Part shown: piece by piece, positions 1 to 53,545 of the stretch
How the letters are laid out: every line of letters begins with the position of its first letter
Position numbering within the stretch: position 1 is the stretch's first letter
From: a virus
Taxonomy: Duplodnaviria; Caudoviricetes
Length of the DNA: 53,545 nt
Virus record (IMG/VR): IMGVR_UViG_3300037248_000068
Location: 1 to 53,545 of that record
Direction: 5' to 3' (one strand)
The notes under the pieces: model-generated
Seen by the model: the letters and a program-made list of their open reading frames with translations, nothing else
Database searches by the model: none
What the model was told of the DNA's origin: nothing
Program-made: the position numbers and the translations under genes

Positions 1-127
1 AGCTCCCTTGGGAGTGACATTGCATAGCTGCCATGCGGAATAACATTTGACATTCTTAGGGATGTTGATAGGTTGCGGATGTCAACACGAGCTGGAGAGC
101 AAACCAAATGACCTTCGCCCCCTTCTG
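1..127 (+). repeat. Terminal direct repeat, identical to 53419-53545 (circular-assembly overlap)
   Basis: The first 127 nt equal the last 127 nt; 127 is a common assembler k-mer and ORFs run through the junction. Confidence 0.95.
47..107 (+). promoter_or_regulatory. Early promoter/leader cassette 1
   Basis: TTGACA at 47-52, TAGGTT at 69-74, GCTGGAGAGCA at 91-101, ATG at 108. Confidence 0.7.
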
Positions 128-335
128 CCTTTCGATCGAAACCACTTCCGGCAAATCCGAGCAATACGGCTTTCACCTCGGCACGGACGAAAAGCTTGCA
201 CGGCAAATCGCCGAAGAAAAGTTCAACGCGCGTGTACGGCACGGCTTGCCCGTCGTGACCGTTGCCCTCATGCGCCGCAAGATCGTCGACGTTTTCGACG
301 GCAAATGGTTCAACGATTGCCAAGGGGAGGGCTGA
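108..335 (+). CDS. Hypothetical early protein (75 aa)
   Basis: ORF directly behind the promoter/SD cassette. Confidence 0.75.
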   Translation: MTFAPFCLSIETTSGKSEQYGFHLGTDEKLARQIAEEKFNARVRHGLPVVTVALMRRKIVDVFDGKWFNDCQGEG

Positions 336-336
336 C

Positions 337-669
337 ATGCACAAGCAATTCACCAAGGGCGACATCGTCGCGATCGTCGAAACGCGTGTTACGCTGTTCG
401 TGCACGGCATGCGGCCGTCGAAAACGTCGACAACCGTACGCATCGTGCGCGTTGAGAGCGCGAGCCGCGACGGCAATCACGTCGGTAAATACAGCACGTA
501 TCCGGGTTCGCCAACCTATCCGTACAACGGCCGTTACAACCGATCGAAACTACTCGCGATAAAGTGCGCGAACATGCAAAAGAATGCGCGGCGCCTATTC
601 GACGCGGCAACCGGACCACTCGACTACGATAGCGAAAAAAGTGCACAAGGCGCCGTGATTTTCGCTTGA
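337..669 (+). CDS. Hypothetical early protein (110 aa, MHKQFTKGDIV...)
   Basis: GGGGAGG SD, ATG at 337 just after the upstream stop; SH3/KOW-like 'F.KGDIV' start. Confidence 0.7.
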   Translation: MHKQFTKGDIVAIVETRVTLFVHGMRPSKTSTTVRIVRVESASRDGNHVGKYSTYPGSPTYPYNGRYNRSKLLAIKCANMQKNARRLFDAATGPLDYDSEKSAQGAVIFA

Positions 670-697
670 CAGTCACTAAGAAAGGGAGGGCTGAATA

Positions 698-931
698 ATG
701 CTTACCACGGCACAGCGGCGCGTGCTCAAAATAGCGGCCGAAGGTAAAGTGACGCGTACGTATCGAAGCGACGGCAACGTACTTAAAGGGCCGCCGGGAG
801 AAAACTTCGGACGTACGTTGTGGGATTTGGATCGCGCCGGCTTAATTGAAGACGAACGTATGAAAGGCTATCGGACCTGTTTTCGTCAAGTCATCACAGC
901 CGCGGGCCGCGCGGCCCTGGAGCAACCATGA
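698..931 (+). CDS. Small hypothetical protein, possibly winged-helix-like (77 aa)
   Basis: GGGAGG SD; 'LTTAQRRVL...ITAAGRAAL' pattern. Confidence 0.65.
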   Translation: MLTTAQRRVLKIAAEGKVTRTYRSDGNVLKGPPGENFGRTLWDLDRAGLIEDERMKGYRTCFRQVITAAGRAALEQP

Positions 932-1269
932 CCGCCGAACTACGCCACGACAGGTCAGCTTGGGAGCGCGTGACTGAAGGTCCGCGCTTCTTCCTTCAAG
1001 GTCGGTCGTACAAACACTTGATCGAATTCCGCCGCCCGTGCAAAACGTGCGGCGAGTCGTTCTCGATTTTCGTCACTCAAAAGATCGCCGACGAACGTGC
1101 CGATTCAAATTCGTTCGGCCTTGTCAATTGCGAGCTGCACAGGCGCGGCCGTATCCCAAAGCCCGACGTCTATGCGGCCGAACGCGAATTGCGGGCCGAG
1201 GTCGAAAAGCTGCTCGCCGAGAACGAACGGCTGAAAAACAACCAAAGAAAAATGCCTTGGGAGGCTTGA
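928..1269 (+). CDS. Zn-ribbon/coiled-coil protein, paralog of 53034-53435
   Basis: CKTC...CELH, C-terminal coiled coil, ends MPWEA; ATGA coupling. Confidence 0.7.
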   Translation: MTAELRHDRSAWERVTEGPRFFLQGRSYKHLIEFRRPCKTCGESFSIFVTQKIADERADSNSFGLVNCELHRRGRIPKPDVYAAERELRAEVEKLLAENERLKNNQRKMPWEA

Positions 1270-1324
1270 CAATCCCTAAGGAATTCCGTACGTGTGTGTA
1301 CGTTGAACCGCTGGAGAGCACGCC
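1266..1324 (+). promoter_or_regulatory. Early promoter/leader cassette 2
   Basis: TTGACA at 1266-1271, 17-nt spacer, TACGTG; GCTGGAGAGCA at 1310-1320. Confidence 0.7.
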
Positions 1325-1591
1325 ATGGCAAACATTCGACACTTCGCAACGCTGAACGGCGAAACGATTGTTCTTAACAGCACGATTGATAATCGCGGCC
1401 GCGAAGGTCGTTTTGGCTGGCACCCGGAAACTAAGACTTGGATCAAAGTTGAACGCGTTATAGAGTACAAGTCCTTTGCTTCGAAGCACGAATGCGACGC
1501 GCGGTGCCTCAATGCGACGGGCCGTGTCATGAAGTGTGAATGTTCGTGCGGCGGCAAAAACCACGGCAAGGGGGCTTTTAGCTGTGAGTGA
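1325..1591 (+). CDS. Cys-rich small phage protein (88 aa)
   Basis: HECDARC..A.G...CECSCGGKNHG metal-binding motif. Confidence 0.8.
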   Translation: MANIRHFATLNGETIVLNSTIDNRGREGRFGWHPETKTWIKVERVIEYKSFASKHECDARCLNATGRVMKCECSCGGKNHGKGAFSCE

Positions 1592-1760
1592 CGAATCATA
1601 CTGGACCTATCAAGCGGGGTCTAGAACCCCCGCTTTCGCCGAAGTACCGGCCAGCGCTTTTCGCGGCACGGAAGACCAATGGCATAGCTTGTCACCTGGC
1701 ATGCGACGCGAAATCGTCCGTACAGCACAGAAAAAATTTTTGTATCCTTGGCAAAAATAG
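1584..1760 (+). CDS. Hypothetical protein (58 aa)
   Basis: GTG start overlapping the upstream gene end; ends YPWQK. Confidence 0.6.
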   Translation: MSDESYWTYQAGSRTPAFAEVPASAFRGTEDQWHSLSPGMRREIVRTAQKKFLYPWQK

Positions 1761-1763
1761 TTG

Positions 1764-1829
1764 TTGACACTCCCTAGAGAACGCCGTACACATACGGACA
1801 TTGGAACGTTGAACCGCTGGAGAGCACAG
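1764..1829 (+). promoter_or_regulatory. Early promoter/leader cassette 3
   Basis: TTGACA at 1764-1769, 17-nt spacer, TACACA; GCTGGAGAGCA at 1816-1826. Confidence 0.7.
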
Positions 1830-2063
1830 ATGAAACGTCCGCATTCCGAAAACTGCGATACTTCGCACGCTGAATTCATTCTAAGCCGAATGGAAGCCGC
1901 GGCCCGTGCTGGCGACGCCAACAAGGCGTCATGCAATATCGCCGGCAAATGGCTTTCCGTATTTATCCGCGACGACGGCAGTATGGCGTACGGCTGGCAA
2001 GGTGGATACCCGAGCTGGGTAGTGTCGCGCGAAGTTGCACTTAGTGTTTTGGTGTGCCGATGA
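1830..2063 (+). CDS. Hypothetical early protein (77 aa)
   Basis: ATG directly after the conserved leader. Confidence 0.7.
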   Translation: MKRPHSENCDTSHAEFILSRMEAAARAGDANKASCNIAGKWLSVFIRDDGSMAYGWQGGYPSWVVSREVALSVLVCR

Positions 2064-2200
2064 TTCCCGCAAACGACAACCGCAACTATTCGAACCTTCC
2101 GACGTACCATGCCGTACGGATGGAAGCCACGCATATCGCCGCAGAGGCGCGTCACGCCGAATGGCTGGCGCAAATCGCAAAACTCAGGGGGCAGAAATGA
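2060..2200 (+). CDS. Small protein with N-terminal PANDN motif (46 aa)
   Basis: ATGA coupling at both ends; MIPANDNRNY...KLRGQK (below the ORF-track length cutoff). Confidence 0.6.
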   Translation: MIPANDNRNYSNLPTYHAVRMEATHIAAEARHAEWLAQIAKLRGQK

Positions 2201-2472
2201 CGGAGAACTACGCAGGCGCCCGAACACTCGCCACTGTTGAGCACTGTGGCTTAACATTCCGTATTGTGCGGCGTCGTTTTAAAGGAAAATTGTGGCGTAA
2301 GTATTTGACGCTTCTGTACGAAGATTTGCCAATCAGTGACGGTACATTTCCGCCGACAACGGACCCGCAAGAATGCGTTAAGTTCTATCGCGACATCCTG
2401 AGACGCGTGTGTCCAACCCGTGCCAGGACTGACGAGCAACTGGCAATTCTCAAAGCAAGGGGGCAGAAATGA
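2197..2472 (+). CDS. Hypothetical protein (91 aa)
   Basis: AGGGGG SD, ATGA coupling. Confidence 0.65.
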   Translation: MTENYAGARTLATVEHCGLTFRIVRRRFKGKLWRKYLTLLYEDLPISDGTFPPTTDPQECVKFYRDILRRVCPTRARTDEQLAILKARGQK

Positions 2473-2771
2473 CGAATCCGATTTGCGCCGCGATGGGATG
2501 GCCCGTTCCTGGCCCGGACGAACAGCTTCACATCAGTCTCAACGGCAAGTTGGTTGCTCGCCTTACGGCCGCGCGGGGCGGCTATGCCGAAGGCCTCTAT
2601 CTCAGCAATCCCGCGGGCGCCAATTACGGATCATGTTTCTCGGCCGGTCCAGGGCCGCGGGAGCCTGATGTGATCCGCTACTTGGCAGACAAGCTCCGCA
2701 TCAGGCCGGCGACATTGTCTCAACTCACCGTCAACATAATTGCACCGGAAAAACTCAGGAGGCAGAAATGA
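2469..2771 (+). CDS. Hypothetical protein (100 aa)
   Basis: Same GGCAGAAATGA coupling junction. Confidence 0.7.
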   Translation: MTNPICAAMGWPVPGPDEQLHISLNGKLVARLTAARGGYAEGLYLSNPAGANYGSCFSAGPGPREPDVIRYLADKLRIRPATLSQLTVNIIAPEKLRRQK

Positions 2772-2923
2772 ATCACCAAACAGAAGTGGTTCGCTTGACA
2801 GTACTGCAACAAATAGAAGAGATGGCACGCGACGCTAACGTACATTCAATCCTAGACGCTAAGCAACTGTTGAGGCAGATAGCGCGCAAGGCGCGAAACG
2901 CAATCAAAGGCAAGATCATTTGA
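2768..2923 (+). CDS. Hypothetical helical protein (51 aa)
   Basis: AGGAGG SD, ATGA coupling; MNHQTEVVRL...KGKII. Confidence 0.6.
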   Translation: MNHQTEVVRLTVLQQIEEMARDANVHSILDAKQLLRQIARKARNAIKGKII

Positions 2924-2979
2924 CAACCCCCGCACCGCAGGTCTAAAAGCGAATCGTCCACGAACGGAGGGGGCGACTC

Positions 2980-3177
2980 ATGAAGCAATTCCTGCAGTTC
3001 TTCGCGTACGATCACTTGCCGCCGCATTTGCAAGATGTCTCAAAGCCGTTCTGTCAAATGGCGCTCCAGCTTGTTGCGACACTGCCAGCCAACCCGGAAA
3101 GCACGGTCGCCATGCGCAAATTGCTGGAGGCGAAAGATTGCGCCGTGCGCGCGACGCTCTACAAATCCGAAAGCTGA
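2980..3177 (+). CDS. Conserved small phage helical-hairpin protein, possibly Acb2/Tad1-like anti-defence
   Basis: FAYDHLPPHLQDVSKPF...ESTVAMRKLLEAKDCAVRA; own TTGACA at 2920 and GGAGG SD. Confidence 0.6.
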   Translation: MKQFLQFFAYDHLPPHLQDVSKPFCQMALQLVATLPANPESTVAMRKLLEAKDCAVRATLYKSES

Positions 3178-3185
3178 AAACAGAA

Positions 3186-3220
3186 GGTCCCTGGCACGGG
3201 GCTGAATCGTGCCAGGGACC
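3186..3220. terminator. 13-bp GC-rich hairpin; possible terminator (U-tract on the - strand) or RNA processing element
   Basis: GGTCCCTGGCACG-9 nt-CGTGCCAGGGACC flanked by A-runs. Confidence 0.5.
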
Positions 3221-3319
3221 AAAAACCATCCGCGGGTGAAGGCGCGAATGCACCCCCCACATAGACCGACCGACTTCAAAACGCAAGCCCCGTTGCGAAA
3301 AAGCAAGACAGGCTTGCCA

Positions 3320-5380
3320 ATGCCATTTCCTAAATCGATTCAGGAATTTTGGGACGAAGCTGTACGTCGCGGCTTCTTTCCGCTCGCGATAGCGCGGGGA
3401 AGTAAAGCCCCGATCGGGGAAGGTTGGTCGACCTGGACACATCCAATTCCGCACCCGGGAGCCGGCTCTGTAGGGCTGCGTTGTGGTGACGGAGGCCTGT
3501 CCGGCTTTGATGTTGACTGTTCCCAGCCTGAAATTTCCGCTCGATTACTCGCGGCATTTCGTAACGTTCTCGGCACGACAATCCCCGTGCGGTGGGGGCG
3601 AAAGCCCCGTTTCCTGATACCGTACTTTTTAACTGACGCTCCCGTACAGGGCCGTACGTTTACTTTTGCCACAAGCGGCGAAAAATTGCAGCTCATGGGC
3701 GGACAGTTCATTGCCTTCGGGCCGCACAAGGACACCGGCCAGCCTTACGAATGGGAGAACTGGGAGAGCGAGTGGCCGCGAATCACCACGGCACAACTGC
3801 AATATATCCTGGCCGAAGTCCCGATGCGCGCGGGCACGAGCCTTCGCTTTTCCGCCGAGCACGAAACGTGCACCGCGGAGGAAATCGCGGACGCCACGCC
3901 GCGCACGCAAGACGAATGGCAAGCAGGCCGCGACGCCGCACAGCGCTACTTAGGCATGCTTAAGCAAGAGTTGCTAGGACGCACGGAGGGCCGCGGGTCG
4001 ACGATTTTTGCACTTGTCGGCGTGCTGAAATTTGCCGCCATGCACAGCATGTGTACGCGCGAGGAAATCGAGGACGCCATCATAGGCGCCGGCCACAGCC
4101 TCACGGAGGGCATCGGCGGCCGGACGCTCGGTGAGGAAGTCAACCGCCATGACGAACTGCCGGTGTTGCGCGGCAACCTTATCATGCTGGCCGTGCTCAA
4201 TCGACGCATATTAAAGCATGCTTTATTTGACGCGATGCAAGCGCCGACGCTGATCGCGCGTACGGGCTTCGAAGTATCATTAGACGACAAAAGCGATGAA
4301 CTGCCATGGTTGCTGCACCAACGCGTACTTTGCGGCGAAGTCCATTTGTTCACCGGCCACTCAGGCGCTGGCAAGTCTACCGTTGTCACGGACCTTGCAA
4401 TAAGCATGCTTTGCGGGCGCGCGTGGCTTGACGCCGACATTGAACGTGCGGACGGTCACGTGTTATGGATTGCCGCAGAAGACGCGTACGGAACAGAACG
4501 CAGGGTGCGTCACATGCTACGGCAGGAACCGAATGGCGCAGCGCTCGCCGCACGCTTTCACGTCGTTCCCGGCGTGTCGGAACCGATGGCGTTTGAGCAG
4601 CAATACGTTGCCCAAGTGCAAGCAATGGCCGCAATGAAGATGCGCGTTGACCTGGGCGTAGTCGATACGTGGGGCGCTTCCGGATTATGCTTTGCCGACA
4701 ACGATACGGAAGCCGTCCTAAAGGCGATGTTCATCCTAAAACTGGCGGCAAAGCGTACAGAGACTGCCCTGATAGTTACCGATCACTTGCCGATGGGCAA
4801 CAGCGACGCGTGGCAGAAGGGCAACGGCGCCAAAACCGGAAACAGCGGTTTTGTATACCGAATCACCGCCGGGCGGCAGGATCTCATATCGATCGACTGC
4901 GGTAAAGCGCGCGGGTGTCCCAAACCGAAAAGTTACATCGGCCGAATCGCGTCCGAAAACTACGGGGTCGACAGCAAGGGGCGCCCGACCACCGTCAATA
5001 TATTTCGGCGCGACGATACGCCGTCAACGCAAGAGCGCGAGATATCGGCCGCGCTAAAGCTGGCCGGAATGCTGCCGGGCGTCGTCGCGACGGGCATGGA
5101 CGCGCTTCGGGCCGGCAGCATTGTCAAGTTTGAAAGCGTAGCAGAACTCGGCGACAAGCTGGCTGATGACGAAGCGCCCGGATTCGTCGTCAACAAGGAC
5201 GCCGCACTAAAAATGTTTGCGAAAGAGGGCCTGGAGGGCTTGATGAACAGCGGCTATCTCCGTACAATGCGGGGCGCGCCGTTTTTCGCCATCTATTCGC
5301 CGATGAATGGCGTAAAGCATGCTTTAACAATGCCGTGGCCGATCGAAGTGCCGACACAGCCGGGAGGCTTCCCGTGGTGA
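3320..5380 (+). CDS. Primase-polymerase / RepA-like (AAA_25) helicase fusion
   Basis: N-terminal prim-pol motifs (GSKAP..GW, VGLRCG, FDVD, GPH..TG.PY.W); Walker A GHSGAGKS, Walker B VVDT; start uncertain (3209-3320). Confidence 0.85.
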   Translation: MPFPKSIQEFWDEAVRRGFFPLAIARGSKAPIGEGWSTWTHPIPHPGAGSVGLRCGDGGLSGFDVDCSQPEISARLLAAFRNVLGTTIPVRWGRKPRFLIPYFLTDAPVQGRTFTFATSGEKLQLMGGQFIAFGPHKDTGQPYEWENWESEWPRITTAQLQYILAEVPMRAGTSLRFSAEHETCTAEEIADATPRTQDEWQAGRDAAQRYLGMLKQELLGRTEGRGSTIFALVGVLKFAAMHSMCTREEIEDAIIGAGHSLTEGIGGRTLGEEVNRHDELPVLRGNLIMLAVLNRRILKHALFDAMQAPTLIARTGFEVSLDDKSDELPWLLHQRVLCGEVHLFTGHSGAGKSTVVTDLAISMLCGRAWLDADIERADGHVLWIAAEDAYGTERRVRHMLRQEPNGAALAARFHVVPGVSEPMAFEQQYVAQVQAMAAMKMRVDLGVVDTWGASGLCFADNDTEAVLKAMFILKLAAKRTETALIVTDHLPMGNSDAWQKGNGAKTGNSGFVYRITAGRQDLISIDCGKARGCPKPKSYIGRIASENYGVDSKGRPTTVNIFRRDDTPSTQEREISAALKLAGMLPGVVATGMDALRAGSIVKFESVAELGDKLADDEAPGFVVNKDAALKMFAKEGLEGLMNSGYLRTMRGAPFFAIYSPMNGVKHALTMPWPIEVPTQPGGFPW

Positions 5381-5535
5381 GAGCTTACCACAATGAAAAC
5401 AATCCGTACGCCGCTCAATGGCTCCGCAACCTCATCGCCGCCGGGCATCTACCCGCAGGCGCCCTCGGAAACGCTATCGTCCCGCAAGTCGCGGCGGAAT
5501 TTATCAAAGCGTACGGTGATGCCGTGGGAGACATG
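5377..5535 (+). pseudogene. Internally deleted C5-cytosine DNA methyltransferase
   Basis: N-terminal 'AYHNENNPYAAQWLRNLIAAGHLPAG' fused directly to motif-X 'ALGNAIVPQVAAEFIKAY'; the catalytic PC motif and target-recognition domain are absent. Confidence 0.75.
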
Positions 5536-5543
5536 ATTTGCGC

Positions 5544-5795
5544 ATGTGGGAAAACAGCGATGGACGGCGTACGGTGCAGACTGGGGACGACGCACAAAGC
5601 GCCTATGCCGTGGGGGACGCAGTTATCTACCACAGAGACGCCAACGTTATCGGCACAGTCGTCCACGTCTCAACCGTCATCAGTCCCCTTATTTCCGTGG
5701 TTTGGGACGGCAACGACGGAGAGCCGATAATATATCCCATGAATACAACGCTACTGCGGAGGGCATGGCCGTGGGAAATCGAGGAAGGATCATAG
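5544..5795 (+). CDS. Hypothetical SH3/KOW-like small protein
   Basis: GGGAG SD; 'YAVGDAVIY...GTVVHV'; ends WPWEIEEGS; start 5538 or 5544. Confidence 0.55.
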   Translation: MWENSDGRRTVQTGDDAQSAYAVGDAVIYHRDANVIGTVVHVSTVISPLISVVWDGNDGEPIIYPMNTTLLRRAWPWEIEEGS

Positions 5796-5796
5796 C

Positions 5797-5970
5797 ATGG
5801 GAGCCGCAAAAACGCTTTCCGAAGTGATTGCCGACGAAGCCGCACATCGGAAAGAAGCTCCGCGCAATCCGAAAACGCCGCCTGCAGAGCAGTTCAACAA
5901 CTTCTGCACAGAACCGCCGTGCGCTTCTGCCGCGTGCCGGAAGGCACGAAGGTGCCTGCACCATGACTGA
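5797..5970 (+). CDS. Hypothetical protein (57 aa, Cys-rich C-terminus)
   Basis: AAGGA SD, fills the gap between neighbours; C.EPPC....C....RC. Confidence 0.5.
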   Translation: MGAAKTLSEVIADEAAHRKEAPRNPKTPPAEQFNNFCTEPPCASAACRKARRCLHHD

Positions 5971-6304
5971 GGGAAAGCATGCTTTAATGCCGTGGGAGGC
6001 GCCGGCAGACGAACCGCCCGAACGGTCGCTAGAAGAAACCGTGAAAGCGCTGCAAGCGGACATGGCGTTTGCCGTACGTCACACGGCTGTCCTTGTGCGC
6101 AGTGATAACGCGCTGCTGCGAATGGTCGTCAACACGGAGCGCGGGCAGCTCATGCCGCCGGGCGCAGTCACGTTCACAGACGGAAGCACCGTTGAGTTTC
6201 AAGACATCGGCATGTGTCAACTCGGCGTCCCTACCATGACGGTGCACGAGCTGGCGAAAGCCGTGTTCAGCAAGGCGACAGAACTGGGGTTGGAAATTGC
6301 ATGA
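5963..6304 (+). CDS. Hypothetical protein (start 5963 or 5987, MPWE...)
   Basis: ORF coupled to neighbours. Confidence 0.6.
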   Translation: MTEGKHALMPWEAPADEPPERSLEETVKALQADMAFAVRHTAVLVRSDNALLRMVVNTERGQLMPPGAVTFTDGSTVEFQDIGMCQLGVPTMTVHELAKAVFSKATELGLEIA

Positions 6305-6501
6305 GTAACCAGGGGCCTTGGGAATACCGCAGAGTCGAAATAGTTGTCGTGTACTACGCATGGGACGACATGCAAGGAGTCTATTTTTCTACGGAGGACC
6401 TTACGGAGTTGCTGAGACGCAGGCGTAGAGCGAGAACCCCTTTCGGTCCTCGAGAGCCCGTGGGGGCGTACTCGGTCGGACGCGTGAAGCCCGCAACATG
6501 A
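6301..6501 (+). CDS. Hypothetical protein (66 aa)
   Basis: ATGA coupling at both ends. Confidence 0.55.
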   Translation: MSNQGPWEYRRVEIVVVYYAWDDMQGVYFSTEDLTELLRRRRRARTPFGPREPVGAYSVGRVKPAT

Positions 6502-7058
6502 CCGTCGTCGCTTCAAACTTCACCCGGTCGCCGAACGACCTGTACGAAACGGAGCCGTGGGCCGTACGTGCGTTGCTGCGCCGCCTCCCACCCGTACGCG
6601 GCCGTAAGATATGGGAGCCGGCCGCCGGCAATCACAAGATCGCGGACGTGCTGAGATGGGAGAGCGCGGACGTACTCACCTCGGATATTGTTGTGTATCG
6701 TACAAAACACGATTTCATGTTCGATTTTCTTGCAACTCCGACCGGCGGAAGCGGGGCGACCGATCGCGACATCATCACAAACCCGCCATACGGGCCGCAT
6801 AACCGCGACGCCGTAAAGTTTGCACGTTTGGCATTGCAGCGGAGCGCCGGATGGGTTGCACTCTTGCTGACTGCCAAGTTTGATTTCGGCAAAACCCGCC
6901 GCGATCTATTCGCCGATAACCCGCGTTTCGCCTTCAAAGTTGCGTTACTCGATCGCATACAGTGGTTCTCGGGTGACACCGGCACCGAAGATCACGCTTG
7001 GTATGTATGGGGGCCACTGTGGCAGCCCGCGCCACGGCTGTTTTGGGAGGGCAAATAA
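6498..7058 (+). CDS. DNA amino-methyltransferase (probably N6-adenine)
   Basis: D.YETEPW, SAM-binding WEPAAG.H, catalytic ITNPPY. Confidence 0.85.
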   Translation: MTVVASNFTRSPNDLYETEPWAVRALLRRLPPVRGRKIWEPAAGNHKIADVLRWESADVLTSDIVVYRTKHDFMFDFLATPTGGSGATDRDIITNPPYGPHNRDAVKFARLALQRSAGWVALLLTAKFDFGKTRRDLFADNPRFAFKVALLDRIQWFSGDTGTEDHAWYVWGPLWQPAPRLFWEGK

Positions 7059-7059
7059 A

Positions 7060-7368
7060 ATGCGCTACTGGCCTTTTAGCTTGCTGTGCACGTCGCCATT
7101 AATGCCGGGTGACTGCGTTGCAGAGTTGACCGCGCTGCACAAGACGCGGCGGCTATCAGGACGCGCATTTGAAGCATGTGGTTTCGTCGCGGGACGTACA
7201 GAACCCGTCATAGCGGACGGGCTTGTAGTTCTCGAAGACGAAAACCACACGACGCTGCAATTCGCGTATATGCAGATGCCTACCTCGGAACAGTGGAGGC
7301 GTTTGGAACGCGCTAACATCATAGAAGCGCCCCACTGTCACATATTTATTATTAGTACGCTGCACTGA
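7060..7368 (+). CDS. Hypothetical protein (102 aa)
   Basis: GGGAGG SD, ATG 1 nt after the MTase stop. Confidence 0.6.
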   Translation: MRYWPFSLLCTSPLMPGDCVAELTALHKTRRLSGRAFEACGFVAGRTEPVIADGLVVLEDENHTTLQFAYMQMPTSEQWRRLERANIIEAPHCHIFIISTLH

Positions 7369-7372
7369 GGGC

Positions 7373-7401
7373 TTGACATGCGGCGTCCGTACACGTACAG
7401 T
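7373..7401 (+). promoter_or_regulatory. sigma70-type promoter, probably driving a leaderless mRNA
   Basis: TTGACA-N17-TACAGT, ATG at 7409. Confidence 0.55.
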
Positions 7402-7408
7402 GCGCGGC

Positions 7409-7750
7409 ATGAACACAATCGGGATTAATCCTTTCGCTTCGATAGTCGAGATAGCGCGGCAACTAAGGACGCCAATCATGAGCATCAAAACCACGGACAG
7501 TGAATTAGTGCGCGCCATATCGCGCGAATGGTTGGCGATCTTCATGAAAGCGTTCGGCCACTCAATACGCAATGAACGCGCCAGCGCACGGATCGCCACT
7601 GCGGCATTTGTTGATGGGCTTGCAGGTGTTACGGCGCTCGCCATAGCTGGGCGTCACGGCAGCAAAGACGAAATAGTCGAAGCCACGATCACATCGCTTC
7701 GCGAATCGATCGACCGTGATTTGCAGCATTTGTTCGGTGGTTTGACATGA
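7409..7750 (+). CDS. Hypothetical helical protein (alternative start 7478)
   Basis: ORF behind the promoter; AAGGA SD before 7478. Confidence 0.65.
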   Translation: MNTIGINPFASIVEIARQLRTPIMSIKTTDSELVRAISREWLAIFMKAFGHSIRNERASARIATAAFVDGLAGVTALAIAGRHGSKDEIVEATITSLRESIDRDLQHLFGGLT

Positions 7751-7908
7751 TTCGTGAAATTACAGACGATGAATTGAAAAAGTGGTGGTTCGTGTACGGA
7801 CCGCAGCCGGAGGAAGACCCCATAATCCGTTCGATACACGACTGGGATTTTCTACGCTTGGTTGCTACCTTAGCAACAATGCGCGGTGTAAAGTTGAAGG
7901 TTGCTTAG
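7747..7908 (+). CDS. Hypothetical protein (53 aa)
   Basis: ATGA coupling, abuts the helicase start. Confidence 0.55.
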   Translation: MIREITDDELKKWWFVYGPQPEEDPIIRSIHDWDFLRLVATLATMRGVKLKVA

Positions 7909-9516
7909 GTGTTCATCCCGCGCAAACATCAGATTGAATGCGTCCAGGCGCTAACTGCGTACGATGGCCGTTTCAGCGTCGGCGAAATGTGCGTTGCATC
8001 TGGCAAGTCGGGCGTGCTTGGCATGCTGGGATCGCACTACAGTCAGCGCGGACGCGTACTGATCGTTGCGCACAATAAAGAGTTGGTAATGCAGAACGCG
8101 GAAGCCGCAAAACTGCTCGGCTTGAATCCCGGCATTTGTTCGTCCTCGATCAGCACGAACGCATTCGCCCGCGTGACTGTCGGTACGATCGGAACCGTCA
8201 TAAATCGGGTCCGTCTGTTCCGCGACGTGGCTGCGATCTTGGTTGACGAAGTACACAGAGTGCCGCCGGCCAAGTCATCGCAGTACCGCAAACTATTCGA
8301 GGCACTCCCGCACGCGAAGGTGCACGGACTTACAGGCACGCCTTTCCGCGCGGACGGAACCGGCGATCTCGAAAAGACATTCGGTCCCGTCGTTTACAGG
8401 TACGCATTCCTTGAGGCGCTTCGCGACGGCTATGTTAAGCCGTTGGTGCCCGTCGACGCTGGCGAAGATGAAACGATCGATACGGAGGGGCTTAGCACGA
8501 CGGCCGGGGACTTCGATCCTGATGAGCAAGCGTCGCGCGCAATCAAGCTCGCCCCCAGTCATGCCCGTACGATCTTGGAAGTCATGCGCAAATTCAACAG
8601 ACGCCGAGTGCTCGTGTTCTGCTGCAACATCGAACACGTCGACAAGATGGAAGCCGAACTACGCCGTCTAGGTGCAAAAGTTGTCGGCGTGCATTCCAAG
8701 TCCGTAATCGGAAAACGAGACAAGTCGGTCGAAGCATTCCGGCGCGGCGACGCGGACATACTTGTTTCCTGCAACATGTTCTCAACCGGCTTTAACGTTC
8801 CTGACATAGATTACGAAGCGTTTTGCCGCGCAACAAGATCGGCGGTATTCTACGCGCAAGGTCTAGGACGCGGCGCGCGACCAACACCGTACGCGGTCAA
8901 CTGTCTCATATCAGATTTCGGAGATAATATCAGGCGTCACGGCACACTTGACGCCGTAGTGGCGGCCCCCGGGCGCATGCTGACATGCGATGACGAAGCA
9001 TGCGACGCGGAGTGGGAAACGTGGGAGCACGGCAGGATGTGCCCCAAGTGCCGCACGCTCCACAAGAGCGCGCCGAAGTGCAAAGCATGCTTTGAACGCT
9101 TCGACCCGCACTATCACGGCATGCGCTGTCCGCACTGCGGCGCTCAACAGGCAGCCATAAAACAGTGTGCCGCGTGCGAACAGCCGTACGCGGCGTTTCT
9201 GCATCCGATCTGCCCGTTCTGCCAGTTTGACAATAGCTCCGTACAGTCGCCCGGCAAGGAACTGAACACGCGCGGGGGCGAGCACGAAGCCGTCAACGTG
9301 CGAAATATCATTGAAGCCGAACCGTGGCAAGCTGTAGTGTTGCCGCCAGTTAAGATGAATGGTAGCGGGTGGATGCTCACGACAAAGTACACGACGGCTC
9401 TGTGGCCCTATGAAGTGCTTCCGCAGCCGCACTCAGTCTACCTCAAAAGGTCGCCGAACGGTCGTTACGTCGCGGCGGGAATTTACGACGTAAATGGGCA
9501 GGTGCACCAACGCTAA
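7909..9516 (+). CDS. SF2 DExH helicase (RadD/YejH-like) with tandem C-terminal Zn ribbons
   Basis: ASGKS, DEVH, TGTP, STGFNVP, QGLGRGAR; six CxxC-type pairs. Confidence 0.9.
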   Translation: MFIPRKHQIECVQALTAYDGRFSVGEMCVASGKSGVLGMLGSHYSQRGRVLIVAHNKELVMQNAEAAKLLGLNPGICSSSISTNAFARVTVGTIGTVINRVRLFRDVAAILVDEVHRVPPAKSSQYRKLFEALPHAKVHGLTGTPFRADGTGDLEKTFGPVVYRYAFLEALRDGYVKPLVPVDAGEDETIDTEGLSTTAGDFDPDEQASRAIKLAPSHARTILEVMRKFNRRRVLVFCCNIEHVDKMEAELRRLGAKVVGVHSKSVIGKRDKSVEAFRRGDADILVSCNMFSTGFNVPDIDYEAFCRATRSAVFYAQGLGRGARPTPYAVNCLISDFGDNIRRHGTLDAVVAAPGRMLTCDDEACDAEWETWEHGRMCPKCRTLHKSAPKCKACFERFDPHYHGMRCPHCGAQQAAIKQCAACEQPYAAFLHPICPFCQFDNSSVQSPGKELNTRGGEHEAVNVRNIIEAEPWQAVVLPPVKMNGSGWMLTTKYTTALWPYEVLPQPHSVYLKRSPNGRYVAAGIYDVNGQVHQR

Positions 9517-9590
9517 ATCCGTACAAGAGACTTGACGCCGACTCTTAGTTTTGTCATACACGGGCGTCGATTCACACAGGAGCTAAGGAA

Positions 9591-10007
9591 ATGAAACTCT
9601 GTTTTGACAGTATTGAGGAAGTGAAGGATTTCGTCGGGAGCCTCAAAGGCACGCGCGGCAAGAAAGGCGACGCCGACGACGGAGGCGACGCGAAAGCTCC
9701 GCCGCCAATTATGCCTCCAGTTGGTGGCGCCTCCACCGGATTTACGTCGCCGGCATCCGGTTTCATCGCACAAGGCGGCTTTCCGCCGGCTGGCGACCCT
9801 GCCGTTCAGGCACTCGTGACCCGCATCAACACCAAGATCGACGGCGCGCTTGCCAGCGGACAGCCACAGGACGCGGCGTTGCAGTGGTTCCGCGGGCAGT
9901 GCGGCCCGGAGGCCGCCGCAGCTACGATGGACCAAATCAAGACGGTGTTCCTGCCGCGGCTGACGCTGCCGGCGCTGGAGAATATCGCGAAGCTGATGGG
10001 CGCGTAG
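9591..10007 (+). CDS. Hypothetical replication-module protein (138 aa)
   Basis: TTGACG promoter at ~9532 and AGGAG/AAGGA SD; usual position upstream of DUF2800/SSB. Confidence 0.8.
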   Translation: MKLCFDSIEEVKDFVGSLKGTRGKKGDADDGGDAKAPPPIMPPVGGASTGFTSPASGFIAQGGFPPAGDPAVQALVTRINTKIDGALASGQPQDAALQWFRGQCGPEAAAATMDQIKTVFLPRLTLPALENIAKLMGA

Positions 10008-10068
10008 TTTCGAAATTCTCGCCGGAGTCAACACCAACCGTTTAACCAAAGCAGTATCCGACGAGAAG

Positions 10069-10097
10069 GGTCCCGGGGTTCCCAAGGCCCCGGGACC
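10069..10097. other. Intergenic hairpin related to 3186-3220
   Basis: GGTCCCGGGG-9 nt-CCCCGGGACC, preceded by a second pairing TTCTCG...CGAGAA. Confidence 0.55.
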
Positions 10098-10117
10098 ACA
10101 AACCCAGGAACGGCGCA

Positions 10118-11059
10118 ATGAGCAAGCACGAAATCTTCGCCGCGTCATCAGCCGCCACATGGCTTGAATGCTCGTGGTCCGCGTTGCACGACGTACCGGA
10201 GCCCCTCAGGAAGGCAAGCACGATCACCGCCGCGGAAGCCGGAACCGAGGCGCATGTTGACGTAGAGGAAGGCGACATCTCCGAAGTTGAGTCCTTCGTC
10301 GGACAGCTCGAAAACCCTGCGTCTACGGTGCGCGAATTCCGCGTGCTACTCGCCGACAACTGCGGCGGTACAGTCGATTTATTTTCGCACAACGCCCGCA
10401 TTGCGACCGTCATTGACGCCAAATTCGGCAAGTGGGACGTTGCAGCCTTCCACAACAAACAGCTTTTGACCTACGCTGCCGCACTGCTGGCAAGCTGTCC
10501 GGCCGAATGGTGGCGGCTCGTGATCTACCAGCCGAACGGGCTGGACGAAGAGCCTTGGAAACAGTGGATTGCGCACCGCTCCGAAGTGGAAGCGCACCGG
10601 CAGCGCGTCTTACGCGCTATCATGGACCGCAGCGCTCCCAAGCCCGGTCCGCACTGCCGTTGGTGTAAAGCTTTCCAGGCGTGCCCCGCAATGACGACCG
10701 ACGCCGGTTTCGTCATGGGCGCAATGACGCGCCGGGTTGAGGACCTGACGACGGAAGAACTTACGCGGCTGTTGCGGCTGATTCGTGCGCTCGGCGATGT
10801 CAAGGAAGTGTACGAAGATGCGCTTACGGTAAAATTGAAGTTAGGGTACACGGCAGAAGGCGTGTCGCTGAAGCCAGGCCGCGCTTGGCGCCAGTGGAAT
10901 GACGCAATTCAGGCGGCAGAATACGGTCACTTACACTACGGCCCGAAAGGGGTTAAGGCCCTGTCGCCAGCACAATTCGAAAAGCTTGGACCGGCAGGCA
11001 AGCAGTATGCGGCAGTTGCGTCGCACAAACCTGAGGCGTCCTACAAGGCACACTATTAA
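10118..11059 (+). CDS. DUF2800 / Cas4-like PD-(D/E)xK exonuclease
   Basis: H...SSA.TW.EC, GT.AH, GTVD, ID.KFG, QLLTY, PG.HCRWC...AC. Confidence 0.85.
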   Translation: MSKHEIFAASSAATWLECSWSALHDVPEPLRKASTITAAEAGTEAHVDVEEGDISEVESFVGQLENPASTVREFRVLLADNCGGTVDLFSHNARIATVIDAKFGKWDVAAFHNKQLLTYAAALLASCPAEWWRLVIYQPNGLDEEPWKQWIAHRSEVEAHRQRVLRAIMDRSAPKPGPHCRWCKAFQACPAMTTDAGFVMGAMTRRVEDLTTEELTRLLRLIRALGDVKEVYEDALTVKLKLGYTAEGVSLKPGRAWRQWNDAIQAAEYGHLHYGPKGVKALSPAQFEKLGPAGKQYAAVASHKPEASYKAHY

Positions 11060-11060
11060 A

Positions 11061-11189
11061 ATGAGTGACGCCGGGCTCCGTAACTATCGGTGTTGTGCAA
11101 ACTGCAATTTGAGAAAAGGCGACAAGTCACCGGTAGAGTTTACAAACTGGCAACTGAAACTACCTACATTCTGGAAAGAAGGAAACTGA
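11061..11189 (+). pseudogene. HNH endonuclease C-terminal remnant
   Basis: Only 'CCANCNLRKGDKSPVEF' remains; AT-richer than its flanks. Confidence 0.55.
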
Positions 11190-11192
11190 CAA

Positions 11193-12059
11193 ATGGCACA
11201 ACGTCAATACGAGCCTGCTACGGTGTTTAACGCGAGAATCGCCGATCTTCGTCATCTTTGGGTTCCAAGTGACCAATATAAAGGCCAAAAAACTACCAAA
11301 CCAAACTACTTCGCAATGTTTCTCGTGAAAAAGACGCAAGCGACGTGGTACGCCGAGCCAGCGCTGGCCGGAGTCGCGCAAGCGTGCGGAAGAATTTACC
11401 AGAACAACCCGCATATTTTGCAGTGGCCTGTCGTCGACGGTGACATGCCGAGCCCGGAAGGCAAGTCATCCGAGTTCGCCAAGGGGCATTGGCTGTTTTC
11501 CGGTTCCAGCGGCAACCCGCCCAACGTCGAAATCGTGCAAGCCGGCGGGGCGCTCGTGAAGCTGACGAACAAAGTCGGTGTGAAATCCGGCGATTACGTG
11601 ATGTGCGGCGTGACAGCCGCTGTCAAGCAGAACGACCCGCGCGGCGTCAAGCTGTATCTGAACGCCGTCGTGTTCTCCAGCCCGGGCGAAGAAATCGTGT
11701 TTGCCAGCTCCGTCAGCGGCGCCGAACTGATGCAACAGGCGGCACGGCAAGGGCTCCAGGTTGCGGGCTTCGCACCTGGGGGCGGGTTTGCTCCGCAGCA
11801 AGGCGGCTTCCCGCCTCCGAACTACGATACGCGACACCCCGGCATCGGGGGCGGTCCGGCAAGCGGACCCGCGGGGGCGCCGGGTTTTACCCCTGGGGGG
11901 TTCGCCCCGCCTCCGGGACCTGCGCAAGCGGGCTTCGGTGCCGCTACGGCTGCCCCGGGCCAATTCCAGCCTCCGGGACCTGGATTTGCGGGGACGATAT
12001 CCCCTTCTAACCCAGCGCCGGGGCAGTTCACGCCGCCTGCGTGGCCGCAACAGCGCTGA
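11193..12059 (+). CDS. ssb: Single-stranded DNA-binding protein (DUF2815/Enc34-like) with Pro/Gly/Phe low-complexity tail
   Basis: P.VDGD, G.W.FS.SS..PP, SG.Y, GVKLYLNAV; lies between DUF2800 and PolA. Confidence 0.8.
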   Translation: MAQRQYEPATVFNARIADLRHLWVPSDQYKGQKTTKPNYFAMFLVKKTQATWYAEPALAGVAQACGRIYQNNPHILQWPVVDGDMPSPEGKSSEFAKGHWLFSGSSGNPPNVEIVQAGGALVKLTNKVGVKSGDYVMCGVTAAVKQNDPRGVKLYLNAVVFSSPGEEIVFASSVSGAELMQQAARQGLQVAGFAPGGGFAPQQGGFPPPNYDTRHPGIGGGPASGPAGAPGFTPGGFAPPPGPAQAGFGAATAAPGQFQPPGPGFAGTISPSNPAPGQFTPPAWPQQR

Positions 12060-12083
12060 TGACGTGCCGCCGGCAGTGAAAGC

Positions 12084-12812
12084 ATGCTTTTCCTTGGCGA
12101 CTGCTTGGACATCATGCCGACGCTGCTGGCAGCTTCCGTTGATTTGATCCTGTGCGATCTTCCATACGGGACGACGCAAAATAAATGGGATAGCGTAATT
12201 CCGCTAGACCGGCTTTGGCGGGAATACTGGCGCATAGCGAAACCAAACGCGGCAGTCGTACTTACGGCACAGACGCCTTTTGACAAGGTGCTTGGCACGT
12301 CACAACTGTCGAAACTGCGGTATGAATGGATATGGGAAAAGACCGCCGGTACGGGGTTTCTAAACGCCGCCAAGATGCCAATTAAAGTTCACGAGAACGT
12401 CTTGGTGTTCTACGCACAGTTGCCGACGTACAATCCGCAAAAGACGGCGGGCCACGTTATCAAGCGTGTTAACGTGGCGCGATCGAGCGGCAGCAAAAAT
12501 TACAACATAATAAACGTGCGAAAGCCTTATGAAAGCACTGAACGGTTCCCGCGCTCCGTAATAGTGGTTGCTAAAGATAACCGACTTGCCGAAGATACGC
12601 ATCCCACGCAAAAGCCCGTCGCGCTCATGGAGTACCTAATCCGTACATACACCAACGAAGGTGATGCCGTGCTCGATAACTGCATGGGCAGCGGTACGAC
12701 GGGCGTTGCGTGTAACAACACGGGCCGCAAATTTATCGGCATAGAGCGCGATCCGACGTACTTCGAAATCGCACGCAAGCGCATCGAACCGTACCCGTGG
12801 GAAATGCCGTGA
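12084..12812 (+). CDS. DNA methyltransferase, beta-class N4/N6
   Basis: GDCL, DLPYG, HPTQKP, LDNCMGSGTTG. Confidence 0.92.
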   Translation: MLFLGDCLDIMPTLLAASVDLILCDLPYGTTQNKWDSVIPLDRLWREYWRIAKPNAAVVLTAQTPFDKVLGTSQLSKLRYEWIWEKTAGTGFLNAAKMPIKVHENVLVFYAQLPTYNPQKTAGHVIKRVNVARSSGSKNYNIINVRKPYESTERFPRSVIVVAKDNRLAEDTHPTQKPVALMEYLIRTYTNEGDAVLDNCMGSGTTGVACNNTGRKFIGIERDPTYFEIARKRIEPYPWEMP

Positions 12813-14743
12813 TTCCCGATAGCCTCCTAGTCGATGTCGAGACGCGCTCCCGCGTCGACCTGCGCAGCGCGGGCGCGCGGCGTTATTCTGCCGACCCGTC
12901 AACGCAAATCACGACGGCCACATGGCACTACCGCGGTCAGCTAAAGACGGCGTGCACCGTACATCCGCACTTAGGCACGCATCCCATAACCGCGCTATAC
13001 GATGACATTCGGGCTTGCAGTCGGTTCGTGGCACACCACGCGAATTTCGACGTAAACGTGCTTCGTCGACAAAATCCTTTCGCGGAAATTCCGCTCTCAA
13101 AAATCGATTGCACGATGGCGCGGGCTCAGTGCCTCGCGCTCCCCGGCGGCCTTGACGAAGTGTGCACCACGCTCGGCATTAAAGGCAAAGACCCGCGCGG
13201 TCGCGCGCTCGTAATGGCGACGTGCCGCCCGCAACGCGACGGCACTTTTAACGAGAACGTACAGACGTTCCGCGAGCTGCTAGAATACAACGTACAAGAT
13301 ACGCGGTGTTTGATTGAAGTCGACGCGCGCTTGCCACCGCTGTCCGCCGACGAACGACTGATCTTTGAGCGCACGTGGCGCAAGAACGAAATCGGGTTGC
13401 CGATCGATATTGAATTAGCCACCGCAATTGCGCTCCGTCGTCAAGAAATAGAGCAAGAGAGTACCGCAGCACTGATGGAGTTGACAAACAACGCCGTCAC
13501 CAAGCTATCGCAGCGCCAGCGCATAATCGAATGGTGCAACAGCGGCAACCGCGCTGCCGGCCTGGAGAGCACGCAAAAGCACATCGTTGCGGAAAAGCTT
13601 GCCGATGAGAATTTGCATCCCGACGTACGGATTGTTTTGGAGTTGTTGCAAGCCGAAGGCGGTTCCGCCCCGCTGAAAGCGCAAGCCTTGCTCGATAGGC
13701 ACGTCGGCGGATGGTACAAGGATGCGACGCGATACTTCGGAGCGCGGTCGGGCCGCGGCACGTCCGAAGGTGCCAACATGTTCAATATAGCAAGACCGTC
13801 CGGCAAGTACGATGGGCAGGACGGCCGCCCGACGATCGACAGCGTAATTCATGGGCTTAAACAAGGATTCCGGTACGGCAACACGGCGTTGACTGACTGC
13901 TTGCGAAGCACGATCGTAGCACCGCAAGGGTGGATGGTTTGCGACAACGACTTGTCAGGCGCGGAGTACCGTCTCGCCATGTGGATGGCCGGCGATACCG
14001 AACGGTTAAAAGTGTTGGCAACCGGCGACAATCCGTACATATACAACGCTATCAAAATGGGCGGGTGGCCCGAAGGATGGACCAAAAATAATCACTTGAA
14101 AGAATACACCATATACAAAAATGTCACGCTCGGCGGTAACTACCAGCTAGGCTGGAAAACTTTTCTAGCTCACATGCGCAAAGGCGGCATGGGTATAGAC
14201 GAAGTTAAAGCCCGATCCAGCATCGACGGGTATCGGCAGGCAAATCCGTTGCTCGTGCAGCTATGGTACGATCTTGCGGACGCATTCAAATTCGCGATCT
14301 ATGAAGCGCCTGGCCGCATCTTTCCTGCCGGTAAGATCGCATTCCAGAAAGACGCGCACGGAACTGTATGGATGCTGCTTCCATCTGGCCGTGCCGTACC
14401 GCACTACTCGGCGCATATCACGTACAACGGCGAAATGGCGTTCTTCCGGGGCAAGTACGGCGCCATGCTGCGGCAAAAGGCGTTTGGTGGATCGCTTCTG
14501 GAGATCGCTTGCCAGTCGATGACGCGAGACTTAGTAACGGCCGCAGAAGCCGACATTGAACGCGAGCTGCCCGACGCGGTGCTTTTGCTGGACGTGTATG
14601 ATAGCATACTAGCGCTGGCGCGGGGGGACGTAGCGAAAGAGCGCTCGGCGCAGATGCGCGAAATCATGAAGCGCCCGCGACCATGGACGGCGGGGCTGCC
14701 GCTGGGGTGTGAAGGCTATGAATCAGAAAGGATGAGGAAATAA
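12809..14743 (+). CDS. polA: Family A DNA polymerase with 3'-5' exonuclease
   Basis: Exo DVETRS / H.ANFD / YNVQD; motif A DLSGAEYR; motif B KNVTLGGNY (Leu762 type); motif C VYDS. Confidence 0.9.
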   Translation: MIPDSLLVDVETRSRVDLRSAGARRYSADPSTQITTATWHYRGQLKTACTVHPHLGTHPITALYDDIRACSRFVAHHANFDVNVLRRQNPFAEIPLSKIDCTMARAQCLALPGGLDEVCTTLGIKGKDPRGRALVMATCRPQRDGTFNENVQTFRELLEYNVQDTRCLIEVDARLPPLSADERLIFERTWRKNEIGLPIDIELATAIALRRQEIEQESTAALMELTNNAVTKLSQRQRIIEWCNSGNRAAGLESTQKHIVAEKLADENLHPDVRIVLELLQAEGGSAPLKAQALLDRHVGGWYKDATRYFGARSGRGTSEGANMFNIARPSGKYDGQDGRPTIDSVIHGLKQGFRYGNTALTDCLRSTIVAPQGWMVCDNDLSGAEYRLAMWMAGDTERLKVLATGDNPYIYNAIKMGGWPEGWTKNNHLKEYTIYKNVTLGGNYQLGWKTFLAHMRKGGMGIDEVKARSSIDGYRQANPLLVQLWYDLADAFKFAIYEAPGRIFPAGKIAFQKDAHGTVWMLLPSGRAVPHYSAHITYNGEMAFFRGKYGAMLRQKAFGGSLLEIACQSMTRDLVTAAEADIERELPDAVLLLDVYDSILALARGDVAKERSAQMREIMKRPRPWTAGLPLGCEGYESERMRK

Positions 14744-14745
14744 AA

Positions 14746-14949
14746 ATGTCAGTTAAATTTTCAGAAGCGAAGGGCCGAGATGAGTTAGGCGCACGCTTGA
14801 TAGCTTTGGCCGAACGCATGCTACGCAGCTTTGATCAAGGTGCCGACGGACGAATCAGCGTCGACGAAGAAACAATACATGACATCAAAGCAGCGGCGGC
14901 CTGCGTACTTCTCGCCGATATTGTCAGTCCAGAAAGGATGCGCAAATGA
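14746..14949 (+). CDS. Hypothetical protein (67 aa)
   Basis: GAGG SD; ends ERMRK, like the polymerase. Confidence 0.65.
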   Translation: MSVKFSEAKGRDELGARLIALAERMLRSFDQGADGRISVDEETIHDIKAAAACVLLADIVSPERMRK

Positions 14950-15254
14950 GTATGGTAGTTGCGATTCACTCAGGTCGGGAAGCCGGTATCGTCGGCCAGA
15001 TTGAGGGCGATCTTCTCGCAATTCAAGCCACGGCGAAATCATGGAAATGTGTAGCCCTCCGTACGTTCATGGCGTTCCCCCGTACGTGCCGTTTCGTTCG
15101 TGTAAGCCGGTTACGCGTCGCTACCGATCACGAACGCATGCTATTCGAGGATATCCTCGAAATGCAAGGCGGCCTTTTTGGCGACGAACGTACGCATAAG
15201 CTGCGATTGACGCCACGTGCAGAGCGCCGCGTTAAGAACGGTGGGCGGCCTTGA
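14946..15254 (+). CDS. Hypothetical protein (102 aa)
   Basis: ATGA coupling. Confidence 0.55.
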   Translation: MSMVVAIHSGREAGIVGQIEGDLLAIQATAKSWKCVALRTFMAFPRTCRFVRVSRLRVATDHERMLFEDILEMQGGLFGDERTHKLRLTPRAERRVKNGGRP

Positions 15255-15763
15255 ACGAACAAGGTCTAGGCCGCTTCCTGATCCGCGACATCGGGCCGGA
15301 CGAAGGTGCAAAGGTGTTCGCGCTGACCGGCGACCGTACGGTGATGCGCTACATGGGGTTCCGCGCGCACGACTGCGTGAAAGACGCGACTGACCTGATA
15401 GCGACGTACCGCAATTCGCCGTCGAAGTGGCAGGCCGTGTGCGAGGACGGGGATCCCGCGGACATTCTCGGAATCGTCGGTTTCGAAGTCCAGGGGCACC
15501 AAGCGGCCGTAACGATCATGTTCCGCCGCGATTGGAAAGCGCGCGGCGCCGGCCGTGAATTCTCCGTGCCGTTCGTTCGATGGATTTTCACGCATCCGCA
15601 AATCTGGCGCGTGTGGGCGTACTGCCATCCCAGCAACACAGCCGTACAACGCGTCCTAGAGCGCATGGGCGCCGAGCGCGAGGGGCGGTTGCGGCGGTTC
15701 GCAATCTATCCGAACATCAGCTCGGAACCGCAAGACGCGTACGTATACGGCATCGTAAAATGA
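15251..15763 (+). CDS. GNAT N-acetyltransferase (RimJ/RimL-like)
   Basis: V.RYMG, ARGAGRE acetyl-CoA loop, RVWAYCHPSN.A..RVLER.G..REG.LR. Confidence 0.9.
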   Translation: MNEQGLGRFLIRDIGPDEGAKVFALTGDRTVMRYMGFRAHDCVKDATDLIATYRNSPSKWQAVCEDGDPADILGIVGFEVQGHQAAVTIMFRRDWKARGAGREFSVPFVRWIFTHPQIWRVWAYCHPSNTAVQRVLERMGAEREGRLRRFAIYPNISSEPQDAYVYGIVK

Positions 15764-16269
15764 GATGGCATCTTTCCCACCGCGCGGACCCGCTAGTGGC
15801 GCCGCTTGCTGACAGGCACTATAGCCGGCAGAAAATCGGTTCTCCGCAGTTCGTTCCGCCGGGACGTTGCGTCGTGCTGCATTCGGACTGCCGACGTGCG
15901 TTTTGGGTTACTTCATGGCCTTTTGCCGAGTACGTAAAACATGCATGGGGTGGGGCCTGGATATGCAGTGCCTTTCGATCTGAGAACGCCGGCAACGCGA
16001 CTGAATTAATTACGGACGCCGTTGCTGCAACGCGTGCGGCGTACGGCGAATCGCCGCAGCAAGGCATGGTTACATTCATCGACAGTCGAAAAGTAGAACC
16101 TATTATGACGCATGGCGTTCCATCATTCGGCCGTACGTGGGTAAAAGCGGGTTTTAAGTACGCCGGAAAGACGGCCGCGGGGCTTCTGGTATTTCAACTG
16201 CAGCCGGCGGATATGCCGCTGCCATCTTCGGCGCTCCCGCGTAATCCGTTTCCGTGGCCCGTACGCTAG
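15760..16269 (+). CDS. Conserved phage protein, possible Mom/GNAT-like DNA-modifying enzyme
   Basis: LADRHYSR...QFVPPGR, CSAFRSE, G.VTFID..KV, W.KAGF..G.T; function inferred. Confidence 0.55.
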   Translation: MRWHLSHRADPLVAPLADRHYSRQKIGSPQFVPPGRCVVLHSDCRRAFWVTSWPFAEYVKHAWGGAWICSAFRSENAGNATELITDAVAATRAAYGESPQQGMVTFIDSRKVEPIMTHGVPSFGRTWVKAGFKYAGKTAAGLLVFQLQPADMPLPSSALPRNPFPWPVR

Positions 16270-16895
16270 AACGAACTTGCGAACGACCCCAGTCCGTTGA
16301 ACATTGATCCAATACCGGTGCCCTTGGCCTGAGAGTTCTTGGCCTGTGCCTGTGCGAGGGCGGATTGCTGATTCATCTGTGCAACGTCAACGCCGGCTTG
16401 CTGACCGGTGGCCGTCGCGCCCACACCGATCGCGCTAAACATATTTCCGAGGGCACTCTCGAGCTGGCCGAACTGTTGACTGTTGCCGGCCAGGTAGTTC
16501 GTGTATGCCTGATTCGCGTACGTATTGGCGATGCCGGTGTCCGTCGTGGCGAGTGCGCGTTCGTTGGCCCCCGAAAGCAGTTGACCTTGCGACGCTGCAC
16601 TGCTGTTCTGTATGGTGTTCGCGACGTTTGTACTGTACGTCTGCCCCGGCGAGCCTTGGTAGTTCTGCATAAACGTGTTATAATTCAGGTTCGGGTCCGC
16701 GCCGGCCGTCTGGCTGATGTTGCCGATTGCGCCTGACGCCGGATTGAGGAACGACTGCCCGAACGTGTTGTACGCGCCCGTCTGCCCCGTGTTGAAGTTC
16801 GTGGCCGTGTTGTTCACTTGGTCGAGGCCGGAATTCAGATTGCCGGCGGCCATCGACGAACCGATTACCGCTCCCAAGCCCGACCCGAACGACAT
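16266..16895 (-). CDS. Internal virion / DNA-ejection protein (P22 gp7-like)
   Basis: G/A/S/Q/N-rich; 'SPG..Y...Q.S.A..G.LLSGA..RAL' pattern. Confidence 0.7.
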   Translation of the reverse strand: MSFGSGLGAVIGSSMAAGNLNSGLDQVNNTATNFNTGQTGAYNTFGQSFLNPASGAIGNISQTAGADPNLNYNTFMQNYQGSPGQTYSTNVANTIQNSSAASQGQLLSGANERALATTDTGIANTYANQAYTNYLAGNSQQFGQLESALGNMFSAIGVGATATGQQAGVDVAQMNQQSALAQAQAKNSQAKGTGIGSMFNGLGSFASSF

Positions 16896-16945
16896 GAAAT
16901 CACCTCTTGACGGTGTATGACAAATCAGCGCATAGCGTACTTCCG

Positions 16946-17137
16946 ATGTCGACCAAAAGCAAACTCATGATATCCGTCCGGCTGCCAACGAGCCTTGTCG
17001 AGCGGCTGGACTTCGCGGCCCGGAATGTCGGCAGCGCCAGCCGTTCCGCAGCTATTCAGGACGCTTTAGAGGCGTGGCTGTCGTCAAGAGAGCAAGGTTT
17101 CCGCGAGTTGGGACTTGCGCCTCCCAAGAGGAAGTGA
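16946..17137 (+). CDS. Ribbon-helix-helix (CopG/Arc-like) regulator
   Basis: ISVRLP..LVERLD..A...SRSAAIQDAL; TTGACG promoter at 16907. Confidence 0.85.
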   Translation: MSTKSKLMISVRLPTSLVERLDFAARNVGSASRSAAIQDALEAWLSSREQGFRELGLAPPKRK

Positions 17138-17143
17138 TTCGCT

Positions 17144-17536
17144 ATGGCGAAGCGTGCGAAAGCCCCCAAAAAGAAGGCTGCGAAGCGACCGCACAAGCCC
17201 GGGCAGAGTGAGAAAACTCTTCACATGCTTTGCCAACAATGGCTTGTGAAGTCGGGTTGGTGGGGCAAGCTACTGATCTTCCACGTGCCTAACGAGCGTC
17301 GTGGGGGTATTGGCGCGATCATGCACTTCAGGCGCTTGGGCGTCCGTCCGGGCGTGGCTGACTACCTCATTTTCAACAGTCGAGACGCCGCTATCGAACT
17401 GAAAGACAAGGACGGCGTACAGTCCGAGGACCAAGAGAAATTTCAGCGCCAGTGGGAATCTGCCGGCAAACTGTACTTCGTGGTCCGTACGCTGGAGGCT
17501 TTTCAAGGCACCGTGACCGCGCTGTCGATGTTCTGA
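17144..17536 (+). CDS. VRR-NUC endonuclease / resolvase
   Basis: SEK.L, FHVPNE, GV.PGVAD, IELK...G.QS..Q. Confidence 0.88.
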   Translation: MAKRAKAPKKKAAKRPHKPGQSEKTLHMLCQQWLVKSGWWGKLLIFHVPNERRGGIGAIMHFRRLGVRPGVADYLIFNSRDAAIELKDKDGVQSEDQEKFQRQWESAGKLYFVVRTLEAFQGTVTALSMF

Positions 17537-17547
17537 GAGGACGTTCC

Positions 17548-17763
17548 GTGAATCGTCACTGCCCCTACTGCTTCCGCTACTTCAACCCGGCACCGGACCC
17601 GATGTCGGCCGAGTGCCCCGCCTGCGGAGAAAATCTCAATGGACATTCCGTGGATCGTACTTACGATGCTCGCAGTGGCGTGCTTCGCGGTCTTCGAAGC
17701 ACGCGCATTCCGCCATCCCGAGCGACAGAACACGCTCTCGCGCACGATCTACAACGTCGGTAG
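17548..17763 (+). CDS. Small Zn-ribbon protein, overlapping the next gene
   Basis: GAGG SD, GTG; CPYC...CPAC. Confidence 0.45.
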   Translation: MNRHCPYCFRYFNPAPDPMSAECPACGENLNGHSVDRTYDARSGVLRGLRSTRIPPSRATEHALAHDLQRR

Positions 17764-17872
17764 CAAGTGGCCGCTGTCGATTTTTATTATGGGCATGTTC
17801 GCGGGCGGGCTCGCGGTACATTTCTTCTGGCATTGGTGCCCGGACCTGATGCCGCCGGGCGTCGGCGGCTAG
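17639..17872 (+). CDS. Small two-TM membrane protein
   Basis: GGAG SD; two hydrophobic segments; starts MDIPW. Confidence 0.7.
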   Translation: MDIPWIVLTMLAVACFAVFEARAFRHPERQNTLSRTIYNVGSKWPLSIFIMGMFAGGLAVHFFWHWCPDLMPPGVGG

Positions 17873-18687
17873 ACATGATAAGCAAACATGCCGTCGAATG
17901 CAGTCGTAGCTCCGAGTTTTGAAACGGCGAGAAGCTGTACGGATTGACCACTACCTTGTTCAAGCAAACGAACAACGGCGGTGTTTGGCTGAATGTCACC
18001 GAACGTCGAAGTAAAGCCCGCCGAATTGGTGACGCTGCTAGCATTCACGACGCCTTGGCCGGAATCGCCTGCGGTGTTGGCAGCGGTGAAGGGCAGTCCG
18101 CCAATTTGAGCATCGCCGGTGATGCCGTTCAACGCCGAAATAAGCAAATTAAATCGCACTACTATAAGTCGACCGACTCGCTCGTAACTGCCGTTCTGAC
18201 TTACGTAGGTTACGGGACCGCCGCCCGTAGAGCCGATTAACGTAGGCGTCCAGACGCCCGACGTTATTTCAGCGGCTACCACGGCCACGGCCGCATCTAC
18301 GTAAGCCGTGGTGGCAAGCTGCGTGTCGTTCGTCAGGGGCGCGGCTGTAGGAGCCGTGGGGGTGCCCGTGAGAGCTGGCGATACTGTAGGCGCCCTAGAC
18401 GTGTCAGTAGGATGCACGTGGTCTTGCCGAGCGAACCGCGTCGATACGCCAACTGCCGCAACGCCGTCCATCAGCGGCAGTGCGGTCCCCGGAGTGCCAG
18501 CGTTCGCGATCACGAACGCCGTAGTTGCGATTTGATCGGTGTTGGTCCCTAACGGCGCAGTCGGCGCCGTTACGACGCCGAGGTCAGAAGTGCTGCCGTT
18601 AAGTATCGATGTAAGTTCCAACAGCCAACGATTAAGTGTCGGGTCACGATTGGCAATCGGAGGCGGCGGCGGGATTTTCAGGACCAT
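17869..18687 (-). CDS. Tail fibre / tail needle-like protein
   Basis: Repeated 'PTAPT...TN.TQ.ATTA.V', 'ARQDHVHPTDT', C-terminal 'G.WTP...GSY.RVG.L..V...I.GLPF' domain. Confidence 0.75.
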   Translation of the reverse strand: MVLKIPPPPPIANRDPTLNRWLLELTSILNGSTSDLGVVTAPTAPLGTNTDQIATTAFVIANAGTPGTALPLMDGVAAVGVSTRFARQDHVHPTDTSRAPTVSPALTGTPTAPTAAPLTNDTQLATTAYVDAAVAVVAAEITSGVWTPTLIGSTGGGPVTYVSQNGSYERVGRLIVVRFNLLISALNGITGDAQIGGLPFTAANTAGDSGQGVVNASSVTNSAGFTSTFGDIQPNTAVVRLLEQGSGQSVQLLAVSKLGATTAFDGMFAYHV

Positions 18688-18689
18688 AG

Positions 18690-20165
18690 TTAGGTTCCCG
18701 GCGCGATAACGGCGAACAGTTCATCGATTGTGAACGGCGCCTGCGTGCCGCTGTACTGCAAGCGGAACTGTCTGCGCCGGCCAGTCCCGAACTCACGCCC
18801 GATAGCGCGACGCGTGCCGGGCTGCGGCATGGCGATCTGGCGAACGCCGCGCCACGTAACGCCGCGATCTTCCGACCAATCGAGTTGGAAATTACCGGCC
18901 GCCGGCCCCATGGACGATGTGACATCGATCGAACTGAACGTCTGTCGCGTCTCTTGGCCGCTTGTTCCCGCGGTAATCAGGTTGCCGGCGCTCCCGCCGA
19001 CCCATGGGCTCAGGATGGCGCGCGTGAGTGTACCGGCAGGTTCCGCGGCGCTATTGAGGTCGACTGTGCACACATGGCCAGTATCGAGGCCGACGTAAGT
19101 AACGCCGCCGTCGTGCTCCGTAGCACAACGCGCCGCGTGGTCCGCACGACCCGGGGATTGACGATAAGACCATACGCCAGTCGCAGATGATAGCTCGATA
19201 GACCACTGACCCGGTAAGGTGAGTACATAGAAATCCGCGCCTCCCTGTCCGTACGCGTACGCTGTCAATGTCGCTAGCTGCGATAGCGGCAAGCTTTGCA
19301 GCAGCAAATCAACCCAAACCGGCGATATCGGCTGCCCGGCCTGCCCGTTACAGAGCCACACGCGGCGGTCAGTGGCGACAAACGCGATGTTATCCCGAAG
19401 AACCGCGAGCGACAACCGCGCAGCGAGCCCTACGGAAATTAATGAGTTTGGGTACGCCGTAAAAGCGAAATCCGTCGCGCCGCCCGGGTCGTACCACTGC
19501 TCCAAGGACCGCGAGCCGAGCACCCACAGAACGCGGCCAGATATCGCCAAGTCGACCACCTTGTCTGCTCGCGCTTCCTTCGTGGCGAAGTTGGTCCCCG
19601 GTACGTTCGCCGGCTGCAACGGAACCGAACTGAACATTTTGGAATCTTGATTGGCGTAGAAATTCGACGCGCCCGACCACACAGTAAAGTTGTCCAGTTC
19701 GGCCGTCGCCGAGGGATCGAAATTGATTGATGCGTCAAGCCCTGCGTTCACGACGCCGCCCGCTATCGTCGCCGTGTACGCGGTGCCGGCAAGCGCTGCG
19801 TTTATTGTGTTTCTGTTGGTGGCGATGCACAGCGCCGTGCGGTCCTCCGCAAACCGAATCACTGGCATAGATGGATCGACAGCGACGAAGCCCGCGAGCA
19901 CCGGCACGCCGGTTTCGACGCCGGACCAAATTGAGCCATCCGCGTGTCCAGTCCAAATCGTTTCGAGAGCGTGACCGATGGCGATGCACGGCGCCACAGA
20001 CGGTTGGCATACGGTATCGAGCCCGGGAGCGCCGATGAAACGTACCTTGGACGGCTTACCTTCCTTTTGGTCGCGCGGCACTACGCGCACGTTGACAAGC
20101 TTGCCGGCGCCTTGGTCCAGGTTGTTCGGGTCTTGGAACGATCCGAGGATATCAATGGTTGGCAT
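18690..20165 (-). CDS. Packaged-DNA stabilization / tail hub protein (P22 gp10-like)
   Basis: About 490 aa beta-rich; C-terminal 'L.WSEDRG.TW.......G..R......G.GR.R.FR'; start MPTIDILG. Confidence 0.8.
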   Translation of the reverse strand: MPTIDILGSFQDPNNLDQGAGKLVNVRVVPRDQKEGKPSKVRFIGAPGLDTVCQPSVAPCIAIGHALETIWTGHADGSIWSGVETGVPVLAGFVAVDPSMPVIRFAEDRTALCIATNRNTINAALAGTAYTATIAGGVVNAGLDASINFDPSATAELDNFTVWSGASNFYANQDSKMFSSVPLQPANVPGTNFATKEARADKVVDLAISGRVLWVLGSRSLEQWYDPGGATDFAFTAYPNSLISVGLAARLSLAVLRDNIAFVATDRRVWLCNGQAGQPISPVWVDLLLQSLPLSQLATLTAYAYGQGGADFYVLTLPGQWSIELSSATGVWSYRQSPGRADHAARCATEHDGGVTYVGLDTGHVCTVDLNSAAEPAGTLTRAILSPWVGGSAGNLITAGTSGQETRQTFSSIDVTSSMGPAAGNFQLDWSEDRGVTWRGVRQIAMPQPGTRRAIGREFGTGRRRQFRLQYSGTQAPFTIDELFAVIAPGT

Positions 20166-20166
20166 G

Positions 20167-20850
20167 CTATGACCGCACCATTCGCAACCATTGCTGACCG
20201 CGGGCGTAGTCACGCCAGCGCTTGTTGACGCGCTCCGCGTCCAAGATGATCGGGTCCGTGGGACTGAGCACGCGCCCGTACGATCCCATGATGCTACGCC
20301 CCAAGAGCAGCACGGCGTCGTTGATGCCCTCCGGGGGCAGCGGCACGTTGTCGGTGCCTGCCGGGTTGGACAGTAACGGCACTCGGCCGCCGAATTCAAT
20401 AAGAGCCTGTGCAGTGGTGCGCGGCGGCTGCCAAGCCGTAATCAGCACGGAACCGTCTATCTGCCGCTCTTGGTGCCATTTGGTGATGATACCGGGGTAC
20501 GTTGTCCGTACGACATCGGCGATTGGCACCATGCGCGTTTCGCGGTTTACATTGTTGTTGATATCATTCAAATAAATTGCACGCACCGCAACAGCGTCTT
20601 TCTGCACCAAATATGATGCGTCACCGGTTCCGACCGTGAACGCGTAGATCAACCCCGGCACGCCGGCCGGGAGTTGGGCACCGACGCGCGTAATCAGGTA
20701 CTGGCAAGCACCATCCGCTTGCTCGTTGCGCAGCAAGTCACTGAGTATTGGCACGTTGTTCGCAAGATCGGCCGTCGTCGGGTTTTCAGCGGCGTCGATG
20801 ATGCCGAACCGCCGGAGCGCTTGCGTGATGACGTACGCCGCATTGACCAC
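20167..20850 (-). CDS. Head-tail adaptor (P22 gp4-like)
   Basis: 'I..ALRR.GI....E.PT..D'; located between the capsid and gp10-like genes. Confidence 0.7.
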   Translation of the reverse strand: MVNAAYVITQALRRFGIIDAAENPTTADLANNVPILSDLLRNEQADGACQYLITRVGAQLPAGVPGLIYAFTVGTGDASYLVQKDAVAVRAIYLNDINNNVNRETRMVPIADVVRTTYPGIITKWHQERQIDGSVLITAWQPPRTTAQALIEFGGRVPLLSNPAGTDNVPLPPEGINDAVLLLGRSIMGSYGRVLSPTDPIILDAERVNKRWRDYARGQQWLRMVRS

Positions 20851-20853
20851 TGC

Positions 20854-21480
20854 TCACACCCCTTTTCGCGCCGCCCACGGGGGAGACCATACGATATCCG
20901 CCGGTACGTCTTTGTCAGTGGTCGATACGCCCGCCAACTCCGCGGCGGCGTTCGGCAGCGTCACTGTACGCACAGAACCGGACGGAATGAAAGTGCCGTC
21001 GTAGTCAGCCGGTACGAACGTGTTGAGGTTCGTCACTTCACTCGCCACCGGCTGCGCCAGCGATTGCAGCCCGGCAAAGGAAGCCGTTTTGCCGAGCAGC
21101 GCATAGTACGGGGGCGCCCTCAGCAGCGCAGCAAGCCTCGTGGCGTCGTCTGGAGCCGCTGCGGGCGCGTTGGCATAGTCCGCCGTCGTGCCGCTGGACG
21201 GGCCGTCGCCCCATATGTCGTCAAGATTGTAACGGAGCGGCAGCGGTTCCGGCGGCGGTTCGATTGACTTGTCCGGCGCGACCTGAAAATCAAACACTTC
21301 CGGCCAGGGATCCCAGCACGAGCGCACGCCGCGGCCGGACGACTTGGTGCACACCAAGAGCCCCGTCAGCCGCTCCCGGGCGAGCGTGCGGTACGGCACC
21401 CGCGCATTGCAGCGCGAACAGGCGCCCCATGTTTCATAGGGCGCCAGCTTTGGCTTAGCCGTGTGTACGGGTGCGCCCAC
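20854..21480 (-). CDS. Hypothetical head-associated protein with N-terminal Cys motif
   Basis: GTG start MGAPVHT; WGACSRC...GLLVC...CWDP. Confidence 0.6.
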   Translation of the reverse strand: MGAPVHTAKPKLAPYETWGACSRCNARVPYRTLARERLTGLLVCTKSSGRGVRSCWDPWPEVFDFQVAPDKSIEPPPEPLPLRYNLDDIWGDGPSSGTTADYANAPAAAPDDATRLAALLRAPPYYALLGKTASFAGLQSLAQPVASEVTNLNTFVPADYDGTFIPSGSVRTVTLPNAAAELAGVSTTDKDVPADIVWSPPWAARKGV

Positions 21481-21484
21481 AGAG

Positions 21485-21589
21485 TCACCGGCCTTGCAGG
21501 ATAAACCCGAAATCGTGCCATCCGAGCCAAAGGCCGCCGAAGATGACCCATATGACAAACAAGACCCAAAACAGAATGCCGATGGGCAT
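21485..21589 (-). CDS. Small membrane peptide (34 aa)
   Basis: MPIGILFWVLFVIWVIFGGLWLGWHDFGFILQGR, with AAGGA upstream. Confidence 0.55.
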   Translation of the reverse strand: MPIGILFWVLFVIWVIFGGLWLGWHDFGFILQGR

Positions 21590-21603
21590 GGCGCGCATCC
21601 TTA

Positions 21604-21632
21604 GAAAAACGGCTCCCAGTCACCCGGGAGCC
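21604..21632 (-). terminator. Rho-independent terminator after the major capsid gene
   Basis: GGCTCCC-8 nt-GGGAGCC followed by GTTTTT on the - strand. Confidence 0.8.
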
Positions 21633-21670
21633 AAGGCTAGAGAGACTGACGTCCTCAGTACGCTACCGTA

Positions 21671-22603
21671 CTAAGCGTTGTCGGCGCCGGGGCTCACGTA
21701 CACGGTGCGCCAATCGATGATTGAAGCCGCGCACCGGAACCACATCGCAATAAGCGACGCCTGATTCGACCAATTGCTGTCCTCGCGGGTTTCGAGCTGG
21801 GAGCGTTCCCAAAACGTAAAGCCCTGCCCGTTGTCTTTGTCTTGCTCCGAAGTCTGAATGAAGTAGTTGTCCTTGTCGACAAGGTACGGCGTCTCGACAA
21901 CTTCCGGCAGCGCGCCGGTGGACCGCAGCACGTTGATATTGTTCGTCTGCGCGTTCCACTGCAACGGCGAGCCGAGAATGCGCCGAGTTTCCGGCCCGCT
22001 CTCCGGGGACAGGATGACGCGCTTCGGAAGTACGTTGACGATAAAACCGCGGCCGTTGCGTGTGTACGATACCTGAATAACGGCATTCTCGAACGCCAGT
22101 TCCGACACGTTCGCGGCTATCAGCAAGTTGGACTGCACCCCGGATGCCGTGGGGTGGGATGCCGAGCCGAGCGGTACGCCGTCCGCCCGTACGCCGTTCA
22201 CGGCGTCCACGGCGACCTGCAGCGGCGCGTGGGCGATGTATTCCTCCGTTTGCCGCGCCGAAAAAGCGAGTTCTTTCATCATCCGGCCGCCGACATCTTC
22301 GTACAAGTTGTCGTCCTTGGCTTCCCGCGAAATCGAGACGGCGAGCCCGTAGCTCGCATGCGTCACTTGCGTACGGTAACCTTCGTTCGGCACGTCGAAT
22401 TGGACGGCCTCCAATTCGGGTTGCTGTACGGCGAGCCCGAGGCCGGCGCGCTCCGTCATGAACTCTTCAAACGCTTTTTCGGAGGGCTTCGAATCGAAGA
22501 ACTGCGGGTAGATCGGCATCAGCCGTTCATAGTCCATGCCAAATAAGGCGTAAAGGCCCGGCCAGTATTGCGAGGGCATCAAACTTCTGTCGATGACTTG
22601 CAC
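21671..22603 (-). CDS. Major capsid protein (LUZ24/PaP3-like HK97 fold, 310 aa)
   Basis: 'WPGLYALFGMDY', 'S.KAFEE', 'ISREAKDDNLY', 'DGVPL.S.SHP', end 'DWR.VY.SPGA'; AAGGA SD and terminator. Confidence 0.88.
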   Translation of the reverse strand: MQVIDRSLMPSQYWPGLYALFGMDYERLMPIYPQFFDSKPSEKAFEEFMTERAGLGLAVQQPELEAVQFDVPNEGYRTQVTHASYGLAVSISREAKDDNLYEDVGGRMMKELAFSARQTEEYIAHAPLQVAVDAVNGVRADGVPLGSASHPTASGVQSNLLIAANVSELAFENAVIQVSYTRNGRGFIVNVLPKRVILSPESGPETRRILGSPLQWNAQTNNINVLRSTGALPEVVETPYLVDKDNYFIQTSEQDKDNGQGFTFWERSQLETREDSNWSNQASLIAMWFRCAASIIDWRTVYVSPGADNA

Positions 22604-22657
22604 TTGGTTTTCCTTTCGTGCTAAAGGCCAATACCGCAGGCCACCTGAGAACGAATC

Positions 22658-23179
22658 ATGCGCCATAAAGTACTCAAAATATGCAGCAAGTGCAAGAAAC
22701 CAGCCAAACTAGTTACACACCGCACGATATGCCATCTGTGCAATTTGGGGCGTAAGCGCGCTGTTGCAGCCAAAGCGCAGTCTACGGAGGCAGGCGCCGC
22801 ATACAACCGAACCACAACAGCAGCGTACAGACGAACGGCGCGCGGGCGCGCGGGGCTGCTAATATGGTTCGCAGAGCGGCGAGCGCGGGCCGCGGTGATG
22901 GAGTTTTCGATAGACGCACAAGACATAACAAAACGCGTAGCCACGGGCGTTTGTGAAGCCACCGGGCTGCCTTTCGACATGGCACCCGGCCCTGATAAAC
23001 ACCACGCGAACCCGTGGGCGCCATCGCTGGACCGCCGCGATAGCTCGAAAGGGTACACGCGGGACAATGTGCAAGTAGTCTGTGTAGCTTACAACTACGC
23101 AAAATCAAAATGGTCCACCGAAGTTCTGTTGAGGCTTGCCCGTGCTATCGTTGACGCGAATCACAAAGCGAGCGTATGA
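22658..23179 (+). CDS. HNH homing endonuclease
   Basis: N-terminal CSKC/CHLC; PSLDRRDSSKGYTRDNVQVVC..YN.AK. Confidence 0.85.
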   Translation: MRHKVLKICSKCKKPAKLVTHRTICHLCNLGRKRAVAAKAQSTEAGAAYNRTTTAAYRRTARGRAGLLIWFAERRARAAVMEFSIDAQDITKRVATGVCEATGLPFDMAPGPDKHHANPWAPSLDRRDSSKGYTRDNVQVVCVAYNYAKSKWSTEVLLRLARAIVDANHKASV

Positions 23180-23185
23180 CACGCC

Positions 23186-25138
23186 ATGCCCATGCAACGC
23201 CTCCCAACCCTCAAATTTGATGTTGGCGATCCGGAATCGTTCGGCAACTTGGCCGAAAAGATGGACGTGGAGGAACGCCGGTCTCTCGCGGACGAATTGA
23301 TTATGCTGATTGGCATAGACGAACAGTCGATGGGCGACTGGCTGAGTGAAGCAAACGGCTATCTTGACGCCGTAACGGCGGAAGGGAACATTGCCAAGCC
23401 GCAGGACCGCGAGCAGGAAGGGTCCAACGAGGGTGAGCCGCCGTCTACCGAAATGACACTCTCTGCCGTGATTCAATTCTCGGCGCGCGCCACTGACGCG
23501 CTACTTGGCGAACCCGACCTAGCCAAAGCAAGCGAACCAGACGGCGAAGCGCTCGCAGAGTGGGTATCCAGCCAACTCCGTACGCGGGACCCGAATTGGA
23601 CGCTAGACACTGATCCGCTAGTTGTGCACATGGCCGTGACGGGGCTGGCATGGCGCAAGCGGTCTTTCAGCATTGAAGACAGAGTTTTTCGTTCGTATTT
23701 CCGTACGTGCGGGGACGTCATCATAAACAGCAACGTACGGTCAGTTGAGCGCGCACCGCGCATCACGGATCAATTCGAGCACTATCCGTACGAAATCGAG
23801 CGCTCGATTGAGCGCGGTCATTGGGTTGACTACGACCCCCAATACGACGAAAACGACCCTCAGGCGCCGAAACGATTTTACGAGTGTGATTGCTGGCTTG
23901 ATTTAGACGGCGATGAAATCGACGAGCCATGGACCGCGCTCATATCGCGGGACGACATGGCGGAAGTCGTCAAGCTTACGCCGCTGTGGTCCAAGAGCAC
24001 CGTCGTTGACAGCGACGAAGCGCTGTTTTTCAACCCAATACGCCGGTTCTATCCGTACAGATTCTTGCCGGACCCCAAAGGCGGTTTCTTCCCGATGGGT
24101 TTCGGTAAGCTGCTAGCCCGGGTTGAAAATTCGGCCGATCGGTTGTTTGCTTCGATCGTGGACACTGCAAAGAGCGAAAGCGAGAACGGCGGCGTAGTCG
24201 GCGGTAGCCAGTTCGGACTGCCGGATAAGATCGAAATCAAGGGCAACCGAATCACGTCAATCCCCACGGACGGCACCCCGCTGGATAAGCTGTGGTCGCC
24301 GTTCCCGCAAAAGTCGGTTTCCGCCGGTTCCGTGCAGGTGCTTGAAAAGATCATGACGCTCGGCGACCGGCTGGCCGGGACGTTGAACCTACTGGAGAAC
24401 GCCCCCGCATCGATGACGGCAACGATGGCCCGCGGCGTCATCGACAGCGGCACGCAAGTTCAGAGTGCCGTACACCGCCGCATGGTTGCGTCAATGACGC
24501 AAGAGTTCCGCATGTTCGTACAAATGGCCGCGGCGTACGACATGCTGCCCGAAGGCATGCAAGCTGACGCAAACGGCGTAGCGGTCACGGCAGACCCGCA
24601 ACTCGCCACCGAAATGCACCGCTCCGCACTGGCGGGCATCTACATGCAGATGCTGGAGATGGGCGCGAAAGTACCCGGCAGCTTCAGTATTCAGGAAGTA
24701 GTAAAACGTCTCTGCATGACGCTGCGCCTCCCCGACCCGGAAAAGCTGATCGGCCAGCCGCCGGAACCACAAGCTACGCCGAAAGAAAAGCTTGACGGCG
24801 CTGTGGCGTTGATGAAACAGAAGACCGAAAGTATCAAGGTCACAGGCGCCGTAGCTGTACAGCTTACGCAAGCGCTCAAAAACTTGGTCGAGGCGAGCGG
24901 CGGCATGCTTGACAACAAGGCTGCGTTGCTGACCATGGCGCAACTTGAACATGCCGTACAGCAGATGATGCAGGGAGCGGGCGATGCGGGAACAAGCATG
25001 GACGGAGTGGCTGGCCAGCCCGGAAACGCGGGCACTCCTGGCGTACCTCCGCAGGCGTCGGGACCCGGTGGTGGCGCTTCTGTTCTCGGGGGCGGAAGTG
25101 CCCCCGGTGACGCAGGGGCGGGCAGTGGCTTATCATGA
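23186..25138 (+). CDS. Portal protein
   Basis: 650 aa; 'D..SM.DW', 'A.IQF.ARA', 'Y.FLP...GF..MGFG', followed by GroES and scaffold genes. Confidence 0.8.
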   Translation: MPMQRLPTLKFDVGDPESFGNLAEKMDVEERRSLADELIMLIGIDEQSMGDWLSEANGYLDAVTAEGNIAKPQDREQEGSNEGEPPSTEMTLSAVIQFSARATDALLGEPDLAKASEPDGEALAEWVSSQLRTRDPNWTLDTDPLVVHMAVTGLAWRKRSFSIEDRVFRSYFRTCGDVIINSNVRSVERAPRITDQFEHYPYEIERSIERGHWVDYDPQYDENDPQAPKRFYECDCWLDLDGDEIDEPWTALISRDDMAEVVKLTPLWSKSTVVDSDEALFFNPIRRFYPYRFLPDPKGGFFPMGFGKLLARVENSADRLFASIVDTAKSESENGGVVGGSQFGLPDKIEIKGNRITSIPTDGTPLDKLWSPFPQKSVSAGSVQVLEKIMTLGDRLAGTLNLLENAPASMTATMARGVIDSGTQVQSAVHRRMVASMTQEFRMFVQMAAAYDMLPEGMQADANGVAVTADPQLATEMHRSALAGIYMQMLEMGAKVPGSFSIQEVVKRLCMTLRLPDPEKLIGQPPEPQATPKEKLDGAVALMKQKTESIKVTGAVAVQLTQALKNLVEASGGMLDNKAALLTMAQLEHAVQQMMQGAGDAGTSMDGVAGQPGNAGTPGVPPQASGPGGGASVLGGGSAPGDAGAGSGLS

Positions 25139-25202
25139 ACTCGAAGGAATACTGACGAAAGCCGCGGACGAAGTTGACAAAATACTAGGAGGCGCGAAGT
25201 GA
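24984..25202 (+). CDS. Conserved small protein overlapping the portal C-terminus
   Basis: GGGAG SD; 'W.EW...PET..LL'. Confidence 0.7.
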   Translation: MREQAWTEWLASPETRALLAYLRRRRDPVVALLFSGAEVPPVTQGRAVAYHELEGILTKAADEVDKILGGAK

Positions 25203-25666
25203 GCGTAGGGGTCCATTCATTTCAAATTCCGCACGAGCACGTACAGCCGACGCGCGACATGGTGATTGTCCGCCTGCCCATGCCGCCGTCGAAAATCGGC
25301 AGCATCCTTACGGCGGATGTCACTCGCGACATGATGCAGCACAACGTCATGGCCGGTCGGGTCTTCGCAATGGGGCCGCTCGCGTTCAGTTTCAAGGATG
25401 GCGAAGGCGGCCTGGGGCGACAAGACGTAAAAATTGGCGACTGGGTGCTGTTCCGCCCGTTCGCCGGCACCATGATCCAGGGCGGCAAGCTTGTGAGCAC
25501 GAGCGGCTGGCGGTACGTATCCAGCTTCAACGACGTGATAGGCATCATCCCGGCCGCGCGCATGCCGGACGCCGCGTCGCTGGAGTGGGACTACGCGGAC
25601 GCTGAAACGGAGCCGCCGGCCGCAGCATTCAACTTCAACAGCATCCGGGAGCGCGTCACGGCATGA
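25199..25666 (+). CDS. groES: GroES-like co-chaperonin
   Basis: QPTRDMVIV, G.V.A.GP, VKIGDWV.F..FAG, NDVIG. Confidence 0.85.
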   Translation: MSVGVHSFQIPHEHVQPTRDMVIVRLPMPPSKIGSILTADVTRDMMQHNVMAGRVFAMGPLAFSFKDGEGGLGRQDVKIGDWVLFRPFAGTMIQGGKLVSTSGWRYVSSFNDVIGIIPAARMPDAASLEWDYADAETEPPAAAFNFNSIRERVTA

Positions 25667-26352
25667 ACGACCTGAACACGATGATGCGCGAAGCCGCCCG
25701 CGCGGGTTTGAAGGCGCAGCTCGCAACCGCCGTCACCGAAGGCAACACAGAAGCCGCCAGTAAAATCGCCGACGATATCGCAAAGCTGGACGTATCCACC
25801 GCGCCCAAAGCCCCGCCGTACGGCGACGCCGAGATACGCGCTCACTTGGACAAACAGCCGTGGTTTGGCACGGACCCGAAAAAGTCGGCGAAAGCCCTCG
25901 AATTCGGCAAGACCATGGACCCGAAGAAATTCGCGACGCCGGAAGCTTTCGCCGCGGCAATCGTCAAGGCGGTCGACGATGAATTCAAACCCGCCACCGC
26001 GCCAAAAAAGAAAGACCCGGAGGACCCCGAAGACCCGGAGGACCCCGAAGAGCCGGAGGACCCCGAAGAGCCGGAGGACCCCGAAGACCCGGAAACTGCT
26101 GGCAAGCCGCCCAAGAAACCACGCCGTACGGACGGCCCCGGTAGCGAGGGCGCTCCGAACCGTGCACGCCGTCCATCCGGCCCGTGGACGAAAGTTACCG
26201 ACGCGCCGAAAGACGTGCAAGCCGAAATCAAGCGCCAAACCAGCAAGTTCGTGTCCGCCAGCGCCACAAAAGAACAGCGGGAGGCTTTCGTAACGAAGGC
26301 GTTGGAAAGCCACTACGCCGCCCACTTGCGCAACACCAAAGGAAAGAAGTAG
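25663..26352 (+). CDS. Putative capsid scaffolding protein
   Basis: Position; helical, 'PWFGTD', acidic EDP repeat. Confidence 0.6.
   Translation: MNDLNTMMREAARAGLKAQLATAVTEGNTEAASKIADDIAKLDVSTAPKAPPYGDAEIRAHLDKQPWFGTDPKKSAKALEFGKTMDPKKFATPEAFAAAIVKAVDDEFKPATAPKKKDPEDPEDPEDPEEPEDPEEPEDPEDPETAGKPPKKPRRTDGPGSEGAPNRARRPSGPWTKVTDAPKDVQAEIKRQTSKFVSASATKEQREAFVTKALESHYAAHLRNTKGKK
26014..26094 (+). repeat. Tandem 9-bp repeat, nine copies (DPE/EPE)
   Basis: GA(C/G)CC(G/C)GA(A/G) units. Confidence 0.9.
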
Positions 26353-26355
26353 GTC

Positions 26356-26910
26356 ATGTCCACCAATACTCCGTTCCCGGGCACGGCCGGGCTCGCGCCG
26401 AACCTGATACCGAATCCGCCTCTCGACATGCCGGATGCGCCCGGCCCCGGCGACGCCACGGCGTCACTGTCGCCGTTCAGCGAACCCCAGGACGTCGATA
26501 GCATCATTGCGCAACTCGTGCTTGATAGGCCGTTGAAGCTGTATATCCCCAACCGTGAAAAGTACCCGGGGTGGGAGTTTCGAATTATCAACAGCATTCC
26601 GCAAGAAATCGCGGACGCCCAAAACAAGGGATGGAAGCAGGTTACGGACCCCGAGCTGGCGAAGCTGTTCAATGATCTTGTCGCCGGCACGGACAAGGAA
26701 GGCAAGGCATTTCGGCCGCTGTTGTTCTCGCGGCCGAAAGCAGTCGGCGACCACATCCGCAGGCAGAACCGGCAAAAGCTTCAGAGCCTGTACGCCGGCA
26801 TGGATCCCCGCAACAAAGACCTGGACGGAAAGTACACCGGCAACGTCGGCGACAAAGACGGCACCAAGGGGAGTTTCACCGGAGCCGGGTGGAAAATCAG
26901 AGTGGCGTAG
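26356..26910 (+). CDS. Conserved head-module protein
   Basis: 'PGWEFR.IN......I..AQ.KGW..V'. Confidence 0.7.
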   Translation: MSTNTPFPGTAGLAPNLIPNPPLDMPDAPGPGDATASLSPFSEPQDVDSIIAQLVLDRPLKLYIPNREKYPGWEFRIINSIPQEIADAQNKGWKQVTDPELAKLFNDLVAGTDKEGKAFRPLLFSRPKAVGDHIRRQNRQKLQSLYAGMDPRNKDLDGKYTGNVGDKDGTKGSFTGAGWKIRVA

Positions 26911-26958
26911 GGATCAGCAGCGGCTCGCGTCGTACGCTTGTGCGAGCCGCTTTCTTCT

Positions 26959-27753
26959 CTACAGCCCGAAATCGTACTTCAAGCCGAGCCAATATTGAGT
27001 CGTGAACTTGGCAGCGCCGCTCACCATGACGTTGCCGTTGGTGCCGAGTACGTTGCTGAAGGTGTCGCCGCGCTGCGGCCAGAAGACATCGGCGTAAACC
27101 TTCAGCGAGCCGTCGTTCGGCTTTCCGGTTGCGTCAAGCGTCTGCCAGCGAAATCCGGTCGTGAGGCCCGGAGCCCACCCGACAGCGGCCCCGCCCGCCT
27201 GTGCGAAGTTTCCGGTCAAACCGAACTCTTCCATTTTCAAGCCGACGTACTGGCGTGGCGCGGTGTTGACTGCAACGCCCGTGGGCAACGTTGGCGTGAA
27301 GGACGGGAATGGCAGGTTGAATCCGGCGCCGCTACCAAACGCCGCAAATGCGGCCTGGATTGCCGAGAACGCACCTATCCCGATATCCGCTTCCTGCGTG
27401 GAACTCCAGCGGGACGCGACCGACACTGGCCCGGCTGTCGCCGAAATGTTCTGATACCACCCGTCGGCTTCGAACTGCATCCAAGAGCCGAGTGGCCCCC
27501 TGTTGGTGATCCACCCGCACCCGCCGCCCACGGCACCGCCGGCAGCATTCACGTTGCTGTTGAGCAAGCTCGTTGCCAAAATACTGTTGCCCGACATGCT
27601 CGTTTGCGCGACGCCGGCTTGCGTGCCTAGGCCGCAGTACCAGCCGGACCCGGTGTTCGTCGAAAACGGCAGCGGCGCCTTGACAGGCATGTCGGCCGCG
27701 GACGCGACACTGGCGAAAAGCGCGAGCGCGGTACAAAGTACGTACTTTTTCAT
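26959..27753 (-). CDS. Outer-membrane beta-barrel protein (Omp25/31/RopB-like)
   Basis: Signal peptide plus 'AADMPVKAP', 'SGWY.G', C-terminal beta-signal-like 'GLKYDF'. Confidence 0.8.
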   Translation of the reverse strand: MKKYVLCTALALFASVASAADMPVKAPLPFSTNTGSGWYCGLGTQAGVAQTSMSGNSILATSLLNSNVNAAGGAVGGGCGWITNRGPLGSWMQFEADGWYQNISATAGPVSVASRWSSTQEADIGIGAFSAIQAAFAAFGSGAGFNLPFPSFTPTLPTGVAVNTAPRQYVGLKMEEFGLTGNFAQAGGAAVGWAPGLTTGFRWQTLDATGKPNDGSLKVYADVFWPQRGDTFSNVLGTNGNVMVSGAAKFTTQYWLGLKYDFGL

Positions 27754-27833
27754 GATGGTGTTCCCTTCTGGCGCGTGATGCGCCGTACGTGTACTACACC
27801 AATTCAGTGTGGCAAGTCCGCCACGCTTGGAAA

Positions 27834-28031
27834 TTATTTGAATTTCTTTTCGATAATCTCAGCAAGTAGGCTCGTGACCGTGCGCCGGGTCGCCTTCGCC
27901 GCGCGATCCCACTTTGCTTTTTCCGCGCGGGTCAGCCGGACATCGACGCGGCACGGCCGGCTAACGGCTTTGACAGCTCTCCCCTTCGGCTTGGCCTTCG
28001 GCTTTTCCACTAAATTGCGGTCAGCTTCCAT
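27834..28031 (-). CDS. Ribbon-helix-helix DNA-binding protein
   Basis: VDVRLT.AEK..W.RAA......T.L; AGGAG SD, TTGACA at ~28095. Confidence 0.7.
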   Translation of the reverse strand: MEADRNLVEKPKAKPKGRAVKAVSRPCRVDVRLTRAEKAKWDRAAKATRRTVTSLLAEIIEKKFK

Positions 28032-28091
28032 AGCGTGCGCTCCTATGTACATGTGTGGCAACACTTGCCGTACACGCACAGACGCGCCGTG

Positions 28092-29621
28092 TCAATCCAC
28101 GGCCATAGACACCGCGCACGCGTCCAATCGGTCAGGGGAGCGTCCGATGTCCTTATGTATTTTCACCTTCGGCGCCATGAACAGGCGCATTTTTTCATCA
28201 CGCCGGCAGCCGCCCTGCCCCCACTTGTACGCCGCCGCTTCCTCTTGCAAAAGCTTGTCGTTCGGCATCGACACGTCGCCTTGCAACCAACGCTGAAGCT
28301 TGTCGTGCAATTCCGCGCGCCTGTTTCCGTACAGTACGTCGTTTAGCGCACCCCACGCAAAATTGACAGCAATAACCTTTTCCAGGCCGTACTTGCGCAT
28401 GCGAAGACGCGTTGCGTCGACAAGTCCTTTGCCAGTCCCGGTGACATCAATCAGTATAGCGTCCATATCAAATCGTTCGAACGTCTGCCTAAGCCAGTCC
28501 GCCTGCACGTTGTAATCACGGTTGGCCAGCTCGCCCCACACGCGCGCTCCGATCGCCGAACCCTGCCGGTCGCATACCCAAGGCTTGTCCTGCCCGTCGC
28601 CGGCTGGGTCGACGCACAACAGCTTCAACGCGCCCGCGGAGGGCGCTGGCTTGCGCACCATCGCAGCATTGACGATAGACGCAGGGAAAAAGTCCAGCGT
28701 ACTATCCGCCATGAAACATTCATCGTACGTCGCCGGATACTCTTGCCGCGTCAGCCGATGAATAGTTTCGGGCTGCCCCCCGTTCATTGTTGCCAATGTG
28801 TAGTTTTTCAGCCAAAACCAGTATAGTTGCTCGCGATCAAAACCGTGAAACTTGGCATAATCTTCGAAGTCCTTCGGCGCTTTCCAGCCCTGCGGGACTT
28901 CCGCACGGTACTCAGGCATGAGGCCCCAGTGCAGGAAGTGCACTCGCCACGGTCCTTTGTTTTGTGCAGCGTGCGCTTCCCTGCACATGTTATAGAACAT
29001 GCCGGACTGCCCGTTGCCCGTGCTCTCTTGAATGATTTCCGTGTGCGCGATGTCCTGTACGGTCTGCATCAAGCCGGACGACAAATCCTCGGTATTGTCA
29101 AAAAAAGCGGCTTCTGAAAGGTGCATCAAATGAAAGTCGTCCGACCGGCCAATGTCACCGCCTTCGGCCGACGCGACCTTGTACAGCGATTTCAGCCTGT
29201 CAAAAATCAACTCCCGCGCATTCGAAGCACCTAGATGCGGGCGTGCGGAGAGCGGGAGCCCCGCGTAAAACTCTTTTACTTCGCGATGCAGGTTTGCGGC
29301 GCTGTCGGACCGGTGCGCAACGATTTGAGCCCGGCGTCCGAACTCCGTAGCTGTACGGTGGAAGTACCGCCCGCTTACGTACATGCTCACGCCCATGCGG
29401 CGCGCTTTCGGAATCAGCGCACGTACCATACCAAAGGTCTTGCGTTCATCCTGAATTTTGGCATGCAGAACGCGTTGCGCGCTATTGAGGATAAAGGGCA
29501 CGCGGTCGCCGCCCTCAAGAGGGCGCACCCGTAAAAACGTCTCGCGGTATCTGTCAAAATCGAGAAGCCGGGCCCGTATGTCCTCTTTGCTCTGTACGGG
29601 AGGCGTCCAAGGATAGTTCAC
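28092..29621 (-). CDS. terL: Terminase large subunit
   Basis: LNSAQ, KARRMGVS, HLSEAAF, ESTGNG, VDPAGDG, SPDRLDA. Confidence 0.93.
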   Translation of the reverse strand: MNYPWTPPVQSKEDIRARLLDFDRYRETFLRVRPLEGGDRVPFILNSAQRVLHAKIQDERKTFGMVRALIPKARRMGVSMYVSGRYFHRTATEFGRRAQIVAHRSDSAANLHREVKEFYAGLPLSARPHLGASNARELIFDRLKSLYKVASAEGGDIGRSDDFHLMHLSEAAFFDNTEDLSSGLMQTVQDIAHTEIIQESTGNGQSGMFYNMCREAHAAQNKGPWRVHFLHWGLMPEYRAEVPQGWKAPKDFEDYAKFHGFDREQLYWFWLKNYTLATMNGGQPETIHRLTRQEYPATYDECFMADSTLDFFPASIVNAAMVRKPAPSAGALKLLCVDPAGDGQDKPWVCDRQGSAIGARVWGELANRDYNVQADWLRQTFERFDMDAILIDVTGTGKGLVDATRLRMRKYGLEKVIAVNFAWGALNDVLYGNRRAELHDKLQRWLQGDVSMPNDKLLQEEAAAYKWGQGGCRRDEKMRLFMAPKVKIHKDIGRSPDRLDACAVSMAVD

Positions 29622-29623
29622 GA

Positions 29624-30016
29624 TTACGAGATCACCTTTTGGCTCGCGGTTGCCTTCTCCAGCTCGGCGGCGGCATTTACAAGCGTTGCTGGAGACACCT
29701 TGGCGACGGCTGCCACGAGCTGCGGGTGATCCACTTGATTGACGGCTTCAATCAAATCGCCCGGCGACGCGGCCTTGACAACGGCCACTTGATGCGCACG
29801 CGTCCCAGTGTACGCCGACCACAGCGTCGTGGCAATCGGCGCTAGAATGCCGATGCCTACCACGATTTCGTTTAAACCTTTGAATACGTGATCAAAGCCC
29901 GCGACGATGTCGCCCTGCTGACTGGCCGAAATCGCGCCAAACGTCAGCGCCGCGCCAGCTCCGAAACTGACAATGTTTCGGCCGCCAGCCATGTACGGTG
30001 CAAAATTGAAAGCCAT
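29624..30016 (-). CDS. Putative holin (2 TM)
   Basis: AGGAGG SD; two hydrophobic helices, 'TLWS' end of TM2. Confidence 0.5.
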   Translation of the reverse strand: MAFNFAPYMAGGRNIVSFGAGAALTFGAISASQQGDIVAGFDHVFKGLNEIVVGIGILAPIATTLWSAYTGTRAHQVAVVKAASPGDLIEAVNQVDHPQLVAAVAKVSPATLVNAAAELEKATASQKVIS

Positions 30017-30030
30017 GTACTTCCTCCTGA

Positions 30031-32418
30031 TTATGCTGCTTGCGCCAGCCACGCGGGCGAGTTGTCGTTGGATGCGGGGTCGAGGTCGCGGTTGAGCAGA
30101 AAATTGTGCGTTCCCATGACATAGCCGGTCCCTTGGAACCCGATGTAGACGGTGCCGTAGGTATTGGCATCACCCTCGATTGTGCTCACTGTATCGATGA
30201 TACCGAGGGGAAAATCCGTCAGCTTGGTCCAAGTCGTGGCGTGATTGTCGCTCTCCCAGATGCCGTATACGCCGTTTACCCATCCCGCAAGATAGATCGC
30301 TGGATAGCCCGAACCGCCCGGTTTGGCTTTGCCGAACCCGAAAGCCCAAACCTCGTGGATGGTGCCGGGAACGGCGTTGCACGTCACAGTGCCGGCGCTG
30401 TCCGTGCACTCTTCGAATGTCAGGTCCGTGTGCGGGTACGGCCCCGGCGTCTGATAGCCCGATGAGAAATACATGTCACCGGCATTGCCAGGAACGCAGC
30501 GGAGCTTGGCATTGAAGAATGACAACGTGCTGCTGTCGAAGATCCCGCTCTTGGCCAGCGTCCACGTCCAGCTTCCCGCAGCGTAGACACCCTTGTAGAT
30601 ACCCGCGGTGCTTGATCCGCCGTAGTTGTAGGCATAGTACGTGTCAGTCGAGACGCGATCGGCGCACATCGTCTGCCGGAAATAGTTGGCACTCGCGCTC
30701 CAGCCGATCGTGCCCGAAGTCGCCACGCCGCTGATCGGTAGCAGCGACCATGACGTTCCGCCGTTCGTGGTGGCATAGAGGCCGCCGTTCGGCGCCTGCA
30801 TCCACAGCATCACGTTGGCGGAACTCCGCGCCACCGAGCCGCCGTCGAAGCTGGTACCGCTGCCGCTCGGCACGGCGCCAATCTGTGCCCACGTGCCGCC
30901 GCCATTCGTCGAGAGTGATGAAAAGTCCCCGCTGCCAATATATGAGATACACATGCAGATGATGTCGGCCGGCGTCGCTGAGGCCCAGTCCGCCGACGCT
31001 CCCGCCACCACGTTCGTGAATCCACCGTACCCGCCGTGCTGCGAGAACGCTGGGTAGGCCGCCGGATTGGTGATGGTGAATATCTGCTGATCGGATACCG
31101 CGACAAGAGGATTACTTCCGCCCGTCCACGGGCTGATCGCCCATCTGGATACGAGCTGCTCCATGCCGGCGCCCTGCGACGTCCAGGTCAGCGACGCGCC
31201 GCCCGTGAAGCCGCTCGCGGTCCACACGTCGAAGCCGGACGTCGAGAATAGGAAATTCGACTGCGCCGGATCGAAGGCAATCTGGCCGACATCGGTGAAG
31301 GTGCTCTTGGTGTGGGCGAGCCACGGGATGTCGGTCGCAGCCAAGGTCATGTTCCCGGCCGCGACATAGCCGCCAAACGAAGCGCCACCGTTGGTGCTGT
31401 ACGTCAATTGTCCCGAGATGTTGGCGGCAGTCACGTTGCTGTTGTTCGCCGGATCGATGGCAACGCCCGTGATTGGTCCCGACGTGCTGGAGCCGACCGT
31501 CACGGTCGACCACGTTCCGCCGACGCCGCCGGAGTAGATGTAGAGCGTCTGATCGGTGCCGCCGTTGTTGCCGACCACGTAGAGCTTACCATTGGCAGGC
31601 GCGGATACCATGAACATGTGCGTCGTTGGCATCCCGCTCGTATTCAGCTCCGTCCAGGACGAACCGCCGTTGGCTGAGTGATAGACGCCGGTGCCGTAAC
31701 TCGTGATGTAGATGCCCTGCGTGGCGCCACCGCTCGTGCCGGAGTTGAGATCGAACGCTACCAGCATCCCATTCGAGGTCGCATTGGTGATTCCGGTCAC
31801 GGCGCCGAACGATGTGCCGCCGTTGGTCGACGTGAAGCACCCGCTTGCCTCCGTACACACCAACACGATGTTGGCGTTGGCGGGGTCAATCGCAATCTTC
31901 GGCCCCCACCAACGATCGTTGGCGTTGTAGGTTGAGTTCTGCGTGAAACCGGTCGCGGTCCACGTCGCCGACGATCCGCTCTTGAGATTGGCTGTCTTAT
32001 ACAAATAGCCGCCCATCATCATGTAGGCGACGTTGGTGTTGCTCGGCGCTATCCTGATCTCAAAGTTGTCGCAAAATGTGGACGGCGTGTTGAGGCACGC
32101 GCCGGCCGCGTTCATGGGATCTCCATTCGGCAGCGACGTAGAGGTGACAAGCTGCTGCCATGTCCCATTGGCGACCGAGACGTAGGCTCCATAGGTGTCG
32201 GTGCCGACTACTTTAGTCGTGGTGCCGCTGTTGTTGCACTGGCCGACGCCCTGATCGCATTGGATGTCGATGCGCGTGGAGAACCCACCGGCGCCAAGGT
32301 TGACGCGGCTGAATTGCTGGCCAGCAGAGGGCGCCTGGGCACCACTGAACTGTACGGTTTGCGCCGGTATCGAAACCTGCACTAAAATAACCAGCAACAG
32401 CGCTAATAATAACCTCAT
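30031..32418 (-). CDS. Secreted beta-propeller protein, GH74/xyloglucanase-like with BNR/Asp-box repeats
   Basis: Signal peptide; GAGGF, TD.YGAY, repeated S.NGG.SW/F, 'GFGKAKPG..YPAIY.AG....YGIW.S'; ssrA-like C-terminal tail. Confidence 0.75.
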   Translation of the reverse strand: MRLLLALLLVILVQVSIPAQTVQFSGAQAPSAGQQFSRVNLGAGGFSTRIDIQCDQGVGQCNNSGTTTKVVGTDTYGAYVSVANGTWQQLVTSTSLPNGDPMNAAGACLNTPSTFCDNFEIRIAPSNTNVAYMMMGGYLYKTANLKSGSSATWTATGFTQNSTYNANDRWWGPKIAIDPANANIVLVCTEASGCFTSTNGGTSFGAVTGITNATSNGMLVAFDLNSGTSGGATQGIYITSYGTGVYHSANGGSSWTELNTSGMPTTHMFMVSAPANGKLYVVGNNGGTDQTLYIYSGGVGGTWSTVTVGSSTSGPITGVAIDPANNSNVTAANISGQLTYSTNGGASFGGYVAAGNMTLAATDIPWLAHTKSTFTDVGQIAFDPAQSNFLFSTSGFDVWTASGFTGGASLTWTSQGAGMEQLVSRWAISPWTGGSNPLVAVSDQQIFTITNPAAYPAFSQHGGYGGFTNVVAGASADWASATPADIICMCISYIGSGDFSSLSTNGGGTWAQIGAVPSGSGTSFDGGSVARSSANVMLWMQAPNGGLYATTNGGTSWSLLPISGVATSGTIGWSASANYFRQTMCADRVSTDTYYAYNYGGSSTAGIYKGVYAAGSWTWTLAKSGIFDSSTLSFFNAKLRCVPGNAGDMYFSSGYQTPGPYPHTDLTFEECTDSAGTVTCNAVPGTIHEVWAFGFGKAKPGGSGYPAIYLAGWVNGVYGIWESDNHATTWTKLTDFPLGIIDTVSTIEGDANTYGTVYIGFQGTGYVMGTHNFLLNRDLDPASNDNSPAWLAQAA

Positions 32419-32419
32419 G

Positions 32420-33148
32420 TCAGTCCCACGTCGCGGCTACTATGCCTGCGTTGGTCGTGTTGGTCAGCCCGTTCATGTTCGGCGTTAGAGAGCCGGCGAC
32501 GGCGCTGTTTCCAAGAACGCCTCCGAAAGTAGAGATGCTGATAGATTTATCGTTCGTCATGTTAGTGAAATTCGGCGCCCCCGCAACAGTCTGCATTCCA
32601 AAACCAATAGCAAAACCAGCGGATGGCACCGTCACGGCAGAACTGCAAGCCAGGGCGCCGCCAGAAACAGAAGCGCTCGATCCGTTGCAGCTTGTCGTCG
32701 GCGTCGTCGACGTAAGATTAGCTAGGGTGCCTACGCCGACAAGCATGCGAAACCACGAGTTGGCAGACGCTGACGTGGCAACAATATTCTGTGAGCCGCT
32801 ACATGCGACCGTGCCGTACCACAGCGTCACTACGTAGTTGGTGTTGAAGGCCCCGGTGTCAGCAGCCTTCGACAGGGAGACCGGCGAAGACGTGCATGCG
32901 GTCACGGCAGAGATGGTGCTCCCCTGATAGCCGGCTACGCCGACGACTATGAACCCAGCCGTGACGCTGACGGCCTGCGTGCACGTCGTGGCGAAGCCGC
33001 AGGCAGCATTCTCTTCAATGTCGGTCGGTGTCCACGTCGGTGCCGGGGCACTTCCACTTATGGATACGTCATAGTTGGAGTCACGCGTCTGCCACCCCGC
33101 AAATGCTGGTAGAGCCCAAAGCAACAGTGCGAGAGCTAGACGGATCAC
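32420..33148 (-). CDS. Signal-peptide, S/T-rich beta protein
   Basis: GTG start MIRLALALLLWALPAFA|G. Confidence 0.7.
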   Translation of the reverse strand: MIRLALALLLWALPAFAGWQTRDSNYDVSISGSAPAPTWTPTDIEENAACGFATTCTQAVSVTAGFIVVGVAGYQGSTISAVTACTSSPVSLSKAADTGAFNTNYVVTLWYGTVACSGSQNIVATSASANSWFRMLVGVGTLANLTSTTPTTSCNGSSASVSGGALACSSAVTVPSAGFAIGFGMQTVAGAPNFTNMTNDKSISISTFGGVLGNSAVAGSLTPNMNGLTNTTNAGIVAATWD

Positions 33149-34149
33149 AGCGTGAACCCCGTCGCCGTCACGGATACGACGCCGCCGGTCCCCGGTGCAG
33201 CGGAAATGACCGCGATGCCTGTGTTGACGGCGCTCGCCGGGACGCATGGCGAGAATATCATCTCTGTCACACCGAGCCCGGAGGCGAGCGGTGCCGTCCA
33301 CTGCGTGAAGTTGAGTGTTCCTGTGATCGTGCCGGTCACGGTCGCGTTGCCCGTCGCCGCCGCCGTGGCGTTGGCCCGGATCGACATGCTGCACAAGTAG
33401 GTCGTGACTGACGCGCCTGTGGCGAGCGTCGCGGTGGTCGCCCCCGTCGTGCCCGTCGCCGAGGCCGTGATGGGCGTGGCTCCGGCTGGATAGCCCGCGC
33501 CGCCGATGCGCAGCCCGCCGTGAAGATCCATCGACAGGTAGTCGGTTTGCGCGGTTGTGTAGGCGGGGGCGGCCGTCGTCACCGCCGCCATCACTAGCGA
33601 GCCGGTCTGGCCGCTCGTGGTCGAGCTCTGCGCAAGACCTACTGCACCGGTCACGTAAGCATTGACACTAGGACACGCGACCGCACTTGGTGCCGTGCCG
33701 TAGTTACTGACGCACCCCGAGTTGATCGCCGTACCGCCCATCTGGTTCATGTTGACGGACTGGTTGGCCGCCAACGCACCGCCGGCCTGGAACGGCGTGC
33801 CGAGCGTCGTGTTGATCGTGGTGAGCGCCGTGTTGCCGGTCGTCTGAAGCGCGGACGTGGCGGCCCCGGTCGGAAGAGGCAACGCTGCGGCGCTCATCGG
33901 AACGGCCGTACCGCCGGTCACGCCCTGCATCGGGAGAGCAAAGCTGGCGTTGGGAGTGCCGGGGGCCGTCGCCAGCGGATTACCCGCCGTGTCGCCGAGT
34001 ATCTGCATCAGCGACTGCACGCCGCTGCCGACGTCCTTCGACCTGAACGTGACGCAGCTCGTGGCGCACGGTGTCACGAGGATGGCGTTATCCGCCGCCT
34101 CTGCGGGCAGCGCTGACAGCAGCGCGAGCAGGAGCAGAATCTTGCGCAT
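33145..34149 (-). CDS. Signal-peptide, T/A/G-rich fibre-like protein
   Basis: MRKILLLLALLSALPAEA|A; 'LPLPTGAATSALQTT' fibre-type repeat. Confidence 0.75.
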   Translation of the reverse strand: MRKILLLLALLSALPAEAADNAILVTPCATSCVTFRSKDVGSGVQSLMQILGDTAGNPLATAPGTPNASFALPMQGVTGGTAVPMSAAALPLPTGAATSALQTTGNTALTTINTTLGTPFQAGGALAANQSVNMNQMGGTAINSGCVSNYGTAPSAVACPSVNAYVTGAVGLAQSSTTSGQTGSLVMAAVTTAAPAYTTAQTDYLSMDLHGGLRIGGAGYPAGATPITASATGTTGATTATLATGASVTTYLCSMSIRANATAAATGNATVTGTITGTLNFTQWTAPLASGLGVTEMIFSPCVPASAVNTGIAVISAAPGTGGVVSVTATGFTL

Positions 34150-34415
34150 TACTTTTCCTCCGAAGTAGCAGGCGCGGCGGGCGGCGGCTGTCTGGCAGCA
34201 ACCGCGCGGTCCACGGCGGCGCGCGCCGCCGCCTCGTTCTGAGCCCGCACAGACGCCACGGTAATCTGCATGATATCGTTCCACTCATCCCACGACCCGC
34301 GCTTGATGGTATTCAGTATCTTGTCTACCTGATCCGCAGTGTACGGACCAAGCGTGTAGGTCTGCTGCCCGAGAGCGACCGTCGTCATCAGAAGCAGAGC
34401 GACAAGCGTTCGCAT
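34149..34415 (-). CDS. Small signal-peptide protein (88 aa)
   Basis: MRTLVALLLMTTVALG|Q. Confidence 0.65.
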   Translation of the reverse strand: MRTLVALLLMTTVALGQQTYTLGPYTADQVDKILNTIKRGSWDEWNDIMQITVASVRAQNEAAARAAVDRAVAARQPPPAAPATSEEK

Positions 34416-34619
34416 TCAGAAGACTCCTGCGTACTGCGAATTGCATGATTGCGTGAAGTCGAAGCCCGTACCAGCACAGCCCGAAGGCGTTACGGTTACG
34501 GTTCCAGTCCCTGGAGTCTGCGGCACCCCGGGCGCAAAGCCGCCGGGAACGCCGGCCTGCCCCCACGCGGCTGCGGCGAGGGCGACGATGGCGAGGAGCG
34601 TGAGGGGGAGGCGCATCAC
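34416..34619 (-). CDS. Small signal-peptide protein with a Cys pair (67 aa)
   Basis: MRLPLTLLAIVALAAAAWG|Q; C...FDFTQSCNSQY. Confidence 0.65.
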   Translation of the reverse strand: MMRLPLTLLAIVALAAAAWGQAGVPGGFAPGVPQTPGTGTVTVTPSGCAGTGFDFTQSCNSQYAGVF

Positions 34620-34714
34620 TTGCCATCCGATTTATTGTGACGACAACGAAGAAGATTGAACATCGCCATGCCGAGAGTAGCGGCGAGCATAATCTCACTG
34701 AGATAATGCCGCAT
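34616..34714 (-). CDS. Small TM peptide (32 aa)
   Basis: Coupled at both ends; MRHYLSEIMLAATLGMAMFNLL... Confidence 0.4.
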   Translation of the reverse strand: MRHYLSEIMLAATLGMAMFNLLRCRHNKSDGK

Positions 34715-35163
34715 CACTGCGCCCCCAGCAGCTTACTGTACTCGGCCGGCTGCAAGACCTTCATCGCGGCCACGATCACCTTGTCGCCGTTCTGCATGAG
34801 CTTGTAGAGCCCGCCGATGCGATCCATCAGGTCGTCGGCCTGCTTGTGGGTGAGTGCGGCGGCGTGGTCGCTGCCGTACTTGTCGAGCACGGCGCGAAGC
34901 GACGCCTTGGTGCGCCAGTCCATGTTGCGGTCGGACTCGATGGCGAAGCTGACGCCGTAATTGGCGGCGGATGCGAGCGTGAGCGGGGGGCAGTCCTTGC
35001 GCTCCGGATCAACTTTAGCATCCCACGTTGGCGGGCAGTCCTTGATGGGCCTACCGTCAGCCTCAGAGAGCGCGGCGGTCATGTCTACGGTCCACGGCTT
35101 CGCGTCGTCGGCGAGCGCCAAGGAGTACCAAATCATCGCGACCGCAATAAGTGCAGTTTTCAA
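34714..35163 (-). CDS. Signal-peptide protein, possible tailspike assembly partner
   Basis: AGGAG SD plus TTG; MKTALIAVAMIWYSLALA|DD; two Cys. Confidence 0.7.
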   Translation of the reverse strand: MKTALIAVAMIWYSLALADDAKPWTVDMTAALSEADGRPIKDCPPTWDAKVDPERKDCPPLTLASAANYGVSFAIESDRNMDWRTKASLRAVLDKYGSDHAAALTHKQADDLMDRIGGLYKLMQNGDKVIVAAMKVLQPAEYSKLLGAQ

Positions 35164-36923
35164 TTCAGTCTCCTTTTAATACTATTGATTTCTATTTGTT
35201 GGCGGCGGAATATTTCAACAGTTAGGCCCCATGTAGCGGCATAGTCAAAATGACGAATGCCATGTGAATCCATGTCTACCAACTCCGGAAAAGCCAACTC
35301 CCAGTCATTGGCAATAACGCCGATACGGCGACCCGGCGCGCCATACCCATCATTATACGAGAACCGCACGCCACGGTTAGCGAGTACCTTGTCCAGTACA
35401 TCATCTTCAATAGGTTCAATGTCATGCTTCACTGACCGATCAGATGCAACGCATGTCGTGATACCTGACGACAGTAATCCGGCCGTTTCACATACGAATA
35501 ATCCAGTAGCGCTTGACACAGTGCCGACCGTAAGAGTTCCTGCCGTAATAACAGCTTGTGTGACGCCCTTTATCGTTAAAGCCGTTACGGCTGAATTTTG
35601 AACCGTTGCGCCAGCACCACTACCACCGGTTTGCAAAACGATGTCACCGCTCGCACCAGAGCCTGTGCTACGTGATCCGATTAACGTCCAATTAGCGCCA
35701 GCGACATTTGAATTGCCGGCCGCCACGTTTTGCACCTGGAATGTCTGAGCCGAGGCTGCTGTTGTGTCGGTAAACCCCAACTGAAGAGTTAGAGTCGCGG
35801 GAGACGTAATTGCCGTGTTACCGTTGCGTAGTTCAAAGGCACCATTGTTCGTGGTAATTCCGACAACATTGGTGCCGACAACCGTGAGCCCACTCACGTT
35901 ACCGCTAGGATCGACACAGTATCCAGTGGATTTAAATGAACATCCCCCGGATTGAAAGGTAACTGCTGAAAAATCGACGCCATTAAGAGCGACTGATGGT
36001 GACGCAGTTCCCGCAGTTCGAACTTGCGCGCCAATCAACGTACTATCAGTGGCGAAAGCCCATTGGTGAGCGTAGGCACCAAACATGATGCCTGTTTTCC
36101 AGCCGACAGCAGATGCGTTGTCTTGGGCACCAAACTGAATACCATTATCGTCATAAACGGCACGCACAGCATCGTTAGACCCAAGAACGACCGTTAGGCC
36201 GTGTTTCTCCGCGGCCGAAGTTCCACCCGCAAGCGTTACATCGTTCTCTTGAGAATTTACCAGCGACACAAAAGTGGCACCTGAAGTCGTATATATGTCA
36301 AACCCGCCGCCAAACGCAGTGCCTTTGTAGTTTGCGTATGCTCCGGTCGTTCCACCTAAATTTGCGGACACACGAGTTATCCCGCCTACAGCTACATATC
36401 CGGCAGCGCTCAAAGTAGTTGGCGTTCCAACTATATTTTCTGCCCCCTGGATTACGGTCCTACCACCGGTTGATCCGGCAGATGTGGCGTGACCAACATA
36501 GAAAACATTGAGATTTCCATTTCCATTGGTTGTGGTGTCAACACTGTCTCCACCTACGTAAATATGAAACGGCGCTAATATTGCGTCGCTTGCTAATTGG
36601 GTGGCGGTTCCAGTGAGGGACAATCCGTTAACTGAAAGCCACTGCTGATTGATCGATCCGGCACCAGAGTAGACGATGCTGTTGGTGAATTGCAGCCCCT
36701 TCGGAACCACTGCCGGCGCGGTATACGCCGACGCATCCTGCACCCCCTGCGTCAGCGGCCCGACGACGACCAGATCTCCCACGGTGCCGGCGGACGGCAG
36801 CACCTGCGAGCCGGGGCCACCCCCGCCCCCGATCGGCACGTCGACAATTTGCCCCCACGCCCCGCCGCAGGCCGCCAACAGGGCGAGCGCCGCAGCGCCG
36901 ATCAGTCGCGAAAACGGATTCAT
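35160..36923 (-). CDS. Tailspike/fibre with C-terminal peptidase S74 intramolecular chaperone and an N-terminal signal (or lipoprotein) peptide
   Basis: SDRSVKHDI, GV.F.Y, IGVIA......FPELV, DY; N-terminus MNPFSRLIGAAALALLAAC. Confidence 0.85.
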   Translation of the reverse strand: MNPFSRLIGAAALALLAACGGAWGQIVDVPIGGGGGPGSQVLPSAGTVGDLVVVGPLTQGVQDASAYTAPAVVPKGLQFTNSIVYSGAGSINQQWLSVNGLSLTGTATQLASDAILAPFHIYVGGDSVDTTTNGNGNLNVFYVGHATSAGSTGGRTVIQGAENIVGTPTTLSAAGYVAVGGITRVSANLGGTTGAYANYKGTAFGGGFDIYTTSGATFVSLVNSQENDVTLAGGTSAAEKHGLTVVLGSNDAVRAVYDDNGIQFGAQDNASAVGWKTGIMFGAYAHQWAFATDSTLIGAQVRTAGTASPSVALNGVDFSAVTFQSGGCSFKSTGYCVDPSGNVSGLTVVGTNVVGITTNNGAFELRNGNTAITSPATLTLQLGFTDTTAASAQTFQVQNVAAGNSNVAGANWTLIGSRSTGSGASGDIVLQTGGSGAGATVQNSAVTALTIKGVTQAVITAGTLTVGTVSSATGLFVCETAGLLSSGITTCVASDRSVKHDIEPIEDDVLDKVLANRGVRFSYNDGYGAPGRRIGVIANDWELAFPELVDMDSHGIRHFDYAATWGLTVEIFRRQQIEINSIKRRLN

Positions 36924-37480
36924 GCCATGACCGCCATTTGGAGGGACGCCGCGCCGATTTCCGACGTGCGGCGCTCCCAGTCTTTGCCAAATCGAGTGAA
37001 TCCACCGAACCCGCGATACATGAGCGTGCGGCGCTCCGTAAATGCACGAATCACAGCGGACACGTTCTTGATGCCCTTTACGGCCGCATCGGTCTGCGGC
37101 CCCCATTTGCCATCCACGGAGATACCTAGGGCGTGCTGCAGTATTTCGACGCCGTGGCTGCCTTCGTTGACTTCCGCGTCAAAGAAACTCAGGTCGAGTC
37201 CAGGCGGCAGCTCCGGGCAATAGGGCAGCCAATATTTGTGATAGTAGATGTCGTCGCCTTCGTCCTCCGTACACTGACGCACGTCGCGACGCGGCTCGCC
37301 CTTCTGAGCGCGATATCGGTCGTATTCGACCTGGATAAGGCCGTCCATGGTCTTGCCGCCGGGGTCGCCGACATCGTTGCTGAAGTTGCGCGGGTTGCCC
37401 CAGTTGGACGGATACGGGCACTCTTGCATCAGCGTGAAAGGGAGACACGCCGCAAAGCGTTCGCTACCGTAGTTGTTCAT
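36920..37480 (-). CDS. Endolysin, glycosyl hydrolase 108 family
   Basis: E...SND..DPGG.T..G, LP.GLD...FD..VN.G, LQ.ALG...DG..GP.T, FG..W.RR. Confidence 0.9.
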   Translation of the reverse strand: MNNYGSERFAACLPFTLMQECPYPSNWGNPRNFSNDVGDPGGKTMDGLIQVEYDRYRAQKGEPRRDVRQCTEDEGDDIYYHKYWLPYCPELPPGLDLSFFDAEVNEGSHGVEILQHALGISVDGKWGPQTDAAVKGIKNVSAVIRAFTERRTLMYRGFGGFTRFGKDWERRTSEIGAASLQMAVMA

Positions 37481-37484
37481 GGTG

Positions 37485-38777
37485 TCACCCTGCCATTTGT
37501 ACGGGCTCGTTGTTGTCGTTCGCGGGTTCGAGGGCACCCTGTATCTCATCCAATATTAATACTGCCCCTGCATTGGCAGCGGGGATGGTTACTGTTCCTG
37601 AAGCGCCATTCCCAAAAACACTGTACGTTAGTGACGTGGACCTTGGAATATCAAAGAAAATCAATGTTGCAGGCACGTAGCCACCTGCCGTGCTGGAGAA
37701 ACTCGTTAGTTCGCCTATCAGAGTAGAACCGCGTGCCATCTGCATGGAGACGCTGGATGCTGCCGAATTTTGCATACTGCTTTGGAGAAATCCCCTGACT
37801 ACGTTAGTGGATGAACTTAAATTAATGGAGAGACTTTGCCCGTTAGTTAACGCCTGAGGGATACCTGCGTTCGCAGAAACAGTCCCGTTTGTGGCGGTGG
37901 CGTTAAAAACTGACTGAATAACATCTCCAGGTTTTTTGATCCCAGGGCCAAACAACTGAACAAGGCTCAGTCCCGTCCATCCGGTCCCGGACGCCCATGT
38001 GGCCTCCACATAACCAACAATGCGATAGGGTCGTGAGGTAACAGAAGACACTGAGCAGTACGCAAGTTGAGAAGACGTTCCGCCAGAAGTCCCCGACCCG
38101 CTAGAAAACAAAATAGCTTCGTTCAGTGGAGAGATGCTACTTGCATTCAAAGCGTTGAATGCACACAGTGCGATCCCGGCCCCGGTACCGTTAGTGTCAG
38201 ATGCCAATATCCACAGCCGACAGAGCGTGGAGGTGGTGCAGCCTAACGAGCTGGTAGTTGCTAACGTGAACGTCAGAGCCGATTGGAGTGGAAGAATCGT
38301 CGGCGCTCCACTCGTAAGTGCCGCCGAGCGGAAGTTAAAAAACGCAGTATCCGCGGTGGAAGGCGTTGCGCCTGCGGTAGTCAAAATACTGAGCACCAAC
38401 GTGTTTGCCGTCGCTACCGCCGTCACTTGTCCGTTCAGCATGCTCGCGCCCGTATTGGCAGCGAACGGATTTACCCACGTCGCGTCACCACGCCAGAACG
38501 TCGACGAATTCGCACCCGTACCGCCGTTCAGATTGCCTACAGGCAGGTTGCCGGTGACACCCGCGGTGCCAAGACCAATGGCACCGCAGATTGGGTCCGC
38601 GGAGCTGCCCTGACCGATGATAGGGACGTTGACGGAACACGGCGGCACGTTGCCGAAGCCGATGGCGCCCGCGCCGCGACCGAGCGGCACGGAATGGTTT
38701 GGCGTCTGCCACTGTGCATGTACGGACGCACAGGACAAAAACAGCGCGGTGACGACGGAGAAAAAGCGTTTCATCAT
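37485..38777 (-). CDS. Signal-peptide tail-fibre-like protein with ssrA-like C-terminus
   Basis: MMKRFFSVVTALFLSCASVHA|Q; 'VTGNLPV.NLNGGT.A.S.TFWRGD.TW', 'KPGDVIQ'; ends EPANDNNEPVQMAG. Confidence 0.75.
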   Translation of the reverse strand: MMKRFFSVVTALFLSCASVHAQWQTPNHSVPLGRGAGAIGFGNVPPCSVNVPIIGQGSSADPICGAIGLGTAGVTGNLPVGNLNGGTGANSSTFWRGDATWVNPFAANTGASMLNGQVTAVATANTLVLSILTTAGATPSTADTAFFNFRSAALTSGAPTILPLQSALTFTLATTSSLGCTTSTLCRLWILASDTNGTGAGIALCAFNALNASSISPLNEAILFSSGSGTSGGTSSQLAYCSVSSVTSRPYRIVGYVEATWASGTGWTGLSLVQLFGPGIKKPGDVIQSVFNATATNGTVSANAGIPQALTNGQSLSINLSSSTNVVRGFLQSSMQNSAASSVSMQMARGSTLIGELTSFSSTAGGYVPATLIFFDIPRSTSLTYSVFGNGASGTVTIPAANAGAVLILDEIQGALEPANDNNEPVQMAG

Positions 38778-39391
38778 GGCGCGATTACCCATGCGTTAAG
38801 GTCGGGGGACGGCTGCAGCATGACCCCGGCGAGCTGGACGGCGGTCGAAAACAACTGCCATGACTCGGCCCCCATGATAGTTGCCGAATCAGGCACCGTC
38901 AACGTGATAACGTGATTCGCGACGCCCGTAGAAAAGTCCACGATCTGTAACTTTTTAGCGGCAGCAAATTGCGCTGCGAGATTCGGCAGCACGATCGTTG
39001 TCGCGGCCGGCGCCGCGCGCTGTACAGCCGCCAGTGTCGTACCCGTCGCTATGGCCAGTCCGGTGTTGTTGAGCGACTGGAACACGTACCCAGATGTGAG
39101 AGGGAGGAAGTACGCCTGCCACAGGGCCGGCGTGGCGGGTTGGTACGCCGCCGCTCCCGCGTTCCACAAGTAAACGACGCCTTCCGCAGTCCACGACGGA
39201 ACGGCGGGCTGAAACCAAACTGTCGCGGCCTGATTGACCGTCGGCGCTGTGGCTTGCACCGCAAGATTGATAAAGCCCGCACGCGCCAAAGCGGCAACGA
39301 CGTAATCGAGCCCCGGCATTTGCTCCGTACGTACACCGCCGCCCGTATTGCGGAGCAGCGCCAGAAAATCCGTTGACGGCGTGTAGGACAT
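38774..39391 (-). CDS. Hypothetical virion protein (205 aa)
   Basis: Coupled ORF in the tail cluster, beta-rich. Confidence 0.7.
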   Translation of the reverse strand: MSYTPSTDFLALLRNTGGGVRTEQMPGLDYVVAALARAGFINLAVQATAPTVNQAATVWFQPAVPSWTAEGVVYLWNAGAAAYQPATPALWQAYFLPLTSGYVFQSLNNTGLAIATGTTLAAVQRAAPAATTIVLPNLAAQFAAAKKLQIVDFSTGVANHVITLTVPDSATIMGAESWQLFSTAVQLAGVMLQPSPDLNAWVIAP

Positions 39392-39402
39392 GGCGCCCCT
39401 AC

Positions 39403-39843
39403 CTAAATGCTGTGGGTATCCTCACCCGTGTATAGCGGATTCAGCGTTACGTTGACGGAACTCGCCGCGCCGGGCCACGCGCCTGCCGCCTTCGGCCCGT
39501 ACATCGACACGGGATTAAGACCGTAGTTTCCGAAACCTGCCCACAGCAAGTAGTAGTCTCCGTTCACGCCGATATCGTTCGTCGGCGGGAACGTGCCGAA
39601 CCACTTCAATTGCGGCTGGTAAGTCGGATCGACCAAAAAGACGTAGTGCCCCCAAGGGTCAACATCGCCGCCAGCTTCCGTCGACCGCTTCGTGTACAGG
39701 GTCCACGCTGCGGTATCAATATAGAGATCGCCAACAGCCCCGGCTTGCGGTACCGGCGGCCCAGTCCCGCGCATGATGGCGCCCATCTGCTTCGCTTGGA
39801 AGTAGATGCCGCCCTGTTGCGTGCCGTTGTCAAATCCGGAAAT
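39403..39843 (-). CDS. Virion protein, shorter paralog of 39865-40506; probable ATT start
   Basis: ATT-TCC-GGA-TTT-GAC-AAC aligns with the paralog's MTGFDN; GGAGG 5 nt upstream and an in-frame TAA before it. Confidence 0.7.
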   Translation of the reverse strand: MSGFDNGTQQGGIYFQAKQMGAIMRGTGPPVPQAGAVGDLYIDTAAWTLYTKRSTEAGGDVDPWGHYVFLVDPTYQPQLKWFGTFPPTNDIGVNGDYYLLWAGFGNYGLNPVSMYGPKAAGAWPGAASSVNVTLNPLYTGEDTHSI

Positions 39844-39864
39844 CGCAACCTCCCATTACCGGCC

Positions 39865-40506
39865 TCATATGCTGTGCTCATCTTCGGCCGTATACAACGG
39901 ATTCAGCGTCACGGTAACGACGGACGGAACGCTTTGCAAACCCAGTTCGCTGATAAGCGTTCCGGCAACGTTGGAAACCGGCGTCGCCAGCACGTATTCA
40001 TCCACAAGACCCGCGACTATCAACTGCGTCGAATTGCTGTACGCGGCCTGCGCACCTTCGCCAAACAAGCCGAGCGGAAACACAAAACCAGCGCCCGCTA
40101 CGGCAATCGTTGTCGTCGGGCCGTTCCCACTTTCCGGCCAAGTCCCGCTTGCGTTCTTTGGCCCGTAAATCGACGGCTGTAAACCGTAGTTGCCAAAACC
40201 CGCCCATGACAAGCAATAATCGCCAGTAACGCCGATACTGTCATCCGGCAGCGACGTGCTGAACCACTTCAATTGCGCCTGGTACGTAGGTGGTACGGCG
40301 AAAAGATAATGGCCCCACGGATCGACCCCGCCGCCTGCATCATTGGACCGCTTGGTATGCAGAACCCATGCCGCGGTGTCGATGTACAAATCACCGACTA
40401 GGCCGCCTTGCGGCACCGGCGGCCCGGTCCCGCGCAAAATCGAGCCGAACTGTTTGGCCTGAGAATAGACGCCACCTTGCGCCGTCCCGTTGTCGAAGCC
40501 AGTCAC
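39865..40506 (-). CDS. Virion protein with 'G.G.P....G..GD.Y.D' repeats
   Basis: Motif typical of fibre/decoration proteins; tandem paralog. Confidence 0.75.
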   Translation of the reverse strand: MTGFDNGTAQGGVYSQAKQFGSILRGTGPPVPQGGLVGDLYIDTAAWVLHTKRSNDAGGGVDPWGHYLFAVPPTYQAQLKWFSTSLPDDSIGVTGDYCLSWAGFGNYGLQPSIYGPKNASGTWPESGNGPTTTIAVAGAGFVFPLGLFGEGAQAAYSNSTQLIVAGLVDEYVLATPVSNVAGTLISELGLQSVPSVVTVTLNPLYTAEDEHSI

Positions 40507-40922
40507 GTCCCGCGGCCTCCGCGTCCGCTACGCGCCACGCGGAGCGCCATGTTGATGCCGGTACCGTCGCCATTATTAATGGCGAGAGCACGCAACCGAA
40601 CCCACCCCGAGCCGTGCACATCTCGGCTTGTAGCTACGACCATGTTTTGCCACTGATCGACCGGAAACGCTGCGGAGTTCGGGTCCGTACCGAACAACTT
40701 CATTTCCATCAATACAGAGCATTCCGGCGCGATCGGTGTCATCGTGACCGTACTTGACGCGGGCGTGTTGAACACGATTGATGCGCGTGCGATGTTAACC
40801 GCGAGCGCATCACCTTCGTTGACCGGAAGCCAGCCGGTGGCAAGCCCGGCAGCGTCGACGTACACGCAATCGTACTGACGATTGATCGCCTTCGTGCTGC
40901 CGCCGGGACGATAGAATGTCAC
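40503..40922 (-). CDS. Hypothetical virion protein (139 aa)
   Basis: Coupled ORF, beta-sandwich-like. Confidence 0.65.
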   Translation of the reverse strand: MTFYRPGGSTKAINRQYDCVYVDAAGLATGWLPVNEGDALAVNIARASIVFNTPASSTVTMTPIAPECSVLMEMKLFGTDPNSAAFPVDQWQNMVVATSRDVHGSGWVRLRALAINNGDGTGINMALRVARSGRGGRGT

Positions 40923-40928
40923 GTGCGT

Positions 40929-41192
40929 CTACTTCCGAGCGGGCTTGCTGAATGCCGTACGGCCCCTGAACACGGTGCCGCCGGACTCGCCTTCGCCATG
41001 CTTTGCTCGCGCGAGACGCCGATTGCCCGAACTGATATCGGCGACGGCACCCGGGAAGCGTTTCAACGGCCCCGCGGGCACGGCAGGGCGACCGCCGAAC
41101 TTCGTCTTGGGCGGCCCCAACGGGTTCGGAACGACGTCGTTTTCACCCGATGGGTTGAACCCCGTCTTGTGGCCGCAGAACCGCGTGCTCAT
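40929..41192 (-). CDS. Small basic K/R/P/G-rich protein
   Basis: AAGGA SD; MSTRFCGHK... Confidence 0.55.
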   Translation of the reverse strand: MSTRFCGHKTGFNPSGENDVVPNPLGPPKTKFGGRPAVPAGPLKRFPGAVADISSGNRRLARAKHGEGESGGTVFRGRTAFSKPARK

Positions 41193-41224
41193 TTTCTTTC
41201 GTCCTTTCGGCAGCGTGGCCCTTT

Positions 41225-41701
41225 TCAATCGCCAAGAGCGCTCCCGGCGGTGCGCGAACTAAACTGTTCGTCAGTCTCGCCCGGCCGACGCACGGATTTA
41301 TCTGCCGTACTCCGAGGGAAAGGCCCGGAATCGCGCTGGCCCCCGTTCCGAACCCGGTCCCCGATCGCACTTTCCGCCGCCTTGATGTACTCGCGAAGTT
41401 CCTTGGCTCGGTCTGTGTCGGCGCCCCCAGAACGTTCCAAATTGGCGAGCTCTGCCTTGAAGCTCTCCAGGTTCGGCGAAGTCGTGCCGTGACCGCCGTG
41501 CAAGTCCTGGACTTTATCAAGGTCCGGGTGCTGCGTGAGTTGGTGGACCCTGCCGGCCGCCGACTTCACGATGTCGGCGAAATTCTGATTCTGCAGGTTT
41601 CGGGCCGCGTTTTCCAGCTCATGCAGCGCATCGCGCATGCGTTCGAGCCCCGTCCGCACGCTGTCGTCCGCCCGCATGTCACTGTGTGCTTCCCGTTCCA
41701 T
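41225..41701 (-). CDS. Hypothetical coiled-coil protein (158 aa)
   Basis: GGGAG SD. Confidence 0.65.
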   Translation of the reverse strand: MEREAHSDMRADDSVRTGLERMRDALHELENAARNLQNQNFADIVKSAAGRVHQLTQHPDLDKVQDLHGGHGTTSPNLESFKAELANLERSGGADTDRAKELREYIKAAESAIGDRVRNGGQRDSGPFPRSTADKSVRRPGETDEQFSSRTAGSALGD

Positions 41702-41731
41702 GACCTGTGCTCCCTTTGGGTTTTGCGTGAT

Positions 41732-42004
41732 CTACCTGCGTTCGTTCGGCGGCTGCCGAATCATGGCCTTGATTTCTGCGAACCCGCCATCGACCTTACC
41801 CTCGAGGCGCGCCATCCGTTCGCTCATGGTCGAAAGCACCTTAACTTGTTCTTTGAGCGTAGTCACGTCGCTTGTGACGCCGGACATGAACCATGCACCG
41901 GTAACGATGCCGCCACCGCCGGCCAGCGTAATGCTGATAAGCAGTGCAAGCGGAATGGCGCGATCGATATGCCAGCTCCTGCCGTACACGCGATCGTTTT
42001 CCAT
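41732..42004 (-). CDS. Single-TM coiled-coil protein (lysis-associated?)
   Basis: 'W..DR.IP.AL' TM followed by coiled coil. Confidence 0.6.
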   Translation of the reverse strand: MENDRVYGRSWHIDRAIPLALLISITLAGGGGIVTGAWFMSGVTSDVTTLKEQVKVLSTMSERMARLEGKVDGGFAEIKAMIRQPPNERR

Positions 42005-42076
42005 GGCGTCATTTCTCACGTTGCCCTCAATTGCGTCGTGTTAACGTCCAACTCGGCAAAGAAGTTTCACGCCTTG

Positions 42077-42262
42077 TCAGCCATGCGACGAATAGCGACG
42101 CTGTAGACCATACCGCGCCGCGGTTCCTCCCCCGTCGTCAAACATGTCCGACGGCGCGTTGATGACGATTTCCGACGGCGCGCCGCTACCGTTGCTCTGC
42201 AAGTGCACTTTACGGATGCCGCCATCAGAGCGCGCCACTTCGCATGTGAACCGGCCGCGCAT
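42077..42262 (-). CDS. Hypothetical protein (61 aa)
   Basis: GGAG SD, follows the upstream stop. Confidence 0.45.
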   Translation of the reverse strand: MRGRFTCEVARSDGGIRKVHLQSNGSGAPSEIVINAPSDMFDDGGGTAARYGLQRRYSSHG

Positions 42263-42264
42263 GC

Positions 42265-42489
42265 TTAACGCTCTCCGTCGTGGTCTCGCTCCATTTTTCG
42301 ACCGCGCACCTCCCCGATGGCTTGGTCCCCTTCACTCAACTTTTGCTGGATACCGTTGGTATTGTGAATCACTTGGTTCATCTTATCGCGGCTCCCGTGC
42401 GCTATGATGATTTGCCAGACGACGCCGCTACCGATCAGAATCTCGACTGCAAGTCGAACGATCTGAATGGCTATTTCTAGTTCCGGCAT
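42265..42489 (-). CDS. Small single-TM protein (74 aa)
   Basis: N-terminal hydrophobic helix, 'HNTNG'. Confidence 0.6.
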   Translation of the reverse strand: MPELEIAIQIVRLAVEILIGSGVVWQIIIAHGSRDKMNQVIHNTNGIQQKLSEGDQAIGEVRGRKMERDHDGER

Positions 42490-42492
42490 ATT

Positions 42493-42882
42493 TTAGCTCC
42501 AATAGCTGACGCTCATTGTCGTACCGATTATCTTAACTGCGGCGAGCGCAGCGGCGCCGTACAGGGGCAGCGCACCGCCGGCAGGAATCGCGGAGGTGTA
42601 GTTGACGGTGCTCGGCGTCGACCCGTCATAAGTGATGTACGCCGTTCCACCGATTGCGGTAATGATCGCATACGTTGGAACGTTATTGACAGTCGTGCCG
42701 GGCGTCGACGTCGCGCCGGACGGTACAGTCAAGCCCGTCGCAACTGCGATGCTGACGTTTTCCTGCGACGCGAGTTGAATGCGCGATGGTACGTCATCGG
42801 AAACGAAACGCGAGGCGCCGAGCTTCACGGCCTTGGCCATGAAGCTGTTGGGGAACTGATTCGCGAGGTCAACGCCGCTCAT
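42493..42882 (-). CDS. Small virion/decoration-like protein (129 aa)
   Basis: 'LTVPSGAT', 'DG.TP', ends VSYWS. Confidence 0.7.
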   Translation of the reverse strand: MSGVDLANQFPNSFMAKAVKLGASRFVSDDVPSRIQLASQENVSIAVATGLTVPSGATSTPGTTVNNVPTYAIITAIGGTAYITYDGSTPSTVNYTSAIPAGGALPLYGAAALAAVKIIGTTMSVSYWS

Positions 42883-42889
42883 GGCTCAG

Positions 42890-43978
42890 TTAGCCTTCTG
42901 TTTGATGACATCGATCCAAGGAAACAAGCGCGCCGCGTGCGGAACATTTTGGCTGCTTCCGCGATAGTACGCTAAATCCACAATCACAGCCGTCACCGCA
43001 AGGTACAGCATAATCCCGCAGAATGCGGCCCGTAGCAGCCACAGCAAGCAACGAAGTGATCGGCATGTAGAGCGGCATTGAGTAGCAAGAGGCAACAGCA
43101 AACGCGACGACAACCGGCCACTCTTTGGACCCCGTACGCAAGAGTGCAACACTGAGTATGCTGAGCGGCAGAAGCGCGCCCATCCCGTATTCAAACAAGA
43201 GCTGCAGCGCATCATTGTGTGCGTGCCCCGGATACAAAACCTGACCCGCTTGCGTGATATTCACAGCAGAGAACGCACCCGGCCCCCAACCAAACCAGTT
43301 CAGCCCGTGCCATGCCACTTCCCAAATCAACATACGCTCTTGGTCCGACGTACGTCCCAACGGCATGAACAGGTAAAAAATACCCACTGCGGCGACTATC
43401 GCACCGAGCGGCCACGCCCGCCTGAATCGCAGGGCAATCAAGCCGACTGCCAAGGCGAGCCACGCACCGCGCGACTGAGAGAGGACAAGACCTGGCACGA
43501 GTGGGACTATCCACAGCCACATCCGCTCCGTCGCCAGCGCGACGATAAGCAAAGCCAGCACGGCGCCTTGCTGTACGCTGTTGACGTACAACCCCGGAGG
43601 TGCCGTGGAAGTGACGGGGAGAAGCTGCCATCCCGCGTATTGCAAAACAGCCACTGCCGACGATACTGCACCCCCGATCGCAAGACCCGCGTACAAACCT
43701 CGCAACGTTGTCAACGTCGATCCTAGCCACAGATTGAGCCCCATCAACACGACCAACCAAAACCCGAATACGGCATTGTACGGAACTACGCTGAACCAAA
43801 CACCGATCGCGGCGTACAAGATGAATAGCACGCCGAACCCATGCAACACCGTGAACGGCGCGCTGCGGAACACGGTAAAAATTGACAGAACCGCCAACAC
43901 GGGCCACTGCGTTGCGATATACGCACCCGTAATACCGGGCACGTAGCAGAGCGACACGATGGCGCCGAGCCAAACCAC
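42890..43978 (-). CDS. O-antigen ligase / O-oligosaccharyltransferase family (Wzy_C) membrane protein
   Basis: About 11 TM helices; 'SQSRGAWLA', 'S..ER..IW', 'G.G.G.F', 'HAHND.LQ...E.G'. Confidence 0.88.
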   Translation of the reverse strand: MVWLGAIVSLCYVPGITGAYIATQWPVLAVLSIFTVFRSAPFTVLHGFGVLFILYAAIGVWFSVVPYNAVFGFWLVVLMGLNLWLGSTLTTLRGLYAGLAIGGAVSSAVAVLQYAGWQLLPVTSTAPPGLYVNSVQQGAVLALLIVALATERMWLWIVPLVPGLVLSQSRGAWLALAVGLIALRFRRAWPLGAIVAAVGIFYLFMPLGRTSDQERMLIWEVAWHGLNWFGWGPGAFSAVNITQAGQVLYPGHAHNDALQLLFEYGMGALLPLSILSVALLRTGSKEWPVVVAFAVASCYSMPLYMPITSLLAVAATGRILRDYAVPCGDGCDCGFSVLSRKQPKCSARGALVSLDRCHQTEG

Positions 43979-44008
43979 TTTCGCGCCCTCCTATCGAATC
44001 AGGCGTCC

Positions 44009-44671
44009 TTAGTGGCCGCCGATCGGGAACGGCAGCACTGCGGCACCGGGACCGTTGTTTCCGTACCCGCATAGGCGCGCCAGCGTGTAGAAGGGGATAT
44101 CGCCGCCGACGCTCGCCTGCATCGGTATGGCAACGGCGGGCGTGGTCGGGCACGCCGCACCCCACGCAAGCGGCGTCTGCGCATTGATTGTGACGTTGGT
44201 CGAGACGCTGATTTGCGTCCCGCTGGCCGCCGTCACGAATACGTACTGTGGAATTGTGATGGACGTGAGCGACGGATTCGCGCCGGCCGAAATCAGGCAG
44301 CCCACGCACGGCGGCGTGGTGGGGGTGGCGTTCAGGATGATAAGCGTTGACGGGTACTGCACCGTCAACACGCCCTGACCTGTGTAGGATGGCAGACCCG
44401 TTGCGCACGTTCCGCAAGCCGAACCGGCGGCGACGCCGCTGCCGGACGAAGTTGCAAAGCGCGCGCTGCCTTGCACGATGCGCAATTCGAGCGGCCCATT
44501 GCCGAAGTCGGTCACGCCGGGAGCCGGGTTGATAACGATTGGCAGCGGGAGCGCGGTCGCGGTAATCTGCTGCGACGTGACTTGCGCGCTCGCCGCGTGC
44601 GGTACCAGCACCGCGGCGACAATCAGCGTATTCAGTGCGAGACGATGCGCCCAACTCTTTCCGTAGTTCAT
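44009..44671 (-). CDS. Signal-peptide, Cys-containing beta protein (220 aa)
   Basis: AAGGA SD; ...LIVAAVLVPHAASA|Q; six Cys. Confidence 0.7.
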   Translation of the reverse strand: MNYGKSWAHRLALNTLIVAAVLVPHAASAQVTSQQITATALPLPIVINPAPGVTDFGNGPLELRIVQGSARFATSSGSGVAAGSACGTCATGLPSYTGQGVLTVQYPSTLIILNATPTTPPCVGCLISAGANPSLTSITIPQYVFVTAASGTQISVSTNVTINAQTPLAWGAACPTTPAVAIPMQASVGGDIPFYTLARLCGYGNNGPGAAVLPFPIGGH

Positions 44672-44706
44672 GACGGGTATCCTTCGTTCGTTGTGCGTCC
44701 GTTCAG

Positions 44707-45438
44707 TTAGTCGGCAATGAAGCCAGCGCCGCCGCGGTAATGACGAGACTGATTGAACATGACTTGGGCAACCGCGCCGGCTGCTGTCGGGTCGTTGCCG
44801 ATTTGCTCCGACGCGTTGATAATTCGCAAGGGCAGCGTGCTCGTTGTCGCGATTGTGGCGGGATCCAGCGACGTGCCGGAAATGCCGAATCGTGTCTGTT
44901 GAAAACCGGCATTGGCCTTCACGTCGATGCCGTTGCCCAAGTCCAGATTGAAGGCAGTTGCCGGCACGGTAGGCATGGTGCACGACATGATGACTTGCGG
45001 GTCCGTCTCGACAAAAACCCAGTCTTCGGTCAGGGCCGGAGTGTACTGCCAACCGTTCTTCGCCTTGTACAGCGTAATCGGGCCGAACCCGACCACAAGA
45101 CCCGCGATGACGCTTGTCGTGTCACCCGGAACCCAGCGCGAAACATTGGGCGCTATCGAACCGTTGCCCAGGAGCGAACCGCCGCCGTTGCCAATCACAA
45201 GCCCGCCGGGTGCTCCGATGTTGGCCGGTAAGTCGCCCGCACCCTGGACGCCGATCGAACTGGAATTCCACACCACGATATCGCCACGGAAGATCGCGAG
45301 AGCGTTGGTCGCCGCGACGTGGAAGGGCCGAACGGAACTTTGCGCCTGTGAAGCGCCGTCGCCCGGCTGCTGCGGCAAAAGCCCGCTGTAGTGCCGATAT
45401 CCGCCGCCGAGCGTTCCTTGATTGACGATTTGGACCAA
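44707..45438 (-). CDS. Capsid decoration / minor head protein
   Basis: GGAGG plus TTG; 'IFRGDIV', 'V..DP', 'G.S...LD...ATT.TLPLRI...V.FN' pattern of proteins usually next to this capsid type. Confidence 0.65.
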   Translation of the reverse strand: MVQIVNQGTLGGGYRHYSGLLPQQPGDGASQAQSSVRPFHVAATNALAIFRGDIVVWNSSSIGVQGAGDLPANIGAPGGLVIGNGGGSLLGNGSIAPNVSRWVPGDTTSVIAGLVVGFGPITLYKAKNGWQYTPALTEDWVFVETDPQVIMSCTMPTVPATAFNLDLGNGIDVKANAGFQQTRFGISGTSLDPATIATTSTLPLRIINASEQIGNDPTAAGAVAQVMFNQSRHYRGGAGFIAD

Positions 45439-45594
45439 AGTAGCCTCCTATGCGGCCGTTAGCTCTGGGGAACTCCCGAATCACTTGGTAGCACTGCAAC
45501 TTGTCATACGTCAAATCTGAGCGTAATGCAGCTTGCGGTAGGTTGACTTTTTCCGCGCATTCGCATCATATGTGCGCCGTACACGTACAGAGGA

Positions 45595-45924
45595 TTGAAT
45601 TATGAGGGCGGCCAGGGTGTGGAACAAGTGACGCACTTTCTTATCGGACTGCTCGTGCTTGTCGGGCTTATTGCCTTCGCGTTCGGCAGCGCCGTCGCGA
45701 TTGGCTTTGTACGCGCATGCTTGCTGCTTATCGCGGCGGTCGTACTTTTTGGTATCGCGTACGTCGTAATTGACGTGATGCAAACGCCGGACGCGCTGCC
45801 GATGGCAAAGATACCGGAGTTCACGCCGGAACTGCGCCGTACGTGTAGAGAATGGCTTGACCACCCGAACGACGCGCCGCGCATGTGCTTTGCATACTTG
45901 GACAGGTGGGAGAAAATCCGATGA
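45595..45924 (+). CDS. Membrane protein, N-terminus related to 52113-52265
   Basis: Two TM helices with 'GLIAFAFG'; TTGACT at ~45543; start uncertain. Confidence 0.65.
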   Translation: MNYEGGQGVEQVTHFLIGLLVLVGLIAFAFGSAVAIGFVRACLLLIAAVVLFGIAYVVIDVMQTPDALPMAKIPEFTPELRRTCREWLDHPNDAPRMCFAYLDRWEKIR

Positions 45925-46136
45925 GTACGATAGTCGCGGCGCTCGCCGTCATCGTTTGGCTGGAGGCGGGATTCATCGTATGCCTTCTGACGCGAAAGAC
46001 CGGAGGCGAGCGCCGCGAGCACATCGAAGATGACCTTCCGCCGGATCATCCGGTGAAATACCGGATTGACTCGTTCGCCAACCACCGGCGCTTTCGCGAA
46101 GACAGCGGCGCATGGCACCCATCATTGTTTAGCTGA
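45921..46136 (+). CDS. Small single-TM protein (71 aa)
   Basis: GGGAG SD, ATGA coupling. Confidence 0.55.
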   Translation: MSTIVAALAVIVWLEAGFIVCLLTRKTGGERREHIEDDLPPDHPVKYRIDSFANHRRFREDSGAWHPSLFS

Positions 46137-46168
46137 ATGCCGTACTTGGGCAAGCGGGAGAAAATACG

Positions 46169-46351
46169 ATGACTTTCCCTTGGGAGCAGTCCGCATCGCG
46201 TCTCGAATTAATCAAAGACCCGATAACAGGACTGTATCCGGGAGAGCGCGACGGCATTCCGGGCTTTTTGCGGCGCGTACGGATGCCGGATGGAACCGTA
46301 CAGATTGGACTCAGTCCTTCAAATAATCCTCAAGACTCAAGCCAATCGTAA
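46169..46351 (+). CDS. Hypothetical protein (60 aa, MTFPWEQ...)
   Basis: GGGAG SD. Confidence 0.55.
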   Translation: MTFPWEQSASRLELIKDPITGLYPGERDGIPGFLRRVRMPDGTVQIGLSPSNNPQDSSQS

Positions 46352-46619
46352 CTTCGGCCTTCGGCATCCACGAGTTGGCCTCGCGACGCATGGCGGCCCG
46401 TACGGTGCCGGCGACGCCGCTATCGCGTGCTCGCTCGAAAAGCAGTATCTCGCCCTCGGCAAGCGCCTTGTCGACCTCCGGATCGTCTTTGAGTGAGCTG
46501 GCCGCCACGCCAGCCGCCCGCGCTGCCAGTTCCAAGGGCACGCCTTCGCTAAGGCGCCGCAGCATGACAGCGCGTGGCGTCTCCTGCCTCTGCGTAAAGG
46601 GTGTCGACCACGGAAACAC
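46311..46619 (-). CDS. HTH protein, possible terminase small subunit
   Basis: 'L..G..L..AARAAGV' HTH followed by helices; starts MFPW. Confidence 0.55.
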   Translation of the reverse strand: MFPWSTPFTQRQETPRAVMLRRLSEGVPLELAARAAGVAASSLKDDPEVDKALAEGEILLFERARDSGVAGTVRAAMRREANSWMPKAEVTIGLSLEDYLKD

Positions 46620-46620
46620 G

Positions 46621-46917
46621 TTATCTCTTTTTCAGCGTGGCGCGGTTCGTCCCTGCGTCGTACTCGTAGTCGCGCGCGAGTCGCCCGCTTATTTTTGTCG
46701 CGCGGTCGATCGCGCGCCCCGCCGGCCCCAGTGCTTCGCGATACGCACCTTCCGCGGTCAGCCGCTCCGAGTTCTGTTCCACGTGGCCACGGTCGCGCAA
46801 AATCGAAAGCGCCATTTCGCGGTTGCCGCCGAGCTGATCCGTCAGCCGATCAATAAGCGGTTGGTGCGGCGCCCGCGGTGCCGACGCTTTCGGCCGAAGC
46901 ATTTTGTCAAACGACAT
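46621..46917 (-). CDS. Hypothetical protein (98 aa)
   Basis: GGAG SD; coupled downstream of the ejection protein. Confidence 0.7.
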   Translation of the reverse strand: MSFDKMLRPKASAPRAPHQPLIDRLTDQLGGNREMALSILRDRGHVEQNSERLTAEGAYREALGPAGRAIDRATKISGRLARDYEYDAGTNRATLKKR

Positions 46918-46921
46918 CGCG

Positions 46922-49900
46922 TCACTCCGTCATGCTGACCGCGGCACGCGCGCCAACCGTGCCGCCAACATCGCGGAAACCGCGTGCACGCCTTGCTACC
47001 GCCTCTTTCAGTTCCGGCACGAAATCCTCGAACCGAGCTGCACCGCCTGCGGCGCGTTGTGCACGCCATTGGTTATAACCGGCAACCAACTTTACCGCGC
47101 TGATGACGTGGCCCAGCACAGGGATTTTTTCCGCGCCAACAAGCGTGCGAATATCCTTTTCGACATCCGGCCCTTTGCGACGCATGGCATCCCATGCAGC
47201 AATTGCGGCTCTGTCATCTTGCGCAAAAGCGCGAAACGTACGGTCAGCCGTACGGCCAGCTTCGCCAGTCATGCGCGCCGCGGCTGCCATGTCGCCGCCA
47301 TTCGTCGCCTCCATCAGCCTGCGGTACCGCGTATCGAGCACCCTCAGCCGATCGATGACTTTCGGACCTTCGGTCGGACCGAATACGGCATTGGCGACCT
47401 TTGCTTGCTGCGTCCGTACGGTATCGGCAAGCGTGCGCATATCTTTTGCCGTCTGTGTACGACCCAGCGCGGTGCTTGTCATGGCGTCGCGTTCCGCGTC
47501 CAGCAAAGCCGAACGAACGTCCTTAAGCTGCGTCCACTTCGATTGCCAGTCCTTGGCAGGCGCCGTAATCGCAGCCTCCGTACGTTCCGCCAGCTCAGCG
47601 TGCTTCGCGGATACCTGTTTGTTCTCGACTGCGGCGATCGGCCCGTCCGTCAGCTTGGGCGACGCCTTTGGAGCACCGACGCCTTTGTTGCCTACTTCTC
47701 TTTCGAGCTGCCGATAGCCGGCCCCAATGTGTTCTTTTTCAGTTGCGCCCGGCCGCGACACTTCCGCTTCGCCGCGCGGCACGCCTTCGGACGCCACCTT
47801 GTGCGCATATGCAACTTCGTCGGGCTTGGCGCTCGGCATCATTTCTTTGATGGTTAGTTCGGCTTTTTCCTTCGCCTTCTCCGCGGCTTCATATTTCGGA
47901 TTTGCAGTCGCTGCGGCGCCGGCCACGCCCGGCAATTTCGGCTGCTCGGTTTTCAGCGTCTCGTTTGCAGCGTGCAAGTCCGCCGCAGCGGCGCGTACGG
48001 TCTTTTGCGCGTCGTTCGTAAATAGACTGTAAATCTTGTGCCCCACCATGCCGAGCGCGCGGCCAAAGCCTTCGCCGATTGCCGCGGCGCCCGCACCCGT
48101 CACGGCGACTTCGCCAGCGTCGACCGCATCGCCGCCCTTCGCAAGCGTGTCGGCGCCTTCCACAGCGCCCACACCGAGTGCCCTGGCCGCAGCGCCGACG
48201 TAGGGACGGCCTTCGGGCGCCACGCCGAGAACGCCGCCAAGCGCTACTTGCTTGGCGATCTCCCGCGGGCTCTGCGGATTGCCGAGCAAATAGTCCTTAA
48301 GCCACTGGCCCGCACCGCCGCCGACCGCACCGCCGCCGACTGCGCCCGCCGGGCCGCCAGCTACGCCGCCGCCGAGCGCACCAATAGTCGACCCGATTGC
48401 GGGCGCGTGCTCGGCGGCGGCATTACCGACATCGGCCAGTGTGGTAGTCGCAGCTCGCGTAGGGCTGCGACCCGTACGCATTGCCGCTACGTTACGCGCC
48501 TCTGCTGCTTGGTCGCCACCAAGCGCTACTTGCTTGGCGACCTCCCGCGGGCTCTGCGGATTGCCGAGCAAATTTGCCGCTACGTTACGCGCCTCTGCTG
48601 CTTGGTCCGCCTCACTGCCCTGTCCGAACCACCGCGCCTCCCGTACGCGTCGCGAGGCAAGTCCTTGGTTAACTTCGCCACCGGCTTTGTTGTATTGCAG
48701 GAACGCGGCTTTCGCACCGGCAAGATCGCCAGCCCGTACCTTCTCGCCCAAGCCGGATTGAGCCCACTTTTCGCCGGAATTGAACGTCAACGATGCCAAC
48801 GCGGCGCGCGTCCCCGGATCAAGATTCGGATTGACCTTATCGACGAACGCGGACGCTTTGCTCATTTCTTCGTTGAAACGACGTTCCGCAGTCGGTTTGT
48901 CGATCGCTTCCGTGGAGTGGGCCGCACGCGTACCGTAGCCGTTGGTAAACTGCTTGTAGTCCCACTCGGCGCGCTGCTTAAACCCTTCGGATTTCTTGAT
49001 TTCTTCCGCGTAGTTTACCGGAATTCCGCCAGTCGGCGGCTGTGCGGGTGCGCCTCCAGATCCCGGAGCTGCACCAACAGGACCCGGGGGTGGCTGCCCG
49101 CCATTCGGAGCGGCGGGAGAGTTTGGCCCGGATGGCTGTGAACTGGGCACCGCGGGTTCCGGGCCGCCCGTCTGTGATGACGGGCTGTCGCTGCCATGGT
49201 CGAGTGGCGCGACCTTGGCGCCTGGCACGTTGCTTCCCGTAGGCAGCATGACGCGACGGTCGCCAATCGTGACCATGGGGTAACTGTCAATCTCGCGGTT
49301 GCCGGCTTTCAACGCACTGTCGTACGTCGCGCGTAGCTGCGGGTTTTCCGTAACTTCCTTGTCAAGCCCCAGATTCTTCAGGACCATGCCGTAGCGGCCA
49401 GCCGTCTCCATCGGCTGCGAGATGCGGTCGCTTAGTTCCATCAAGGCCTCGCCGTGCTTGAAGCGCGCAACTTCCTTGATGCCTTCGATCGACGGAGGCG
49501 ACAGGCGCTCTTGTGGCGGTTTGCCGAGCCATTCCTTAAGGGCCGCGCGCTCCGTCTCCAGTCGGTTGCGCGCTTTATCGATTGTGCCGTACTTAGCCTC
49601 CAACATCTTCGTGAGGCCAATGCTGCCGGCTGCCTTCGATCCTTCGGCAACGTCGCGGCCGATAGCGCCCAGTTCATCGCTGATCAGCGCGAGGCCCGCG
49701 GCAGATTTGTACAGCTTGTCATTGTTCGCCGTGTTAAAAAAGTCGCGCGACATTTTGTACTTGCTGATCGCGCCTTTTACTTCGTCCGCATTCATTTGCT
49801 CACGTACGGTCTTGATTTGCTCCGGGGCGGCATTCGACCACGTAACGCCGCGATTGGCCGTGTCTCGCGATCCGGGTGGTCCCATGACACCCTGCACGTC

Positions 49901-50830
49901 GCCGTACCCTGGCAGCGTAACGGCCTTAAAGCCCGGGACGCCTTCGCCGTTGGCGAACTGGTACGTACCCTCGATACGCGACCCTACCTTTTCGTCCGTG
50001 ATCGGCACCGCTTGGTTGAGCTGATCTTGGCGCGCATTGAACGCCATCAGCGTCCGGCTCGCTTGGTTGTACTGCGTCTGCAGCGACCCGCGAACCCGCG
50101 TCCATTCCTCAAGAGTTTGCGGGATGCTGTCAGACTTGACGCCGATCGCCTGCAAATCGTTTTCTTTGATGACCTTATCGCGTGCGGCCTTGTACGCCAC
50201 TTCACTGCCGGCGGTCGCAGCGGCGTTGAGCGTCGTCATGCCGCGCTGTACGGCCTCCACGTGTTGACCAAACTTCGCCATGGCGTCGGGCATGTATAAG
50301 TCCGCGCGGTTCTTCCATTCCGGCGACGCACCCGACAGCGCCTTGTAAGCGTTAAAATTGCCTTCGTCCTTCCACTGCCGCAGCGCTTCGTTGGCGAGCG
50401 TCGTATCGGTCGCCTGGTAACCGAATTGATTCGGGTTGGTCAGGCCCCAGTTGCGCGCCGTGCTCCGTATGTCGGCCGCACGCTGTCGCTGTTGCTCAAT
50501 TTGCTGCAGTTGCTGCGTCGCTTGTGGCATAAAATCGCGTGCGGCTTTCACGCCGTCGGGGTCAAAAAACTGTATGAGCGGGTTCGTAGCGACGCTGCCG
50601 GCGGACTTGATGCGTTGCTGCAGCAAGTCCGCAGACTGATCGAGGGCCGACGTTGCAGGGTCGGGTGGCGTGTACTGCGGGCCACCGAACAGCTTACCGA
50701 CAGCCTTACCTGCAGAACTGACCGCGGCGCCAAAGCCCGAGCCGAAGCCACCATCCTGCGGCGCCGCGGGTGGCGGTGCGCTCGAGTCCGGAGTGCTGAA
50801 CTGGGAGCCGAAGCCGTCGCCATCAGCCAT
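46922..50830 (-). CDS. Large internal virion/ejection protein with GH24 lysozyme domain
   Basis: About 1300 aa; IKKSEGF...D......GYGT, AL.S.TFN.G, F..YNKAGG....GL..RR..E; glycine-zipper segment. Confidence 0.85.
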   Translation of the reverse strand: MADGDGFGSQFSTPDSSAPPPAAPQDGGFGSGFGAAVSSAGKAVGKLFGGPQYTPPDPATSALDQSADLLQQRIKSAGSVATNPLIQFFDPDGVKAARDFMPQATQQLQQIEQQRQRAADIRSTARNWGLTNPNQFGYQATDTTLANEALRQWKDEGNFNAYKALSGASPEWKNRADLYMPDAMAKFGQHVEAVQRGMTTLNAAATAGSEVAYKAARDKVIKENDLQAIGVKSDSIPQTLEEWTRVRGSLQTQYNQASRTLMAFNARQDQLNQAVPITDEKVGSRIEGTYQFANGEGVPGFKAVTLPGYGDVQGVMGPPGSRDTANRGVTWSNAAPEQIKTVREQMNADEVKGAISKYKMSRDFFNTANNDKLYKSAAGLALISDELGAIGRDVAEGSKAAGSIGLTKMLEAKYGTIDKARNRLETERAALKEWLGKPPQERLSPPSIEGIKEVARFKHGEALMELSDRISQPMETAGRYGMVLKNLGLDKEVTENPQLRATYDSALKAGNREIDSYPMVTIGDRRVMLPTGSNVPGAKVAPLDHGSDSPSSQTGGPEPAVPSSQPSGPNSPAAPNGGQPPPGPVGAAPGSGGAPAQPPTGGIPVNYAEEIKKSEGFKQRAEWDYKQFTNGYGTRAAHSTEAIDKPTAERRFNEEMSKASAFVDKVNPNLDPGTRAALASLTFNSGEKWAQSGLGEKVRAGDLAGAKAAFLQYNKAGGEVNQGLASRRVREARWFGQGSEADQAAEARNVAANLLGNPQSPREVAKQVALGGDQAAEARNVAAMRTGRSPTRAATTTLADVGNAAAEHAPAIGSTIGALGGGVAGGPAGAVGGGAVGGGAGQWLKDYLLGNPQSPREIAKQVALGGVLGVAPEGRPYVGAAARALGVGAVEGADTLAKGGDAVDAGEVAVTGAGAAAIGEGFGRALGMVGHKIYSLFTNDAQKTVRAAAADLHAANETLKTEQPKLPGVAGAAATANPKYEAAEKAKEKAELTIKEMMPSAKPDEVAYAHKVASEGVPRGEAEVSRPGATEKEHIGAGYRQLEREVGNKGVGAPKASPKLTDGPIAAVENKQVSAKHAELAERTEAAITAPAKDWQSKWTQLKDVRSALLDAERDAMTSTALGRTQTAKDMRTLADTVRTQQAKVANAVFGPTEGPKVIDRLRVLDTRYRRLMEATNGGDMAAAARMTGEAGRTADRTFRAFAQDDRAAIAAWDAMRRKGPDVEKDIRTLVGAEKIPVLGHVISAVKLVAGYNQWRAQRAAGGAARFEDFVPELKEAVARRARGFRDVGGTVGARAAVSMTE
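48234..48607. repeat. In-frame internal duplications in the ejection protein
   Basis: LLGNPQSPRE(I/V)AKQVALGG twice (~48236, ~48519) and DQAAEARNVAA twice (48481, 48574), nearly identical at DNA level. Confidence 0.85.
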
Positions 50831-50891
50831 GAAATCAACCCCTGCCTGCCGTTGTGGGGGTGATTCTAGCACGTCAAGCGCGGCAACTCAA

Positions 50892-51080
50892 TCACCGGAA
50901 CTTGATTGTGCGAACGCGACCCGGCGGGCTGTCGTAACGCTCCGTTTCTTCGTCGCGTATGCGGTCGGGGATTTCCTCACATTCGCGCAATGTCGGTGCT
51001 CGCAGACACAGCACTACGAACGCAAGCGCCGAGCCCGCGATGACTGTAGCGGCGCCGGCCGCGAACGATGCCCAGTTCAT
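50892..51080 (-). CDS. Small single-TM protein
   Basis: GGAG SD; MNWASFAAG... Confidence 0.55.
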   Translation of the reverse strand: MNWASFAAGAATVIAGSALAFVVLCLRAPTLRECEEIPDRIRDEETERYDSPPGRVRTIKFR

Positions 51081-51280
51081 GTTGCGGTCTCCAGTGCCCA
51101 GTGCATCCACGCCGTGGACTGCTCGCCGAAATGAAATTGCATGGGATGGTCGCCCCACTCGATTGCGACGATGATCTTGCCGCGGTGATTCTCGACATCC
51201 GCCACTGCGCCTGACGACCCGGACATCGCATTGCGGATACGGTCGCCCCGCTTAAGAGCGCGGAATTCGTCAATGGTCAT
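51077..51280 (-). CDS. Hypothetical SH3-like protein (67 aa)
   Basis: 'LKRGDRI.....G.V'; coupled. Confidence 0.65.
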   Translation of the reverse strand: MTIDEFRALKRGDRIRNAMSGSSGAVADVENHRGKIIVAIEWGDHPMQFHFGEQSTAWMHWALETAT

Positions 51281-51453
51281 CTGTCGGCCTGCCAGCTCGG
51301 CACGCTGGCATCAACTGTCGGCGCGGTTATCCAGAAGCCACGATCGTTGAGCACGAGCAAGCGACCGTCGTGCGTCATGCGCGTATCCGGCCTATCGCTA
51401 CGCGCCAGCTTGGCACGCTTTACCGAGTCAATTGTGCTCTTCCATGGGATCAT
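51277..51453 (-). CDS. Hypothetical protein (58 aa, MIPWKST...)
   Basis: GGAGGGG SD; ATGA coupling at both ends. Confidence 0.6.
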   Translation of the reverse strand: MIPWKSTIDSVKRAKLARSDRPDTRMTHDGRLLVLNDRGFWITAPTVDASVPSWQADR

Positions 51454-51620
51454 GTTCTGCTCCCCTCCGTTGCGATGTCGTCAACGATATCCATGATTCC
51501 CTTGATGACCGCGATCAGCGCGATCATGTCCGCATCCTCGGCCCTAATTTCCCTGAGGCGCGTGCGGATGCGCAACGTACGTTCGCGGCGACTGCGTTTC
51601 GCATCATCGTTGCGGCTCAT
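51450..51620 (-). CDS. Hypothetical protein (56 aa)
   Basis: AAGGA SD; MSRNDDAKRS... Confidence 0.55.
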   Translation of the reverse strand: MSRNDDAKRSRRERTLRIRTRLREIRAEDADMIALIAVIKGIMDIVDDIATEGSRT

Positions 51621-51653
51621 TTGTCTTCGTCCTTTGCGGGCCGTATTACGATG

Positions 51654-52055
51654 TCAGTACACCACGCGATCGGTTGCTTCCGGCTTGAACGACGCGACGG
51701 CGACAAGTGCCTCACCGTCTTTGCCGAGTTTTTCGATTGCTGCGGGCGATAGCAACTTGAACGCAGTTAAGCCGATCTCGTCAAACGCAAGCACCGCGGC
51801 CGTATCTTCATCGTTCCACTTGCGGTGCGTGATGCCAGGCTTGCGAGCGGCGCCTGGGAGCGTCGTACCTTTGGTGACGACGCGATAGGTGATTTGCGCG
51901 TCAAGCGCTTTCACGTAGCCGGCAACGTCCTGTACGGTCTTTGCCAGCGGCACGAGTTCGGCGTCGGCGATGGCTGCAGCGTCTAGCACCTGCAGCTCGG
52001 ACACGATCGCGTCGAGTGCGGATTTCAGTTCGGCGGGTGTGCGGTGATTGGACAT
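51654..52055 (-). CDS. Stand-alone paralog of the DUF2800 C-terminal domain
   Basis: KPG...R.WND...LSPA..EKLG..G....AVAS.KPEA shared with 10118-11059. Confidence 0.75.
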   Translation of the reverse strand: MSNHRTPAELKSALDAIVSELQVLDAAAIADAELVPLAKTVQDVAGYVKALDAQITYRVVTKGTTLPGAARKPGITHRKWNDEDTAAVLAFDEIGLTAFKLLSPAAIEKLGKDGEALVAVASFKPEATDRVVY

Positions 52056-52116
52056 TTGTGCTCTCCAGCGTTGAGTTGACGGTGTGAGGTCTAGCGTGAT
52101 TCGGCGGAAGTGTCAA
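52056..52116 (-). promoter_or_regulatory. Early promoter/leader cassette 5
   Basis: TTGACA-N17-TAGACC; GCTGGAGAGCA (52059-52069, reverse complement). Confidence 0.7.
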
Positions 52117-52265
52117 GGGGCGAAGCAAACGATCGCGACGAATGCCAGCGCTCCAAAAATCAGCGTAGCGCCGACGACCGTACGCGCAACCTTCACGCCG
52201 AACGCGAAAGTTATCAATCCGATGATGACGGCGAAGCCGATTGAGTGGCCGTGACGGTGCGACAT
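52113..52265 (-). CDS. Small two-TM membrane protein (50 aa)
   Basis: ATG after the conserved leader; 'GLITFAFG'. Confidence 0.7.
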   Translation of the reverse strand: MSHRHGHSIGFAVIIGLITFAFGVKVARTVVGATLIFGALAFVAIVCFAP

Positions 52266-52332
52266 GTTGCTCTCCAGCGGTTCGGTGTTTTCCAATGTCC
52301 GTACGTATGCGCCTTAAGGATTGCCGTGTCAA
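52266..52332 (-). promoter_or_regulatory. Early promoter/leader cassette 4
   Basis: TTGACA (52327-52332, reverse complement), TACGGACATTGGAA shared with cassette 3, GCTGGAGAGCA. Confidence 0.7.
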
Positions 52333-52772
52333 GCGCGTTTTTCAACTTTTCGCGAATATTTTCTTGCCGCGTCGGTTTGCATGCCGAGCAGCCAGGCCAG
52401 CTTGCCGATTTCGTACTTCGCGCAAATGGCGTCCCAGTGCGCCACGGCCGCTCGCCCATTGATTGGCGAAGCCGCGATGGCAATCCGTAGAGCTGACGCC
52501 GCAGGTTCCTCAGCAGCCGCCAGAACGCGTTGCATGCGCTTTGTGCGTTCGAAGTCCGACCGTGAAAGCCGGCCGATCGCAATCAGGTCGTCGACAACGC
52601 TCGCAAGCAATCCGCCGCACAGTTCCGCCAGCTCGACCGATAAGCCGTGTTGCTTGCAAGCCGACGTCAGAGCCGGTGATTGCATCCGCACAAGCCGACT
52701 GATGACAGCCGCGTTGTTAGCCGCTGTCTGCAGTGCGTACTGCGATAGCCGGATGGCCGGTAGGTTTGTCAT
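52329..52772 (-). CDS. Hypothetical helical protein (start 52772 or 52808)
   Basis: AAGGA SD before the ATG at 52772. Confidence 0.6.
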   Translation of the reverse strand: MTNLPAIRLSQYALQTAANNAAVISRLVRMQSPALTSACKQHGLSVELAELCGGLLASVVDDLIAIGRLSRSDFERTKRMQRVLAAAEEPAASALRIAIAASPINGRAAVAHWDAICAKYEIGKLAWLLGMQTDAARKYSRKVEKRA

Positions 52773-52809
52773 TTCGAAGTCCTTATCATCTTTCTTTCTC
52801 CCCGCCAAG

Positions 52810-53030
52810 CGAGGGGCGAAGCCCCGCAGCGCTCTACGGCGGTAATACTTTCTTTTCTTTATACACAGTGGCTCACGGTTTAACCGTGGCCCGTGAGTTC
52901 TTACGGCTGTGTGAGATCAAATTACGCAAATTGCGTGACAAACTTGTGGATAACTTGCGTAATTGCGTAGATGTGACACTAGTGAATCAGTGTATAAGGA
53001 TTGCGTAAACAGCGCAAACGCCAGGAGCGC
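52810..53030. promoter_or_regulatory. Divergent non-coding control region with a DnaA box and TTGCGT repeats
   Basis: TGTGGATAA at 52945-52953; TTGCGT in five copies; inverted repeat CACGGTT-T-AACCGTG. Confidence 0.55.
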
Positions 53031-53033
53031 GGA

Positions 53034-53435
53034 ATGAACTTGACAGGCACCACGATCCACGGATGGAACGTCGGCGAGGCGGTCACTAAATGGTGGCGGG
53101 GTAAGTTCGTGAGTCTCTACAGGCTGCGGAAAAACTGCGGACAGTGCGGCGTCGAAATGGTACTGGACGTAACGAAATCAGCCATTCAGGGCACGGCCAA
53201 GAATTCCGGCCTCCATATCATGCGGTGCACGGCATGCCGCGACGCTTCGCACTCGCAAGGCTCTACATCTCGACCGACCACCGTCACGACGACGGAGACC
53301 GCGGCCGCGGCCGGCCCAGTCGACACAGAAGAATTGGAACGCCTCCGCATGTCCAATAAGATCATGAAAGAAGAGTTGGACGGCCTCTACGCCGAATTGC
53401 GAGCCCTTAAGGCGAGCAAGCTCCCTTGGGAGTGA
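53034..53435 (+). CDS. Zn-ribbon/coiled-coil protein, paralog of 928-1269
   Basis: AGGAG SD; CGQC...CTAC; ends LPWE. Confidence 0.7.
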   Translation: MNLTGTTIHGWNVGEAVTKWWRGKFVSLYRLRKNCGQCGVEMVLDVTKSAIQGTAKNSGLHIMRCTACRDASHSQGSTSRPTTVTTTETAAAAGPVDTEELERLRMSNKIMKEELDGLYAELRALKASKLPWE

Positions 53436-53545
53436 CATTGCATAGCTGCCATGCGGAATAACATTTGACATTCTTAGGGATGTTGATAGGTTGCGGATGT
53501 CAACACGAGCTGGAGAGCAAACCAAATGACCTTCGCCCCCTTCTG
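53419..53545 (+). repeat. Terminal direct repeat (copy of 1-127)
   Basis: Exact match to the window start. Confidence 0.95.

Follow-up and report, generated by a model that had tools for sequence, protein, structure and literature searches.

Introduction

T4 gp45-binding tails and PIP boxes are sliding-clamp binding motifs, and bacterial SSB ends in an acidic C-terminal tip (..IPF) that acts as a hub peptide. In T7, the acidic tails of the helicase attach to basic patches of the polymerase, and processivity falls threefold when they are removed (PMC8472574); the tail of gp2.5 contacts both the polymerase and the primase-helicase (PMC5686142). A review of the beta-clamp locates the clamp-binding motifs (CBMs) of its partners in C-terminal tails, in internal loops and, for Hda, at the N-terminus, gives the canonical CBM as Q-phi-x-[L/M]-[F/L] or Q-phi-x-[L/M]-x-[F/L], and states that changing its last Phe to Trp weakens binding in E. 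coli (PMC11139829).

The window analysed here, the full 53,545 nucleotides of IMG/VR virus record IMGVR_UViG_3300037248_000068, is a complete phage genome, circular or terminally redundant; bases 1-127 equal bases 53419-53545 (127-bp end repeats), and IMG/VR classifies the record under direct terminal repeats. Like T7, this phage has a clamp-less replisome of family A polymerase, hexameric primase-helicase and gp2.5-type SSB, as assigned here by Pfam and PHROGs, and neither resource recognised a clamp gene in it. About one in six of its proteins bears a terminal tag with the consensus [M/F/Y]-P-W-[E/Q/other]. We read this tag, with a probability of about 0.65, as a lineage-specific short linear docking motif on protein ends that would be recognised by one common partner.

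Pro-Trp is enriched at protein ends

We curated a set of 86 genes (16,792 aa) and counted an end as tagged when PW fell among the first 8 residues of the protein or the last 10. Composition predicts 18.2 PW dipeptides for this set, which contains 35. Nineteen are interior (about 17 expected) and 16 are terminal (7 N-terminal, 9 C-terminal), so that the entire excess is terminal. The residue before PW is hydrophobic in 14 of the 16 tagged ends, the deviants being PPW in 20854..21480 and GPW in 6301..6501. The initial annotation had put the chance expectation at about 2 termini and proposed a permutation test of PW at termini versus interiors. Within-protein shuffling gives a mean of 1.56 ends with PW and a maximum of 7, and none of the 3000 shuffles reaches the observed 16; for hydrophobic-PW ends, the 14 observed compare with a mean of 0.53 and a maximum of 4, again with 0 of 3000 shuffles reaching the observed number. 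The shuffles confirm that the terminal enrichment is real and strong.

All peptides quoted in the earlier list of 16 cases are present, and 15 of the 16 lie at one end of a plausible gene. The exception, a nested ORF at 42886, is spurious and was dropped: it lies out of frame inside 42890..43978, a conserved gene of Wzy-like type that is 59% identical to its ortholog in relative G001, and the PW of the nested ORF is 10 residues from the stop. The ORF 5393..5536 was added. Because of the terminal repeat, LPWE at 53435 is the same site as bases 6-17. A motif-blind automatic gene caller recovered all but 10 of the 86 curated genes, with 5 carriers among those lost; its calls for this genome give 10 tagged ends against 1.5 from shuffles. 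It started one carrier, 5987..6304, at 5963, which places the tag at residues 9-12, so N-terminal counts depend on start calls. For three carriers (5393..5536, 6301..6501 and 51277..51453) the evidence is an ORF with a ribosome-binding site or an overlapping start/stop, and no homologs were found in 17 complete relatives.

Table 1. Tagged genes of the window, with the untagged SSB and DNA polymerase. C-terminal peptides other than MPWP run to the stop codon.
Gene	Strand	Product	Tag (position)	Assignment or start signal
928..1269	+	Paralog of 53034..53435	C-terminal MPWEA (1252-1263)	
1584..1760	+	58-aa protein	C-terminal YPWQK (1743-1754)	phrog_33250, E = 3e-12
3320..5380	+	Primase-helicase (Prim-Pol + AAA_25)	C-terminal tail, MPWP (5330-5341) and terminal FPW (5369-5377)	Pfam, PHROGs
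5393..5536	+	Putative 47-aa ORF	C-terminal MPWET (5519-5530)	
5544..5795	+	83-aa protein	C-terminal WPWEIEEGS (5766-5777)	
5987..6304	+	Core 105-aa protein	N-terminal MPWE (5987-5998)	
6301..6501	+	Putative 66-aa ORF	N-terminal MSNQGPWE (6313-6324), Gly before PW	ATGA overlaps at both ends
11193..12059	+	gp2.5/Enc34-type SSB	None; tail ends PPAWPQQR	Pfam Enc34_ssDNA-bd
12084..12812	+	N6/N4 DNA methyltransferase	C-terminal YPWEMP (12792-12803)	Pfam N6_N4_Mtase
12809..14743	+	Family A DNA polymerase	None	phrog_17
15760..16269	+	169-aa protein	C-terminal FPWPVR (16249-16260)	phrog_24928
17639..17872	+	77-aa protein, probably membrane	N-terminal MDIPWI (17645-17656)	
20854..21480	-	Core 208-aa protein, virion gene block	C-terminal SPPWAARKGV (20872-20883)	
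28092..29621	-	Large terminase	N-terminal (M)NYPWT (29604-29615)	PHROG phrog_2; GTG start
46169..46351	+	60-aa protein	N-terminal MTFPWE (46175-46186)	
46311..46619	-	Core 102-aa protein	N-terminal (M)FPWS (46605-46616)	GTG start
51277..51453	-	Putative 58-aa ORF	N-terminal MIPWK (51439-51450)	Strong GGAGGGGAG ribosome-binding site
53034..53435	+	Zn-ribbon plus coiled-coil early protein	C-terminal LPWE (53421-53432)	

The peptide is conserved rather than the DNA

Motif-blind calls in the complete relatives show 6-12 tagged ends against 0.9-1.9 from shuffles, an enrichment in 18 of 18; the count exceeds the maximum of 200 shuffles in 15 of them and equals it in G012, G016 and G019. Across 1400 proteins, a hydrophobic residue precedes PW in 80% of terminal versus 26% of interior cases, and Glu follows it in 36% versus 6%. 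Orthologs retain the tag at the same end despite diverged flanks. Their Pro codons (CCG, CCT, CCA, CCC), Glu codons (GAG, GAA) and hydrophobic residue all vary while the peptide is kept, which agrees with the earlier proposal of selection on the protein rather than the DNA.

This variation also speaks against an origin in the nucleic acid, in which CCN-TGG-GAG near gene borders would be a Shine-Dalgarno sequence, a translational-coupling element or a protein- or RNA-binding site. TGG-GAG or TGG-GAA does lie 8-16 nt ahead of the next start in 3 of the 9 C-terminal cases, and in 5393..5536 TGG-GAG is also 7-13 nt ahead of the TTG or ATG start of the next gene. Peptides imposed by Shine-Dalgarno sequences do occur in this genome, with ends in ..RGQK or ..RRQK three times and in ..ERMRK twice. 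However, TGG falls within 8 nt of the next start for only 1 of the 9 C-terminal tags and at 15-16 nt for 2 more, so that a Shine-Dalgarno origin could account for at most 3 of 9 and the enrichment survives this control; the other 6 are 22-688 nt away. The 7 N-terminal tags lie within the 5' ends of their own genes, whose Shine-Dalgarno sites they cannot be. Three tags adjoin the palindrome AAAGCATGCTTT, but it occurs 5 times and only those 3 copies adjoin a tag. CCNTGG shows no enrichment genome-wide: a rough composition estimate predicts about 83 sites for each strand, and the plus strand has about 75 and the minus strand about 70. As judged from these sequence comparisons, the nucleic-acid explanation appears largely refuted, and we regard it as very improbable.

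Tagged families include many DNA-handling proteins

The earlier suggestion that many carriers act on DNA is borne out by Pfam and PHROGs, by which they are mostly DNA-handling proteins. The primase-helicase is tagged in 18 of 18 complete relatives; among its homologs, 109 of 120 have PW in the last 8 residues and 99 of 120 an upstream P[WFY]. Its tail is predicted to be disordered: in an AlphaFold2 model from a 55-sequence alignment, residues 661-686 have a pLDDT of about 45 (<50) and are undocked in cis. Of 119 distant full-length Prim-Pol homologs, only 3 have a terminal PW (P0241 and P0250 are clearly tagged), which makes the tag a clade trait. Bordetella phage BPP-1, a control with a similar replication module, shows no enrichment (12 PW versus 10.5 expected; 1 tagged end in 49 CDS).

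PW lies in the first 40 residues of 104 of 120 large terminase homologs, in one to two copies with many tandem pairs, and orthologs carry MPWE, MFPWE or MQYPW. The methyltransferase family is tagged in 5 of 5, including a G006 ortholog of 33% identity that ends in PMPWEI, as is a ParB-like family of the relatives (5/5). Tags are present in 18 of 18 members of the Zn-ribbon family, where orthologs of 53034..53435 end in RMPWE and KMPWS on tails of differing length; its paralog 928..1269 has homologs in 8 of 17 complete relatives, with the G007 ortholog ending in KMPWE.

Among the smaller carriers, 46311..46619 and 5987..6304 were each found in 17 of 17 complete relatives. The former is tagged in 14 of 18 automatic calls (orthologs MFPWF and MFINPW..TPWE), and orthologs of the latter start with MPWE or (T)YPWE beside an indel. 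The family of 5544..5795 has the C-terminal tag in 9 of 9, ending in WPWE, MPWEQ or MPWEQSSLG, and an N-terminal copy in 5 of 9. That of 15760..16269 is tagged in 4 of 4, in the forms WPWI.. and terminal MPWE and YPWRVRN. The family of 46169..46351 is tagged in 3 of 3, with two copies in relatives, and its internal DGIPGFLRRV resembles the FtsZ C-terminal tail (compared with E. coli FtsZ). No homolog of 1584..1760 was found in the 17 complete relatives. The 77-aa protein 17639..17872 is a weaker case because its tag runs into a hydrophobic segment; it has a homolog in 5 of 17 relatives, and 2 of 6 family members are tagged. In 20854..21480, Pro replaces the hydrophobic residue before PW; 17 of 18 family members are tagged, with orthologs ending in PPWSAVKGI and PPWATVKGV, and this PPW, conserved within a longer motif, may be unrelated to the tag.

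The residue before Pro-Trp covaries across families

If the tags had no common reader, each would bind a separate partner or cap its own protein, and their similarity would reflect a clade preference for Pro-aromatic tail peptides. The resemblance of the PPW of 20854..21480 to a separate conserved motif would fit, as would an upstream primase motif that accepts F, Y or W and an SSB tail with a related yet distinct aromatic tip (in 18 genomes SSB tails are non-acidic and end in [P/A]-[F/W]-x-x-R, with a variant in G018). However, the residue before PW shifts jointly across unrelated families, with YPW, FPW, MPW and GPW habits by lineage: within a genome, different families agree in 112 of 264 pairs versus 68.7 expected, a value reached by 0 of 5000 permutations. 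When each cluster of at least 80% primase identity is represented by a single genome, agreement is 78 of 198 versus 48.2 (1 of 5000 permutations), a result that retains some phylogenetic structure and could be inflated by lineages deeper than the 80% clusters. The residue after PW shows no covariation in these tests, the observed value being matched or exceeded in 754 and 367 of 5000 permutations. Covariation across unrelated proteins within a genome fits one common reader. Small proteins with 2-3 tags make little sense without a shared reader, and in the model the primase tail stays undocked from the rest of its chain. We consider separate partners unlikely.

The docking reading draws on the enrichment, the end position, the protein-level conservation, the predicted disorder of the primase tail and the flanking-residue covariation; from these we infer binding, a single reader and its identity. 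The tag would be displayed on disordered N- or C-terminal tails, at times in two or three copies, and would have been gained independently by unrelated proteins of an uncultured phage clade, with roles on phage DNA or in host takeover. Carriers in the clade comprise the primase-helicase and large terminase, two methyltransferase families, the ParB-like protein of relatives and Zn-ribbon early proteins, together with several very small proteins that are little more than tags. One partner would take the Trp of all tags in a hydrophobic pocket and so bring the proteins of replication, DNA modification and packaging together at a single site, where small multi-tag proteins might compete or bridge. 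Because three residues make a short core for specific binding, flanks or multivalency must add to it. The tag persists throughout a large family of related phages, most likely as a shared docking label.

A host protein is a possible reader. The untagged family A DNA polymerase, our first candidate by analogy with T7, is a more tentative one; among 120 of its homologs, PW occurs in the first 12 residues of 3 and in the last 10 of none. The core of the gp2.5-type SSB is a doubtful choice, and the remaining probability falls to another core phage protein.

Degrons or targeting signals would also be terminal

Bacterial degrons, such as ClpXP recognition motifs, are short and occur at either end of unrelated proteins. 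If an AAA+ protease or adaptor, of the host or the phage, read terminal hydrophobic-Pro-Trp, it could set when early, replication and packaging proteins are removed. The placement at protein ends, the disorder and the abundance of small early carriers fit this equally well, and one reader would also yield the observed covariation. Nevertheless, the large terminase, primase-helicase and methylases are required through the late period, doubled tags on terminase and primase would destabilise essential enzymes, and we know of no degron class that matches the motif; degradation is an improbable role.

Cargo-loading peptides, such as encapsulin cargo peptides and the T4 capsid-targeting sequence, are likewise short and terminal. 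The tag could in this way load procapsids for co-injection, or direct proteins to a membrane or divisome site. Injected methylase and host-takeover proteins would be useful, one structural-block protein has a C-terminal PPW, and the pairing of the tag with an FtsZ-tail-like peptide in small carriers would make sense for an adaptor that reaches FtsZ-tail-binding proteins at the membrane. Terminase works outside the capsid, however, the main carriers are replication enzymes, family tallies find capsid, portal and tail proteins untagged, and a prohead-protease site beside the tag is absent. Targeting thus has a low probability.

Comparison with known systems

The phage primase-helicase shares with the T7 gp4 helicase-primase a flexible C-terminal tail that ends at or next to an aromatic residue and, as with the gp4 and gp2.5 tails that dock on gp5 polymerase, a tail code is common to more than one protein. 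Unlike in T7, the tails are non-acidic, the SSB bears a different tip, and the tag is also N-terminal and present on terminase, methylases, a ParB-like protein and many small proteins. To our knowledge, there is no established precedent outside T4-type clamp coupling for terminase and primase with one common partner.

Sliding-clamp motifs are similar in being short hydrophobic peptides on disordered tails or loops of many unrelated DNA enzymes, which serve one pocket on one hub. In contrast to CBMs, the phage tag is without Gln and built on Pro-Trp, and the polymerase, a classic clamp client, is untagged here.

The initial annotation had likened the tag to the IPF tip of SSB. The likeness holds for the Pro-aromatic core on a disordered tail, and IPF, IPW or IPY stands upstream in many primase-helicase homologs. 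It does not extend further: the tag is non-acidic, often N-terminal and not always at the extreme C-terminus, and is absent from the phage SSB, whose tip is [P/A]-[F/W]-x-x-R. The SSB system has one peptide carrier and many pocket partners, whereas the phage has many peptide carriers. By these analogies, the tag would work in the manner of clamp-binding motifs and of the T7 tail-on-polymerase system, as a member of neither.

Gene content of the phage and its relatives

The first 127 bases of the window recur at its other end, and IMG/VR classes the record as a complete virus genome with direct terminal repeats; the GC content is ~59%. We curated 86 genes using a periodic Markov score, ribosome-binding sites, start/stop overlaps and conservation in G001, a 52.5-kb relative with ~70% nucleotide identity to the window. 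Besides the window, the clade was represented by 17 complete genomes and 5 fragments. PHROGs and Pfam assigned the proteins so marked in the table, with no sliding clamp or RNA polymerase recognised by either in the window. A relaxed Pfam scan of eight proteins, carriers of the Pro-Trp tag and neighbours, gave no match above noise; Rfam gave zero matches and no tRNA genes were found in the window. The phage collection contained no cultured relative, its best match having 29% identity over one quarter of the primase, and GTDB representative genomes yielded no related prophage, only a single weak, unrelated match. Two database proteins carry Planctomycetota MAG labels, a weak, binning-based hint at the host.

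Several loci stand apart from the tag. The nine-gene block on the minus strand has no counterpart in the 17 complete relatives, and six of its products have signal-peptide-like N-termini; it is probably a host-range or accessory cassette. The window also encodes a Wzy_C (O-antigen ligase-like) membrane protein that is present in 8/17 relatives and may point to a Gram-negative host whose surface is modified. The 15-mer AACCGCTGGAGAGCA occurs four times (0.05 expected), each copy directly upstream of an early-gene start, in both divergent arms, and resembles a leader, or a cassette with a ribosome-binding site, common to these genes. TTGACA hexamers are present upstream, at ~1270 and ~1770; the Sigma-70 consensus promoter scan of positions 1-3300 did not score them and was itself not above shuffles.

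Features of the window and tag tallies by protein family. C-terminal peptides are written up to the stop codon; families without a product name are called by their position in the window.
Feature	Coordinates (strand)	Assigned by	Window sequence or content	Relatives	Tagged members
Direct terminal repeat	1-127, 53419-53545
Prim-Pol/AAA_25 primase-helicase	3320..5380	PHROGs/Pfam	..MPWP..FPW	..IPWA..MPWA, ..MPWA..MPWQ, ..MPWT..MPWQK	18/18
Large terminase	28092..29621	PHROGs/Pfam	MNYPW	MPWE, MFPWE, MQYPW, MLPWE..MPWE	13/18 (N-terminal, start-call dependent)
Methylase	12084..12812		YPWEMP	PMPWEI (overall identity only 33%)	5/5
Zn-ribbon proteins			LPWE	RMPWE, KMPWS (tail lengths differ)	18/18
20854 family					17/18
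5987 family					14/18 (N-terminal, start-call dependent)
46311 family					14/18 (N-terminal, start-call dependent)
5544 family					9/9
ParB-like (DUF6551) family			not in window		5/5
15760 family					4/4
Enc34/gp2.5-type SSB	11193-12059	PHROGs/Pfam
Family A DNA polymerase	12809..14743	PHROGs/Pfam
SNF2-type helicase		PHROGs/Pfam
DUF2800 nuclease		PHROGs/Pfam
Two methyltransferases		PHROGs/Pfam
GNAT acetyltransferase		PHROGs/Pfam
Capsid, head-closure and tail-fibre proteins		PHROGs/Pfam
1302-aa protein with lysozyme domain		PHROGs/Pfam
Three consecutive genes	2060-2923		..RGQK/..RRQK; GGGGGCAGAAATGA junctions, overlapping ribosome-binding sites
Polymerase and next gene	14743/14949		..ERMRK; overlapping ribosome-binding sites
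12-nt palindrome	4213, 5314, 5974, 9082, 12079 (exact); 4401 (one mismatch)		AAAGCATGCTTT
15-mer	1306-1320, 1812-1826 (+); 52059-52073, 52268-52282 (-)		AACCGCTGGAGAGCA
Core 138-aa protein	9591..10007 (+)
Tagged protein with FtsZ-tail-like peptide	46169-46351 (+)		DGIPGFLRRV	DDIPGFLKR, LAIPAFLKRD, LEIPTFLKRD
Nine-gene block	29624-37480 (-)		795-aa protein with weak Sortilin/BNR match; tail-fibre-like protein with Peptidase_S74 chaperone domain; GH108 lysin
Seventh protein with signal-peptide-like N-terminus	26959..27753
Wzy_C protein	42890-43978 (-)

Pro-Trp dipeptides are concentrated at protein ends

The initial annotation listed 16 proteins with a hydrophobic-Pro-Trp tag at one terminus. 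All 16 peptides are present and 15 terminate plausible genes at one end or the other. The remaining one, assigned to a nested ORF at 42886, was dropped because it is out of frame within the conserved Wzy-like gene. We added one carrier absent from that list, 5393..5536, which ends in MPWET. We defined a tagged end as PW among the N-terminal 8 or C-terminal 10 residues; the window then has 16 tags, seven at N-termini and nine at C-termini. The proteome contains 35 PW dipeptides against 18.2 expected, 16 in these terminal segments and 19 interior, indicating that the entire PW excess is terminal. The proposed enrichment was borne out by permutation: 3000 within-protein shuffles gave a mean of 1.56 tagged ends (maximum 7) against the 16 observed, and a mean of 0.53 hydrophobic-PW ends (maximum 4) against 14. 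When the 35 dipeptides were placed randomly inside their own proteins, 3.8 were expected to be terminal, and no run among 200,000 simulations exceeded 13.

A general enrichment of Trp at protein ends was rejected, as Trp alone shows no significant excess at N-termini (14 against 11.5) or C-termini (24 against 16.4). We also considered an artefact of gene calling. An automatic caller blind to the motif missed 10 curated genes, 5 of them carriers, and placed the start of 10 others differently; its calls in the window nevertheless contain 10 tagged ends against 1.5 expected. Across the 18 complete genomes it gave 6-12 tagged ends per genome against 0.9-1.9 after shuffling; in 15 genomes the count is above the highest of 200 shuffles, and in three it equals that value. 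Because the enrichment persists in motif-blind calls in 18/18 genomes, and because C-terminal tags are fixed by stop codons, this explanation was rejected. The tag is likewise not a general feature of phage protein ends: in the annotated CDS of our one control genome, Bordetella phage BPP-1, which has a comparable replication module, we found 12 PW against 10.5 expected and a single tagged end among 49 CDS.

The tag is retained while its flanks diverge

Conservation in orthologs had been suggested as a check, and the tag is indeed retained at the same end while the flanking sequence diverges. It is kept in orthologs amid divergent flanks and has arisen independently in unrelated proteins, as is characteristic of a SLiM. 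Grouping 1400 proteins into 518 families gave the tallies in the table. The carriers 5393..5536, 6301..6501 and 51277..51453 have no homolog in the 17 complete relatives, and the G002 ortholog of 27834..28031 is tagged (MSNYPW) whereas the window copy is untagged. Several very small proteins bear two or three tags. The residue before PW is hydrophobic in 80% of terminal cases versus 26% of interior ones, and Glu follows in 36% versus 6%. No tag was seen on any polymerase, SSB, SNF2 helicase (7909..9516 in the window), nuclease, portal candidate (23186..25138) or capsid protein.

The clade is represented by more than 100 listed clusters (90% identity) each of primase, terminase and polymerase. 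Among the primase-helicase matches listed from the protein collection, 109/120 clusters carry PW within the C-terminal 8 residues; the residue before it is F in 54, M in 36 and Y in 7, and exactly one residue comes after it in 74. A second P-[W/F/Y] lies ~15 residues upstream in 99/120 listed clusters. For the large terminase, PW is found in the first 40 residues in 104/120 clusters among the matches listed, often as a tandem pair. One of the 16 terminase clusters that lack PW has FPY twice, while the other 15 are shorter and may be truncated gene calls, since their sequences start at the conserved RAKLRDF segment or shortly ahead of it. Only 3/119 distant full-length Prim-Pol homologs end in PW, and two of these are evident tag carriers (57% and 37% identity). 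A search with the database protein P0250 for a more distant tagged genome gave no match in viral_contigs or metagenome_contigs.

Selection acts on the peptide

An alternative raised in the initial annotation is that the C-terminal tags reflect TGG-GAG serving as the Shine-Dalgarno sequence of the next gene. Shine-Dalgarno-imposed C-terminal peptides do exist in this genome, with RGQK or RRQK at the end of three proteins and ERMRK at the end of two. One of the nine C-terminal tags (methylase to polymerase) has its TGG 8 nt before the next start, and two have it 15-16 nt before; in the other six the distance is 22-688 nt, and the seven N-terminal tags sit within their own genes. The Shine-Dalgarno effect is thus real here, yet it is not the source of the Pro-Trp tags. 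Among orthologs the tag codons vary (Pro CCG, CCT, CCA or CCC; Glu GAG or GAA), as does the residue preceding PW (M, F, Y, L or W), while P-W itself is kept, indicating selection on the peptide, as had been argued from the Pro codons. A hand count found no genome-wide excess of CCNTGG. Together, the codon variation, the distances to the next start and the lack of a CCNTGG excess led us to reject a DNA motif or Shine-Dalgarno origin.

Two observations concern the DNA around the tags. The tag Pro is CCT in 6/16 window tags versus 108/951 Pro codons genome-wide. All copies of the palindrome AAAGCATGCTTT, five exact and one with a mismatch (0.07 expected), fall within the replication module. Tag codons follow directly after three of them, which are read in two different frames. 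The palindrome could be bound by a dimeric regulator or be part of an origin.

Signs of a proposed common partner

An AlphaFold2 model built on a 55-sequence alignment gives the primase tail (residues 661-686) a pLDDT of ~43-48 and no secondary structure, placing the tag of this modelled carrier in a disordered segment, as in a SLiM; docking of the tail on its own protein is not seen. Terminase N-termini are Pro-rich and variable in length and tag copy number. Each lineage tends to use its own residue before PW, and does so in families that are unrelated to one another: the form is YPW in the relatives G009/G011, GPW in G010/G021, FPW in G013-G016 and G022, and MPW in G001, G006, G012, G017, G019 and G020. 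Between families within a genome, this residue agrees in 112/264 pairs against 68.7 expected, a level reached in 0/5000 within-family permutations. When clusters sharing at least 80% primase identity were each reduced to a single genome, agreement was 78/198 against 48.2 (reached in 1/5000 permutations), although shared ancestry deeper than the 80% clusters may inflate the test. The same test on the residue after PW shows no signal.

From these patterns we infer that the tag would be a docking peptide recognised by one partner, hereafter the reader. The first candidate, on the T7 analogy, is the family A polymerase, which is untagged; a host protein is about as likely. PW occurs at the C-terminus in 0/120 polymerase homologs and at the N-terminus in 3/120; its untagged state fits the polymerase being the reader, without arguing for it. 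As a separate observation, some polymerases of the clade (P0395, P0452, P0502, P0503, P0505 and that of G010) carry an insertion of ~260-290 aa with intein-like boundaries in the conserved EIAC/QSMTRD segment.

The core 138-aa protein at 9591..10007 was considered as a hub. In its AlphaFold2 model a disordered linker, in which AP-x-P-[LIM]-x-PP and [G/A]FP motifs are conserved, joins a short helix at the N-terminus to a C-terminal domain of four helices. Foldseek against the PDB gave zero matches at E <= 0.001, a wide VIA-align search reached at best Z 5.6 with generic helical bundles, and the ESM Atlas gave no usable match, so that structure comparisons provided no lead for or against this role. 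The protein may be a replication-module adaptor.

A small tagged protein of the window and small proteins of two families in G010, G021, G015 and G022 combine N-terminal Pro-Trp tags with an internal D-x-IP[G/A/T]FL[K/R]R, a close match to the FtsZ C-terminal tail, which is conserved (..DYLDIPAFLRKQAD in E. coli). The FtsZ tail is bound by FtsA, ZipA, MinC, SlmA and ClpX, according to the excerpted text of PMC7999717. The small proteins may mimic the FtsZ tail, either blocking division or serving as adaptors.

A possible docking code and its relation to known systems

We tentatively propose, with a probability of roughly 0.3, that this clamp-less clade uses a private docking code able to shift from one lineage to another. 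Through a Pro-Trp tag of three residues at one or other terminus, the primase-helicase, terminase, DNA-modifying enzymes and host-takeover proteins would be wired to a single reader, giving a physical link between replication, DNA modification and packaging. Multi-tag proteins of very small size would be competitors or scaffolds. Proteins that combine the tag with the FtsZ-tail mimic would bridge the hub to host proteins that bind the FtsZ tail (FtsA, ZipA-type membrane anchors), and such a bridge could bring a phage DNA factory to the membrane or the division site. A single reader, if there is one, would be the centre around which an abundant, uncultured group of phages organises replication and packaging. 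The tag would then serve as a direct handle on the reader via peptide pull-down, give a simple rule predicting which uncharacterised small proteins join the same machinery, and be a natural case of a docking code drifting between lineages.

Sliding clamps, SSB and two T7 proteins are known cases of shared docking peptides at protein termini. Open-access papers and preprints yielded no description of a phage-wide tag that includes the terminase, methylases and early proteins and occurs at either end. The beta-clamp CBM reads Q-phi-x-[L/M]-[F/L] or Q-phi-x-[L/M]-x-[F/L], and Phe-to-Trp weakens its binding, as given in an excerpt of PMC11139829; the tag consensus, [M/F/Y]-P-W-[E/Q], differs from the motif as stated there. 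In T7, helicase-primase tails dock on the polymerase (excerpt of PMC8472574), and the SSB tail binds polymerase and primase-helicase and, in T7-type SSBs, is acidic (excerpts of the Enc34 paper, PMC5686142). The primase tails here (for example ..PIEVPTQPGGFPW and ..TKLESFPWQ) lack this acidity. The T7 tails are C-terminal only and present on both helicase-primase and SSB, whereas here the primase-helicase is tagged but the SSB tip differs, and 7/16 tags are N-terminal. The phage SSB has a long, non-acidic Pro/Gly/Gln/Asn-rich tail with a conserved [P/A]-[F/W]-x-x-R tip, which in the 18 genomes includes NPFGPR, NPFAPR, GAFPGR, GAWPSR, QAWPQR and PAWPQQR; since only a Pro/Ala-aromatic core is common to both, we rejected the tag as a copy of this tip. 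We file the tag with the shared terminal docking motifs.

Follow-up and report, generated by a model that had tools for sequence, protein, structure and literature searches.

Two alternative C-terminal tails in a soil-phage single-stranded DNA-binding protein gene and a candidate programmed -1 frameshift that would join them to one OB fold

[quoted passage not shown] Its product matches the Pfam family PF10991 (Enc34_ssDNA-bd, formerly DUF2815; 35.5 bits where the curated cut-off is 26, E = 1e-8) and is also assigned to phrog_112, the gp2.5-like SSBs. An AF2 model of residues 1-190 reached a pLDDT of 90.1 and was used for a Foldseek search, in which the best match was the DUF2815 structure 4klk (E = 1.5e-9), with further matches to Enc34 ORF6 (5odk, 5odl and 5odj; E of about 5e-8) and to T7 gp2.5 (1je5; E = 2.5e-5). 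A sequence search of the PDB with the SSB protein gave no match, whereas the fold search did. Given the Pfam score above cut-off, the phrog_112 assignment and the modified OB fold recognized by Foldseek, the product is an SSB of the Enc34/T7-gp2.5 type, and binding of ssDNA is predicted for it; the first-pass annotation had already named it an SSB. The bacterial SSB domain PF00436 was not found anywhere in the 53,545-base record, in a search that matched 10 of 14 control genomes.

Table 1. Features of the SSB gene and of its two overlapping tails (positions in the window)
Feature	Position	Strand	Basis or remark
SSB gene, frame 0	11193..12059	+	ORF list: 288 aa, then TGA stop
OB-fold core, residues 20-168	11250..11696	+	Pfam match, AF2 model, Foldseek
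Heptamer G_GGT_TTT at Gly231-Phe232, proposed -1 shift site	11882..11888	+	X_XXY_YYZ phase of frame 0
-1-frame tail, 40 codons, YPWG...GDDIPF	11888..12007	+	Translation and alignment of -1 peptides
Hairpin GGGG-TTCG-CCCC, 8 nt after heptamer	11897..11908	+	Present in window; candidate element, not conserved
Four -1-frame Cys codons, TGC (11921-23, 11939-41, 11951-53, 11987-89)	11921..11989	+	Alignment
G-run GCG-GGG-ACG, second candidate shift site, rejected	11988..11996	+	Homologues differ there
-1-frame tip DDIPF and TAA (frame-0 shadow TISPSN)	11993..12010	+	GAC GAT ATC CCC TTC TAA
Frame-0 tip WPQQR and TGA stop	12042..12059	+	Conserved ending among homologues

Frame 0 of the SSB gene ends in ...GFAGTISPSNPAPGQFTPPAWPQQR, and its tail (residues ~191-288) is rich in Pro, Gly and Ala, with a single acidic residue, an Asp, in about 98. 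The acidic C-terminal tail expected of an Enc34/T7-gp2.5-type SSB is thus absent from frame 0, and a DDIPF tip is present in the -1 frame only. In bacterial SSBs the C-terminal tip, ...DDDIPF, docks partner proteins. An ending of this kind, Asp-rich and closing in IPF-COOH, was found in the window's gene as GDDIPF-stop in the -1 frame and not in frame 0, and client binding is predicted for it. The first-pass annotation had drawn attention to this hidden DDIPF-stop; the sequence reads as it described, and every feature that it listed lies where it was placed.

The integrity of the sequence was evaluated on contigs from two public runs, one of which possibly gave rise to the record while the other represents a different sample and study. 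No RNA data set was listed among the runs that contain the sequence. Over positions 11638-12300 these contigs displayed 0 differences, 0 gaps and no length heterogeneity, a comparison at contig level with rare variants below its reach. Since the identical sequence was recovered from the second sample, the two-frame arrangement is not an assembly error, which settles the question of an indel that had been raised for this locus.

Homologous loci were compared for conservation of both reading frames. Together with the window they provided 31 unique intact tails, and in 28 of these the -1 frame ends in [I/V/T]PF-stop. Such counts do not represent independent events, given that the sequences share ancestry and that similar soil metagenomes supplied many of them; a quick tree of the clade had poor resolution. 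A deeper relative (L054) likewise has a -1-frame PF-stop and an in-phase heptamer. The codons of the -1 ending vary synonymously (Ile as ATC, ATA or ATT; Pro as CCC, CCA or CCG; Phe as TTC or TTT; Glu as GAA or GAG; the stop as TAA, TAG or TGA), and the same changes alter the residues of frame 0 (S/Y/F, P/H/R, S/F and N/S/D); in one homologue (L034) DIPF-stop is kept while the frame-0 motif reads TSRSD. Pairwise identity in the tail was 0.54/0.48 for the -1 frame, 0.51/0.515 for frame 0 and 0.42/0.39 for the +1 frame, compared with 0.76 for frame 0 versus 0.45 for the -1 frame in the OB domain. Position entropy was flat across the overlap, and the OB domain displayed the usual third-position peak. 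The first-pass annotation had suggested searching homologues for T[IT]SPS, the frame-0 shadow of DDIPF, with both frames conserved; 108 of the 120 homologous proteins listed contained the shadow tetrapeptide, whereas a control window yielded it in none of the 120.

Synonymous recoding of the window's frame 0 (2000 trials) produced a -1 PF-stop in 0.35% and at least four Cys in 1.5% of the trials. On average, a PF-stop arose in 0.5% of trials, and 4% reached the actual number of Cys. Rare in recodings and recurrent in the homologous tails, the -1 ending therefore exceeds chance expectation. Openness of the -1 frame was discarded as evidence, because in this GC-rich linker 67% of the recodings keep it open. 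At the level of sequence comparison, these data show that both frames of the tail are under purifying selection. Departures from the pattern occur: in L001 the Cys1 column, which lies between heptamer and IPF, is occupied by TGA; L013 combines the IPF-stop with two -1 stops and lacks the heptamer; and L022, L028, L038 and L050 are without IPF-stop. No match was obtained by tblastn against 50,697 cultured-phage records, and no relative in a search of the contigs of species genomes.

The end of frame 0 is conserved in its own right. Of the 120 homologous proteins listed, 107 have [F/W]x(1-3)R as their C terminus, the last 8 codons have entropies of 1.09/1.09/1.61 at codon positions 1/2/3, and synonymous variation as well as all three stop codons occur at this end. 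Judged from these codon patterns, the frame-0 end is also under selection, in agreement with the earlier impression that frame 0 looks functional.

Alignment of the -1 peptides revealed four Cys columns, Cys1 to Cys4, filled in 22/24, 26/26, 23/24 and 25/25 of the residues present. The T of each -1 Cys is always kept as the third base of a frame-0 codon whose amino acid varies (P/N/F/S/G/A); in the OB domain, T-ending codons make up 7.9% for P, 20% for G, 22% for N and 27% for F. The clade consensus for the end of the -1 tail is C-x(0-3)-[IV]PF, and acidic residues are sparse in most members, which close in CDIPF, CVPF or CIPF. A Pfam search at E up to 10 with -1 tails of four sequences found nothing, the ESM Atlas with the -1 tail gave no match that could be used, and AF2 on the 42-aa -1 tail (20-row alignment) yielded a pLDDT of 60 and no usable fold. 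Complex prediction for the OB domain together with the -1 tail returned a score of 0.00, which is no answer and weighs neither way.

Sequence conservation starts exactly at the heptamer, where both frames read Gly-Phe. GGGTTTT is in phase in 26 of the 28 unique homologues with a -1 PF-stop, and at the equivalent place L006 carries C_CCT_TTC. A separate phase count, reaching 27 of the 28 tails, gave 26 heptamers in phase versus 1 in the other two phases. The PF-stop follows at a distance of 24-51 codons, and the -1 frame is open in between in 25 of 26 sequences. Elsewhere in the ORFs of the window, GGGTTT[TC] occurs 4 times in phase and 4 times out of phase, numbers too small to show avoidance. 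Two candidate shift sites had been put forward in the first-pass annotation, this heptamer and the G-run close to the -1 stop. The heptamer was borne out by its conservation. The G-run was not: most homologues read GGT GGG AAT GCG ACA in its place, and the short product ending ...GFAGDDIPF that a shift there would give does not fit the -1 conservation, including the four Cys, that begins about 40 codons upstream.

More distant relatives, at 33-40% identity, carry the tip in-frame, ending in SDDIPF, NDDIPF, DDNIPF, DPDIPF or GKIPF, and outgroup loci have an in-frame xPF end and no heptamer. From this comparison, the in-frame IPF tip is the ancestral state. A profile search for longer proteins with an in-frame fusion of the Cys/IPF tail found no reliable homologue; its sole match (P0149) is a 107-aa fragment on a 1444-nt contig with a broken SSB frame and apparent frame-disrupting indels, and was rejected. 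Two further frame-hopping sequences (P0057 and P0143) were set aside as probable assembly errors.

The hairpin downstream of the heptamer had been regarded as a possible stimulator of frameshifting. Its 4-bp GC stem exists in the window, and the MFE fold contains a similar local stem, but it is not conserved among homologues: folds of the individual sequences revealed nothing in common, and RNAalifold detected no conserved structure downstream of the heptamer. Folding z-scores were unremarkable (+0.76 for the window). A hairpin of at least 5 bp, located 5-9 nt downstream, accompanied 11 of 26 heptamers versus 429 of 1542 control positions (28%). Upstream of the heptamer, no consistent or common SD-like motif was found among the homologues. 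Rfam at gathering threshold gave no family in the window, and no DUF2815-associated RNA motif was detected upstream of the SSB gene. Near the gene, a sub-threshold Rfam match to IRES_Bip was seen, which we attribute to chance.

With purifying selection on both tails and a conserved slippery heptamer connecting them, programmed -1 ribosomal frameshifting at this heptamer, generating two SSB isoforms of which one carries the Cys/DDIPF tail, is in our judgement a well-supported and probable explanation. The core of the earlier inference, two isoforms from one gene, is thereby retained on comparative grounds, without the G-run and the hairpin that had accompanied it. Standard decoding would yield the 288-residue protein, consisting of the OB fold, a long non-acidic linker rich in Pro, Gly and Ala, and the WPQQR end. 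A fraction of ribosomes would slip back by one base at G_GGU_UUU, whereby tRNA-Gly in the P site would exchange GGU for GGG and tRNA-Phe in the A site would leave one UUU for another, and would then read the 40 codons of the -1 frame to give a product of 272 residues (232 + 40) with four conserved Cys and DDIPF-COOH. The efficiency of the shift may be modest, since no stimulator was found. The DDIPF tip would dock partner proteins, as it does in bacterial SSBs and in more distant members of this SSB family, and the four Cys may bind metal. The two tips may engage different partners, one the phage replisome or host SSB clients and the other something else, in which case the ratio of the isoforms could tune SSB function. 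Candidate partners encoded by the phage itself are PolA (12797-14743), a primase-helicase (3209-5377), a helicase (7909-9513) and an exonuclease (10118-11059).

Recoding of another kind or at another place, i.e. at the G-run, at a second GGT-TTC (the 'GFGG' site) or by transcriptional slippage, is unlikely. A further in-phase site, G_GGT_TTC, does lie 9-11 codons ahead of the stop in many homologues, and a later site would be needed in L001, where a -1 stop follows the first heptamer, and in L013, which has no heptamer. However, the window has no canonical heptamer near the G-run (T GGA TTT G), and the -1 frame has kept the four Cys that precede the later sites, so that it must be entered upstream of Cys1. 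Runs of T4 or G4 are short for slippage by RNA polymerase, and the contigs are uniform in length. The -1 ORF might instead be translated by itself from an internal start, without any frameshift, into a small Cys-rich IPF peptide, which could for example lure the binding partners of SSB tails as a decoy. The segment is clearly selected, and in most homologues the -1 frame is open far upstream, for 80-190 codons. This reading is nevertheless very unlikely: the 10 -1 codons before the heptamer contain no conserved start codon and encode variable residues, conservation sets in precisely at an in-phase slippery site, and distant relatives have the IPF tip on the SSB itself.

The -1 IPF-stop could also be an untranslated relic of the ancestral tail or an element acting at the nucleotide level, in RNA or DNA. 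An IPF tip was ancestrally in-frame, and IPF has been lost in some lineages, namely the four homologues without IPF-stop. A relic is hard to reconcile with variation that is synonymous in the -1 frame, with the use of three stop codons and with four Cys kept across lineages whose OB domains are 60-89% identical to that of the window, and for a nucleotide element, searches for RNA structure, covariation and Rfam families yielded nothing; we consider either version extremely improbable. An assembly or sequencing indel that conceals an ordinary in-frame DDIPF tail can be regarded as effectively refuted. One extra G in the G-run would indeed produce an in-frame ...AGDDIPF-stop, but the contigs are identical in a second sample and study, 27 further unique homologues, drawn from many assemblies, have this two-frame layout, and the end of frame 0 beyond the -1 stop is conserved.

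The proposed frameshift has parallels in known systems. In E. coli dnaX, which encodes tau and gamma, a -1 slip at A_AAA_AAG is stimulated by an upstream SD-like element and a downstream hairpin, and the shifted ribosome stops almost at once, giving a truncated product. The SSB gene resembles dnaX in having an X_XXY_YYZ site for a proposed -1 slip in a replication gene, and in isoforms that would share the N-terminal domain and differ in a C-terminal, partner-binding part. It differs in its heptamer, G_GGU_UUU, in that no stimulator was found, and in a shifted frame that adds a conserved 40-residue tail. The G/GT frameshift of the tail assembly chaperones of dsDNA phages combines a conserved heptamer with an overlapping ORF, often without a strong stimulator. 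As in G/GT, the signature of -1 frameshifting extends across divergent phages and the shifted product would acquire a different C-terminal module; unlike G/GT, which is a structural and assembly gene, the gene concerned is a replication SSB, and the dual-coding overlap of about 40 codons lies inside a disordered linker.

With regard to the protein, the Enc34 study describes acidic tails in the Enc34 and T7 SSBs that mediate specificity and partner contacts, and a preference of Enc34 ORF6 for ssDNA shown by EMSA or a similar assay (PMC5686142). The SSB of the window has the OB fold and disordered C-terminal tail of Enc34 ORF6/DUF2815 and T7 gp2.5. Whereas their acidic tails are in-frame, its in-frame tail ends in Arg, and the SSB-like tip follows a Cys-rich segment in the -1 frame. 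The -1 product would end in DDIPF-COOH like a bacterial SSB; unlike bacterial SSBs, the protein has no PF00436 domain, and the tips of most clade members contain few acidic residues.

Taken together, we propose that an uncultured clade of soil phages, whose genomes measure about 50-54 kb, likely possesses a conserved programmed -1 frameshift in the linker of its SSB, giving rise to an isoform with four Cys (probably metal-binding) and an IPF tip and to a non-acidic isoform ending in [F/W]x1-3R, the ratio of which would set replisome or host partners. A literature search found no published frameshifting in an SSB gene or in connection with phage SSB tails. If true, this would be the first SSB tail controlled by recoding, with about 40 codons functional in both frames. 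The canonical tip is invisible in current annotations because the homologues are called in frame 0 only, as are all 120 in the protein search listing, the window's protein included. The region also provides a clear case, found in nature, of extended dual coding within a low-complexity linker. SSB C-terminal tips are hubs that recruit replication, repair and recombination proteins. According to a preprint, defence systems sense phage SSBs and their tails, and DRT4 is triggered by a DUF2815-type phage SSB (bioRxiv 10.64898/2026.10.21.760695). A frameshift that switches the tip would be a novel means of regulating or diversifying the SSB hub from a single gene, a parallel in another replication gene to dnaX tau/gamma.

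The record is a complete virus genome (53,545 bases with direct terminal repeats, 100% complete, 59% G+C), and its SSB gene is located within the replication module. SSB residues 20-168 match the Pfam family PF10991 Enc34_ssDNA-bd, formerly DUF2815 (E 1e-8, 35.5 bits, cut-off 26), and also phrog_112, the gp2.5-like SSB family, and the AF2-predicted fold of residues 1-190 (pLDDT 90.1) matches the DUF2815 structures 4klk and 4jg2 and further Enc34 ORF6 (5odk, 5odl, 5odj) and T7 gp2.5 (1je5). Three methyltransferase-like ORFs in this module (phrog_363, phrog_799 and phrog_67; 5335-7055 and 12084-12812) suggest that the phage DNA is heavily self-methylated. Upstream of the SSB gene lies an intergenic stretch of 133 nt (11060-11192), for which an Rfam search gave no family match; for other phages, a preprint describes a DUF2815-associated regulatory ncRNA that precedes such genes (bioRxiv 10.64898/2026.10.21.760695).

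Features of the SSB gene and of the surrounding replication module in the window
Feature	Position	Strand	Remark
Primase-helicase	3209-5377		replication module
Helicase	7909-9513		replication module
DUF2800/PD-(D/E)XK exonuclease	10118-11059		replication module
SSB ORF	11193-12059	+	288 aa
G_GGT_TTT heptamer	11882-11888		phase X_XXY_YYZ
GGGG-TTCG-CCCC	11897-11908		
G-run	11988-11996		
Methyltransferase	12084-12812		replication module
Family-A polymerase	12797-14743		replication module

In frame 0 the SSB ORF ends with ...GTISPSNPAPGQFTPPAWPQQR, and in the -1 frame positions 11993-12010 read GAC GAT ATC CCC TTC TAA, i.e. DDIPF-stop. The first-pass annotation had interpreted this as two alternative tails produced by programmed frameshifting, and all features that it named are present in the window sequence. 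An indel, which it had considered as a possible source of the second frame, was not found: contigs of two public DNA sequencing runs, one possibly the source of the record and the other from a different sample and study, cover 11638-12300 with 0 differences and 0 gaps. Chance was evaluated by giving the frame-0 peptide synonymous codons at the OB-domain codon usage of the clade. Over 2000 trials the recoded window carried a -1 PF-stop in 0.35% and at least 4 Cys in 1.5%; averaged over the 26 heptamer-bearing sequences, recoding gave PF-stop in 0.5% of trials and reached the observed Cys count in 4%. Openness alone is uninformative, the -1 frame remaining open in 67% of recodings. The dual-tail layout is neither error nor chance.

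We then compared homologues. The best 120 of 304 protein matches (52-100% identity, the window's own protein included) all derive from metagenomes or MAGs, many on 50-54 kb contigs, and none of these 120 ends with DDIPF in frame 0, while 107 have an [F/W]x(1-3)R end. Where the -1 frame encodes [IV]-P-F-stop, frame 0 must read the tetrapeptide [SFYC][PLHR][SF][NKSRDE]; this shadow, mostly as FPSN, SPFS, FPSS or SPFN, occurs in the final 70 residues of 108 of these best 120 (OB-domain control window, 0/120), so that the expectation of a shadow with both frames conserved was borne out. At the DNA level, 20 viral-contig and 26 metagenome loci were retrieved; after removal of identical tails, of 3'-truncated (L030, L037, L043, L044) and 5'-truncated (L020) loci and of a frame-broken fragment (L045), 31 unique intact tails remained, including that of the window. 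A -1 [I/V/T]PF-stop was present in 28 of them, 19-55 nt upstream of the frame-0 stop, the exceptions being L022, L028 and L038.

Codon patterns in these tails indicate coding in the -1 frame. Its tip varies synonymously while frame-0 residues differ (Ile ATC/ATA/ATT, frame 0 Ser/Tyr/Phe; Pro CCC/CCA/CCG, Pro/His/Arg; Phe TTC/TTT, Ser/Phe; Glu GAA/GAG, Asn/Ser; stop TAA/TAG/TGA, Asn/Ser/Asp), and in L034 the frame-0 motif is altered to TSRSD, yet ATC CCG TTC TGA (DIPF-stop) is retained. The aligned -1 peptides follow the pattern GFY..G.R..C-P-x(4-5)-C-x(3-5)-C-x(8-13)-(W)xC-x(0-3)-[IV]PF, with Cys in 22/24, 26/26, 23/24 and 25/25 of the residues present at its four Cys columns. The T of each TGC/TGT is the third base of a frame-0 codon and is always T though the residue varies (P, N, F, S, G, A); OB-domain usage of T-ending codons for those amino acids is 8-27%, CCT being 7.9% of Pro codons. 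Mean pairwise identity in frames 0, -1 and +1 was 0.76, 0.45 and 0.46 for the OB domain, as against 0.51, 0.54 and 0.42 for the tail in the -1-guided alignment and 0.515, 0.48 and 0.39 in the frame-0-guided one. Column entropy at codon positions 1/2/3 was 0.46/0.38/1.13 in the OB domain and flat in the overlap (0.89/0.79/0.99, -1-guided alignment).

Frame 0 of the tail, judged by the same kind of pattern, is coding as well. Its last eight codons vary at the third position (entropy 1.09/1.09/1.61): Pro, Phe and Arg are each encoded by synonymous alternatives, every one of the three stop codons is used, and the three sequences lacking the -1 tip retain the frame-0 tip (NPFAPR, GPFSPR, NPFAQR). 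Selection acts on both frames, and with synonymous variation in each and a -1 PF-stop in 28/31 tails the dual-tail claim was upheld at the comparative level.

Two shift sites had been proposed. GGGTTTT is conserved in phase in 26 of the 28 tails with a -1 PF-stop, 24-51 codons (mostly 36-43) before it; L006 has C_CCT_TTC at the equivalent position, 39 codons before PF-stop, and L013 has no heptamer though the PF-stop is present. A separate phase count put 26 GGGTTTT occurrences in the slippery phase and a single one in the remaining two phases combined (27/28 tails, since the start of the L046 fragment lies outside the counted range). From heptamer to PF-stop the -1 frame is open in 25/26, the exception being L001. 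The 10 codons preceding the heptamer are poorly conserved in all frames and contain no conserved -1 start codon; conservation starts with the heptamer, which encodes Gly-Phe in both frames. Homologues do not conserve the G-run, and the four conserved Cys are all upstream of it; for these reasons this site and the product predicted from it were rejected. Elsewhere in the window, a further in-phase GGGTTTT with a 65-codon open -1 extension lies at nt 306 of an ORF without annotation in the structural region (39868-40506, minus strand); the remaining two GGGTTT[TC] sites in phase, within ORFs 15580-16266 and 23186-25135, are followed by a -1 stop after 0-1 codons.

The GGGG-UUCG-CCCC hairpin proposed together with the heptamer 11882-11888 is real and well spaced from it in the window, and is a candidate stimulator there. 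A conserved stimulator near the heptamer was not found by homologue alignment, folding, hairpin counts or upstream motif search: RNAalifold gave no structure common to the homologues, the window's 109 nt folded no better than shuffles (z = +0.76), the folds of 26 homologues (mean z -0.93) differed from one another, a hairpin of at least 5 bp beginning 5-9 nt downstream accompanied 11/26 heptamers versus 28% of control positions, and no SD-like motif was common to the upstream sequences.

Exhaustive searching with the OB domain, but no profile, yielded 66 representatives (E up to 0.001); in cultured phages (tblastn, 50,697 records) this SSB has no close relative. Representatives at 33-40% identity end in frame with SDDIPF, NDDIPF, DDNIPF, DPDIPF, GKIPF or KPPF, and the outgroup loci L047 and L051-L053 with DPF, APF, VPF or TPF and no heptamer; L054 (60% identity) has heptamer, Cys pattern and a -1 VPF-stop. 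L050 has lost both site and -1 tip. A quick tree of poor resolution places the two-frame layout in all ingroup subclades and the sequences without it at scattered positions. The in-frame tips of distant relatives show the ancestry of the tip, and the pattern as a whole fits an ancestral in-frame IPF tip that moved to the -1 frame at the clade base and was lost a few times later.

Several loci depart from the common layout. In L001 (2130-2225; L021 tail identical) a -1 TGA stands precisely at the Cys1 column (frame 0 TTT GAC) and Cys3 is absent, with GFRWECDIPF-stop still intact downstream; the shifted product may be truncated here, the -1 tail may have decayed recently, or the stop may be read through or decoded as Sec in place of a Cys. 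L022 (2091-2230) and L038 (2130-2215) combine in-phase GGGTTTT with a Cys-rich -1 ORF (4 Cys) of other ending, and frameshifting may persist there with a changed tip. The deeper relative L054 (1201-2199, 332 aa) shows the FPSN/YPSN shadow three times in frame 0, read as VPF-stop, IPFE and IPF-stop in the -1 frame, and its tip-encoding unit appears duplicated. In the proteins P0057, P0143 and P0149 and in the contig L045 the reading jumps from frame 0 to the -1 tail or back, and they look like assemblies bearing several indels; for P0057, in which GGF-YAAGR...CPGP is continuous in one ORF, there is a small residual probability that the heptamer marks a genuine in-frame fusion.

The first-pass interpretation appears largely right, and we consider frameshifting the probable explanation of the SSB tail. 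Tandem -1 slippage at G_GGU_UUU (Gly231-Phe232) would yield a 272-aa isoform (232 + 40 residues) that carries the four-Cys segment and ends in DDIPF-COOH, in addition to the unshifted 288-aa isoform with its WPQQR end. Slippage and its efficiency, metal binding by the cysteines and the partners of each tip we infer. Among known systems, dnaX tau/gamma and the G/GT frameshift of phage tail chaperones come closest. According to PMC5686142, the in-frame acidic tails of Enc34 ORF6 and T7 gp2.5 serve ssDNA specificity and polymerase or helicase contacts; by analogy, the IPF isoform may be the partner-recruiting form, with either a phage or a host protein as the possible partner. A literature search found no relevant paper joining ribosomal frameshifting with a phage SSB or SSB tail, and 'frameshift' occurs 0 times in two DUF2815 papers (PMC5686142 and the above preprint). 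What is proposed here is programmed -1 frameshifting that acts on a phage SSB's interaction tip and involves a long linker coding in two frames.

Follow-up and report, generated by a model that had tools for sequence, protein, structure and literature searches.

Does a large exported protein of an uncultured soil phage end in a copy of the bacterial ssrA (tmRNA) tag, or in a recognition signal of another kind? The window (the whole stretch of DNA analysed) is a complete 53.5-kb phage record; it encodes a terminase large subunit and thus belongs to a tailed phage, and its sequence occurs in soil metagenome runs only, possibly the runs from which it came. The original prediction placed an ssrA-like tail on a GH74-like protein. 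The minus-strand ORF in question, whose stop codon (TAA) is at 30031-30033, does end in NFLLNRDLDPASNDNSPAWLAQAA (translation ...THNFLLNRDLDPASNDNSPAWLAQAA), and the features considered here are collected in Table 1.

Table 1. Features of the tail-carrying gene and its surroundings in the window
Feature	Position	Strand	Basis
Full conserved C-terminal tag NFLLNRDLDPASNDNSPAWLAQAA, 24 residues	30034..30105	-	Alignment, profile search, position statistics, codon table
ssrA-like sub-part ASNDNSPAWLAQAA, noticed in the original prediction	30034..30075	-	ORF translation, compared with 27 ARAGORN tags
Gene of GH74-fold (predicted) exported protein (P0001, tail carrier), 795 aa	30031..32418	-	ORF and translation
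Signal-peptide-like N-terminus (MRLLLALLLVILVQVSIPAQ...) of the 795-aa protein	32359..32418, approximate	-	Read from sequence
AGGAGG (30023-30028) and ATG (30014-30016) of next gene, directly after the TAA of the tail	30014..30028	-	
Next gene, 130-aa protein with two hydrophobic segments	29624..30016	-	ORF
Intervening gene, 242-aa protein with signal-peptide-like start (VIRLALALLLWALPAFAGW...)	32420..33148	-	ORF
X, 335-aa exported protein whose C-terminal jelly-roll domain is highly conserved	33148..34152	-	Upstream neighbour of tail gene
Wzy_C / O-antigen-ligase-like membrane protein	42890..43978	-	Pfam PF04932, E 2.5e-9, 37.5 bits vs cut-off 31.7
Terminase large subunit	28092..29621	-	phrog_2, E 1.4e-17

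The tail is a conserved unit of 24 residues

The stretch first noticed is real and conserved, but the conserved unit is longer and covers 24 residues, with the consensus N-[FYW]-L-L-[KN]-R-D-[LI]-D-P-[AS]-[SA]-N-D-N-[SDT]-P-[MAV]-[WFG]-L-x-[KQER]-[AV]-[AG]-COOH. When 26 tails were aligned, L, D, N and P residues were invariant, and R, P and D residues were kept in at least 90%. The tail, with its Pro exactly 7 residues from the C-terminus, was present in 162 of the 261 proteins collected, and NDNxP stood at exactly this distance in 137 of the 140 newly listed profile matches. Among the 162 tails, NDN was kept in 157 and was preceded by AS or AA in 128. The last two residues were AA in 107 tails and [AV][AG] in 152, while the 55 tails with other ends than AA had VA (30), VG (12) and others; position -3 was Lys in 92 and one of K/Q/E/R/H in most.

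The codon table of 18 distinct DNA copies showed that the invariant residues use 2-5 synonymous codons. Since synonymous sites vary freely while the residues are fixed, a DNA or RNA element is ruled out in favor of a peptide. Tail-less homologs of the 795-aa protein, at 45–51% identity, stop at ...GQFN or ...GQF, just before the tail, which is therefore dispensable for the fold. In the AlphaFold2 model, residues 771-790 have a pLDDT of about 65 and residues 791-795 one below 50; the last five residues are flexible in this prediction, as expected of a degron or a C-terminal ligand.

The tail gave no family in Pfam, NCBIfam and PHROGs, for the first two even at E<=1-10, and it matched none of the curated models for C-terminal sorting or docking (PEP-CTERM, T9SS CTD, LPXTG, dockerin). 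The best matches of a PDB sequence profile search were at chance level (E >=1.1), residues 766-795 had no usable match in the ESM Atlas, and the 24-aa consensus found only a chance match (E=9) in 50,697 GenBank phage records. The 24 residues hold no hydrophobic helix, and the string DPASNDN was found in no paper of the literature collection searched.

The tail is carried by diverse, mostly exported proteins

A survey of the tail across phage proteins, together with its link to signal peptides, had been proposed with the original prediction. With a profile of 32 positions, searched against 1.84 billion cluster representatives (50% identity clusters), we found 502 matches at E<=0.001, of which 84 reached E<=1e-10. 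Viral contigs with the motif numbered 17, as compared to only 2 loci in 185,579 species genomes, and the DNA pattern of its C-terminal half occurred in 1 of 401 alphaproteobacterial genomes, at the same locus as the genome copy. This one genomic copy sits in a polysaccharide locus, with genes for acyltransferases and methyltransferases around it. Because the pattern scans catch near-consensus copies only and the 502 metagenomic clusters come without genomic context, the tail is described as phage-restricted on the basis of 19 loci.

The carriers are GH74-like, GH43-like, SGNH-esterase-like, lyase-like and unknown proteins, and within the GH74-like family the tail was present in 27 of the 121 proteins collected. 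Pfam, applied to 60 of the 85 carriers of at least 300 aa, assigned BNR/Sortilin to 11, GH43 to 1, GDSL/SGNH to 1, polysaccharide lyase to 1 and none to 46. Many matches span only positions 7/8-32 of the profile, indicating that the domain upstream of the tail differs. The link to export held as well, with a signal-peptide-like N-terminus read in 84 of 111 full-length carriers. Most of the 25 carriers without such a start look N-terminally cut, and a minority (e.g., P0247, P0257, and P0260) may truly be without a signal peptide. The tail is conserved at the protein level, kept at a fixed distance from the free C-terminus, and portable between unrelated catalytic domains.

The description of the carrier in the window as GH74-like agreed with its AlphaFold2 model (mean pLDDT 89.1, pTM 0.89), which has the tandem seven-bladed propeller fold of GH74. 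The best Foldseek matches of the model in the PDB were GH74 xyloglucanases (6p2m_A, E 6.5e-45, TM 0.71/0.80), and at least ranks 1-18 were GH74 enzymes with TM 0.69-0.81. The two-propeller fold is predicted to be common to its body and the xyloglucanases (PDB 6p2m, 6p2o, 2cn3, and others; TM 0.7-0.8), at a sequence identity of 21–25% to these and of 16–25% over the Foldseek matches; Pfam and NCBIfam matches are under their cut-offs. Pfam returned only Sortilin-Vps10, below threshold (29.5 bits vs cut-off 33), the PHROG search gave no match, and the whole protein as query gave 1 partial match in GenBank phages, without the tail. The N-terminus is modeled as a helix (residues 2-15) followed by a disordered stretch (16-30), and the signal peptide is presumably cleaved. 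The body has 12 Cys, several in close pairs.

The likeness to ssrA tags is real but partial

We compared the tail with 27 alphaproteobacterial tags read by ARAGORN, whose residues were counted by hand. The complete phage record contains no tmRNA (ARAGORN, Rfam, RF01849) and no tRNA. Since the phage lacks a tmRNA and the gene itself encodes the tail in frame, tmRNA does not add it, and the likeness to ssrA can only be a claim of mimicry. Among the sampled tags, 26 of 27 start with ANDN, all 27 end in AA, and position -3 is L/V/A/M in 26; the end tripeptides are LAA (19), VAA (4), AAA (2), MAA (1) and QAA (1). End tripeptides equal to one of these occur in the tails as QAA (15 of 162, the window included), AAA (2) and MAA (1). 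The tail always has 9 residues after NDN, as compared to 6-8 in the 26 sampled ANDN tags, while the Caulobacter tag AANDNFAEEFAVAA, as given in an excerpt of PMC9393093, has 9 as well. By eye, the last 14 residues of the window's tail match 8 of the 12 residues of the tag ANDNYAPVAQAA, and the last four are identical. This tag comes from genome G001, the only alphaproteobacterial genome in which a copy of the tail was found as well.

The ssrA interpretation thus stood in part. The proposed mimicry of ANDN agrees with the preserved NDN and the AS or AA before it, so that the part bound by the adaptor SspB would be present at the level of sequence, but with one extra residue between A and NDN. 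Mimicry of the terminal AA could apply to 107 of the tails, but not to the other 55, and Lys at -3 occurs in none of the sampled tags. The ssrA-like residues are among the conserved ones and their distance to the free C-terminus is fixed; the tag-like stretch, however, is only the second half of the module, and its first half (FLLKRDLDP) and its Pro are absent from the tags. The tail does resemble alphaproteobacterial ssrA tags (A-x-NDN ... AA-COOH), but only in part, and is no copy of one.

Genomic neighborhood of the tail gene

The 130-aa protein encoded directly after the tail gene has no PHROG or Pfam match and may be holin-like, as its position and hydrophobicity suggest. No Pfam match was obtained for the intervening 242-aa protein on the other side. 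Beyond it lies protein X, which was found 0.6-3.5 kb upstream of the tail gene in all 5 complete tail-bearing phage records, and these otherwise have almost no genes in common. In the 2 incomplete whole tail-bearing records compared (G122 and G129), and within ±10 kb of the tail in the remaining tail-bearing records, G125 and G127 included, no X was detected; at other tail-bearing loci, the proteins encoded upstream are small, exported and beta-rich.

X has 811 homologs at E<=0.001. Among the 120 homologs listed, the C-terminal module shows 70–90% identity on variable bodies, and 106 have a signal-peptide-like start. Residues 225-335 form a beta-sandwich in AlphaFold2 (pLDDT 80-90), and the best VIA structure match (Z 8.3) is a generic jelly roll. 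A tail gene lies within 10 kb of X in only 6 of 62 X loci, which weakens X as a dedicated receptor of the tail; many X loci have a large exported enzyme downstream that is without the tail. The complex prediction for X residues 200-335 with the tail (score 0.00 vs a mark of 0.32, controls not folded) is neither for nor against binding.

The Wzy_C-like family occurs in 4 of 11 tail-bearing viral records, the window included, and searching five further records with a profile of these four gave no match, which rules it out as an obligate partner. The OMP-like gene of the phage has 43 homologs.

What the tail may do

We consider it fairly probable that the tail is a copy of a modular C-terminal recognition tag that is associated with phages and has not been described before, and not a plain ssrA copy. 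In this reading, large polysaccharide-active enzymes of uncultured soil phages, most of them exported by Sec, carry the 24-residue tag directly at their end, and a conserved partner would recognize it after export as a short linear motif, starting from the free C-terminus. The small apolar end, [AV][AG] in most tails, fits such a reader. The leading guess for the reader, offered tentatively, is a periplasmic C-terminus-binding PDZ-type tail-specific protease (Prc/CtpA class), whose reading could lead to timed trimming or turnover of the enzyme, in line with the timed processing in the periplasm that the original prediction named as an alternative, and would be the periplasmic arm of ssrA-tag recognition. 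Tail-specific proteases prefer an apolar residue at -3, and the frequent Lys at this position departs from that preference. Carriers that truly have no signal peptide, as P0247, P0257, and P0260 may be, fit poorly with a purely periplasmic reader. A point against the recognition tag in general is that its binding partner was not found, and no single phage gene accompanies the tail in every record (X is present in 5 of the 7 whole records compared, the Wzy_C-like gene in 4 of 11).

It is also conceivable, albeit doubtful, that the portable tag mimics the host ssrA tag and so plugs exported depolymerase-type enzymes into host tag recognition, by the periplasmic tail-specific protease or, for unexported copies, by ClpXP/SspB; host quality control would then be a timer or activator for enzymes released at lysis. 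Since the carriers are exported, cytoplasmic ClpXP/SspB would meet unexported copies only. A degron confined to the cytoplasm, in which SspB would bind export-failed copies at A-x-NDN and ClpXP would take them up by the terminal AA, is a weaker rival than the periplasmic protease, and we regard it as improbable. The shared NDN, preceding A and terminal AA, the four last residues common to the window and the G001 tag, and the Caulobacter spacing speak for it, as does the rarity of the motif in the host genomes searched, which is expected for a signal that hosts do not encode in their proteins. Phage proteins with ssrA-like tags are already known, according to the part of PMC9635641 consulted, and an excerpt of PMC10862746 describes a terminal AA with L at -5 and A at -4 as favorable in E. 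coli. The same excerpt reports that AA alone is insufficient there, as 39% of AA-ending pentapeptides are weak. Such a degron leaves the conserved first half of the tag unexplained, and Pro at NDN+2, invariant in tails, is seen in 0 of 27 tags; the residues at -3, the 55 tails without AA and the 6-8 residues after NDN in the sampled tags also count against it. Furthermore, the carriers are exported, and host exported proteins are not known to use such a fail-safe.

Two other roles were considered. As an intrinsic Ca-binding or stabilizing cap, or as a signal for export, surface retention or modification (e.g., a Wzy_C/WaaL-like sequon), the tail would act without proteolysis; we find this unlikely. 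The stretch D-x-D-P-x-x-N-D-N is rich in Ca-ligand residues, and NDNxPx[FW] resembles the cadherin linker motif DXNDN described in an excerpt of PMC8691648. However, the protocadherins in the PDB profile search (4zpl_A at E 1.8, another at E 7.9) are at chance level, the same search also gives a kinase catalytic-loop match, the tail is not needed for the fold, and Ca binding does not explain the fixed distance to the free C-terminus or the small apolar end. Modification would suit the Wzy_C-like gene and the genomic copy in its polysaccharide locus, but 7 of the 11 records, 2 complete ones among them, have no detectable Wzy_C gene. Still less likely, in our judgment, is a docking peptide resembling a very small dockerin, by which the enzyme would be tethered to X, or to released particles after lysis. 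The constant position of X in the complete records, its very conserved C-terminal module on variable bodies, the signal-peptide-like start of most X proteins, the small beta-rich proteins at other loci, and the enzyme types of the carriers, which are those that dock in multi-enzyme systems, agree with docking. The few X loci with a tail gene nearby, the tail-less enzymes beside many of them and the tail-bearing records in which X was not detected do not, and strong conservation of the tail is hard to reconcile with a partner that diverges or is missing. Chance resemblance in a non-functional tail is very improbable. Likenesses between short motifs are cheap: these 24 residues have one to a kinase loop and another to a cadherin linker. 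The ssrA likeness itself could still be coincidental; strong conservation over 502 clusters with free synonymous variation nevertheless refutes a non-functional tail.

Significance

Should the tag be recognized by a partner from host or phage, it would mark out an entire class of exported polysaccharide-active enzymes of phages (at least 502 clusters, none annotated). It would then provide a handle for finding such enzymes and for learning how phages time or place them at lysis, as well as a short, portable tag with which proteins could be targeted to the envelope or turned over in a controlled way in alphaproteobacteria. If the tail is an ssrA mimic, it would be a phage-specific degron mimic on hundreds of proteins, absent from host proteomes, and the first instance in which a virus copies the trans-translation tag across a whole family of exported proteins. 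If it is not, the lesson is that behind five residues shared with a famous motif there may be a longer signal of a different kind.

Comparison with known systems

Like the tail, ssrA tags have A-(x)-NDN near the start and two small C-terminal residues (mostly AA), a length from NDN to the end of the same order (9 residues in the tail vs 6-8 in the sampled tags and 9 in Caulobacter), and the form, predicted for the tail, of an exposed, unstructured peptide. Unlike them, the tail is genome-encoded, has 24 residues and sits on exported proteins. Its first half, N-[FY]-L-L-[KN]-R-D-[LI]-D-P, has no counterpart in ssrA tags; it has an invariant Pro following NDN+1 and mostly Lys instead of Leu/Val at -3, and a quarter of its copies end in VA or VG.

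C-terminal docking and sorting modules include dockerin-cohesin, the T9SS C-terminal domain, PEP-CTERM/exosortase, and LPXTG, and the domain types have about 70-80 aa. These are also portable C-terminal pieces on diverse secreted carbohydrate-active enzymes, with a neighboring beta-sandwich protein gene, as X is beside the tail gene. The tail is far shorter, with 24 aa, and has no transmembrane helix and no basic tail. The cadherin motif set XEX-DXD-D(R/Y)(D/E)-XDX-DXNDN binds three Ca ions (excerpt of PMC8691648), and only NDNxPx[FW] is common to the tail and this type of linker.

Mycobacteriophage integrase and repressor, as described in the part of PMC9635641 consulted, bear ssrA-like C-terminal tags that act in integration-dependent immunity. 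They resemble the tail in that phage proteins carry a genome-encoded, ssrA-like C-terminal tag; theirs is a degradation tag on cytoplasmic regulators, from which integration removes it. In contrast, the tail described here is a fixed 24-mer on hundreds of proteins, found on exported enzymes in lytic-type gene modules.

A conserved peptide at the C-terminus of exported phage enzymes

The tail of the GH74-like protein is a conserved, portable peptide anchored at the free C-terminus. The original prediction had placed and read its end correctly, as the ORF translation confirms, but the family alignment reveals a conserved unit longer than the span noted there (24 residues, 30034..30105). The same tail closes 27 of the 121 GH74-like family proteins collected, and close homologues lacking it end exactly at the tail start (...GQFN). 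Across 26 aligned tails, L, D, N and P never vary, and N, L, R, P and D hardly do. Among 1.84 billion representatives, the profile of this alignment matched 502 proteins at E<=0.001, of which 84 reached E<=1e-10. In 137 of 140 newly listed proteins exactly seven residues follow NDNxP up to the C-terminus, and 162 of all 261 proteins collected carry the tail in that register, with the consensus N-[FYW]-L-L-[KN]-R-D-[LI]-D-P-[AS]-[SA]-N-D-N-[SDT]-P-[MAV]-[WFG]-L-x-[KQER]-[AV]-[AG]. Since 18 distinct DNA copies encode the invariant residues with two to five synonymous codons, selection acts on the peptide rather than on an element in DNA or RNA. No description of the tail was found in Pfam, NCBIfam, PHROGs, the PDB or the literature searched.

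The carriers, that is, the proteins ending in the tail, are phage-encoded, mostly exported, polysaccharide-active enzymes. Many profile matches cover the tail alone (positions 7/8-32), and the tail therefore occurs on unrelated bodies. Of the 85 carriers with 300 aa or more, 60 were scanned against Pfam, which assigned 11 to BNR/Sortilin and one each to GH43, GDSL/SGNH and polysaccharide lyase, leaving 46 without a family. Among the 111 full-length carriers, 84 start with what resembles a signal peptide; of the other 25, most look cut short, and a few may truly be without a signal peptide. A short motif, G-W-[IT]-H-G or A-W-P-R-H-G, directly follows the hydrophobic signal segment in many large exported phage proteins with or without the tail (L009, L007, L119 and several further proteins).

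The window protein begins MRLLLALLLVILVQVSIPAQ..., which by appearance resembles a Sec signal peptide. Its AlphaFold2 model (76 homologues, mean pLDDT 89.1) has a helix at residues 2-15, disorder at 16-30 and a beta-rich body thereafter. The label "GH74-like" is borne out at the level of the predicted fold, since GH74 xyloglucanases rank first in Foldseek against the PDB (6p2m_A, E 6.5e-45, TM 0.71/0.80); Pfam and NCBIfam matches stayed below cut-offs, and PHROGs gave no match. The protein has 12 Cys, several closely paired, which is consistent with export. The tail is predicted to be exposed and flexible, matching the expectation for a linear motif, with pLDDT of about 65 and one helical turn at 771-790 and values under 50 across the final five residues.

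Genomic context and distribution

The window, 53,545 bases long, is a complete virus record and has direct terminal repeats. It encodes a primase/helicase, DNA polymerase, methyltransferases, capsid and terminase, as well as an endolysin (GH108) and a lysozyme-domain protein of 1,316 aa; no tRNA, tmRNA or Rfam family was found across its whole length. The tail gene is flanked by a run of genes whose products have signal-peptide-like starts, and at least five putative exported proteins are encoded consecutively at 30-35 kb. Downstream of it come the gene for a 130-aa protein, which has no family match, and then terminase. T7-like phages have a holin in this slot.

Features of the tail-gene region and related loci (window coordinates unless a locus is named)
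Feature	Coordinates	Strand	Description
Tail gene	30031..32418	-	ORF, 795 residues, C-terminus ...THNFLLNRDLDPASNDNSPAWLAQAA
Tail gene stop TAA	30031-30033	-	precedes AGGAGG and the next gene's ATG
130-aa protein	29624-30016	-	two hydrophobic segments; between tail gene and terminase
X	33148..34152	-	family shared by complete tail-bearing records
Two further small genes	34416-34619; 34714-35163	-	products with signal-peptide-like starts
264-aa protein	26959-27753	-	signal peptide; outer-membrane beta-barrel by appearance; 43 homologues, most of them from contigs of phage size, one named "opacity protein-like surface antigen" (JGI)
Cpn10 (GroES-like) match	25199-25666	+	weak (E 5e-4), narrowly short of the Pfam cut-off; adjoins structural genes
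Wzy_C-like membrane protein	42890-43978	-	conserved AHND..L....FE.G loop
Same, L009	3120-4193		same loop
Same, L050	1195-2502		same loop
Same, L052	994-2133		same loop
Tail copy of the alphaproteobacterial MAG, L001	3097-6087	+	sole copy from a cellular genome; split over three frames (frameshifts or assembly errors)

When one genome per species (185,579 species) was scanned for the tail pattern, six stretches and two confirmed loci emerged, one in an alphaproteobacterial MAG and one on a 1-kb contig. In IMG/VR the same approach found 26 stretches and 17 loci, each with one tail gene. The DNA pattern of the C-terminal half occurred in one of 401 alphaproteobacterial genomes, at the same MAG locus, and the consensus tail had no real match in 50,697 GenBank phage records. 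The MAG copy is surrounded by genes for FkbM methyltransferases and AT3 acyltransferases, together with those for a DDE transposase and an SGNH-AT3 protein. Window DNA is present in two soil metagenome runs, possibly its source. The 401-genome tally and the tmRNA sample below include G041, a genome flagged as unpublished, on which no other claim rests.

Candidate partners and possible functions

We compared seven whole records, five complete and tail-bearing (the window among them) and two incomplete (G122 and G129). One gene family, X, stands out: each of the five complete records has it, at 0.6-3.5 kb upstream of the tail gene, in phages that otherwise share almost nothing. Its 811 homologues carry no annotation and seem to be viral; those listed share 69-100% identity, and 106 of 120 among them begin with a signal-peptide-like segment. 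The body is variable and rich in Thr, Ala and Gly. The C-terminal domain, about 110 aa long and ending AWG[YF]x[LQK], is very conserved and was modelled as a sandwich of the jelly-roll type (pLDDT 80-90), with a generic jelly roll as best structural match (Z 8.3); the Atlas neighbours are hypothetical viral clusters. X was not found in G122 or G129, or within 10 kb either side of the tail in other tail-bearing records, including G125 and G127. A tail gene lies within 10 kb of X at only 6 of 62 IMG/VR X loci, and many X loci have a large exported enzyme without the tail downstream. A large exported enzyme often lies about 0.7-0.95 kb downstream of X (window; L073-L134). A Wzy_C/O-antigen-ligase-like gene occurs in 4 of 11 tail-bearing records. 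With such patchy co-occurrence, no phage gene is an obligate companion of the tail, which points to a host-encoded reader of the tail, or to none at all. That the tail docks to a phage partner or to virions, which X in every complete record would favour and its scarcity elsewhere would not, is quite improbable.

We infer that the tail is probably a recognition tag, read after export. The leading candidate for its reader, though held at low confidence, would be a periplasmic C-terminus-binding protease, the second alternative of the original prediction. A role in calcium binding, sorting or modification seems rather improbable. The cadherin calcium-binding motif set, as outlined in PMC8691648, ends in DXNDN, and the tail profile matched PDB sequences at chance level only (E of 1.1 or more), namely a kinase catalytic loop in its first half and protocadherin EC-domain ends (NDNxPxF). 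As three different famous motifs are visible in the same 24 residues, likeness by itself is weak evidence. That the tail is a cytoplasmic ClpXP/SspB degron, which its ssrA-like residues would suit and the export of most carriers would not, is highly doubtful.

Comparison with ssrA tags

Genome-encoded ssrA-like tags are known on phage proteins, namely mycobacteriophage integrase and repressor (PMC9635641). Alpha-type tmRNA genes were located in the MAG and in genomes sampled from its class (matches in 119 of 121), and ARAGORN read 27 tags from 30 loci, three of which gave no gene. The sampled tags start ANDN in 26 of 27, whereas the tail family has A-x-NDN, with one extra residue. All 27 sampled tags end in AA, compared with 107 of 162 tails (VA 30, VG 12, others 13). 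At position -3, a hand count of the sampled tags gave L 19, V 4, A 2, M 1 and Q 1, while the 162 tails have mainly K (92), then Q (20), E (15) and R (13). Six to eight residues follow NDN in the 26 ANDN tags and always nine in tails; the Caulobacter tag, as presented in PMC9393093, has nine too. Pro at NDN+2 is invariant in tails and found in none of the 27 tags, from which the conserved FLLKRDLDP half is likewise absent. In the E. coli pentapeptide screen, as summarized in PMC10862746, the consensus is [L/F/Y/W]-[L/A/R]-L-A-A, and AA by itself is often weak. The window tail is unusually tag-like in its end, LAQAA, and its last four residues are those of the MAG tag ANDNYAPVAQAA; LAQAA ends only 2 of 162 tails, and QAA 15. 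Set against real tags, the likeness to ssrA originally proposed is partial: it stands for the A, NDN and mostly AA end, and does not extend to the Pro or the FLLKRDLDP half.
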